A stretch of DNA of 40,576 bases, from contig NC_068984.1 in the NCBI RefSeq assembly GCF_001194135.2, positions 97,574,201 to 97,614,776 of the forward strand, written 5' to 3'. The position numbers and the translations under genes were made by a program. The notes beneath the pieces are model-generated. The model made no database searches and was not told where the DNA came from. It saw only the letters and a program-made list of their open reading frames with translations. This DNA is from Octopus bimaculoides (Eukaryota). Of the stretch, positions 1 through 40,576 are shown piece by piece (the first letter of the stretch is position 1; every line of letters begins with the position of its first letter).

Positions 1-1
1 C

Positions 2-124
2 TGTAAATTCTCACTAATAGTTAGGTCACTAGGTTTTGTGAATAAATGCCTGAGTAACGATCTGGAAATGCGAGGGTATTCAGAAAAAGAAATCAACCAG
101 CTAATTCGCACATTACAAATATAA
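2..124 (+). pseudogene. C-terminal tail of an R4/Dong-like (restriction-like endonuclease) non-LTR retrotransposon ORF
   Basis: Frame 2 reads KFSLIVRSLGFVNKCLSNDLEMRGYSEKEINQLIRTLQI*. This resembles the IIxGALGxVxxCL...L..LG...LIRxLQ pattern that follows the REL endonuclease. It is followed by a putative 3' UTR and a (CATA)n tract. Confidence 0.5.
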
Positions 125-278
125 TCGGTAAGTGAACCGTAAACATTTACAAGACTTTCCACAAGTTTAGAACGTGAATTCAGTTTTCTTATCTTCCAAC
201 AAAAATTGGAACTATGTATCATTATTAGGAATCAGATCCTTCCTCACTAGTAGTTTTCAAGTAATTAAATGTTGACTA

Positions 279-390
279 TACACACACACGTACATGCACA
301 CTCTCATACACACATACATACATACATACATACATACATACATACATACATACATACATACATGCATACATACATACATACATACACACA
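279..390. repeat. (CA)n/(CATA)n microsatellite
   Basis: Directly visible tandem catacatacata array. Confidence 0.95.
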
Positions 391-730
391 CTCGAAGTGA
401 CTAGTTGCTTATTTGGCGTGGGAGGTTATTTATCGAAAATACGATGAATACCCTCGCCAACTTTGAAGCCACAACTATCAGCTATGTTAAATATCTGGTT
501 AATCTTGAGATAAATAAACTCAGGGCGCCTTTGATTCAAGATTGTTGTGAGTTACCAATCAAACTTGAATTTATCATGAGAGGTACAACAAAAAGTATGG
601 CTTGACATATCAACAACAACACAACTGAGAAACAGAACAAAAACAATAGCTCAACACTAAACAGTTTCTTTGTAGTTATAAATATAGAATAAACCGTAAC
701 TACTAAACACATTTTTCATGATGTTATGAA

Positions 731-2080
731 TTGAATACTTCTTTATTCGAATGTTATAAAGAGCGAATAAAAAAAAACTCTCTTGGATGTATAAATAGAT
801 TCAAATCATACTGGGACGATCTGTACCCAGAAGTAAATAATATTTTTGCAAAGCCATTACATCAACAAGCAACATTTGTGGAACATAGGAATGTAACTTC
901 ATTAAAAAAGATCTGAATTGAACCTTCTACCAATCAGTATAAACAAAAACATGAGCAATGGTAGAACACCTGGTTCCACAGATAGCGATATCCCAACAAA
1001 TACTATACTATGCTGCCTCCTACCCAAACCACATTGCACACTAAAATAACTGACTACATTTTCTCTATTAGGATTATGGTAAATAGCAGGTACAACGGCA
1101 ACGATCATTGTAGTAGTAATGAGGGTGATATATCGGTGAAATATGTTCTTAGTAAAATACTTTCAGTTGAAAGTATTCTCTCGAGGGCAGAGTATTCTCC
1201 AACAAAGTAAGTAAATGAGAAACAGACACGGTATTAAAAGTTTTTAATGAAAGTGGAGAGGAATATTTACAGCAGAGTACTGAACCGTCATTCTGGCAGA
1301 TAACGTCTTGTCTGTATGCATACTGTCGCAAAGCAATACATGAACAACACTTAAAGAGCAAATAAAATCGAAACAACGAGGAAAGTGCCATCATGGATTT
1401 TGAAGACAGAGAAAAATATAGCTGATTTACGGAAGGCTATCAGGGATATGCCGACCAATTGTTGATAAACAAAATTGTAATGTCAGAGGTGTGGGAGCAT
1501 ATGAGGAACGTTTTCATGTGCTTGGACTACGAGAAAGCCTTTGACATTCCCCCACTCATGGATGCTACAAGCCCTTCTACTTAAGGTGAGCATAGCTGAC
1601 ATGGCTTCATCGTGGGTCACCATCTTTAAATTAAATACAAAGAGTGATTGCATTATGACTAATAGAATACAGCATCGCAGAGGTGTTATATTCTAGGGGA
1701 CAGCTTCTCTGTGATGCTAGTTATGCTTTCTCTAAACTCGTCATTCATGAGAAGGAAGTATGAAGGGTATCTCCATGTTTCACAAGGAAACAGAAACACT
1801 AAAATTAAACACGGTTTCTTTGCGTATAACTTGAAACTGAATGGCAAGAACATGCAGGAGATGGAAAAGAGCCTTCACCTGGTTACAACATTCTCAAAGG
1901 ATTTAGGGCTGGAGCTTGGTCAGGATAAATGTTGCTATATGGTTGTGAAAAAAGGCAAAATTGTAAACCCGTCCAGCAACATCTCCATCAATCACTTAAC
2001 TGTTTCCTCTATATCTAATGAGGAATGTAACAGGTATCTGGAGGGGGGGGTGAAAACATTTTATGATGGCACCTTGCCCT
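731..2080 (+). mobile_element. Decayed R4/Dong-like non-LTR retrotransposon (N-terminal region plus RT domain)
   Basis: N-terminal RFKSYWDDLYPE...LHQQA at 731-916. RT-like DQLLINKIVM...CLDYEKAFD(fs)HSWMLQAL at ~1450-1580. GDSFSVMLVMLSLN...LKLNGKN...FSKDLGLELGQDKC at ~1695-1940, matching the GDSLSP / MDDLKLY / FGLxKC motifs. Several stops and frameshifts. Confidence 0.75.
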
Positions 2081-2084
2081 TCAT

Positions 2085-2553
2085 CACGATAAAGTGATGG
2101 TTTGTTGCCAATTTAATGTGGCAGTCCACGGAAAGGGAACAATGCTACTGCAACAAACCACTTTATCTTGCTGCTACTGTATAAGTCTCTCTGAGAGATT
2201 TAGAAATGAAATATTTCTAATTTTGTAGTGAATTCATTTCACTTGAAAAGGCGAATAAGCATCGACAGCTAGAAAGCCAAGCTACTCTAGACTGTTGAAG
2301 AGGAATGGGTCTGAAACTAGTCTCTGGATACTGGTTTGCTGGGTAGAGGAGTTTATCTCCTCTGATTGAAAACTTAAGGACACGGAACGCTTGTGTCACA
2401 TAGCCAACTGGTAACGAAATTTCCTGGGGTTTAATAGCATTAAAATTCTTTCCTTTCCTGGGATTGCCACATTAAGTTAGCAACAAACCATCAGTTTATC
2501 GTGCTGCTACTGTATAAGTCTCTGTGTGAGATTTAGAAACGCAATATTTCTAA
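2085..2553 (+). mobile_element. Hammerhead-bearing non-coding element (Penelope-like/retrozyme-like) with direct repeat and 5' inverted segment
   Basis: Direct repeat ~2150-2222 vs ~2480-2553 (gcaacaaacc...tttatc.tgctgctactgtataagtctc...atatttctaatt). Segment 2085-2147 is an inverted copy of ~2434-2503. A hammerhead motif lies at 2286-2328. Confidence 0.7.
2286..2328 (+). ncRNA. Type I minimal hammerhead ribozyme motif (A6U core variant)
   Basis: TCTAGA-CTGTTGA-AGA(ggaatggg)TCT-GAA-ACTAGT-C-TCTGGA. Helix I has 6 bp including one G.U, helix II has 3 bp, helix III is the palindrome ACTAGT, and the predicted GUC cleavage site falls after 2322. Confidence 0.7.
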
Positions 2554-2562
2554 TTATATATA

Positions 2563-2564
<2 letters not shown>

Positions 2565-2645
<81 letters not shown>
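2565..2645. repeat. (TG)n microsatellite
   Basis: About 40 perfect TG units. Confidence 0.97.
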
Positions 2646-2648
<3 letters not shown>

Positions 2649-2709
2649 CCAACGACACATACCTAATGCAACTAAAGGTCTCCAGAACTTCTAAAAACAC
2701 TTCACTCCT

Positions 2710-4076
2710 TCAAGTCAGTACCTCTCGGTAGACAATGTTCTTAGTAACAGTTCGCCCCCTTCTCCTTTCTTATCCGTCTGTCTACCACCTGTGACTTATT
2801 CATAGACATGGCATATGACAAACGGACAGCAAACTGGGTTCTCTCCAAGGTGAATGGCAAGCTAAGGTCACTTGGAGCCAGCTTTATTCTGGAGATGAGG
2901 ACACATCTGCCAATTAGTGAGCCGCTAATCAAGGAAGTCTCGTCTGAATGTTGATGCATGGCCACCATTTCCAGTCTTGTACCATTGCAGAGTCCATTGA
3001 GTCCATTCTGGATATAAATGTTATGTAGAAGCATTACTATTAGCCGGGTTTTAAACACAATTTATGAGGAGGCATTCCTTATGGTGTCAAAGAGTTTAGA
3101 AATTCAAGTGGATAGCGCTCAGCCGCAGCAGAATCATATGTGAAAACTTTACATGTACTATAATAGGTACAGCAGTCAGCTGGAAGTTGTCTCAGAATTT
3201 TCTCGTTGATCAGGAGGCAGTCTGAATTCTTTCGCGAAAGAATTACTCTGCTTCTTTTCTCTTCCTCAGATGCATTGTTGAAGCTATCCACCAGAGAGCC
3301 GTCAAAGTTTGAAATCTGAGGCACTTCTATGTCATCAGCAGCAAGACTAGGAACTTGTGGAGTTGTATATTTTCCATTGCCAAGATGCAAGAGCCATGCT
3401 GCAAATTCCCTTTGATCTGCTGTTGTCCTGATATTATGGTTTCATTTTTAATGGATGAAATTCAACCATAGAGGAGAATTTTTAATAGAGATTTCAGTAA
3501 TTGACTCACGAGTTCCTCTTGGCAATATGGGTAGGACTTGCCTAGAGTGTCCCCCCAAGAGCACAACTTTACCACCAAAAAAACAGCGGCAATGGTAGTG
3601 ATATCGCACAAGGCTTTATCAATAGCATAAAGAGCAAACGAATGGATCATAGAAAACTCATCCAAAATGATCAAATACAGGTTTCGTAAATGATTTGCAT
3701 GGTCTGAAGTGGCTGGTACATTACAAACGCTGGCCTCCATGAGTGGGACAGGCAACTTGAACAAAGTATGGATAGTATTTCCACCTGACATTAGTGTAGA
3801 AGCAATGCCTGTTCAAGCAACACTGCATACGTTACAGTTGTGCCTTCGCAGATAAGAAATTATGGTATTAAACAAATAAGTTTTACCACAATTTCCTGGT
3901 GCATCTACATAGAAAGAGGAGTGGTTGTGTACCTCACCTCTCCTCTTCTTATCTACAGGTTCAAGCACAGCATTAGCAATCAGTCTCTGTTTATCTGTAA
4001 GCATTAGCAAAACCTGGGTGATCGAGGTATTCATGATGGCCAAGCTGCAGTAATCCAATAGGTTCAGGCAGACCAA
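2710..4076 (-). pseudogene. Helitron PIF1-family (SF1B) helicase domain, frameshifted
   Basis: Walker A-like VDAPGNCGKTYLFN, GGNTIHTLFKLP, Walker B-like IILDEFSM, YPLEFLNSLTP, GLCNGTRL, QFAVRLSYAMSMNKSQ and TKNIVYREVL. Confidence 0.92.
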
Positions 4077-4103
4077 TTGCTAAACAATGAATGCCATTCT
4101 CTA

Positions 4104-6049
4104 TCAGAATTGCATTGAGTGCAGTCCCATGTTTTCTGCGTGTTCTACATTAAAACCTTGCTGCAAGAAATCTTCAATCATGGATTCCTTGTGAGTGGTC
4201 CACAGGTGAAGAGCATTTTCAGAGTTCATATACGTGCACAGGGCAGCAAACATAACACGCAACTGTAAGGGCATCCGACAGGCAGCAAACATAACACGCA
4301 ACTGTAAGGGCATCCGACAGGCAGCAGCTTCTAGCAAAGCATGTTCCAGTTTGTCATCGCTTGAGAGAAGACCGTATCTCAGGCATGATGCCTTAACTAT
4401 TCGCAAAATTTCTCTTTCTACAGTGCGCAAATCCTGGAGGCTCACGCGCCTGAAACATGTAGCAGCAACATTCACAAGTGAAATTTTTCTGTCTCTAGGG
4501 CTCACTGTATATATTCTACTGATGATATTAGTATTCATTTGTCTTGATGTTAATGTTCTAGTGTGCTCATTAAACACATAAAGTAGCGGAATGTCAGGGT
4601 ACAAGTGGTTCTTTGCATCAACATCGTCATGCACATTCAGTTTGAACCATGCAGTGAGGGTAGTCTCACGGTCCCTCTCTGCGTGAGCAGTTTGCTTAGC
4701 GCTGCCTCTGTGAAAGTAAACTCTTTGCTGGTCTTCAAGATATACTGCAAGTCTGTAGTCAGTGTGAGATGTATCATGTACCTTGAACTCTGACAGTCCC
4801 CACATTGCTTCTGGAGAAGAAACATATCGGCAAGCAAGACTATTAGTAATTTCATCGTGGGTTTGATTCTGCTCACAATCTGCCGCTGGATTGTCTTTTA
4901 CTTCAAAAGAAGTATTGTCATGTCCTTTGTACGCGTGCTTGAAGATGTATTCAATGTTTTTCACGGATGAACAAATTTCTACATAAATGTGAGCTCTGTA
5001 CTATTGTCAACTGAGTGACGTTCAATTTCGACTGTGACTCCAGTATAGCATCTTCTGTACTCTCGATAGACATTCAAATTGAAAAACGTTTCACCTCAGT
5101 AGTTCCTTAGGAATTTATTTTGACATGAGCTATTTTCCATACAAAGGAAGAAAGGATTATCAGTTCCGCATCATGCATTTTCTTACTAAATCGTGCAAGA
5201 CTGGATCATCATTGGCATCAGGAATTTCAGATGACACGATCTTATCTATGTCATCGCTGTTTCTGAGTTTGTCCTCGTTTCTTAACACTACCAACATGTG
5301 GCAGTGCGGAAGACTCCTCTTCTGAAACTCAATGATATGGACATGAGCCACTGGCACCCCAAAAATGTGTCTATACTTTATGTCCCTCATAAGTTCTGCA
5401 AGGTGGGACTTGTACACTCGGGCAAGTAAATCTGGCCTATTTTTAGGTGTTTCCTTTTGCTATTTTCTATCAACTATCGGGCTGCAAGTGTAAGTGATGA
5501 ACAAGTCTGGCTTAGCACATTTTGAAACAATATTGGTACATATTCCTTGACCTTCCTGTGAATGGGGAAGGCAGTATCACTGCCATTCCTGGTTCAATAT
5601 TCTCATCTGCTCCTGTGTTCAAATAGTCCATCAATCCATTGTACCTTTCCACTAGCAACTGGGTCTGAATGTTCCTAAGATATTGCAACCCCTAACCTTT
5701 AACCTTGACTTATGCCTCCACAACATAGTGTTGAAATAGCTGTAGTAATCTTGCATTGTCAGACGCTTACCCACACGAGTTCGGCGTTCCGCGACATGTT
5801 GCATCTCAAAATGCCATCCAAATTCCCGTGGGAAAACAGAATTGGGTAGCTCATAGGGTCGAAGTGGCATGACGTGTAAGATATTTTTTCAGGAGGCGCA
5901 TCTCTGGAATACACAATAATGTCTCTATTTTCAGGAGGGGCACCATTTTCTCCAGCAAGCACTACTGCTGTTTCATTGCTGGTGGGGAAATTGTAGCGCC
6001 TAATATCGGACCCTCTACTGGAACGTAACTCACATCTCCGTATTGGCAC
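4104..6049 (-). pseudogene. Helitron Rep (HUH endonuclease) domain, fragmented
   Basis: RRYNFPTSNETAVVL, FDPMSYPILF, PDLFITYTC (motif 1), IEFQKRSLPHCHML (HUH motif 2), IEYIFKHAYKGHD (motif 3-like), RYVSSPEAMW and TTLTAWFKLN. Confidence 0.92.
4242..4327. repeat. 39-bp in-frame tandem duplication inside Helitron A
   Basis: ggcagcaaacataacacgcaactgtaagggcatccgaca occurs twice (4242-4280, 4281-4319) plus a partial third copy. It encodes AACRMPLQLRVMF twice. Confidence 0.95.
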
Positions 6050-7057
6050 ATTGTCTCTTCTGGCTCTCTCCTCTCACTGGTTTAACTGCATGCATGTTCT
6101 TGTACAATTCTGCATTAGGATTAATTTGGTGGATAACATCATTTATTTTTCTCATAGTAACAGAGGAACACTCAGAATTTTGAGGCGCATCCATCCTGTA
6201 TTGCAGAGCTTCATCACCATCAATGATGTATAACTGGCTGTATTGCAGTTGATCATTAGCAGGATGCAGGTTTCTCGCCATCATGTGGTCAGTTTCGCCC
6301 TGAATGTGGAGGCAATACGCAATCCTACCTGGAAGCGCTGCCACTTTGATTCCAAATGACGCAAAGGAAAAGGTACAATTATAAGTCTCTAGATATGGCT
6401 GCAATGCAGGCACGTTCACTTTTCCATGGTGGCAACAACAGTTATTTTCGTTTCTAAACCTAAGCGCACCACAGTATTCACATATAATGTTCATTTCTCC
6501 TATGTTAAATTGTTCAGCACTGGCCTATCACACGCTGTCACTGCATCTGATGCCTCCTGAAATTGTCAATTTCACCAGCATTCATATTTTGAACTCTTTC
6601 TCGATATATTCCCCTTTGGTTTTGCTGATAAGTAACCCTGTCATGTTGATTCATGTTCCTTACCCTTTGCTGAAATAAGTTTCTCTGCTGCTCGCGGCAC
6701 TCTGCACGCTGTTCCTCATTCATATTTTCTCTCCTTTGCTTACATAAGTGTCTCTGTTGCTCGCGGTACTGTGTATGCCGTTTCTCATTCGTATTGTCCC
6801 ACCTTTGCTGTGATAAGTTTCTCTGCTGCTCGTGGTACTCTGCATGCCTTTCCTTATTCATATTGTTTCGTCTTGTTTGTTGTCTCCTCCTATATTGTTG
6901 CAGGTATTACTCGTGTTGTTAATCCTCCATTGACGCTCGCCTCAGCTGCTGGTGTTGCCTGTCTCTCTAGGATTTCCTGCCTCTGATCTTTCCTTATCCT
7001 CTGCCTGTAGAGCCTCATTCTCGCGCGAGCAGTTTCTACTTTTTGTTGCCGGTTCAT
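6030..7057 (-). pseudogene. Helitron RepHel N-terminus: Gln/Arg/Glu-rich repeats and a zinc-binding motif
   Basis: MNRQQKVETARARMRLYRQR... begins at 7057. It is followed by 23-aa EQQRNL.QQR.ENMNE.. repeats, then MNIICEYCGALRFRNENNCCCHHGKV, YNCTFSFASFG and LQYSQLYIIDG. Confidence 0.8.
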
Positions 7058-7666
7058 GATGAATGCAGTTTATAAGCACAAAAGGAATACAAGATAATAT
7101 TTATACAAAACACGAAGAAAAAATTGATAAAAATGGACTGTTATAGGAAATTCGGATCTTCTATGTTTCACTCACAAAATCAGCCCCCTTTAATTTTGCT
7201 CAGATTGTTTTCAATTTTGGTGTATCGTTGCAATACTAAATTTTGATTATTCTTAGGTAATTGCGTAATCTCGTAAATTAAGCCTGATGTTTATTTGGAA
7301 TTAAAGTTTGAAAATTTGGGTAGTTTTAGCCATCAACAGGCAGCAAAGCATTAACAACTTGTTACCATGACAACAGCACGTTGTGTCTGGATGCGTGCAT
7401 CTGCGCAAGTCAGTGGCACACGCGATAAAAAAAAAGACCTCTGCATTTTGAGTAACATTTTATTTCAATTTCAAAATTTGTTTTATTTATTTATTTTATT
7501 ACATCGAGATATTTGTTCGAAGCAGATTACGTTTGAATAACATTTGATTTCAGTTCCTAAATTCATTTCATTAGATATACAGATAAAAATCCCATCCCCG
7601 ATTTACAGTTTATACATATCTATACATGTATGTATAGACATGTGTGTCTACACAGAATGTCGCACG

Positions 7667-7706
<40 letters not shown>

Positions 7707-7894
7707 TACAAACTTTCTATCACCACTGTCTCCCTTTCCCTCTCACTCTGACTCTTTCTTTCTCACTACCTCTCTTCTCTTTCCTCTTATATATTATATG
7801 AAGAGCGTAACGGACGGACGAACAAACTAAGGTGGGAACAAGCAGAATTATAATATGATAAAATTAAATAATTTGTATTAATTTTTACCTAAAT

Positions 7895-8523
7895 NNNNNN
7901 NNNNNNNNNNNNNNNNNNNNNNNNNNNNNNNNNNNNNNNNNNNNNNNNNNNNNNNNNNNNNNNNNNNNNNNNNNNNNNNNNNNNNNNNNNNNNNNNNNNN
8001 NNNNNNNNNNNNNNNNNNNNNNNNNNNNNNNNNNNNNNNNNNNNNNNNNNNNNNNNNNNNNNNNNNNNNNNNNNNNNNNNNNNNNNNNNNNNNNNNNNNN
8101 NNNNNNNNNNNNNNNNNNNNNNNNNNNNNNNNNNNNNNNNNNNNNNNNNNNNNNNNNNNNNNNNNNNNNNNNNNNNNNNNNNNNNNNNNNNNNNNNNNNN
8201 NNNNNNNNNNNNNNNNNNNNNNNNNNNNNNNNNNNNNNNNNNNNNNNNNNNNNNNNNNNNNNNNNNNNNNNNNNNNNNNNNNNNNNNNNNNNNNNNNNNN
8301 NNNNNNNNNNNNNNNNNNNNNNNNNNNNNNNNNNNNNNNNNNNNNNNNNNNNNNNNNNNNNNNNNNNNNNNNNNNNNNNNNNNNNNNNNNNNNNNNNNNN
8401 NNNNNNNNNNNNNNNNNNNNNNNNNNNNNNNNNNNNNNNNNNNNNNNNNNNNNNNNNNNNNNNNNNNNNNNNNNNNNNNNNNNNNNNNNNNNNNNNNNNN
8501 NNNNNNNNNNNNNNNNNNNNNNN
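7895..8523. other. Assembly gap. Other N runs are at 12469-12669, 14488-14497, 18443-18452, 25483-25675, 28324-28738, 30956-31450, 32211-33014 and 36016-36197.
   Basis: Runs of n in the sequence. Confidence 0.97.
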
Positions 8524-8655
8524 TATATATATATATATATGTTCTACGCAATGCTGGCATCAGGTTTGTGCAAAATATGTCAAAAGTGGTAAAAGTTATG
8601 GTTGAAAATGGGGTGTAGCCAATTTTAGTGGGAAATCCTATAAGGAATCGGTTTA

Positions 8656-10150
8656 TCAATTTTTTATCCTAACTGAATGGAAAACACCAAAGGAATGCCT
8701 GCCACTGATAGTGTTTGGCCTTGGGATTTGTGGATGTACATGGCGAAGCATGGTCTCACCGGGAACTGCGGAAGTTAACCGGCATGTCTGACTCCGAGGG
8801 ATAAAGCTGCATTCTTGAAATGAAAACATTTTCACCTCTCCCGCACCCTGTAACAAGGTGGCATCAATCAAGTGGGGCGTTAGGGATTTGATTACTAAGC
8901 GGGTCCCGTTGCACTGTTTAGGCAGAAGTAAGTTTCTGATTAGCATAATTGGACGTCCGACCCTTAGCCTAAGAATGTGAGGTGGAAGCCCTGCTAGCTC
9001 CAATGAGTTAAGAAACTCGATAGGGTAATTGACAATGTCTTGGGGGTCAGAGGTCCGGTCAATCGATTTGTAGATGCGCTCCTCACCCGGAATTCGGTTT
9101 ATTTGCTGGTCGTTGAAAGAACTGATAGTTACGTTTTGGGGTGGCCAGGATGGTTCTTTCACTGAGCCAATTGATGTCTGCATTGTTACTTTCTAGATTG
9201 GGGAACACTGTTTCCAAAAGATCGGAATGGTTTTCCACGGTGTTGCACAGTTCAGAGATGTATATGTCGCCCCTATCATTCCTAGGGAGCTTGCCTTCTC
9301 CAAGGGTCAAAATGTCTTCAGAAAATGCAGCAGACGTGTTATCACTAAGTAAGTGCGCGCGCATGGTTGTGCTTAGACTTAAGGTCTTAACCTGGAGCCA
9401 CAAGATGGATGACTTGAGGCATGCGCGCACTTCATCAGCCCGGATCCGTTCAGGGATGACAGGAAGGGTTGGCCGGAAATCTCCTGACAGCAATTGGGTT
9501 ACACCACCCATAGAAGCTGTAGAATCCCTGATACCATTCAGTTACCGGTCTAGTGCCTCAAGGGCACCCTTATTGGTCATTGTGCATTCGTCCCATACAA
9601 TGAGACGGCACTGTCTAACAACTCCAGCTTCCTCTGAATTTTTGCTAATGTTACAAGTAGGAACCTCGGTCCTCACTAAATGTAAAGGCAGCTTGAATGC
9701 TGAGTGCGCCGTCCTACTTCCCGGCAATAACGTAGCAGCGATTCCCGAAGTAGCAACGGCTAGCGCAATTTGTTTCTCGCGACGAATTTTAGCAAGTATT
9801 AATTATGTTACAAAGGATTTGCCGGTACCTCTAGGAGCATTGAGGGAAAAAGTGCCACCCGCCTGTTTTCTAACGGCACTGACGACAGTTTTGTACACTA
9901 GCCTCTGATCAGGGAGCAATTTCAGTTCATTTACTCTCAGGTACTCCGCAAGGCCATCAGCGTCATACAACTCCAGAAGTAACTTTGGTGGGAGTGTGTT
10001 AACGTCCTGTCGAACATGAGGATGGCAAACTGATGCCCATTTTGAGCAGGGTATCTTTGATTTCAATCAGCGCATTATTGTAGATCAGGTCATTGTATCC
10101 AATGTCAGCATTAGGGCACTGTTGCTTTGCCAGTCATCATTTGCCTTGAC
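8656..10150 (-). pseudogene. Second Helitron PIF1-like helicase, frameshifted
   Basis: IYNNALIEIKD, LNAPRGTGKSFV (Walker A), ATSGIAATLLPGSRTAHSAFKLP, IVWDECTM (Walker B), GGVTQLLSGDFRPTLPVIP, YPIEFLNSLELAGLPPHILRLRVGRPIMLIRNL..CNGTRL and AMSIHKSQGQTL. Confidence 0.93.
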
Positions 10151-10216
10151 CACTGAGAAAGCAAAATTACGTACAGAGAATTTCATAAACAGAAATGAAT
10201 GGAAAAAATGATTCGT

Positions 10217-10646
10217 AAATTTTTAGATTAACACTTGCACGATTTTCACTAAAAAAAAAAAGTAGGATTTTTCGCGTGGAGTCAATACCTTGGCCTTCTA
10301 ATATGCTACAAATCCCTTTTTGTGGTCCGAAAGACGGTGTTGGGTGTGGTGGAAGCCTCGGAAATTTCACACACACACACCCCAATTGATATTTTCGCCA
10401 TCTATTTTTCGCAGTACGTTGAAAAATACAAAGATTAAGAATATGGAAAACAATTTTGTTTTAATCTGAAATTTACCATCAAAAACTCCAGGCAAATTTT
10501 TAGATAACACTCGCACGATTTTCAATAAGAAAAAAATCGGATTTTTTTGCGTGGAATCAACTACCCTGGCCTCCTAATATGCTACAAAACCCTCTTTATG
10601 ATCCGAGAAACGGGGTGGGGTGTGGTGGAGCCTCGGAAATTTTACC
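10217..10646 (+). repeat. Diverged ~150-bp direct repeat pair (10217-10370 and 10494-10646) of a dispersed repeat family
   Basis: aaattttt.gat.aacac..gcacgattttca...gcgtgga.tcaa...ctaatatgctacaaa...ggtgtggtgga.gcctcggaaattt occurs twice. An inverted third copy lies at ~40290-40410. Confidence 0.8.
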
Positions 10647-12149
10647 CATTTATATTGTGTAATTCTTTGACAAATTGTTACCTACCTCTTTGTTTCTTTG
10701 TTGTTAAATAAATGGATACTCAACAAAACACTTTTTTCCTCGGCGTAAAATAAAAACAAAACTCCTTCGCACCCAAAGTAATGTGTGTGTGAGAGAGAGG
10801 GTGGGGAGAAAGATGAACGATTTATAATAAATAAATGATTTAAAATGAATATATTTTAATTGTTGTGTGAAAAAGTATATATAATTTGATTATAAAATAT
10901 TGTGTCTTTCAAAAACATCCTATATTTCAATATTATATCTCGTGTTTAAGAAAAAAGATTTTTTACACTTTTATTTTTGGTGAACGCTGTGACTTACTCT
11001 CTCTCTCTTTCCCTCACACACACACACGCACACACACACACTCACATACACATACATCAAAACACAACTTTTCTCTCCCTCACACACACACATCAACACA
11101 CAACTTTATTCTCCCTCAGACACTCACACACATACATCAACACAACTTCTCTTTCTCTCTTTCTCTCTTTCTTACACACATTTTCACTCTGCTATGACAA
11201 GAAGGGACTTAACTCATGTTAGCAAACTTCAAAATTGGTAAAAGTTAAGGTTGAAAATCGGTTTTTACCGCTATCCGCGAGTGCCTCGGGGAAAATAATT
11301 TGACGAAAATACAGCTAGGGTCGTGACGAATGTCCTCCTTAAATTGTAGCGACATGCGTGCTAATTTGTGGACGTGCATAAATGACATTCACGTACACAC
11401 ACACACACACACATCCTACCTTTTATAGATATACAGATAAACGCGATCAATTGCATGAATAAAAGAAAAACAACAAATGACCTTTCTGGATTATTTATAT
11501 CAATTCAATATTTAAAAATAACTTATCTTCCCACCATCCAAGGTAATCTATTTAAAAAATGGGTGGATTTTTCCCTTGTCATTATGTTTTACAAATTCAT
11601 TCAATAATAAATAATGTTAAACTCACATGTTATTTAATGTGTTCACAGTCTCTTAAGCGGTTATAAATTGATCATTGAAATATACAATACACTTCTTGAT
11701 ACCGGGAAAGGCAAATGACTCTCTTCCAGTTTTCATACAATTCCAGAGAACATTTTTTTCCGAACACACTCAGACATTTTTTATACTGCCTACATGATTT
11801 GTACCAAATACCCTGGTTTCAATCTCTACACTGTCCCCAGTCAGTTCTAGGATTTTTTTTTTTTTTTTTTTTTTTTGCTGTTTAGACTGCGTTCCAGCAG
11901 ATTCAGAATTATTCCAGTAAATTTGTTGCTAGTTTAGAACTCTTTCTTTTTTAAAAATTACATTTTTATTCTATGAACACACTGAACCAGGATTCAATCA
12001 TTAGTTTTCTCCTGTACTGAGATTATTAACTATACTATTCTCTCTTAAATATAATTCAACTCTTCTAGATTTATTAATATTTCTTCAATACCTAACATAT
12101 CCCCAATATACCTAACATTTCTTAAATATCCATTGGATGTCAATGTGTT

Positions 12150-12208
<59 letters not shown>
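12150..12208. repeat. (GATA)n microsatellite
   Basis: Direct observation. Confidence 0.95.
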
Positions 12209-12209
<1 letters not shown>

Positions 12210-12303
12210 TAGGGAGAATTCACAAAAAAAAACAAAAGACGAAGACAGGTAGTGTAGAAAACAAACAGATGTATTAGTATAACGCTCGGGAATTGAAAAA
12301 GTT

Positions 12304-12337
12304 TTTAACGTTTCGAGCCTACGTTCTTCCACAGAAA
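12304..12337 (-). ncRNA. Hammerhead-like motif (A6U variant, weak helices) in a short dispersed repeat at ~12210-12470
   Basis: TTT-CTGTGGA-A-GAAC(gtag)GCTC-GAA-ACGT-T-AAA. Helix II has one A.C mismatch, helix III is the palindrome ACGT, and helix I is only 3 bp. Confidence 0.5.
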
Positions 12338-12417
12338 GGAACAAAGAAAGAAACAGGGAGAGAAACAAGAAGAGAAAACATGTGTGTAGTGGTTAGCCAT
12401 CTATCATGGCGAATGTT

Positions 12418-12468
<51 letters not shown>

Positions 12469-12929
12469 NNNNNNNNNNNNNNNNNNNNNNNNNNNNNNNN
12501 NNNNNNNNNNNNNNNNNNNNNNNNNNNNNNNNNNNNNNNNNNNNNNNNNNNNNNNNNNNNNNNNNNNNNNNNNNNNNNNNNNNNNNNNNNNNNNNNNNNN
12601 NNNNNNNNNNNNNNNNNNNNNNNNNNNNNNNNNNNNNNNNNNNNNNNNNNNNNNNNNNNNNNNNNNNNNCTTACTTAGGGTCCTGGTTGTGTTTTACTCA
12701 AAAACGTTTTTAACTTCTTGCATAGTTCGAGCCGACAGCAACATAATATCTCCTCCACTATTTAAGTATTACGTGTCAAAAGTGAAACAAAAACACTCAT
12801 GTCAAATACTTTCACTTTAAAAATGAAACTTTTCCACTATTTCAGTATCAAAACTAAAACAATCATATTACGATACTGTAATGACAGATACTTTCACTTT
12901 AATGGCTGCATTTTCCTACTGAATCTACT

Positions 12930-13320
12930 ACAGTAAAACTATACTCTCGCATATATACAGGCATACATACATATATACATACATACATACATACAAACAT
13001 ACATACATACATATACATATCTGCACAAATGTATACATATACATGTATATATATATATATACATATGTATATATATAGAGAGAGAGAGACAGAGAGATGT
13101 ATATGTATACATGTATGCATATACATGTATATGTACACGTATATGTATAGATATATATATATATAGATATAGATCTATATGCATACATGTATATGTATAC
13201 ATATGTGTAGATGTAAATATATAGATGTACATGTAATATGTACACATATATACATGCATATAGATATCTATATATATAAATACACACACACACATACATA
13301 CACATGCACAAAAACACACA
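12930..13320. repeat. Compound (TA)/(CATA)/(GA)/(CA) low-complexity tract
   Basis: Direct observation. Confidence 0.9.
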
Positions 13321-14517
13321 CATTAGTCATTTGTTTTTTATCCAAAACCACGTCAAAAGTACTGAATGGATCTTTATGAAATTTGTAAATTATATTCTAT
13401 GCATAACGGCCATAACCCCCATGAAAATTCATATATTTTTCATGTTGATGAAATGTTAACCATACATACTACACACAAATAAAGTAGTTTCTAAAATTTC
13501 TTCTTACAAGTTACAAAGACACCTTCATGGGGACTTCACACCCACAATTTAGTCATTTTTCCTAAGCAAAGACGAATACAGTTGTACTATTGGAACCTAT
13601 ATGGTCACTCGAGCATAACAAATGAGCATTATTTGTAATTCAACGGTACAATAGTGTAAGACTATCCTTTCAGATATACTTACATTGTGATTTCTGCAAT
13701 GTGGTGCATAAATTGTCAAGTAAATTAGACGCATCTTTGCCTCCACTGATTCACTTGCAAAGTGTTGAGTAAAATTATTTCGTTGCAGACATCCTTTGAA
13801 TCTTTTTATTATCACTGAGTCACACATAGTCCCCAGTTGGTAGCATTGATTTCAAGGCCTTCCCAGATGAGTGACTGGTTATTCTAAGACATTTATTGAT
13901 TGTAAGTTTTTTTCTGCACAGTTATTTATCGCTATAGTGGTCATTTGCAAACTCCAGAGGCGACACTTTCATTTCCCTTTACTCCAAACGTCACACGTTG
14001 CTATTTCAATTGGGTCATGCCCTTCCAATTGCTATAGATTCGTAATGCATCTTACAGCTGTGCCTGTCACCTGTTTGGTGAGAAATCCTACATTGGGGAG
14101 TAGTAACGACTAGGCTAGGGTAGCTGACTGATTATCGTGATCATTCGTCTTTTGGTTTCCTGTAGCTTTACTCTCTTTTACAAACCCAGTGAACATATAT
14201 AGACTTCCTATTTCAAAGAAATTCAAACAATACATATTAGACCCAAGTTAAAACATTCCCAACAATTCAACTTCCCTGACATTAACACCCCCACCCCCAA
14301 TTGGGGCCTTCATTCCCACATTTTAGAGCTCCATGAGCTCCATTTTTCAGGAGCAAAATCATTTTTACAGGTTCCAGAAAACTGAAATTTTGGAATGTGC
14401 GCATAAAAACAGTAGTATGGGATGCATGTCTCATGATTAGAATTTTTTATGGTGTGTAAAGAGGGAAAGAACCCTCATGTGCAATTTNNNNNNNNNNTAT
14501 ATATATATATATATATA

Positions 14518-14680
14518 CGACGGGCTTCTTTCAGTTTCCGTCTACCAAATCCACTCACAAGGCTTTGGTCGGCCTGAGGCTATAGTAGAAGACACTTGCC
14601 CAAGGTGCCACGCAGTGGGACTGAACCCGAACCATGTGGTTGGTAAGCAAACTACTTACCACACAGCCACTCCTGCGCCT
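14518..14680 (-). mobile_element. tRNA-derived SINE, 5' half (octopus-type family 1)
   Basis: Minus strand reads GGCGCAGGAGTGGCTGTGTGGTAAG (A-box-like) ... GGTTCAGTCCC (B-box-like) ... CCTTGGGCAAGTGTCTT ... GACGGAAACTGAAAGAAGCCCGTCG, then (TA)n. Confidence 0.88.
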
Positions 14681-14722
14681 GCCTATATATATATATATAT
14701 ATATATACACATTTATAATTAA

Positions 14723-14824
14723 GGGTATCTAAAAAATACCACCATGCTAGAGGTAGCAGTCAAAACTTAGCTCTAAACCGCATGATGCATTCATACAGCA
14801 CCTGGTGGTACCTTTCAGATACCC
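14723..14824. mobile_element. Small MITE-like element with imperfect ~28-bp terminal inverted repeats
   Basis: TTAA|GGGTATCTAAAAAATACCACCATGCT ... AGCACCTGGTGGTACCTTTCAGATACCC|TTAT. Confidence 0.4.
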
Positions 14825-14921
14825 TTATACCCTTATAATCTTAATAATAATTATTACCTATAAGGTTTTTATTTCCTTGCTGTCCACTTGATATAATCGG
14901 TATTTTAAATAACGATCTCAT

Positions 14922-14956
<35 letters not shown>

Positions 14957-14962
<6 letters not shown>

Positions 14963-15392
14963 GAAGTATATTGCCACTTAAGTGTGGCTGACCCCTAGGG
15001 GTGGATGTTACTGTTGCTTTTAGCCCCAGGAGGACATCTCCTCCAGCTGGCTTATCGACACACTACTGTGTCCTGTTTGCCAAGGGAAGTTATCCCTCTC
15101 ATCGTGATCTGTAGCACGAACGGACCCGGGTTTAAGGGTTATTTCCCTTCGTCAGCGTCCGATAGCCACTGATCTTTGATGAGAGAGATAAATTCTTGGC
15201 AATCTTATGTATACTTTTCCAGTGACATCCACCACCCCTAGGGGTCAGCCACACTTAAGTGGCAATATACTTCACTTTATCGTGCAGTTACTGTTAATAC
15301 TTCATTTAGAGAATTAACATTGCTTGTTTTCACCTTTTCAATATCAGTGAAGAATTTCACTGGAAAAGTATACATAAGATTGCCAAGAATTT
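14957..15392. mobile_element. Second copy of the hammerhead-bearing Penelope-like/retrozyme-like family, with two interleaved perfect inverted repeats
   Basis: Perfect 48-bp IR at 14957-15004/15232-15279 and perfect 36-bp IR at 15190-15225/15357-15392. Shares tttatcgtgc.g.tactg, ttgcca.tt.a.tgtggc and ccccagga...ccag.tggct...gacaca...gtgtcct with the 2085-2553 element. Confidence 0.8.
15117..15161 (-). ncRNA. Type I hammerhead ribozyme motif (single G12U core substitution)
   Basis: CGGACG-CTGACGA-AGGG(aaataa)CCCT-TAA-ACCCGGGT-C-CGTTCG. Helix I has 6 bp with one G.U, helix II has 4 bp, and helix III is an 8-nt palindrome. The GUC site falls between 15123 and 15122. Confidence 0.8.
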
Positions 15393-15599
15393 GTGTGTCT
15401 GTGTTTGCCCCCCCCCCATCATCGCTTGACAACCGAGTTGGTGTGTTTACGTACCCGTAACTTAGAAGTTCGGAAAAAGTGACCGATAGAATAAGTACTA
15501 GGTTTACAAAGAATAATTCCAGGTGCCGATTTGTTCGGCTAAAGACGGTGCTCCATCATAGCCGCAGTCAAATGACTGAAACAAGTAAAAGGGTAAGAG
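15393..15599 (+). mobile_element. tRNA-derived SINE family 1, 3' half
   Basis: catcgcttgacaaccga..tggtgtgtttacgt.cccgtaacttag...gaccgatagaataagtactagg...gccgcagtcaaatgactgaaacaagtaaaag. Confidence 0.85.
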
Positions 15600-16504
15600 T
15601 ATTGATATTTCGCTACTTCAATGTTTTCAGTCACTATATAATGAACTGCTGGGTTACGTACAAATGTATTTGTGGAGAATATGTTATGCTTTCTTTTTCC
15701 TTGTATGTGGTAGTATATTCGTATGCATGAGTATAGACTTACATTTATGTATATTGATGCGCATGTATGAGTAAGCGTGCGTATTTATGTACGTGTGTAT
15801 ATTATGCATATATGCATGCTTATGGACGTATGGACATACTTATACATCGATGTATATATATATTCCTATGAGCGCACGCACATACACACACATACAAAAG
15901 TGTGCGTGTGTGTGTGTATGTGTGTGTGTGCGTGTGTGTGCGCACGCGATATGGATTCAGAGAATAGTGTGGCTATCATAGAAAGTTTCTCAAATGGATT
16001 CAACTAACAGACCACATAGCAATCCAATACAGAGGAATGTAATGTAGAATGCTCATGCAACCAAAATCCAGAAGATTCGACGATGAAATTAATTTATGCC
16101 GTGTATATAAAGTATAAAAATTAAGGAGGCTAGAGAGATGAATATATCTCTCAACTACTTGACATTTTGGGGATGACGGCTCTTTCGCAGAATTCTTCGT
16201 GTTATAATAATTTCAGTGTAGCGTAAATTATATTTACCCGTTTGCACTAATATGTACGCTATGCATTATACAATACAATTGTATAGTCACAAATCAATGC
16301 AAATAAAGAACGATATCTCGTTAGATCACAAGAACATCATGGTTATACGTGTTCTTGACGTTTTATGGTTTATATATATCTATATATATTTTTTCTGCAT
16401 GTGCATGTGCGCATAATAATAATGACATATATACACGTGTATATGTAAGCTTTCGCATATATTTTTGTACATCTTTATGTCTTACATGGTGTATATGTAT
16501 GTGA

Positions 16505-16558
<54 letters not shown>

Positions 16559-17534
16559 TGCCACTTTAAACTATTGTAAATTTCTACTAACTGCGCAACT
16601 TATAAGTGGATGTTTCACATTGCATTTTTCACAGATAAAGCATTGGCCCTGTTGGAGTCATATTCCATACCTAATCCTTATATTTTGTAGTAGGGGTTCT
16701 GAATGATAAGGGAAGATGCGAGACGACCCCCAAAAATGGCTGTGCAACCTTAGCTATAATAATAAACGCGTCATCCTGTGTCAGCAAACTGATCACAGCT
16801 TCTTGAATTTAATGTCAAAACTTTGTGATAATTATCTCCGTAACCTACAATAATAAACGTGACATTCTGTCTGTCATCATGTTGTTCATCCTGCTATTTT
16901 ACAGCAATCTCCGAATGTCCCAGTGATACAAAATTCTCCAAATGTAATACGCAGTGATATAAATCTGAGGTGATAGGAGACCAATAAATATTTTATTATT
17001 ATTGCCCTATTCAATTTGAGTCGAAGGCCCAATTACCCCTCCGCCAAAACTTACATAAAAGTCTGTACGGAGTGAGGCCTTTAAGCTAGTATTATATAAA
17101 GTATAAATTCCGGACCCCAGTAATGAACTCATTTGCATACAGCCAATCAGAGCAGAGTCATTTTTATCCTTTTTTTCTTTCTAGTTAGCACCGTGCATTC
17201 CTTACTCTTTCCCTCTCTACTGGCAGACAGCAACCTTTTTGTCACCATCGAAAAAATTTTCGCTATCATTAGAAGTACTACTGTCTCTGTCTACTTGTCG
17301 GGCAAACGAATAAATATATGTAAATATTATTTCTTCCTTCTTGGTGTTGATCCTTCGATGTTCACTGGTTATTCCGGCGTTGGCACAATAATATACTTCC
17401 CCAAACTGAATTGCTGCAGTTATTTCATTTTTTTTTTCGAAAAATGTTTTAAAAAAGTTATAGAGGTGTAAAGTTCAACCAGTTTCACCCAGTCAGGAAA
17501 CAGGATTTGGAAGCTGTTAGTTTGTGTGTGACTA

Positions 17535-17607
17535 TTACTCAGAGTTTCACGTTCCCGATCGTCAAACAGTTTTGGTCCGACGAATGGGAACATGAAACTC
17601 TGAGTAA
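17535..17607. other. 73-nt near-perfect hairpin (29-bp arms, 15-nt loop)
   Basis: Left arm ttactcagagtttcacgttcccgatcgtc (17535-17563) matches the reverse complement of the right arm (17579-17607), ttactcagagtttcatgttcccattcgtc, at 26/29 positions. Confidence 0.9.
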
Positions 17608-18144
17608 CAGTTTTTGTATTCTCGTGCAACGTAAAAGGCTTTTGTGTATCATTGCCTCAGTACTCAAGACTTCGTTTCCCTCAAAATATCCATGCCCAAG
17701 AGCCTTCTTTCAGGGGTGTACCAGGGGAAAAGTCCCCCTCCACTTTTTCAGGAATGGGGGACAAACCATCTTTTGACCTGCCTATTTTTCCAAATTAAAA
17801 AAAAAGAGCAAAGAAAATCCCACTAACAAGTCATACATATTTACAATACATATTTTTACATGTTTATTTATGTGCATATATTTATATGAATATTTATAAA
17901 CCTTAAGTTGCAATCGGTACTGAATTTTGTTCATTCGATATTTATATCCATTTGCTAAAAATTAAAAAAGATAAACTCATCAATAATTTGAATGAGAATC
18001 GTATAACATTTTTATATGCATTTGTCTCACTAAGTGAATATAGATAAATAAACAATAAATCGTTTATCAAACTCACAATGGAAATGCAACTAGTTTTATT
18101 CTCTACTTTCGAATTTCAGCTGCTTCCGTGTTTTCTTTTCTTTG

Positions 18145-18957
18145 TATATAATCTTTTCTACTTGAGACACACAAGGCCCGAAATTTTGAGGGAGGGGCCC
18201 AGTCAGTTAGATCGACCCCAGTATGCAACTGGTACTTAATTCATCGACCCCGAAAGGATGAAAGCATAGTCGACTTCGGCGGAATTTGAACTCAGAACGT
18301 AAAGACAGACGAAATACCTATTTCTTTACTGCCCACAAGGGGCTATACACAGAGGGGACAAACAAAGACAGACAAACGGATTAAGTCGATTATATCGACC
18401 CCAGTGCGTAACTGGTACTATTTAATCGACCCCGAAAGGATGNNNNNNNNNNTCGACTTCGGCGGAATTTGAACTCAGAACGTAAAGACAGACGAAATAC
18501 CTATTTCTTTACTGCCCACAAGGGGCTATACACAGAGGGGACAAACAAAGACAGACAAACGGATTAAGTCGATTATATCGACCCCAGTGCGTAACTGGTA
18601 CTATTTAATCGACCCCGAAAGGATGAAAGGCAAAGTCGACCTCGGCGGAATTTGAACTCAGAACGTAACGACAGACGAAATACCGTTAGGCATTTCACCT
18701 GGCATGCTAACGTTTCTGCCAACTCGCCGCCATTAAATCCAATCTCTTCTACTCTAGGCACAAGGCTTGAAATTTTAGAGGAGGGGGTTGCAGTTGATTA
18801 GATCTATCCCAGTACGCAACTGGTACTTAATTTATCGGCCCCGAAAGGATGTAAGGCAAAGTAGACCTCGGCGGATTTTGAGCTCAGAACATAAAGACAG
18901 GCGGAAGACCACTAAACATTTCACCCGGCGTGCTAACGTTTCTGCCAGCTCGCCACC
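18145..18957 (-). mobile_element. Cluster of tRNA-derived SINEs with a Deu/Nin-like central domain (family 2), four head-to-tail units
   Basis: Minus-strand GGCGAGCTGGCAGAAACGTTAGC...GAGTTCAAATTCCGCCGAGGTCGACTTTGCCTTTCATCCTTTCGGGGTCGAT..AAGTACCAG is repeated. One unit is probably an assembly duplicate. Confidence 0.8.
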
Positions 18958-19069
18958 TTCTTCTTAGTATATAATATCCTCAATTGTTAACGTCTCAGAC
19001 AACGTTTTCATTGAACACGACACTTATAAAATCTGCCACCTTCTTCAAGTGAGCTTTTTCTGCACATGC

Positions 19070-21780
19070 AATATATTATATTCTCCTGCAGGCTACCTCT
19101 AAGACGAATGGCAAGGATTTTATCTTCGTGTCCGGTGATTTCAATGGGCATGTCGGACGGCAGTTCGGTATTTTCGATGGTGTACATGAGGACCATGGAA
19201 TTGGTTCATGAAACGAAGAGAGAACAAGGCTACTGGAGTTCTGTGATGCAAAAATTTATTGATCTGCAACACCAACTTCAGGAAGCCAGCAAGCCACCTG
19301 ATAATCTACCAATCAGGTGATTGTGCTAGCCAGATCGATGACATTCTCACCAAGCAGCGGGATGCATGGTTGCTTTTAAATACAAAAATCCTCCTGGGGA
19401 AGAATGCCCCTACACCAGCATAGACTAGTCGTTAGTGATTTTAGACTCTATTTCAGAAGGATGCTAAGAAGCAGACCAATCTGGAAAAGAAAGATTTGGA
19501 AGCTTAAGGACTCTTCATGTGCTCAGAGAAATTTGATGAGAGGGAGGAGGAGCTACGAACTTGTGACAGTAGTTAACTGGGAATTACTTTGGGACAGATT
19601 GCTGAGTGCCACAGACCAAATCTGTGGGTGGTCTGAAGTTCCAACCAGACCTAAGGTAACGTGCTGGCGGAATACAGGGCCATTAGAGCAACGAAACGAG
19701 CCTGGAAGGACTGGAAATGTGGGGTAGCAGGGAACTGTATCAGATAGCCAGAAGGGAAGGTAGGAGACAAGTGTATCTAGCCAAGGGGGAAGCAGAAAAG
19801 AAGTTTGCCTATGTTGAGCGATGTGAGGACGAAAGAACTGAAGTGATTCGGATTGTAAGACTGTGTGAGAGAAAATCGTGATGTAATAAGTGAGATGGAT
19901 GATGGTGCATTTGCATTTAATGATTCTGCAAAGAAAGAGGCTCGAAAATGCCATTATGGAAGACTACTGAACGGAGGGACCAGCTATCCATATTGACAGT
20001 ACTTTGGTAGACAAAACAATTAAGGATATGAAGACAGGGAAAGACCCCGGTCCATCAGGAATCACCGCTAAAATGTTTAAAATATCTGACGTTGTGGGTT
20101 ATAGTCTAGTCACTCGTATTGTAAATCAGATGGTCCACGAAGGAGTCATACTTAATGACTGGTGTAACAGCACCATAGTCAACTGCTACAAAGGTAAAAG
20201 TGATGCCTTAGAAATAATTACAGAGGTATCAAACTGTAGATTCATGTGATGAAGTTACGGAGAGAGGCATAGCCAAACTAATTATGGAGAGAGTTTGCCC
20301 AGATGAGATGCAGTTTGGTTTTGTGCCAGGGAGAAACACCACTGATGCTATATTTCTGGTAAGACAGCTGTAGGATAAATACCTAGCCAAAGATAAACCT
20401 CTGTACTTGGTCTTTGTTGGCTTGGAGAAAGCCTTTGACAGGGTCCCTCGATTCCTTAGGGATAGACGAGTGGTTGGTGAGGGCTGTACAAGCCATGAAC
20501 AGGGATGCTACTTGTAAGATGAGGGTTGGCAATGAGTACAGTGAAGAATTCAAGGTACAAGTAGGGGTTCACCAAGGATTAGTGCTCAGCCTGCTCTTGT
20601 TCATCATTGTTCTCCAGGTAATAACAGAAGAATTTAAGACAGGCTGCTCTTGGACGCTCCTCTATGCTGATGACTTTGCTCTTATAGCTGAATCACTACC
20701 ATAACTAGAGAAGTTTCAGGTGTGAAAGCAAGGTTTAGAATCTAAATAGCTTAGTTAACTTAGCAAAAACCAAAGTCTTAGTAAGTAGGCAGGCAGACAA
20801 ATCATAAATCATAGAAAAGGCTTAGTTAGAAACTCCATAAGATGTACCCGGTGTAGGCTATGGACACAGAAAATGTGCAGCAATATCAAAAGAAGGTAAG
20901 CAGGGAAACTAGCTTTTGTATGTGGAAGATGCACGGGTACAATAAACGCTGAAAATGTGCAGAAATTAGACTCCATTAACTGCCAAGGGAGCGAGCTAGA
21001 GGTAGTAGATAGCTTCTGTTATCTAAGTCACCGTGTTTGTAGTGGTGGTAGATGCTCTAAGAGCGTAGCTGCGAGAATAAGATTAGGCTGGGCAAAGTTC
21101 AGAGAGCTCCTACCTCTGCTGGCAACAAAGGGTCTCTCTCTCAGAGTGAAAGGCAGATTGTATAATGCCTGTATGTGAAAGGCTATGCTACATGACAGTG
21201 AAACATGAGCTGTGACAACCGAGGACTTGCGTAGGCTTGAAAGAAATGAAGCCAGTATTCTTCGCTTGATGTGCAACGCCAGTTTGCATGTACGACAGAG
21301 TGTAAGCAGCTTGAGAGAAAAGTTAGGCATAAGAGGTATCAGATGTGGTGTGCAAGAGAGATGACTGCACTGGTATGGTCATGTGATGCGTATAGACGAA
21401 GACAGCTGTATAAAAAAGTGCCGATTTCTAACTGTGGAGGGAACCTGTGGTAGAGGTAGACCCGGAAGACATAGGATGAGGTAGTGAAGCATGATCTTCG
21501 AACTTTGAGACTCATAGAGGCAATGACTTGTGACCAAGACCTTTGGCGATATGCTGTGCTTGTGAAGACCTGTCAAGTTAAGTGAAATCGTAGTCATGGC
21601 CGATGGTGTCACGTGACTGGCACCCGTGCCGGTAGCACTTTAAGAACATTTTTCGAGCGTTGTGCCTCACGGAGGCAAAGTGGCTGAATTCCTTTCGAAC
21701 GTTGGGCCTCGTAGAGGCAATGACCGAGACCTATGGTATTATTTTGTGCTTGAGAAGATCCATCACTTTGAGCAAAATCG
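19070..21780 (+). mobile_element. 5'-truncated RTE-clade LINE (APE plus RT), inactivated
   Basis: APE motif FVSGDFNGHVG at ~19130. RT motifs QFGFVPGRNTTDAIFLVRQL, GVHQGLVLSLLLF and LLYADD (20663-20674). C-terminal RIRLGWAKFRELLPLL and KGRLYNAC, followed by a 3' UTR. Many stops and frameshifts. Confidence 0.92.
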
Positions 21781-21953
21781 CTATGCTGAGATTCAATACT
21801 TGGCTGCGATCGACCATAACTCAGTAAAGTTTCAATCATATTCCAAAATGCCACACTCATAGAGAAGTTTTGAAAAAGATTAGTTGTGAAGAAGTTGCAA
21901 AAATATTCATTGACGGAAATGATGCAAGATATCAAACATTTGGAAAGTTCTAA
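21780..21953 (+). pseudogene. hAT-superfamily transposase C-terminal (dimerisation domain) relic
   Basis: One frame reads AMLRFNTWLRSTITQ*SFNHIPKCHTHREVLKKISCEEVAKIFIDGNDARYQTFGKF*, matching the hAT (R)RxKTWLRSTMxQxRxN...FGKF tail. Confidence 0.75.
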
Positions 21954-22078
21954 AAGACAATAAACTTACTTTATATTTTTTTATTCAAACATCTGTTTTA
22001 TTCTTTGTTTATTTGATATAAAAATTCTTTTGAAGCTTATTTTTTTTTATATCTGAACTTCATTTGAATATATAAAAT

Positions 22079-22400
22079 TTAATTAGTTGGATGAAACATT
22101 ACAGAGCTTTCCAAACAGAGGTTGAATCCAAATACTCTACAAGATGGAGCAAAACAATCCATGAAAAATTGTACAATAGAGTCATAGTCATCTGCATAAA
22201 GGGAATCACAAATAACAGATTGAAAGACTTCTGCATTAACAACAAAACGATGTATATCGTAGAAATTAGCAGAAATTACTTGCATATATCTCAAAGAGCA
22301 TTTGAGGAAGAATCATGACTGAGAACATCTGCATAATACGAGGAAAAGAGAATTATTGTAAGGATGTCACTCAGACACAATCTTTTACAGGACGGAGTCC
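22079..22400 (-). mobile_element. RTE (BovB-like) RT fragment
   Basis: ...HRFVVNAEVFQSVICDSLYADD...FMDCFAPSCRVFGFNLCLESSVMFHP resembles IRELLYADD...LMDRFSxACxxFGLxISxKKTEVMxQP. Confidence 0.65.
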
Positions 22401-22881
22401 CCCCCAATCTCCTACTGACTTTGATCTATGCTTCCATTTTATCTTGAAATTATTCAAATATCGATAAAAATTATCTAGACAACCTAGTTTGCAGTGTATT
22501 TCCCATAAGGATGCACTATTCATAGTAAAAGTCAAGTTGTTCGGAAAAAAATATGAAACACAGTACAACCATCTGCATGATTTAGTAATCGATAATTGTA
22601 TCTGTCATGTGAAAATCGTATCCAGTTTCGTCTGCAAGAGCAAAAACTACACTGGTTCGTAATAGACTTCAAGTACAAGGGGTTTATTCAGGATCTTATC
22701 ATCAGTTACGAAAGTAATCGCACTTTATCTTTTTCTTGAACCATCGCCTCAGATTATACTAACAAGGACATGAAGACTCTAACAAATTTCTTTATTAATA
22801 CTTGGCGCAGATTCTATCATTATCTGCATGTTTACAAAGATTTACTTATTGCTTTCTTCTGCCTCATCAACTGAACGTGCA

Positions 22882-22883
<2 letters not shown>

Positions 22884-22952
<69 letters not shown>

Positions 22953-23340
22953 TGTGTGCGTGTGTGTGTGCGCGCGTGCGCGTGCGTGTGTGAGTTTGTG
23001 TGTCTGTGTTTGTCCCCCCAACATCCCTTGACGACCGATGCTGGTGTGTTTAAGTCCCCGTCACCTAGCGGTTCGGCACGTTCAGTTGATGAGCAGAAGA
23101 CAGCAATAATTAAATCTTTGTAAACTTACAGGTAATAATAAAATCTCCGGCAAATATGAATAAAAAAATTTGTTACAGAGTCTTCATGTCCTTGTTAGTA
23201 TAATCTGAGGTGATGATTCAAGAAAAAGAAAAAGTACTATGCTTACGAAGAATAAGTCCTGGGGTCGATTTGGTCGACTAAAGGCAGTGCTCCAGCATGG
23301 CCGCAGTCAAATGATTGAAACAAATAAAAGAATAAAAGAA
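22884..23340 (+). mobile_element. SINE family 1, (TG)n plus 3' half, interrupted by an inverted copy of the upstream flank
   Basis: SINE sequence runs to ...gcggttcggca and resumes at agtactatgcttacgaagaataagtcctggggtcgat.... The insert 23076-23235 is approximately the reverse complement of 22721-22880. Confidence 0.85.
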
Positions 23341-24305
23341 TTAAGATCCATGTAAGATCATTAATAAAGTGGAACAATCTTGGAGATACAGTTTACGCAA
23401 ATAGGTATTGTACAGCAGTGTTACATATAGCTGTGTAATTAAGGCCATGCTCTATATACTGGTTCTTGGATAGGTAATAAAGCAAATCCAGAGGAGTTGA
23501 ATTATATCTAAGTGAAAAAAGTTTTAGTTAATAATTTCAGAGCATGAGATAATTAAAGATTAAAGCTTGGTTCAATGTGTTCATAGAAATAAGAAAAATG
23601 TAATAATTATTGAGAAAGAATGAAAAATTAAACTAGCAACAAATTTAATGGAATAATTTGTTAATCTGTCTCTGGGTAGACATTTAGATGAACGATTATC
23701 TACAAATTGACTGAAGTTGGTGTAGAGATTAAAACCGGAGCGTACGATACAAATCATGTAGGCATTATAAAAAGTGTCTGGAAGAAAATATATCCTAGAT
23801 TTCTGTATCAGAAGATGGTGTTAGGCACAATTAAAGTTGATATAAAAGTGTACTGTTAGAAAAATATAAGAGGAACGCAAAATCTCCTTAAACTGGAAAA
23901 TACATTTTTGACTTACATGTGGAAAGGCATGTGAATCTAAACTAAATTTGGGTTGGGCGTGGACATTTAATGTTCAGAAAAGATAGTAAAAAGCTTTTCT
24001 CAAGAATTATATGAAAACTTGATCGGAGTCATTGCATATTCGGTATTAATGTATACAACAATTATTTTATAATCACTTTAGTGTTTGTTAACACATTAGC
24101 TAACATGTGAGGTTAACATATTCATTACTGAATCAATTTGTAAAACATTTCAGATATTATAATGACAAGGAAAAGAATTCACCCATTTTTTTGAATAGTT
24201 TATCGTAGGAGGAACATTTGTTATTTTTAAATACTGATGTAAATGATTTTAGATGAAACACTTATTTTTCTTTAATTTATGCAATTGATCATGTTTATTA
24301 AGGAT

Positions 24306-24340
24306 TATATAAAGAACTCTTCTAAGACGTTTGTCAAACT
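24306..24340 (+). promoter_or_regulatory. Candidate core promoter: TATA box and initiator-like TCA
   Basis: TATATAAAG at 24306-24314. TCA has its A at 24336, 30 nt after the TATA start, and the ATG of the signal-peptide exon is 77 nt further on. Confidence 0.45.
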
Positions 24341-24412
24341 TGTCCTTGTTTCGGAAAACAACAGTCATCAATCTCCCAGGAGCTGAAAGAAAGCATAAAG
24401 CAACTGACCATC

Positions 24413-24470
24413 ATGCTGTACCAACTGTTACTAGTAATAGTAGCTATTTCATGCGTGAACAGCTACAACT
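24413..24470 (+). CDS. First coding exon (signal peptide) of the secreted pacifastin/VWC-like repeat protein
   Basis: accatcATG, then MLYQLLLVIVAISCVNSYN plus one T, then donor GTAAGT at 24471. The hydrophobic core and small-residue cleavage region fit a signal peptide. The phase-1 end joins the phase-1 acceptor at 28198 (T+AC = Tyr) in frame. Confidence 0.75.
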
Positions 24471-24757
24471 GTAAGTAAATTATACTGCTCCACATTGTTC
24501 ATTTCTGGTACATTCTGGTTAGTTATTTAGTTAAATCTATAAACGATTGTATTATTAAAATTCATTTTCACATTACATATATACATACATATATTTGTGT
24601 GTGTGTATGTGTGTGTGTGTGTGTGTGTGTAAAATTAAGAAAGAGAGAAACAAATTTCAAAGGTCGGTATTCATATTCATTCATTCCATTTCAAATTGTC
24701 GAAGTTCTCCACAATATACGTAGATGCATTCACATATATGAAATGGTAAAAATTCAT

Positions 24758-24908
24758 AAGAATTTATAAATATATAAATATACGAAGATTTATAAATATA
24801 TAAATATACAAAGATTTATAAATATATAAATATACGAAGATTTATAAATATATAAATATACGAAGATTTATAAATATATAAATATACGAAGATTTATAAA
24901 TATATAAA
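24758..24908. repeat. 26-bp AT-rich minisatellite, about 5.8 copies
   Basis: Unit gaagatttataaatatataaatatac. Confidence 0.92.
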
Positions 24909-25033
24909 ACTCATAAACATATAAATATATAAATACATAGATGTACTTGCGAGATTGATTGTCCGTATTAGAATCAATGAGGATAGATGAGAATGTATAA
25001 AATGATTTAAGAGGAATCCTGAATAAGTGAAAA

Positions 25034-25110
25034 GTCTGACGGCCGTTTCGGGAAGATATAAGCTGGTATGGGCGAGCTAGCTTCAACCATAGCAATCACC
25101 TCTACAGAGT
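25034..25110 (-). ncRNA. Hammerhead-like motif with extended helix II (A6U variant, weak helix I)
   Basis: ACT-CTGTAGA-GG...tatgg...ccata...CC(C)-GAA-ACGGCCGT-C-AGAC. Helix III is an 8-nt palindrome followed by C17, but helix I has only 2 bp. Confidence 0.5.
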
Positions 25111-25721
25111 TAAAAGATTTAAAGAGTTGTTAAAATTTTAAGAGACATGAAAGATTTGAGAATTTTTAAAAAACAAATGCTTTGTCAGCTCATACTGTTC
25201 ATGCGGATGATATAATAAGGATTAAAGTTAAATGTTAAGACACATTACGACGCTATATATAATAGAATTTTAAGATGAAACCAAAATATGAAGGGTGACT
25301 AGATTAAAATCCTATAGGCTAATTATTTTGGGGGAAGAATTTATAAGTTGAAAGATATTTATGTCTACAGGTAATTATGACATGAGATATCTTAGACTGA
25401 ATTCTTTATTGTACATTTTTAATTTTTTGATGTGGGTAGCATGAGATTATATATATGTATGCATATATGTATGTATATATANNNNNNNNNNNNNNNNNNN
25501 NNNNNNNNNNNNNNNNNNNNNNNNNNNNNNNNNNNNNNNNNNNNNNNNNNNNNNNNNNNNNNNNNNNNNNNNNNNNNNNNNNNNNNNNNNNNNNNNNNNN
25601 NNNNNNNNNNNNNNNNNNNNNNNNNNNNNNNNNNNNNNNNNNNNNNNNNNNNNNNNNNNNNNNNNNNNNNNNNNNTATATATATATATATGTATGTATGT
25701 ATGTATGTGTGTATGTTCATA

Positions 25722-26010
25722 TGTATGGCCAAGTGGTAAAGAAGCTTGCTTTACAACCAGTGGTTTCGGGTTCAGTCCCACATGGCGGTACCCAAGACAA
25801 GTGTTTTTTACAAATCATTGGTTGACCAATGACCTTTGATGAATTTTGTAGACGGAAACTATGTACAAGCCCACTGTATATATTTATGTATGCATGTGTA
25901 TTCACCATCACTTGACAACGTCCCCATAAGTTAGTGAATCGGCAAAAGAGTCGATATAAGTACCCGACTTAGAAATAATACTGGAGTCGATTTGTTCAAT
26001 TAAACCTGTC
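25722..26010 (+). mobile_element. Older, diverged copy of SINE family 1
   Basis: tggccaagtggtaaagaagcttgc...gggttcagtccca...gtagacggaaact...catcacttgacaac...aatcggcaaaagagtcgat...gtcgatttgttc. Confidence 0.75.
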
Positions 26011-26041
26011 TTATATATTACGATTAAAACCCGAATATCTG

Positions 26042-26042
<1 letters not shown>

Positions 26043-26083
<41 letters not shown>

Positions 26084-26345
26084 CGCACACACACACACAT
26101 ATTTGTTAAACCTTGTCCCTCCTGTGTTTTCTTTTTGTGTATATATTTGTATTTATGTGTGTGTATGTGTGTGTGCGTGCCTTTATATTTATGTATGTCT
26201 GTATGTATATGTTTTTTTTCTTTGAGTTTCATGTATGTATGCATGTATGTATGTATGTATGTATGTATGTGTGTGTGTGTGTGTTTGTGTGTGCGTCTGT
26301 GTGTCTGTGTGTGTGTGTGTCTGTGTGTCTGTGTGTATCTGTGTA
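26043..26345. repeat. Compound (TG)n/(TATG)n tract
   Basis: Direct observation. Confidence 0.9.
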
Positions 26346-27143
26346 TTATGTACATCCCCAGAAATGCTGTAATAAATATTTACATATCTAAGTAAGAAAA
26401 AGCCCAATACCTCAGGTCATAATATTCGTAGCATCTCTTGCTTTTGATGAAGATCTAAGCAAGATGCTTCCCCATACGATTTGTAACCAGTTTTACGTTA
26501 AAATTCACAGTTCCACAACATATAATCACAAAGTTCTACAAATATTTGTACTCAATGCTGCATTGCCCAAATTTCAAAGACCAAATGAACGAGTTTTATC
26601 CTGAGATTCTGTAATAAGAATTTCTGAATTTGGCAACACTCTATCAACTACCATTTAAAAATTAACGCGATAAATAACTGTACCTAATTAATTAAGAAAT
26701 TCTTTCATCATCGAATATTGTTATTTCTTTTTAAATACTTTCAATTTTTCTAATAATCCTATTTTAAATATAAATATAGGCATTGAAGTATGGATACTTT
26801 ATGTTTGCTTGATATCGATGAATAAATCTGCACTTAATTTTAAAATAATCCGTAATGAGAGCTGCAAAACAATAGATATTAAAATAAAGCAGTTGTATAT
26901 TATATACATGAAAATTAAGAGCTGAGCACAACAGTGGTGTTTCCTGTCAGCTGACCTGTTTTAATTATAAAGTGAAATGTTTATGCGAGATGATCAATAA
27001 TAATTGAGCAGGTTAAGGACAAAGCATTAGCAACATTCATCATGCAGCTACACAGCTTCATTCCAACAACACAAACATACCTGTTAATGCTACTAAGTAA
27101 GAATGAGAATGTAATGAAATATCTGGGTCTTAACAGAAAAGCA

Positions 27144-27470
27144 GTGGTTCATTTTGTTTGGAAAAAGAGGAAAAATCCAATTAAATCCAATTAGATCGGG
27201 TATTATTAAGTAAATGCATGATCAGAAAGAAAGGTTAGATAGTGATCCATAACGAAAGAAAACGGATTCTAGCAGTTCCAAAGTTGGACAAATACTGTTC
27301 AACTTTGGAACTGTTAGTATTTATCCAACTTTGGAAGTGCAAGCATCCATTTACCTTCGCCGTGGATAACTATCGAACCATTCTCTCTGATCATGGATTT
27401 ACCTAAGGAATACCCGATGTAAATGGATTTAATGGGATTTTTCCTCCTTTTCTTAGACATTATGAACCAC
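27144..27470. repeat. ~325-bp intronic fold-back inverted duplication
   Basis: Arm 27144-27296 matches the reverse complement of arm 27316-27470 at roughly 80% by eye. A nested 21-bp hairpin lies at 27269-27289/27297-27317. Confidence 0.88.
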
Positions 27471-27515
27471 AACAATAATTGATGAGGAACATCCTTCCGC
27501 CGTAACATATGTTTA

Positions 27516-27519
<4 letters not shown>

Positions 27520-27612
<93 letters not shown>
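27520..27612. repeat. (CT)n microsatellite
   Basis: Direct observation. Confidence 0.97.
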
Positions 27613-27614
<2 letters not shown>

Positions 27615-27693
27615 ATGACAGTATACTCAGCATATGAAACCTTCGCTAGACATGTTCCAATAGATGGTATAACCTAGAAACAGCTGTCACGGA
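27607..27693 (+). ncRNA. Degenerate hammerhead-like motif with long helix II (U4C)
   Basis: TCTCT-CCGATGA-CAGTATAC...GTATAACCTA-GAA-ACAGCTGT-C-ACGGA. The 8-nt palindromic helix III and C17 are present, and helices I and II are imperfect. Confidence 0.35.
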
Positions 27694-28025
27694 AAATTTA
27701 AAGTTTTTGTTGCACAGCTAAAATAAAAATTCTTGTCACGCATTGACAAACAGCTTGTCTTTTCTACTTTAAACTGTAACTACCGACTCAAGGAGAAGTC
27801 ACTTCTAGCGGCTTCGGATAAGGCAGTCACTAAATCACACTTTCCACGGCAGTTCAAAACGGAATGTTAGGGTATATATATATATATGTATATATGTATG
27901 TATAAATCTTTAGTATGGAAAACAGAAAGTAAACGTACCGGATTCTGTCATTAAGAAGCATAAAATTTAAAGAATAATTGAAATAAATTCTTGTAATGTC
28001 AGACGTTGAAGTTGATATAGTGCAT

Positions 28026-28090
28026 GTATGTATGTATGTATGTATGTATGTATGTATGCATGTATGTATGTATGTATGTATGTATGTATG
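28026..28090. repeat. (TGTA)n microsatellite
   Basis: Direct observation. Confidence 0.93.
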
Positions 28091-28197
28091 GGTGTACGTA
28101 TATGAGAAATTACCTTGGAATATAAATATTCAATTTGCAGTAGAAAACATTGTTGTGGTTAATTGAAATAACTATTTACTGTTGATCTTTTTTACAG

Positions 28198-28323
28198 ACC
28201 AATGCATACATAATGGAATAAGATATGAAGGAGCATTTAAGATCGACTGCAACACGTGTGTATGTGAGGAATATGGCAAAGCAGTCTGTACAAATTTACG
28301 TTGTGATTATGGACAGGGATCTA
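28198..28323 (+). CDS. Second coding exon, 5' part (first six-Cys module), running into a gap
   Basis: Polypyrimidine tract plus tttttttacag acceptor. Reads (Y)QCIHNGIRYEGAFKIDCNTCVCEEYGKAVCTNLRCDYGQGS. Confidence 0.82.
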
Positions 28324-28738
28324 NNNNNNNNNNNNNNNNNNNNNNNNNNNNNNNNNNNNNNNNNNNNNNNNNNNNNNNNNNNNNNNNNNNNNNNNNNNNN
28401 NNNNNNNNNNNNNNNNNNNNNNNNNNNNNNNNNNNNNNNNNNNNNNNNNNNNNNNNNNNNNNNNNNNNNNNNNNNNNNNNNNNNNNNNNNNNNNNNNNNN
28501 NNNNNNNNNNNNNNNNNNNNNNNNNNNNNNNNNNNNNNNNNNNNNNNNNNNNNNNNNNNNNNNNNNNNNNNNNNNNNNNNNNNNNNNNNNNNNNNNNNNN
28601 NNNNNNNNNNNNNNNNNNNNNNNNNNNNNNNNNNNNNNNNNNNNNNNNNNNNNNNNNNNNNNNNNNNNNNNNNNNNNNNNNNNNNNNNNNNNNNNNNNNN
28701 NNNNNNNNNNNNNNNNNNNNNNNNNNNNNNNNNNNNNN

Positions 28739-30292
28739 CAATATCAAGAGGGTCAAAATTTCGCTGATGCTTGCAACACTTGCCGTTGTATAAACGGTCA
28801 AGTAGATTGTACAACAAGAATCTGTCAATGTACATATCAAGGACGAACCTATAATATTGGCCAAAGATTTGGTGAATGTGATGAATGCCAATGTTTGTCT
28901 AGTGGCACAGTCCAGTGTTCTAACAAGCCATGTAAATGCATTTATAACGGAAATACCTACCGAATTGGCGAAAGATTTGCAAACGGCTGCAATACATGCA
29001 CATGTAAAATCGATGGTAGTGTAGACTGCACTACAAATCCATGTACCTGTACTTACAATCATAGGGTTTATAATATTGGGCAGAAATTTAACGATGACTG
29101 CAATACTTGTACATGTCAAATTAACGGTCAAATTGAGTGCACATATAAAACGTGTCGATGTACACACAAAGGACAAACTTATAAAATTGGTCAGAGATTT
29201 CATGAAGATTGTAACCAATGCCAATGTTTATCAACTGGATATGTTCAATGTACAACCAAAGCTTGCAAATGTACGTACAACAACCAGATTTACAATGTAG
29301 GTCAAAAATTTAGACAGGGTTGTAATACATGTACGTGTGAAGTGAACGGTAGAGTAAGCTGTACTAATAACCCTTGTAATTGCCTTTACAATGGAAACAC
29401 CTACCAAATAAGTGCTACATTTAGAAAAGACTGTAATACGTGCACATGTAAAGCCGATGGAAGTGTAGACTGCACGACAAATCCATGTACCTGTACTTAC
29501 AAAACCAGAGTTTATAATTTCGGAGCACAATTCAACGATGACTGCAACACTTGTACATGTCAAAATAACGGTCAAGTTGAGTGCACATATAAAACGTGTC
29601 GATGTACACACAAAGGACAAACTTATCAAATTGGTCAGAAATTTTATGAAGATTGTAACCAATGCCAATGTTTATCAACTGGATATGTCCAATGTACAAC
29701 CAAAGTTTGCAAATGTACTTACAACAACCAGATTTACAATGTAGGTCAAACATTTAGACAGGGTTGTAATAGATGTACGTGTGAAGTGAACGGGAGAGTA
29801 AGCTGTACTAATAACCCATGTCAATGCCTTTACAATGGAAACACCTACCGAATCGGAGATTCATTTAGAAAAGGCTGCAATACATGCACTTGTAAAATCG
29901 ATGGTAGAGTAGAGTGCACAACAAATCTATGCACCTGCAATTACAACGGCAAGCATTACGACATTGGTTCTATATGGTTTAATGATTGCAACAAATGTCA
30001 GTGCACTTCTGGAGGAAGAGCGGTTTGTGAACAGAAACCATGCACGAAACCCTGTATACACAAAGGAAATACATATTCCGCTGGCCAAACATTTAAAGAT
30101 GACTGCAACACCTGTAGATGCGGACAGTTTGGTCGAGTATCCTGTACTAAAATGTACTGTCCCCCAACCACGTGCCAATATTACGGAAAAACTTACAAAG
30201 AGGGACAAACATTTATGACTCAAGATAGATGCAACGTTTGTCGATGTTCAAATGGAAATGTCAAGTGTACCAAATACGATTGTTATAAACAG
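28739..30292 (+). CDS. Tandem pacifastin-like / VWC-like six-cysteine repeat region of a secreted protein (14 modules after the gap)
   Basis: Open frame from the gap edge with no stops. The ~37-aa unit is C-x-Y-x-G-x2-Y-x2-G-x2-F-x3-C-N-x-C-x-C-x3-G-x3-C-T-x3-C, and its C-terminal part matches the pacifastin signature C-N-x-C-x-C-x2-3-G-x3-4-C-T-x3-C. It ends at the consensus donor CAG|GTGAGT (phase 0); read-through would stop at 30311-30313. Confidence 0.92.
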
Positions 30293-32006
30293 GTGAGTAA
30301 AGTTTTCTATTAGTTTTGATCTCCCTAATATCACCAGTCTTATCCCGATATAATTACGCATCATAAACAGATACAAAATAACAAGGAATTAAGTAATATT
30401 TAGCGTAAGAACTGGAATTCTGTCACTGTACTATATTTATGCAACCAACAAAAACTGGTATCAGTGATTCGATTTTGATCTTCATTTGAACTAGTTCATT
30501 TTATTGACACTACCATTATCATGAAGAGATCCAGTGTCTCCTTATTTGTAAACATGAGATTTGTATATATGCGTATAGTTAATAATTCATATGGAAGTAA
30601 ATTATTTACTTTCAATATTTCAACTCACTTTATTGCTCTTTTTGTGAAACCAGTAGACTATCTTTCACATTACGTTACCATTGTACGAATCATTGCGTTA
30701 CAGATTTGCAAAATTTACGATATATTGTCTCACGTTTCAGCATAAAGTTCGTGAGCGAGTGAGTTGGAGTTTTCTGTTTATTATTGCGCCTGGTGAAATA
30801 TCTATACTTTGTTGTAAGATAATATAATATTTATTGAATCTAATATACACTTTTTAAGTAGAAATTTCACTCTGTAGTTAGTCTATGTAATTGTTTTTAA
30901 TTTGTATACAAAATATGTATGTCCAATCTGATAAATATATTAATTTCTTGTAATTNNNNNNNNNNNNNNNNNNNNNNNNNNNNNNNNNNNNNNNNNNNNN
31001 NNNNNNNNNNNNNNNNNNNNNNNNNNNNNNNNNNNNNNNNNNNNNNNNNNNNNNNNNNNNNNNNNNNNNNNNNNNNNNNNNNNNNNNNNNNNNNNNNNNN
31101 NNNNNNNNNNNNNNNNNNNNNNNNNNNNNNNNNNNNNNNNNNNNNNNNNNNNNNNNNNNNNNNNNNNNNNNNNNNNNNNNNNNNNNNNNNNNNNNNNNNN
31201 NNNNNNNNNNNNNNNNNNNNNNNNNNNNNNNNNNNNNNNNNNNNNNNNNNNNNNNNNNNNNNNNNNNNNNNNNNNNNNNNNNNNNNNNNNNNNNNNNNNN
31301 NNNNNNNNNNNNNNNNNNNNNNNNNNNNNNNNNNNNNNNNNNNNNNNNNNNNNNNNNNNNNNNNNNNNNNNNNNNNNNNNNNNNNNNNNNNNNNNNNNNN
31401 NNNNNNNNNNNNNNNNNNNNNNNNNNNNNNNNNNNNNNNNNNNNNNNNNNATAACGAAGTTATCCATTTGAATATCTGGGATGAAAAATATTTCAATACT
31501 TCAATACTTGAATGATTGTGCTAAAAATTATATTCTGCACCTTATAAAAACATAAATAATCTTTCTTTTAAATTCTGGGACAAAGCCAGTAATGTTGAGG
31601 TGAGGGGCAAATTGATTACACAGACCGCAATATTTGATTGGTACTTTATTTTATCGACCCTGGAAAGACAAAGTAAATTTGGTCAAATTATTTCTGGATT
31701 GTTGAAAGAATCTTGTATTTAATATTTCGAAAATTGCAAGTCAGGAGCTAATGAACGAGAATAAGGAACATCCATAACAACAACACGGCAATAGTTTCAT
31801 AACAAACATAAAACTGAGCAGAATAAGAAACATTGATGAAGAGCTGGAAACGTATTGTTCCAGATTAACTTGGAAATCACAAACATTGTGATTAAAAGTG
31901 GAACCTGTCACGTTTTCAGTAATTCGAGCTGCCCATAAAATACACACACACATACAGACAGACACATACACATATACATGCGTATATATATATTAGTATG
32001 AATTTG

Positions 32007-32007
32007 T

Positions 32008-32045
<38 letters not shown>

Positions 32046-32060
32046 CTAGTAGTAGTAGTA
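32007..32060. repeat. (AGT)n microsatellite
   Basis: Direct observation. Confidence 0.9.
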
Positions 32061-33015
32061 TCATAGATACGAGCAACTTAACATTAAAAAATACTTCTAG
32101 CTTATGCTGGCAAACTTAACATGCATGCATAGAAACAAATATACCTAAATAAATACTTACATATAGGCATATATATATTTGTATGTATATGTATGTATAT
32201 ATATATATATNNNNNNNNNNNNNNNNNNNNNNNNNNNNNNNNNNNNNNNNNNNNNNNNNNNNNNNNNNNNNNNNNNNNNNNNNNNNNNNNNNNNNNNNNN
32301 NNNNNNNNNNNNNNNNNNNNNNNNNNNNNNNNNNNNNNNNNNNNNNNNNNNNNNNNNNNNNNNNNNNNNNNNNNNNNNNNNNNNNNNNNNNNNNNNNNNN
32401 NNNNNNNNNNNNNNNNNNNNNNNNNNNNNNNNNNNNNNNNNNNNNNNNNNNNNNNNNNNNNNNNNNNNNNNNNNNNNNNNNNNNNNNNNNNNNNNNNNNN
32501 NNNNNNNNNNNNNNNNNNNNNNNNNNNNNNNNNNNNNNNNNNNNNNNNNNNNNNNNNNNNNNNNNNNNNNNNNNNNNNNNNNNNNNNNNNNNNNNNNNNN
32601 NNNNNNNNNNNNNNNNNNNNNNNNNNNNNNNNNNNNNNNNNNNNNNNNNNNNNNNNNNNNNNNNNNNNNNNNNNNNNNNNNNNNNNNNNNNNNNNNNNNN
32701 NNNNNNNNNNNNNNNNNNNNNNNNNNNNNNNNNNNNNNNNNNNNNNNNNNNNNNNNNNNNNNNNNNNNNNNNNNNNNNNNNNNNNNNNNNNNNNNNNNNN
32801 NNNNNNNNNNNNNNNNNNNNNNNNNNNNNNNNNNNNNNNNNNNNNNNNNNNNNNNNNNNNNNNNNNNNNNNNNNNNNNNNNNNNNNNNNNNNNNNNNNNN
32901 NNNNNNNNNNNNNNNNNNNNNNNNNNNNNNNNNNNNNNNNNNNNNNNNNNNNNNNNNNNNNNNNNNNNNNNNNNNNNNNNNNNNNNNNNNNNNNNNNNNN
33001 NNNNNNNNNNNNNNC

Positions 33016-33128
33016 ATATATCTGTTTCCAGTGAAATTATTCACTGTTAATACCTCGTTCAGAGATCTAACATTGCTTGTTTTCACTTTTTCGAGATCAG
33101 TGAATAATTTCACTGGAAAAAGATATAT
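33016..33128. mobile_element. Third, short fragment of the hammerhead-element family, folded into a hairpin (no ribozyme part)
   Basis: 31-bp arms 33016-33046/33098-33128 with 1 mismatch. The interior actgttaatacctcgttcagagatctaacattgcttgttttcac is homologous to ~15288-15360. Confidence 0.8.
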
Positions 33129-33159
33129 ATTTTTTGTACCTTTTACAAATAAACCATGA

Positions 33160-36100
33160 CTGTGAAGTCCAGCAACTACACTATTCTTTTACCAAGAATG
33201 AAATTAAGTAGGGTGAATCACACCCAACCTTCTTGCTACATCCTTCCATCTTTTCCAGAATATACTTCGCGATAGGTGTCTCCTCTCCAACCGAATACAG
33301 CAACCCACGGCCGGAGATACAAGTTCCCGTCACGACTCCTTTCATTCTAGTTCTCCATACACACTCTTTCAACACTGCGACTGTACACAACAAAAAAGGC
33401 CTCATTTTCCATTCATAGTCCGGATGGAGGTACGCTTTCATCGCCTGCCCGCACCTTGGGCATGTCGGTGGCACTGATATTTCATGCTTCGATAATTTTA
33501 TAGCACTGCTAGGTCAGGGGTCTTTAGTAGTTATACAAGTAACACAGCCTGAAAGTTCCCTGGAACAGGTTCTCATCGAGCTCCAGAGCTCCTCCTAGGA
33601 CGTCATCGACGTCATCACTCTTAAACTCTACCAGCCCTTTATAGAATACCGAGGTGGTATTCCCGCTGCCCGCCTTATGGGTTAGCGCGAGTGCCTGTCG
33701 GCACTCCTTTTGCCATTCAGCCGTATTACGTATTTTAATCAAATCGGGTGTAAATTCCTCCAAGGAGGCCGGTCGTGGAAAGAATTCCTCTGCTAGCGAA
33801 TTCCACACCTGGCCACCATCCTGCTAGAGCCAGAGATGCCTTAGCCTCAGTGAATGCTTGCACATCATTAGCCAAGGCATTCCTAACCCACCCTTTAGCG
33901 GTTCTTGGCAGCATACGGAGCGCCTCACAGGCGGCTTTCCTCCCTTACACAACAAGCTGACTCACGGAGCTGGCAATCCTCCCATTCTTCTGCCAGTTTG
34001 TGCAGACGCAGACCAGCAAGTGTCCGAACAAGTCAGGCATACTACGATAAAATTCATAGCGCTGACCATCCAGGCCCGGCGACCTGTCCCCGGTGCACTT
34101 AGCTAGCACCTCTTCGACCTCCGAAGATGTAATTGGCCCTTCACAGCATTCCGCCTCCCGTGCCGACACTCGCGGCCCACTGGCAAGGAAGTTCTTTGGG
34201 GACTCTCCACTATCCAGTGCGTCGATCTCTCCAAACAACCGGGCTAAATGCTGGTGAAAAGCCCTTTGTATGTCTTCTTGTCCTTCAATCGCACGCCCAT
34301 GTTCGTCCTTTAAAGACTTTATAAAGGCTCCTTTGCTCCTCCGACTCTCCACACGACGTGCCCATCCGGCAACGTTAATACCCCCTCTCCTCACCGCACG
34401 TAACTTAGCCCTGACTCTACACCGTTCGTGTTTTGGCTTTGAGATGACGGAACAAACCGCTCTCACCGCCATCACTCTGGATGCAGAGCCATATTCCATG
34501 GCCTCATGTAATTCCTCAATTAGTTTCCCTTCTATTCTTCTATAAACTTAGCTGATTATTAATCTAAGAGACTCAGAACGAATGCGCACCACTATCTATT
34601 ATTAAAGATGGCGCTGCATAATGCCCTCTACACTAACTCCTTCACCTGGCCACAAAATAGACTTCATCTTCCAGTACCCTGGTTCCTGCCTATGATATCT
34701 ATCTAGGTATACCTCACACGTCACAAACTTGTGATTCGTGTAAGTGACACAACAAAAGCGTGGACAACTGAGCGTATTCTTATCTCTATCTCTAACGAAT
34801 ATCCTATATAAATAAGATCTGTGTGAACCGTCGTCATTAGTCCACGCCCACTGTGGAACGAGCAGTTTATCCAGTCTATATCGGTCTACTAGTGTATAGC
34901 TTCCTAGTAGCCTTTTGAGGCCAGGATTTCCCCTTCTATCAGTCGAGCCAAGACTTTCCACCCGTGCGTCGAGAATAGTGTTAAAGTTTCCTTTTAAAAC
35001 TAGAGTTTTTGACGTTACTAAGAAACTCTCCATGTCTCGAAGAAAACCACCTTTCTACACTCTTTAGGAGGGTAGACATCTACCAACCTGAAGGACTATT
35101 TACATACGTGTCACATCCAAAACGACCAGGCTATCTTCTGTGTCCTGAAAGACTGTGCTTACCTGTAAGTCCAAGTTTTTCCTGAACAAGACCACTCCAC
35201 CCTCGCCTCTCCGCCGACTAGGAGAAATAAATTTTTCGTAGCCATTTAGAAGAGGCGAGAACGCTTGTGTCCCGTTCAGTTTAGACTCAGTCACAACACA
35301 AACATCAATATCTAGTTACCTAAGGTCGTTTAGGGGACAAGTTTGTTTCCATCTCGACCCCAGGCAACGCGCATTTATACATCCCAACTTAATCTCCACA
35401 GTAAAAGTTTTACTTACATTTTAAGTTTTGGGGAGGGGCTGCACGAATTCGCAAACTCCCCTCCTTTTCTTTCTGAGGTGTAACCACTGGGCTAAACGTA
35501 AGCTTTTTTGCGCCATCTCCTGGTTTACAACGTGAATGTCCTTGGAGTATCTTTCTTTGAACCCTTGGAACAGCTCCGCATCTATTCTCGCCAAACGGAT
35601 GTTAGGTGGCATGCCTTGCATTATTTTTATATAGACGTGTCTTATGATGTACTCCAATTACTTTTTGCTAATACAGCGTTTTTTCGTTGAACGTAACTAT
35701 CTTTTGATTGTTTTAGGAGGGGATTTGGTAAAGGGTCTTTACTTGGGGGTTGGAGTGGGGAAGTTCTTCTTGTGTGTCTGTGGTGTTTATGCTTGTCTTC
35801 TTTGTCTAGGGAGGGGAGTCCGGGGCTTGAGCCTCTTTTTCTTTTGTGTGATATGACCGTCGTAAACTCCATGTCCTCCTCCGCCACAAGAGTTGTATTT
35901 TCTATTTTCTCTTGGATATTCTATTTCTTTTTGTCTTTTTTCCTGTATTTTTTCTGTTTCTTTTTCTCCTTTTTCTTGTTGTTCGTTAGTATTTTCTTTT
36001 TCTTTTTGAGGAGGGNNNNNNNNNNNNNNNNNNNNNNNNNNNNNNNNNNNNNNNNNNNNNNNNNNNNNNNNNNNNNNNNNNNNNNNNNNNNNNNNNNNNN

Positions 36101-37060
36101 NNNNNNNNNNNNNNNNNNNNNNNNNNNNNNNNNNNNNNNNNNNNNNNNNNNNNNNNNNNNNNNNNNNNNNNNNNNNNNNNNNNNNNNNNNNNNNNNNGCA
36201 CCAACGTTTACTTCCCCCACTCTTCTTCATTTGTAGCATTGCCATCTCCTCCTCTACATCATAAATCACAGTGCCGCCATCCACCTTACATCATATCCTG
36301 CTAGAATTTCTTCTACCGTTATCTTGGCGGTTCTTCGCCCCAGATAAGTGGGTCGTAATATTATTTCTTCGCTTTTCAATGTTCTCGTCGATACCGCCCT
36401 TACAATATCTGTGCTTTAGAATTGCGTCTCTACTGTGACGCTCCTTACCCCCACGTCCCACGTAGGTAATTTGGCTCCAAATGGGCGCCAAACATCTTTC
36501 TCAATTTTCACCGACATTATTCTTTTTTCTTTTATGTTGTATATTTTATATACTGCTGTTCTCGCCACTAAACTTTGTACTGTTTCCTGTGGGGATAATA
36601 ACTTTGTGTCATTTCCGTTTTTCTTAATTAAATTTCGGTAATTGAATAAGTGTTCCTTAGTCACATTCATCTCTATTAAATTTCCGTCCACAGCGGCCGA
36701 AAAACTGGGCTTTTGCTTTTCTCCTTTTTGTACTATTTCAACGTTAGTTGCTTTTTCCATCTCAGGGAAATCCTTCTTAGATAATAAATTGAATTCCATT
36801 TTGCACAAAATGGTTTCCTTAACACAAATTTATCACAAAAAACAAAATTAATAATTTTTGGGAAAACGGGTAAAAAATAATCAGTAAAAAAATACAATCC
36901 AACAGAACTAATTATCACCCGTAGAGCGAAAATTACCGTTAACAAAACGATAGCAGTTCAAATTCAACAAGTATAACAAGTGTAACAAACAGTGCAATAG
37001 CAATAAACGTTAAACAAAATAAACTCACACAAGCAGCAGCAGCCAAACGAGATGTAACTA
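33160..37060 (-). mobile_element. L1/Tx1-type LINE copy A: ORF1, APE endonuclease, RT core deleted, C-terminal Cys-rich region
   Basis: ORF1 fragments at 36808-35421. APE motifs GCINARCL...DVCVVTESKL, LKGNFNTILD and WTNDDGSHRSYLYRIFV. Pre-RT GPITSSEVEEVL...SPGLDGQRYEFY is joined directly to post-RT LLCKGGKPPVRRSVCCQEPLKGGLGMP. PTCPRCG lies near the 3' end. Confidence 0.88.
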
Positions 37061-37225
37061 AGTGGGATTCTTTATTATGATAATTTATATTGTATACAGA
37101 AAAGGACAGTAGAGGACGTTACAAACGAATAGTGCTATACAAGTTCATATTATGATAATTTAAAAATTTGATGATGTATATAAGAATTTAAAAAGAAATT
37201 TCCCACTTTTTACACACAAATTATG

Positions 37226-39595
37226 TCCAGTGACTACACCTTTGCTTCTACCACGAATGAGATTAAGTAGGAACAATCACGCCCAACTTCCTTGCTATAT
37301 CATCCCATCTTCTCTCGAATATACTTCGCGACAAGTGTCTCTTCTCCAAACCTGTACTGCTCTTCAGATGATATCTGAAATAATACAGCAGACCAGTGCC
37401 GGAGATGAAGGATCCTGCCACGAGTCCTTGCATTCTAATTCTCCATACACACTATTTCAACACTGCGACTGTACCCAAATACGATTTCATCGTCCTGCCC
37501 GCACCTTGGGCATGCCGGTGGCACTGATATTGCATGCCTGGACAATTTTTCGCGAACAGGTAACGCGTTCCTATATCACTGCCAGGTCAGGGATCTTTGG
37601 TACTTATCCAAGTAACACGGCCTGAAAGTTCTTTGAAACAGGTTGGCTAGCTGGTTCTCATCGAGCCCCAGAGTACCACCCAGGACGTCATCACTCTTAA
37701 ACTCTACCAGCCCTTTATAGAATACCGAGGTTGTATTCCCGCTGCCGGCTTTGCCCGCCTTGTGGGTTAGCGTGAGTGCCTGTCGGCACTCCTTTTGCCA
37801 TTCAGCCGTATTACGTCTTTTAATCAAATCGGGTGTAAATTCCTCCAAGGAGGCCGGTCGTGGAAAGAATTCCTCCGCCAGTGAATTCTACACCTGGCTA
37901 CCATTCAGGTAGAGCCAGAGATGCCTTAGCTTCAGTGCATGCCTGCACATCATAAGCCAAGGCATCCCTAACCCACCCTTTAGCGGTTCTTGGCTTCCCT
38001 TCCACAACAAGCGGAAGAGGTGTGCCAACTTGCTTAGCCACGAATCAGGGCAAGGGACAACGGTCAGACGGTAGGTAATAGCAGATACAATAAACACAAG
38101 CACCACTTCCGCCCTCCCTTTCAGGGAAAGCGCCTTTCCAGATCAAGTCCGGACTAGGGCCTCCACCCTGTCTGCCACCTCACTCCAATTCTTGTCCGTC
38201 TGAGAATCTTGTCCAAACCAAATTCCTAGCAACTTAACAGGACCATCCATCCAGTGTCCCACGACACTGGACGTTATCGTCTTGCCATACCAGGTGACGA
38301 GCCTCAAGCCAATGGACTTGTGCTTGTTAAAATTTGCCCCTGCCTCGTGTCCTTTGATTGCACCCTCTACACAAGTTAACTGAGCTTCATTGGACACTGT
38401 GATGGTGAAGTCATTCACATAGGCAAGAAACAGACTTACCACATCCCATTTCATTGGGGATGCCCCTCAAACTCTCCAGCCTCCGCAGCAATGGCTCAAG
38501 AGCCAGTACATACAGAGGCGAAGACAAGGGGCACCCTTGACGAACCGAGCGCTTGACCTCAGACGGCACCGACAGGTGACCGTTTATCTGGACTGTGGAT
38601 TTGATGTCGCCATAAATGGCAGTGATCCAAAAGCGGAAGTCCGAGCCCCGCCCAGAAGCCTCAAGAGCTGCCGCCAGGTACTGGTGGTCTACCCTATCAA
38701 AAACTTTATTTTGGTCTAAATGGACTAGTGCCCCACCTTTACCGGACAATTTACCAACACTGTCTAAGGTGTAGAATGTCCTGGATTGACCTGCCTGGGA
38801 TAGCGCATGTCTGAGCCTTCCCTACAAGTTTCTTCGCGACACGCGTCAACCTTTTTTGCTAGCACCTTGGTCAAAATCTTTAACTCTACATTAAGTTATG
38901 GGCCTGAAATTACTAATATGGTCCCCCTTGCTCGGGTCTTTTCTGATCAGCGCCACAACTCCCCGACTCACAGAGCTGGGAATCCTCCCATTCTGCTGCC
39001 AGTTTGTGTAGATGCAGGCCAGCAAGTGTCTGAACAAGTCAGGCATACTATGATAAAATTCATAGGGCAGACCATCCAGCCCCAGCGACTTGTCCCCGGT
39101 GCACTCAGCCAGCACCTCTTCGACCTCCGCAGCTGTAATCGGCCCGTCACAGCATTCCGCCTCCCGTGCTGACAGTCGCGGCCCAACGGCGAGGAAGTTC
39201 TTTAAGAACTCCCCATGACCCAGTGCGTCGCTCTCCTCGAAATACTGGGAGAAATGCTGGTGAAAAGCCTTTTGCATCTCCTCCTGTCCTTCAATCGTAC
39301 GCCCATGTTGGTCCGTGAAAGTCTTTATAGAGGCTTCTTTGCTTCTCCGACTCTCCACACGATGTGCCCATCCGGCAATGTTAATACCCTCTCTCCTCAC
39401 CGCACGTAATTTAGCCCTGATTCTACACCCTTCGTGTTTGGCTTTGAGATGACGGAACCAAACCGCTCTCGCCACCATCACTCTGGATACAGAGCCATAT
39501 TCCATGGCCTCCTCTAATTCTTTAGTCAAGTTCTCTTCTATCCTAGTCTTCTGTAAACTTATCTGATTACTAAATCTAAGAGACTCAGGGCGAAT
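37226..39595 (-). mobile_element. L1/Tx1-type LINE copy B: 5'-truncated, RT core retained but decayed
   Basis: SLGLDGLPYEFY, NFRPIT, LDQNKVFDRVDH, SVRQGCPLSSPLYVLALEPLL, AYVNDFT (degenerate YxDD), VKLLGIWFG and LLWKG..KGGLGMP. Collinear with copy A over shared regions. Confidence 0.9.
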
Positions 39596-40249
39596 GGCTC
39601 GCTCGTAAAGTAACGAACAAGAAATTTCTTGTACAAAAATGTTCAGCTAATTTGTAAGTTTGTCTAGTCACTTTTTTCTTTATTTAAGGTAGTAAATTAG
39701 CCAAATTCTACTTAAATAAGGATAGTGTTATTTGCAAACTATAATAAAGTAAGTTTTAATATTCAAATTTTAATTTTAGCTGCAATATTGCAAGTAAAAT
39801 GTTTCTTATTCTTCACTTTACTAGAAGTAATAGCTTGTCCTATACTTTTACAAGTGTAATAACTTGTCCTGTACTTTTCAAGGTTTATAATCTTAAGAAT
39901 ATTACTTTTCATGCTCGCATTTTTCCATGTAATCCATGATTTTTCCAGGTATTACTGTTATAAGATAATTAGAAATGTGTCAATTAGTAATTCAAGATTT
40001 TACCTTATAAAATACTGAAAGATAATATTTCAAGTTTTCCACTTAAGTGATAATAATATTTCAATTATTTTTTTTCATGTTTAATTTAAATATATTTTGT
40101 GATTGAATTATTTGATATTACTCATCCACACCAAATTAATGTCAGGGATTTTTACCATGTTGTTGGTTGCACCACGGCTCGCCAAAAGTTGCAAATAACA
40201 AGACCACAAAACCATCAGTTACCAGGCTCACCTTAACCTAATTTTGCAA

Positions 40250-40420
40250 TATTAGGAGGTCACAGGAATTCATTCAACGAAAAATAATTTCCCGAACCAA
40301 AATAAGGGATTTGCAGCATAATAGGAGGTCAGGGGAACTTGATTCCACGCAAAAAATCCAATTCTTTTTTTTCCTTACTGAAAATCGTGCGGGTGTTAAT
40401 TTAGAAATTTACCATAGCGT
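40250..40420 (-). repeat. Inverted copy of the 10217-10646 dispersed repeat family
   Basis: gggatttgcagcataataggaggtcaggggaacttgattccacgcaaaaaatcc...aaaatcgtgcgggtgttaat is the reverse complement of the repeat unit. Confidence 0.7.
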
Positions 40421-40576
40421 TGTTATTTAGCCTCAAACCAACCCTGTTCCATGTGACAAATTCTACCAGTATCGGAAGTTTCAAAATGTTTAGTTAAAAA
40501 AAAAATTAATTAAATAAACTGTACGTCAAAATGAATATGTCCAAAAAGGATGAAATGCAAAGCCGACCTCGACGGA

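What the first reader, a model, noticed from the sequence alone, without database searches (positions are those of the whole stretch)
2085..33128. Non-coding hammerhead-bearing family whose three copies all carry a 5' inverted segment
Seen: loci 2085-2553, 14957-15392 and 33016-33128 share sequence (tttatcgtgc.g.tactg; ttgcca.tt.a.tgtggc; actgttaatac...aacattgcttgttttcac). In each, an antisense piece precedes a sense piece. Locus 2 can be read as a circularly permuted ~355-nt monomer, and none of the loci encodes a protein. Inference: a retrozyme-like or non-autonomous Penelope-like family reverse-transcribed from multimeric or circular RNA with frequent template switching. Internal palindromes CACTTAAGTG and ACCCCTAGGGGT could promote the switches. 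I cannot tell whether it has been described.
Basis: partly seen in the sequence, partly recalled or inferred. Interest (0 to 1): 0.85.

Follow-up and report, generated by a model that had tools for sequence, protein, structure and literature searches.

The report
Decayed hammerhead retroelement copies, head-to-head
Three short non-coding repeats in this invertebrate genome window are worn-out copies of a small ribozyme-carrying mobile element of an already known kind. Their odd "backwards piece in front" layout is the known insertion scar of Penelope-like retroelements, so the finding is real but largely ordinary.

Summary
Loci 2087-2555, 14957-15392 and 33016-33135 are related. Each starts with an antisense piece followed by a sense piece, and none has a credible ORF.

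Loci 1 and 2 share the cyclic module order X-Y-M-X. The unit is 330 nt in locus 1, where 1.22 units sit in tandem, and 347 nt in locus 2. Locus 2's left 272 nt is shown to be antisense, because its middle part matches locus 1's only when reverse-complemented.

At the same place in the M module, both loci carry a metazoan-style type I hammerhead layout: a 6-bp helix I with compensatory changes, a 3-4-bp helix II, and a palindromic loop III followed by UC. Each copy has one core substitution, and Rfam detects neither.

Partial tandem, an adjacent inverted 5'-truncated copy, microsatellite or AT-rich targets and a hammerhead together form the published signature of Penelope-like element (PLE) insertions and of animal "non-LTR retrozymes". 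The best reading is dead copies of a non-autonomous, PLE-dependent retrozyme-like family, which makes this a new member of a known kind.

No outside copies could be retrieved, so family-wide frequencies remain untested.

The parts
2087..2152 (-). Locus 1 antisense piece (end of module M plus module X). Its outer end lies at the X|Y boundary.
   Evidence: RC is 82% identical over 66 nt to sense 2438-2503. nhmmer gives 2158-2082(-) at E 9e-8.
2150..2555 (+). Locus 1 sense piece of 1.22 units in the order (part of X)-Y-M-X-(part of Y). It holds direct repeats 2150-2227 and 2480-2555.
   Evidence: The direct repeats are 89.5% identical with a 330-nt period.
2286..2328 (+). Type I hammerhead-like motif: tctaga CUGUUGA AGAGGAAUGGGUCU GAAA CUAG UC | tctgga. 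The predicted cut falls after 2322, and the core carries an A6->U substitution.
   Evidence: Found by the descriptor scan and laid out in the pair table. Rfam gives no hit.
2556..2644 (.). (TA)4 TC (TG)40 microsatellite that abuts the 3' end of locus 1.
14925..14958 (.). (TA)17 microsatellite that abuts the outer end of the locus 2 antisense piece.
14957..15228 (-). Locus 2 antisense piece. Its reverse complement reads end-of-Y, then M, then X.
   Evidence: M2 matches locus 1's M only when reverse-complemented (z 6.6, 0/500 shuffles, against z 2.4 for the same strand). nhmmer places mono1 on 15081-14956(-) at E 3.4e-4.
15117..15161 (-). Type I hammerhead-like motif: cggacg CUGACGA AGGGAAAUAACCCU UAAA CCCGGG UC | cgttcg. 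The predicted cut falls between 15123 and 15122, and the core carries a G12->U substitution.
   Evidence: Rfam gives no hit.
15223..15392 (+). Locus 2 sense piece X-Y. The junction with the antisense piece is at cagtga 15223-15228, a 6-9-nt microhomology.
   Evidence: X arms are 93% and Y-end arms 97% identical. Similarity to the internal copy stops at 15392.
33016..33046 (-). Locus 3 antisense piece (end of Y), cut off on its left by the assembly gap 32211-33014.
   Evidence: RC is 97% identical to 33098-33128. The gap is listed.
33043..33135 (+). Locus 3 sense piece (module Y only). The junction microhomology is actg at 33043-33046.
   Evidence: 86% identical to 15290-15376. nhmmer gives E 1.9e-13.

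Best explanation
The three loci are decayed insertions of a small non-coding, non-autonomous retroelement of the animal 'non-LTR retrozyme' type, meaning a derivative that depends on Penelope-like elements (PLEs).

The unit is about 330-350 nt and cyclic, with module order X-Y-M. Module M holds a type I hammerhead with a short palindromic helix III. In a tandem or rolling-circle transcript that hammerhead would cut out unit-length RNA that can circularise.

The inferred mechanism is as follows. A PLE reverse transcriptase/GIY-YIG endonuclease supplied in trans cuts both DNA strands at an AT-rich or microsatellite site. It then primes cDNA on both strands from preferred internal sites of a multimeric or circular template. 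The two 5'-truncated cDNAs meet head-to-head and are joined through a few bases of microhomology. The result is an antisense piece directly upstream of a sense piece.

Shown here: the homology between loci, the orientations, the permutation, the hammerhead layout with compensatory changes, and the junctions.

Inferred: the RNA intermediate, PLE dependence, two-strand priming, and past ribozyme activity.
For: 1. Cyclic order and more-than-unit length. Locus 1 holds 1.22 units with a 330-nt period. Locus 2's left part is antisense, since its M module is homologous to locus 1's only after reverse complementing (z 6.6 against 2.4; nhmmer).

2. Hammerhead layout at the homologous position in both loci.
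- Helix I is 6 bp in both, and 5 of the 6 pairs differ between the copies while pairing is kept.
- Helix II is 3-4 bp.
- A15.1-U16.1 closes a palindromic loop, CUAG in one copy and CCCGGG in the other, followed by UC.
- The descriptor gives 2 hits in the window and 0 in 100 simulated windows.
- This matches the published metazoan type I layout: helix I 6 bp, helix II 4 bp, helix III 1-2 bp with a small palindromic loop, active as dimers (PMC4209133).

3. All three copies have the antisense-then-sense layout, with different inner breakpoints. The arms are 82-97% identical, as expected for two products of one event.

4. PLE insertions are described as partial tandems that often carry an inverted 5'-truncated copy at the 5' end. 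They also show (TA)n/(CA)n target bias and cause assembly trouble (PMC8557442). A purified PLE protein cleaves and extends both strands and starts reverse transcription at internal sites (PMC11167929).

5. The antisense pieces of loci 1 and 2 both begin within 4 nt of the X|Y boundary.

6. Two of the five readable ends abut long perfect microsatellites, while only 5.2% of window positions lie that close to one. Locus 3 abuts the A/T-rich tail of a LINE.

7. Unit size, GC of 39-43% and lack of ORFs fit non-LTR retrozymes, which in mussel are 350-390 bp (PMC7229834).
Against: - There are only three copies, from two diverged subfamilies (52% global identity between units). One copy is cut by a gap.
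- Each hammerhead has a substitution at an essential core base (A6 or G12), and both have A-U instead of the usual G10.1-C11.1. Rfam reports no hammerhead even at E<=10.
- The descriptor was written after the motif had been seen.
- No locus has two hammerheads, so none could itself release a unit RNA.
- No PLE RT/GIY-YIG gene is in the window. The RT fragments present are LINE-like.
- No target-site duplications were found.
- The 'tail' between the two start positions would be 52 and about 112 nt, longer than the published 30-40 nt.
- No copies from elsewhere could be retrieved.
Confidence: 0.66

Rival explanations
1. The loci are heavily 5'-truncated ends (pseudo-LTR/UTR) of an ordinary autonomous Penelope-like element, not a separate small family.
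For: PLE pseudo-LTRs carry hammerheads and give the same tandem/inverted layout (PMC8557442, PMC4209133). Retrozymes and pseudo-LTRs are sequence relatives (bioRxiv 10.64898/2026.07.22.740005).
Against: Locus 1 returns to X-Y after only 330 nt, with no ORF in between. Locus 2 closes the same cycle in 347 nt. A PLE tandem would have a period of several kb. No PLE ORF is present in the window.
Confidence: 0.12
2. This is a SINE-like element mobilised by a LINE, and its 5' inversions arose by L1-style twin priming.
For: Twin priming gives exactly an inverted 5' segment joined by microhomology to a sense 3' segment (established knowledge for L1). LINE fragments are abundant in the window, and the sense pieces of loci 1 and 2 are followed by TG-rich runs that could be tails.
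Against: All 3 copies are inverted, against roughly a quarter of human L1 insertions (my recollection of the L1 literature, not checked here). There is no poly(A) and no TSD. There is no similarity to the 3' ends of the window's LINEs. The TG run right of locus 2 belongs to another repeat that is also found at 22998-23347. Hammerheads with tandem units are the retrozyme/PLE hallmark.
Confidence: 0.12
3. This is a DNA element with built-in terminal inverted repeats (MITE or foldback), and the inverted arms are part of its fixed structure.
For: The arms are 31-66 nt long. TA dinucleotides flank 14959-15278, and the loci fold strongly (circular fold z -5.6 for unit 2).
Against: The inner breakpoints differ in all three copies. 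Module M is sense in locus 1 but antisense in locus 2 relative to X-Y. The X-Y junction is conserved across subfamilies, so X is not the end of an independent element. Locus 1 has no matching TSD.
Confidence: 0.05
4. The inverted pieces are assembly artefacts or chance.
For: This is a draft assembly with nine gaps. Locus 3 touches a gap, and a perfect 173-nt duplication flanks the 10-N gap at 18443-18452. PLE structures are known to disturb short-read assemblies (PMC8557442).
Against: The arms are imperfect (82-97%) and carry indels, unlike collapsed or chimeric reads. The motif counts are far above shuffles. Loci 1 and 2 contain no gap.
Confidence: 0.04

Closest known systems
Animal non-LTR retrozymes (Cervera & de la Pena 2020, PMC7229834; Li et al. 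2026 preprint)
   Same: A non-coding unit of a few hundred nt (330/347 here, 350-390 in mussel) with low GC. It has a type I hammerhead with a short palindromic helix III, a tandem or permuted arrangement that implies a multimeric or circular RNA template, and a self-paired RNA.
   Different: These loci hold 1.2 units or less and only one hammerhead each, and that hammerhead is mutated. The papers read here do not describe an inverted 5' piece for retrozymes. RNA circles were not tested.
Penelope-like elements and their insertion architecture (Evgen'ev & Arkhipova 2005; Craig et al. 2021, PMC8557442; Frangieh et al. 2024, PMC11167929)
   Same: Partial tandem, an inverted 5'-truncated copy immediately upstream, microsatellite or AT-rich targets, a hammerhead in the repeated non-coding part, and defined internal start points.
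   Different: There is no RT/GIY-YIG ORF in the loci or in the window. The offset between the two start points (52 and ~112 nt) is longer than the 30-40-nt 'tail'.
L1 twin priming (Ostertag & Kazazian 2001)
   Same: An inverted 5' segment is joined to a sense 3' segment with microhomology at the junction.
   Different: No poly(A), no TSD and no LINE-derived tail. The inversion appears in all copies, and a hammerhead and tandem unit are present.

Membership tests
Type I hammerhead ribozyme (metazoan form) | Intact catalytic core CUGANGA ... GAAA ... UH | tested here: not met
   Locus 1 has CUGUUGA (A6->U). Locus 2 has UAAA (G12->U). Each copy carries one substitution, at a different position, so a two-copy consensus would be intact.
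Type I hammerhead ribozyme (metazoan form) | Three-helix layout: helix I ~6 bp, helix II ~4 bp, helix III 1-2 bp with a small palindromic loop (PMC4209133) | tested here: met
   Helix I is 6 bp in both copies, helix II is 3 and 4 bp, and A15.1-U16.1 closes the CUAG or CCCGGG loop. The 10.1-11.1 pair is A-U rather than G-C.
Type I hammerhead ribozyme (metazoan form) | Compensatory changes that keep the helices | tested here: met
   Five of the six helix I pairs differ between the two copies, four of them on both sides and one as U-G to G-U, with pairing kept. The loop is palindromic in both despite a different sequence. Only two sequences were available.
Type I hammerhead ribozyme (metazoan form) | Match to Rfam hammerhead covariance models | tested here: not met
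   No hammerhead hit at gathering score or at E<=10, including scans of roughly 550-nt sub-windows.
Type I hammerhead ribozyme (metazoan form) | Self-cleavage | not testable with these tools
   This needs in vitro transcription of dimeric constructs.
Non-LTR retrozyme | Non-coding unit of 150-450 bp with low GC and no LTR/PBS/PPT | tested here: met
   Units are 330 and 347 nt with GC 0.39 and 0.43. The longest open stretch is 84 aa with no Pfam hit.
Non-LTR retrozyme | Tandem copies, each with a hammerhead (at least a dimer) | tested here: inconclusive
   Locus 1 has 1.22 units with one hammerhead. Locus 2 has a permuted single unit. No array lies in the window, and no outside copies were obtainable.
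Non-LTR retrozyme | Expressed as unit-length circular RNA | not testable with these tools
   No transcriptome was available. The circular fold is more stable than shuffles (z -2.2 and -5.6), which is only compatible with this feature.
Penelope-like element (autonomous) | ORF with a telomerase-like RT and a GIY-YIG endonuclease | tested here: not met
   The loci have no ORF. The window's RT fragments match R2/LINE-1-type RTs, and no GIY-YIG was found in the ORFs scanned. The six-frame scan of the window was not exhaustive.
Penelope-like insertion architecture | Partial tandem plus an adjacent inverted 5'-truncated copy | tested here: met
   Locus 1 has the tandem. All three loci have the inverted piece, though the third is cut by a gap.
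Penelope-like insertion architecture | Microsatellite or AT-rich target and a 30-40-bp tail at one end | tested here: inconclusive
   Two of the five readable ends abut long microsatellites against a 5% background. The offsets of 52 and ~112 nt are longer than the published tail.
LINE-dependent SINE with twin priming | Poly(A) or LINE-derived 3' tail, TSDs, pol III head | tested here: not met
   There is no poly(A), no TSD and no tRNA-like head. No similarity to the window's LINEs was found.
MITE / foldback | Fixed terminal inverted repeats with constant TSDs and a fixed internal orientation | tested here: not met
   Breakpoints differ between copies, and the orientation of M flips relative to X-Y.

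The most novel reading that the evidence does not exclude
Animal non-LTR retrozymes integrate by the Penelope-type reaction, in which both DNA strands are cut and both prime cDNA from a fixed internal site. Here that site is the X|Y boundary used by two independent copies. Such insertions would leave a diagnostic inverted 5' piece, which would give a purely genomic read-out of which enzyme mobilises retrozymes and where reverse transcription starts on a circular or multimeric ribozyme RNA.
Probability: 0.35. Interest if true: 0.5.

Novelty: new member of a known kind. Interest (0 to 1): 0.33.

Why it matters
Current papers propose that animal retrozymes depend on Penelope-like elements, based on co-occurrence and sequence similarity. 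The insertion scars seen here would be independent structural support for that link if they hold genome-wide. Those scars are the inverted 5'-truncated piece, the shared start point and the microsatellite targets. They would also map the reverse-transcription start on the retrozyme RNA. For annotation, the case shows that such copies are missed by Rfam and can be mistaken for MITEs or hairpins.

Tried and rejected
- **Rfam.** Scans at gathering score and at E<=10, on the whole window and on sub-windows, gave no hammerhead, only microsatellite-driven miRNA look-alikes.
- **Strict regex.** A strict CUGANGA...GAAA regex with a helix II found nothing in the loci. The motifs appeared only once one core mismatch was allowed.
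- **Public collections.** Two viral scans and one metagenome scan with conserved 17-19-mers gave only 20-24-nt chance matches.
- **Reaching the same genome through its LINE ORF.** This gave only 50-62% identical Logan hits, and their contigs held no family copy.
- **Searching 1.84 billion proteins for spurious ORFs across the repeat.** This gave one unrelated LRR protein. The host genome is evidently not in these collections, so I did not spend the last word-indexed protein search.
- **tRNA-derived SINE head.** ARAGORN found nothing.
- **MITE reading.** Rejected because the orientation of module M flips between loci and the breakpoints differ.
Rejected because the palindromes are not at the junctions.
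- **MAFFT alignment of the two hammerheads.** It misplaced the loop gap, so pairs were tabulated by script instead.
Full report
**Setting**

The window is eukaryotic draft sequence with 38% GC and nine N runs. It is very rich in (TA)n, (TG)n and (TACA)n microsatellites. It carries PIF1/Helitron-like fragments, LINE-type RT fragments and one cysteine-rich VWC/pacifastin-repeat ORF. The best named relatives of that ORF are Octopus and Mytilus proteins at 33-34% identity. The host is therefore probably a mollusc or another invertebrate that is not represented in the protein collections.

**Gaps**

No gap lies inside locus 1 (2087-2555) or locus 2 (14957-15392). Gap 32211-33014 ends one base before locus 3. 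The left extent of locus 3 is therefore unknown and cannot be tested without reads.

**Observation**

Self-BLAST confirms the family.
- Locus 2 15290-15376 matches locus 3 33043-33129 at 86% over 87 nt.
- Locus 1 matches locus 2 at 66-74% over 72-109 nt.
- nhmmer with unit-length queries extends the locus 1-locus 2 homology to 185 nt (E 7e-7) and finds no further copies in the window.
The motif TTGCCA..TGTGGC sits on the + strand in the left arms and on the - strand in the right arms.

**Anatomy**

I call the modules X (~55-65 nt), Y (~112 nt) and M (~180-195 nt).

Locus 1 reads RC(end of M + X) at 2087-2152, followed by a sense run (part of X)-Y-M-X-(part of Y) at 2150-2555. Its direct repeats 2150-2227 and 2480-2555 are 89.5% identical and 330 nt apart, which makes 1.22 units.

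Locus 2 reads RC(X) at 14957-15012, then a 183-nt middle, then RC(end of Y) at 15190-15228, then sense X-Y at 15223-15392. The key test was the orientation of that middle part. It aligns to locus 1's M only when reverse-complemented. The local score is 20 against a shuffle mean of 9.8 +/- 1.6 (z 6.6, 0 of 500 shuffles). For the same strand the z is 2.4. nhmmer agrees, placing unit 1 on 15081-14956(-) at E 3.4e-4. So 14957-15228 is one continuous antisense piece (end of Y, then M, then X). Both loci give the same cyclic order X-Y-M-X, and the locus 2 unit is 347 nt long.

Locus 3 is RC(end of Y) at 33016-33046 joined to sense Y at 33043-33135.

Arm identities are 82% for locus 1, 93% and 97% for locus 2, and 97% for locus 3.

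The inner junctions differ between copies. They are cagtga at 15223-15228 (6-9 nt of microhomology), actg at 33043-33046 (4 nt), and about 0-1 nt at 2150.

The outer ends of the antisense pieces of loci 1 and 2 both fall at the X|Y boundary, at ...ctttatcgtg and ...ctttat.

**Hammerhead**

Rfam reports none. A descriptor for the metazoan type I layout, allowing one core mismatch, gives exactly two hits in the window and none in 100 simulated windows. The two hits lie at the homologous place in M:
- 2286-2328(+): tctaga CUGUUGA AGAGGAAUGGGUCU GAAA CUAG UC|tctgga
- 15161-15117(-): cggacg CUGACGA AGGGAAAUAACCCU UAAA CCCGGG UC|cgttcg

Helix I is 6 bp in both copies, and five of the six pairs differ between them while pairing is kept. 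Helix II is 3 and 4 bp. A15.1-U16.1 closes a loop that is palindromic in both copies although its sequence differs.

This is the layout that Cervera & de la Pena give for most metazoan hammerheads: helix I 6 bp, helix II 4 bp, and helix III 1-2 bp with a small palindromic loop, active as dimers in tandem repeats (PMC4209133).

Each copy has one substitution at an essential core base, A6 in locus 1 and G12 in locus 2, so the present copies are probably inactive. Both have A-U at positions 10.1-11.1. The descriptor was written after I had seen the first motif, so its statistics are indicative only. The compensatory changes are the stronger argument.

**Coding capacity and RNA fold**

The longest open stretches are 84, 59 and 57 aa with no Pfam match. 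Folded as circles, the units are more stable than dinucleotide shuffles (z -2.2 and -5.6).

**Surroundings**

Locus 1 is followed by (TA)4TC(TG)40. Locus 2 is preceded by (TA)17. Only 5.2% of window positions lie within 12 nt of such a repeat.

The TG-rich run to the right of locus 2 is the start of another repeat, 15393-15608, which is also present at 22998-23347. Locus 3 abuts the A/T-rich tail of a minus-strand LINE that has a second copy at 37225 onwards.

No target-site duplications were recognisable. No PLE gene is in the window, because the RT fragments match R2 and LINE-1 enzymes.

**Comparison with what is known**

[quoted passage not shown] They also report a tail at one end, a (TA)n/(CA)n target bias and resulting assembly problems (PMC8557442).
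- Frangieh et al. show that a purified PLE protein cleaves and extends both strands and starts reverse transcription at internal RNA sites (PMC11167929).
- Animal non-LTR retrozymes are tandem units of about 150-450 bp with type I hammerheads, 350-390 bp in mussel, and are expressed as circles (PMC7229834). A 2026 preprint argues they are non-autonomous PLE derivatives.

The present loci fit all of this. In the retrozyme papers I could read, an inverted 5' piece is not mentioned: the word is absent from the 2020 text and appears only in the reference lists of two others. That is an absence in those texts, not proof of novelty.

**Verdict**

The best explanation is dead copies of a retrozyme-like, PLE-dependent non-autonomous family, whose antisense-plus-sense layout is the known PLE insertion scar (confidence about 0.66).

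The rivals are truncated ends of an autonomous PLE, LINE twin priming, a MITE, and an assembly artefact. They are weaker for the reasons listed under each.

The main limit is sample size. No outside copies could be obtained, so the fraction of copies with inversions, the consensus hammerhead and the autonomous partner all remain to be tested in the host genome.

Noticed in passing
window 28182-30313 (+), interrupted by gap 28324-28738: A long ORF made of about 12 tandem 37-aa (111-nt) cysteine-rich repeats matches Pacifastin_I and VWC (E 3.6e-66 and 3.8e-47). Its best named relatives are Octopus bimaculoides and Mytilus 'kielin/chordin-like' proteins at only 33-34% identity. It is probably one large exon of a secreted protease-inhibitor-like or VWC-repeat gene.
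   Followed up: partly
window 15393-15608 and 22998-23076 + 23227-23347: A second repeat family, about 82% identical between its two copies, begins with a TG-rich run and a C-run (gtgtgtctgtgtttgcccccc...). One copy starts exactly where locus 2 ends. The other follows a long (TG)n and is split by a roughly 150-nt insert.
   Followed up: partly
window 22777-22862 and 23093-23178: These 86-nt inverted arms (85% complementary) enclose a (TG)n tract and part of the repeat above. This may be a MITE-like element or another head-to-head insertion.
   Followed up: no
window 18270-18442 and 18453-18625: A 173-nt stretch is repeated at 100% identity on both sides of the 10-N gap 18443-18452. This looks like unmerged overlapping contig ends, that is, an assembly artefact.
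   Followed up: no
window 2741-9908 (-): A run of broken ORFs includes PIF1 helicase and Pif1 2B domains (E 1e-13 to 1e-14). This is a decayed Helitron-like element, interrupted by gap 7895-8523.
   Followed up: partly
window 33167-35033 and 37225-39529 (-): Two decayed copies of one LINE are 69-93% identical in pieces, and their RT is closest to the R2 and LINE-1 enzymes. A further LINE-like RT fragment at about 1480-2086 (+) ends abruptly where locus 1 begins.
   Followed up: partly
window 27206-27296 and 27316-27406: A near-perfect hairpin has 91-nt arms (82% complementary) and a 19-nt spacer. It gives only a weak plant-miRNA look-alike hit in Rfam, and its nature is unknown.
   Followed up: no
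window 24761-24923: A tandem array of a 26-nt AT-rich unit (GATTTATAAATATATAAATATACRAA), about six copies.
   Followed up: no

Follow-up and report, generated by a model that had tools for sequence, protein, structure and literature searches.

In arthropods, pacifastins such as locust PMP-C/LCMI-II and SGPI-1/2 and the crayfish pacifastin light chain (structures 1GL1, 2XTT, 2F91 and 2VU8) are built around the core C-N-x-C-x-C...G...C-T-P1-P1'-x-C, with 9-12 residues between the first two cysteines (C1-C2) and without a β-hairpin. The pacifastin-like disulfide connectivity is C1-C4, C2-C6 and C3-C5. The P1 residue of the arthropod domains is mostly Arg, Leu, Ala or Phe, and insect pacifastins are usually freed from precursors at dibasic sites. 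Related small β-rich disulfide folds are those of the VWC, VWF/mucin E and fibronectin type I modules. The VWC, or chordin-like, repeat has ten cysteines, with a C2xxC3xC4 motif and, in its C-terminal subdomain, C8C9xxC10; the fibronectin type I module comprises about 45 residues with four cysteines and two disulfides.

A pacifastin-like domain of "ancestral architecture", which has an N-terminal β-hairpin and a C1-C2 spacer of 13-20 residues, has been described in 109 mollusc proteins in a study with a dataset of 394 proteins (Rodriguez-Aguilar et al., Sci Rep 2026, PMC13388995). The same study found K-M and K-Y P1-P1' pairs to be enriched in ancestral and mollusc domains and the mollusc linkers to have low processing potential. 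In another phylum, the 42-domain pacifastin-related precursor TAPP-1 of Trichoplax adhaerens (Breugelmans et al. 2009, PMC2689174) resembles, by its description, the gene reported here in its very long array of such domains and in its near lack of dibasic sites.

We have analysed a 40,576-nt stretch of Octopus bimaculoides DNA (the window), 100% identical to chromosome CM046604.1 of assembly GCA_001194135.2, that carries a gene with these features (Table 1). Like the mollusc ancestral-type proteins, it encodes a tandem array with the six-Cys core, a C1-C2 spacer within their range (14-18 residues), linkers without dibasic motifs, K-M and K-Y pairs and frequent Thr at P1. It differs from them in being at most 46% identical to any entry in the searched collection, in its extremely short joints (C6-x-C1) and in having at least 14 modules per exon. 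The analysis supports a real protein-coding gene for a putatively secreted string of at least 15 disulfide-knotted pacifastin-like modules. Since the mollusc family had already been described in 2026 (PMC13388995), the newly recognised gene is a fresh addition to an existing family. The surroundings of the locus consist of transposon-rich DNA.

Table 1. Features of the octopus multi-pacifastin gene. Positions are counted from the first nucleotide of the window, except for the gene itself.
Feature	Position	Strand	Remarks
Multi-pacifastin gene	CM046604.1, about 97,598,613-97,604,492	+	Octopus bimaculoides
TATA-like box	24306-24314	+	TATATAAAG, sequence read; 107 nt before start codon
Exon 1, coding part	24413-24470	+	58 nt; ATG at 24413; MLYQLLLVIVAISCVNSYN plus one base; phase 1
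Intron 1	24471-28197	+	nominally 3727 nt
Large exon, start	28198-28323	+	module 1, then DYGQGS into the gap
Module 1 (C1-C6)	28203-28304	+	sole complete module before the gap; loop CTNLRC
Assembly gap	28324-28738		415 N, estimated length
Post-gap ORF	28739-30292	+	518 codons; truncated module 2 and complete modules 3-15
Module 2, truncated	28739-28825	+	follows the gap
444-nt super-repeat, two copies	28937-29824	+	four module types per copy
Third super-repeat copy	29825-30043	+	diverged and partial; after the two full copies
Module 14	30053-30160	+	loop C-T-K-M-Y-C; P1 Lys, P1' Met
Module 15	30173-30283	+	loop C-T-K-Y-D-C; P1 Lys, P1' Tyr; C1-C2 spacer 18
Donor consensus at ORF end	30293-30313	+	perfect CAG/GTGAGT, phase 0

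The earlier note on this DNA had proposed that a 58-nt exon with a GTAAGT donor splices in phase 1 to the first Cys module, and the gene model up to the gap bears out this predicted junction. The acceptor ttttttacag/AC (28188-28197) provides the only AG that follows the in-frame stop (28164-28166) ahead of the first Cys codon, and the donor at 24471 fits it in phase. The last base of exon 1 is the first base of a Tyr codon, completed across the junction (T/AC). Within 15.5 kb upstream, 468 ATG-to-GT phase-1 candidates were enumerated and screened on two counts: agreement of the donor with the consensus at 7 or more of 9 positions, and a 9-residue hydrophobic core with a KD of at least 2.3. Exon 1 was the sole candidate to pass both thresholds, with a core (LLLVIVAI) reaching a KD of 3.31 over 9 residues. 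A classical signal peptide has a hydrophobic h-region of 7-15 residues and then small residues at -3 and -1. Exon 1 would supply a putative cleavable signal peptide, with possible cleavage at VNS/Y or AIS/C, both consistent by eye with the -3/-1 rule; in mussel homologues the signal peptide likewise ends 1-4 residues before C1. The TATATAAAG motif may act as a promoter. No ATG lies between this box and position 24413, and an A occupies position -3. The intron contains a 26-nt minisatellite, (CT)46 and other microsatellites, with another, separate assembly gap (25482-25675) between microsatellites.

The 415-N assembly gap (28324-28738) cuts the large exon in mid-coding on both edges (...CDYGQGS before, QYQEGQNFADAC after), the latter beginning about 7 residues past the missing C1. 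The coding sequence before the gap (28200-28323) amounts to 41 codons plus one base and the frame after it begins exactly at 28739, hence the true gap length must be 2 mod 3. At its nominal length (415 = 1 mod 3) the reading frames on either side are offset by one base, a mismatch that is uninformative because the length is an estimate. It is plausible that coding continues across the gap as one exon. The missing sequence includes the C1 end of module 2 at the least; it may also contain an intron or a further 3-4 modules, for which there is room at the nominal length. At the 3' end, without splicing at 30293, the frame would continue as VSKVFY to a TAG at 30311-30313. Neither AATAAA nor ATTAAA occurs before 31891, and no convincing exon was found downstream of the 30293 donor. 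The DNA, of about 36% GC, carries an intact 518-codon ORF, which argues against chance.

The ORF after the gap contains 83 Cys, all in register. This number (5 + 13 × 6 = 83) corresponds to one truncated and 13 complete modules, which with module 1 gives 14 complete six-Cys modules plus the one that the gap truncates, in agreement with the earlier count of at least 15. All conform to the signature C1-x(n)-C2-N-x-C3-x-C4-x(2-3)-G-x(3-6)-C5-T-x3-C6, with the six Cys falling within 36-37 residues and the C1-C2 spacer measuring 14-18 residues wherever C1 is visible. The residue after C2 is Asn in 14 of the 15 modules (Asp in module 3) and that after C5 is Thr in 13 (Ser in module 3, Glu in module 13), and the C5-C6 spacing is 4 residues throughout (15/15). 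Eleven of the 13 joints consist of a single residue.

We have assigned the modules to a family by profile comparison. Against Pfam Pacifastin_I (PF05375, curated cut-off 27.9 bits), the 518-residue ORF scored 240 bits (E=1e-72, 14 stretches), and each of the 15 modules matched when scanned singly (best E 1.5e-11), module 1 alone with 32.6 bits. The VWC profile (PF00093) gave 176 bits (E=1.3e-52, 14 stretches), and its N-terminal part was also matched by 13 of the 15 modules. Hence the pacifastin call of the earlier note holds, and none of the modules scored only as VWC. The note had also read the long C1-C2 spacer, here with a YxGxxF motif, as VWC-like, and accurately so: the 38-position module profile aligns end to end with the VWC of NELL2 (E=1.4e-10), and the modules contain the C2xxC3xC4 motif. 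The profile aligns full length as well with the E modules of MUC5B, MUC2 and VWF E' (2MHP), whereas insect and solved pacifastins cover only its positions 11-37. The mixed look behind the description of the modules as "hybrid" is therefore present, but it is no new state, being that of the ancestral pacifastin-like domain (PMC13388995).

Four other assignments were rejected. A true VWC domain does not fit, as the modules have six Cys instead of ten and match only positions 1-42 of the 57 in the profile; the 518 residues contain no CC dipeptide, and consequently VWC subdomain 2 (C8C9xxC10) is absent. Eight of the 15 modules matched Pfam PF23244 "VWF" and module 15 also gave a weak TILa match; nevertheless, no VWD, C8 or TIL domain was detected in the gene, and an E module of a VWF/mucin D assembly was discarded for want of this context despite the full-length alignment. 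A fibronectin type I module is at odds with six Cys in 36-37 residues, and the Fn1_2 match of the ORF was weak (E=0.41). The modules carry the CN-x-C-x-C and C-T-x3-C signatures of pacifastin, which set them apart from all three. The conventional arthropod architecture was rejected on the C1-C2 spacer, and both this spacer and two extra strands in the predicted model place the modules in the "ancestral" architecture.

An AlphaFold2 model of three modules (pLDDT 91.1) has five strands per module, of which two (e.g. E2-4 and E7-9) precede the three-stranded core and would form the hairpin that arthropod pacifastins lack. The structure prediction, suggested in the earlier note as a check, fits solved locust pacifastin inhibitors at 0.8-0.9 Å: in Foldseek, it superposed on 2VU8_I (0.8 Å over 29 residues), 2F91_B (0.8 Å over 28), 2XTT_A (0.9 Å over 29) and, less closely, 1GL1_I (1.5 Å over 30). 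The core identity to 2VU8, 2F91 and 2XTT was 41-48% (28-29 residues). The top Foldseek matches were pairs of fibronectin F1 modules (2RKZ, TM 0.48-0.50), the best structural match to the predicted tandem arrangement, followed by NEL, VWF and mucins. This likeness of the model to F1 pairs is real, at the superfamily level only.

Taken in order from module 1 to module 15, the P1 position is occupied by N, T, N, T, Y, T, N, T, Y, T, N, T, Q, K and K. Thus a classical P1 occurs in four of the 15 (Lys, Lys, Tyr, Tyr), and the other 11, with Thr, Asn or Gln in place of the common arthropod residues, are poor for classical serine proteases. Judged by its sequence, module 14 is the most inhibitor-like: phmmer against PDB matched it to the SGPI-1 variant 2XTT (E=5.8e-9), aligning GQTFKDDCNTCRCGQFGRVSCTKMYCPP to GQTKKQDCNTCRCGSDGVWACTRMGCPP around a T-K-M loop with the Lys-Met reactive pair. 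No dibasic site (KR, RR, KK or RK) occurs in any linker. Together with the single-residue joints, this suggests that the protein is most likely not cut into peptides, and, with four of 15 P1 residues classical, the product is probably a rod that stays whole, some of its modules inhibiting serine proteases and the others serving as scaffold.

Part of the array forms a super-repeat (TRF: period 444, 2.3 copies, 87% identity), whose four module types carry the loops TTNP, TYKT, TTKA/V and TNNP. Comparison of the copies gave a dS of 0.29 and a dN of 0.084 (dN/dS 0.29), which shows purifying selection on the module array. The C5-C6 loops are almost identical between copies.

Paralogues in the same species lie on another chromosome (CM046611.1). 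These proteins, A0A0L8H5Z2/A0A0L8H649 "VWFC domain-containing protein" (P0003, P0004) and the "kielin/chordin-like protein" P0013, have 11-15 modules per protein of the same type (CxYxGxxYxxGQxFxxxDxCNxCxC...G...CTxxxC) and just 31-34% identity to the new gene. Their modules are joined by Thr/Pro/Ser-rich linkers of 10-22 residues, in contrast to the mostly single-residue joints here, and each module shares one 168-nt phase-1 exon with its linker, these exons being distributed over 37 kb, whereas here the modules lie within a large exon. The first junction of the new gene is in phase 1, like the module exons of P0013. A search of 5.8 billion sequences, the O. bimaculoides sets of NCBI and UniProt among them, did not find the gene product; the best match was 46% identical over part of the query, and hence the gene appears to be unannotated. 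Neither the 61 N-terminal residues nor the 518-residue ORF had a close match among transcripts, EST-like contigs and predicted proteins, and the databases searched contained no transcript or protein joining 24470 to 28198.

Several other readings of the locus have to be weighed. The array could have a purely structural or adhesive role outside the cell (in matrix, mucus, egg case or cement), as a rigid multivalent rod without protease inhibition whose modules behave like the beads of fibronectin type I, VWF E or VWC subdomain 1. The likewise non-inhibitory F1 pairs heading the Foldseek matches, the end-to-end alignment with non-inhibitory NELL2 VWC (subdomain 1) and mucin/VWF E modules, the 11 non-classical P1 residues and the one-residue joints free of processing sites are compatible with such a rod, and so are the abundance of Tyr (6.4%), Lys, Asn and Thr, the pI of 8.5 and the frequent embedding of ancestral domains in matrix-associated proteins (PMC13388995). 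However, nearly every module retains the reactive-loop geometry and C-T-x3-C, the Lys loops of modules 14 and 15 are of textbook form, and the visible gene has no VWD, laminin G, lustrin or similar matrix domain, so that we regard a purely structural role as possible but somewhat unlikely. A chordin/kielin-like regulator of BMP/TGF-β ligands is very improbable. The Pfam VWC score and the automatic naming of Mytilus, Saccostrea and O. bimaculoides homologues as "kielin/chordin-like" point that way, against which stand the partial VWC matches, the six Cys with no CC pair, the missing subdomain 2 and the higher score of the whole protein on Pacifastin_I.

A non-functional locus, either a decaying or a never-transcribed paralogue whose ORF was kept by recent tandem duplication and whose signal-peptide exon is coincidental, would agree with the lack of any matching protein or transcript-derived ORF among the 5.8 billion sequences, with the transposon-rich locus, with the lack of a poly(A) signal near the read-through stop and with the gap that interrupts the coding exon. 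Gaps in a coding exon nevertheless suffice to explain why gene predictors missed it. The intact ORF, the low dN/dS at a dS of 0.29 between internal repeats, the 83 of 83 post-gap Cys in register and a unique, phase-compatible signal-peptide exon preceded by a TATA box and by A at -3 all speak against decay, which we consider quite improbable.

We consider a functional secreted inhibitor array rather likely and propose the following mechanism for it. The short first exon would encode a signal peptide that is cleaved, and the protein would be secreted. Beyond the roughly 3.7-kb intron, a single large exon would encode at least 15, perhaps about 18-19, ancestral-type domains, each with an N-terminal β-hairpin followed by the C-N-x-C-x-C...G...C-T-x3-C core. 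As the domains abut, they would make up an uncut, stiff chain of beads stapled by disulfides. In some modules the C5-T-P1-P1'-x-C6 loop may work as a canonical substrate-like (Laskowski-type) serine-protease inhibitor loop, modules 14 and 15 (P1 Lys) being candidates against trypsin-like targets and modules 5 and 9 (P1 Tyr) against chymotrypsin-like ones. The remaining 11 modules (P1 Thr, Asn or Gln) would mainly provide scaffold or binding surfaces. The earlier note had suggested a multi-headed inhibitor or a structural protein, possibly of gland, skin, egg-case or immune secretions; with four of 15 P1 positions classical, either function may apply.

In favour of the secreted inhibitor array, the proteome of the octopus posterior salivary (venom) gland is known to include pacifastins (PMC7693380), and one peptide in a table of an O. 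vulgaris ink-proteome paper is attributed to a pacifastin-domain protein of O. bimaculoides. A bolder and distinctly unlikely reading is that of a lineage-specific octopus innovation, in which tandem duplication of the four-module unit within the exon produced, in contrast to the linker-rich paralogues with one module per exon, a linker-free rod of about 19 beads for a venom/salivary-gland or egg/skin secretion. If true, the beads with Tyr, Lys, Thr and Asn loops would present protease-binding and non-protease-binding sites in a fixed spatial array, and the protein would be a multivalent "protease trap" or fibre-forming inhibitor without a described counterpart.

The modules of the predicted protein belong to the pacifastin-like family, an assignment that we regard as strong. 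In Pfam searches, the 518-residue ORF matched Pacifastin_I (E=1e-72, 240 bits, 14 stretches), VWC (E=1.3e-52, 176 bits) and FnI_RECK (E=2.7e-29). Scanned singly, all 15 modules (numbered 1-15) matched Pacifastin_I and FnI_RECK, and 13 of them also VWC, which is how the HMMER comparison proposed in an earlier note, a reading of the bare sequence, turned out. The VWC matches spanned positions 1-42 of the 57 in the profile, each module has six cysteines (C1-C6), and the CC pair is absent. Hence, the second VWC subdomain is missing and the modules are not chordin-type repeats; a chordin/kielin-like reading was rejected on this ground. A profile of the 15 modules aligned over its full length to the NELL2 VWC domains and to the E modules of MUC2, MUC5B, MUC5AC and VWF, and insect pacifastin inhibitors aligned from profile position 11 onward only. 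Module 14 alone matched the locust inhibitor SGPI-1 (2XTT) with E=5.8e-9 (GQTFKDDCNTCRCGQFGRVSCTKMYCPP against GQTKKQDCNTCRCGSDGVWACTRMGCPP).

We have modelled modules 4-6 with AlphaFold2 from an input alignment of 53 rows of three-module segments. The model (mean pLDDT 91.1) displayed five strands per module, with a two-strand N-terminal hairpin followed by a three-strand core. Foldseek against the PDB ranked fibronectin F1 module pairs at the top (TM 0.48-0.50), with NEL, VWF and mucins coming next. Single predicted modules fitted pacifastin-protease complexes with a deviation of 0.8-0.9 A (28-29 residues aligned, 41-48% identical), so that structure prediction, also suggested beforehand, agreed with the family assignment. 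At the domain level (Pfam, profile and fold), the earlier interpretation was largely right. Its remark that the modules look hybrid was correct but not new: what it describes is the very "ancestral architecture" that a 2026 Sci Rep paper (PMC13388995) defined for pacifastin-like domains.

The ancestral architecture, marked by an N-terminal beta-hairpin and a C1-C2 spacer of 13-20 residues, occurs outside arthropods, with Mollusca as the second largest group (109 proteins), and its domains often lie within tandem or multidomain proteins. Dibasic processing sites are depleted from the linkers. Enriched P1-P1' pairs (reactive-loop residues between C5 and C6) include K-M and K-Y, and P1 Thr is common (PMC13388995). 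The window gene resembles this type in its C1-C2 spacer of 14-18 residues, in linkers devoid of KR, RR, RK and KK, and in the K-M and K-Y pairs of its last two modules. Its linkers consist of one residue at 11 of the 13 visible joints. An array of 42 pacifastin domains is known in Trichoplax (PMC2689174). The window gene is of a kind already known, the family having been described in molluscs in 2026, and is a new, apparently unannotated member.

Upstream, the first Cys module can be read in frame only back to a stop codon (28164-28166), and the acceptor ttttttacag/AC at 28198 is the sole AG between this stop and the first Cys codon. Thus, the module needs a preceding exon that ends in phase 1. 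We have enumerated all such candidates, from an ATG to a GT in phase 1, in the 15.5 kb upstream (n=468). A single one paired a good donor (7/9 consensus positions) with a hydrophobic core, whose mean Kyte-Doolittle value is 3.31 across nine residues. It runs from ATG 24413 through MLYQLLLVIVAISCVNSYN plus one base, and its GTAAGT donor begins at 24471. This is the 58-nt exon that the earlier note had predicted to join the first Cys module in frame, and it fits the only acceptor available. A TATATAAAG motif lies 107 nt 5' of the ATG, with no ATG in between, and position -3 is an A. The predicted first junction is in phase 1, like the module exons of P0013, an O. bimaculoides paralogue named "kielin/chordin-like protein." A search with the 61-residue N-terminus (predicted signal peptide and module 1), meant to find a transcript-derived ORF with which the splice could be proven and the coding gap filled, returned no candidate with even three shared 5-residue words among 5.8 billion proteins.

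Downstream of the junction, the gene comprises one complete module, a gap of 415 N (28324-28738) and an open frame of 518 codons (28739-30292). The latter encodes 83 Cys (5 + 13 × 6), enough for one truncated and then 13 complete modules, and the count of 15 behind the earlier figure of at least 15 modules is correct. Both gap edges are mid-coding, and the post-gap text begins about seven residues past the expected C1. The simplest reading is a single exon running through the gap, with some 3-4 modules hidden in it; an intron within the 415 N is a possible alternative. At the nominal length the two sides are one base out of frame, a mismatch that is uninformative because the gap length is merely estimated. 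The pre-gap coding leaves a single base of an unfinished codon, whereas the post-gap frame starts exactly at 28739; therefore the true length has to be 2 mod 3, against 1 mod 3 for the nominal 415. After the last module stands a perfect phase 0 donor, CAG/GTGAGT; if it is left unspliced, the frame ends seven codons on (VSKVFY, then TAG at 30311-30313). No AATAAA or ATTAAA signal was found before 31891 (~1.5 kb), and a search for a downstream terminal exon yielded only acceptor-like sites that give a 45-nt "intron" or adjoin gaps. Two more gaps and LINE copies lie 3' of the gene.

Tandem Repeats Finder revealed a 444-nt period, corresponding to four 37-residue modules (2.3 copies, 87% identity). 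The two full copies differ with dS = 0.29, dN = 0.084 and dN/dS = 0.29; replacements concentrate in the N-terminal hairpin, leaving the C5-C6 loops nearly constant. This ratio, the 518-codon open frame and the perfectly registered cysteines argue for purifying selection on the gene. A database search counts against a real gene: in a collection of 5.8 billion sequences, among them the O. bimaculoides sets of NCBI and UniProt, the best matches to the 518-residue ORF had 37-46% identity and no orthologue was found. Since nothing exceeded 46% and the N-terminus had no match, the gene appears to be unannotated and seemingly missing from the O. bimaculoides protein sets. It was likely missed because the gap splits the main exon and because the predicted signal peptide is encoded by a very short exon at a distance of 3.7 kb upstream.

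The paralogues P0003 and P0004 (A0A0L8H5Z2 and A0A0L8H649, "VWFC domain-containing protein") and P0013 are 31-34% identical to the window gene. Their linkers comprise 10-22 residues and are rich in Thr, Pro and Ser, whereas the window gene is almost linker-free. In P0013, a module and its linker form one 168-nt phase-1 exon, and the exons span 37 kb of another chromosome; in contrast, at least 14 modules of the window gene share a single exon, within which a four-module unit is duplicated. The closest sequence overall was P0001 (37% identity, C-x-C joints in both), encoded on a short contig of a JGI environmental sample that holds the entire ORF.

The locus of P0013 (L001; CM046611.1, 41,443,257-41,500,817) carries at least two adjacent pacifastin-like genes, P0013 and a 398-residue neighbour. 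The annotated start of P0013 falls mid-module, just after a 3.4-kb assembly gap; when a signal-peptide exon was sought 5' of it in L001, this gap (6112-9532) was found directly upstream of the first mapped exon. Instead of a signal peptide, the neighbour opens with a repetitive LFSWLFSK peptide. Both annotated N-termini look wrong, and the annotated set of pacifastin-like genes is therefore probably incomplete at 5' ends. P0008, a Mytilus edulis "kielin/chordin-like protein," has the same signal-peptide-like segment in two places (near residue 14, KEFGNMIAILVLMLVSLNCVHA, and near residue 120, KEFGNMLKIFVLILVSLYCVHG) and thus may be a fusion of tandem genes; both segments finish 1-4 residues ahead of C1, as in the window gene. 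Many Myxococcota proteins in the homologue list, for example P0046 (Sorangium cellulosum) and P0054 and P0071 (both Polyangiaceae), likewise have modules of this type in tandem, joined by linkers of 2-4 residues. This agrees with PMC13388995, which reported pacifastin-like domains in bacteria. Some bacterial tandem-module homologues are fused to Kunitz/BPTI or Kazal domains.

The P1 residues (second in the C5-C6 loop) of modules 1-15 are N, T, N, T, Y, T, N, T, Y, T, N, T, Q, K and K. Judged by these residues, modules 14 and 15 are credible candidate canonical inhibitors of trypsin-like enzymes and modules 5 and 9 of chymotrypsin-like enzymes; the other eleven do not obviously look inhibitory. 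As processing sites are absent, the predicted protein is most likely kept whole, like beads on a stiff string. In our best reading it is a poly-pacifastin that would be secreted and left unprocessed; a minority of its modules would inhibit serine proteases and the remainder would provide a scaffold or binding surface. We give the inhibitory mechanism slightly less than an even chance, its main rival being a purely structural or adhesive role for the protein. The bacterial tandem-module proteins, some of them with Kunitz/BPTI or Kazal fusions, speak for protease inhibition by at least some of the "ancestral" domains. Pacifastins are among the listed proteins of the octopus posterior salivary (venom) gland (PMC7693380, PMC5554399), and a table in an O. 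vulgaris ink-proteome paper assigns a peptide to an O. bimaculoides pacifastin-domain protein.

The 518-residue ORF contains 54 Asn and 82 Ser+Thr and not one N-x-S/T glycosylation sequon. Shuffling its non-Cys residues produced 8.7 sequons on average and zero in 0 of 5000 shuffles, a difference overstated by the non-independence of the repeats. P0001 (82 Asn), P0003 and a further homologue, P0002, likewise have no such sequon, and N-glycosylation may be avoided across these proteins and the family of the window gene.

In GCA_001194135.2, the gene lies on the plus strand of CM046604.1 at ~97,598,613-97,604,492 (record position = 97,574,200 + window position). Window positions 1-15870 were 100% identical to the DNA of this assembly around LOC106881070. 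The surroundings are eukaryotic in character and AT-rich, with many microsatellites, transposon fragments and nine N-gaps (see the table). Such repeats, or the module array itself, border both gaps of the gene and are probably the reason why the assembly broke there. ARAGORN detected no tRNA-like element in the window, so that a tRNA-derived SINE suspected within the intron (~25729-25800) stays unconfirmed. The Helitron-like element is split into several ORFs and cut through by a gap (7895-8523), and LOC106881070, an NCBI-annotated gene, is probably a transposon fragment. The two non-LTR copies downstream of the gene belong to the same family and have diverged; their ORFs are alike (MEYGSASRVMAVRAV... 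and MEYGSVSRVMVARAV...) and include reverse-transcriptase-like fragments. The short interspersed repeats are shared, at 85-96% identity, with the unrelated locus L001 and represent dispersed repeat families. Three antisense ORFs across the array were dismissed as by-products of coding on the opposite strand; the scan for the Cys-module pattern was positive on the plus strand only.

Repeats, gaps, transposon-related features and rejected ORFs around the pacifastin-like gene
Feature	Position in the window	Strand	Remarks
Helitron-like element	~2700-10100	minus	Helitron helicase-like and PIF1-type helicase ORFs
Helitron-like ORF	4104-4964	minus	100% identity to "uncharacterized protein LOC106881070 [Octopus bimaculoides]"
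Short interspersed repeats	13927-14407, 14498-14680, 15390-15602, 18567-18731, 23227-23339		also in L001
RT-like fragment	19000-20700	plus	upstream of the gene; by-eye reading of translation
26-nt minisatellite (5.7 copies, 98% identical); perfect (CT)46; long (GT)n and (ATGT)n tracts	24762-24908, 27520-27612, 26040-26340, 28024-28101		intron 1
Assembly gap	25482-25675		intronic, between microsatellites
Antisense ORFs	28307-29224, 29231-29668, 29927-30223	minus	rejected
Non-LTR retrotransposon copy	33100-35050	minus	by-eye reading of translations
Non-LTR retrotransposon copy	37550-39530	minus	by-eye reading of translations

The window gene leaves knowledge of the family unchanged. It illustrates cleanly the "ancestral" pacifastin-like architecture that was proposed recently, and two of its features would be useful for testing the scaffold-versus-inhibitor model of PMC13388995, namely the near-linkerless modules in one exon and a single chain that has both inhibitor-like loops (Lys, Tyr) and non-classical ones (Thr, Asn, Gln). 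It also adds a gene to the O. bimaculoides protein sets, from which it is apparently absent. Pacifastins are recurring, functionally unexplained constituents of cephalopod venom-gland secretions, and a complete, correctly started sequence would permit proteomic searches and recombinant tests.
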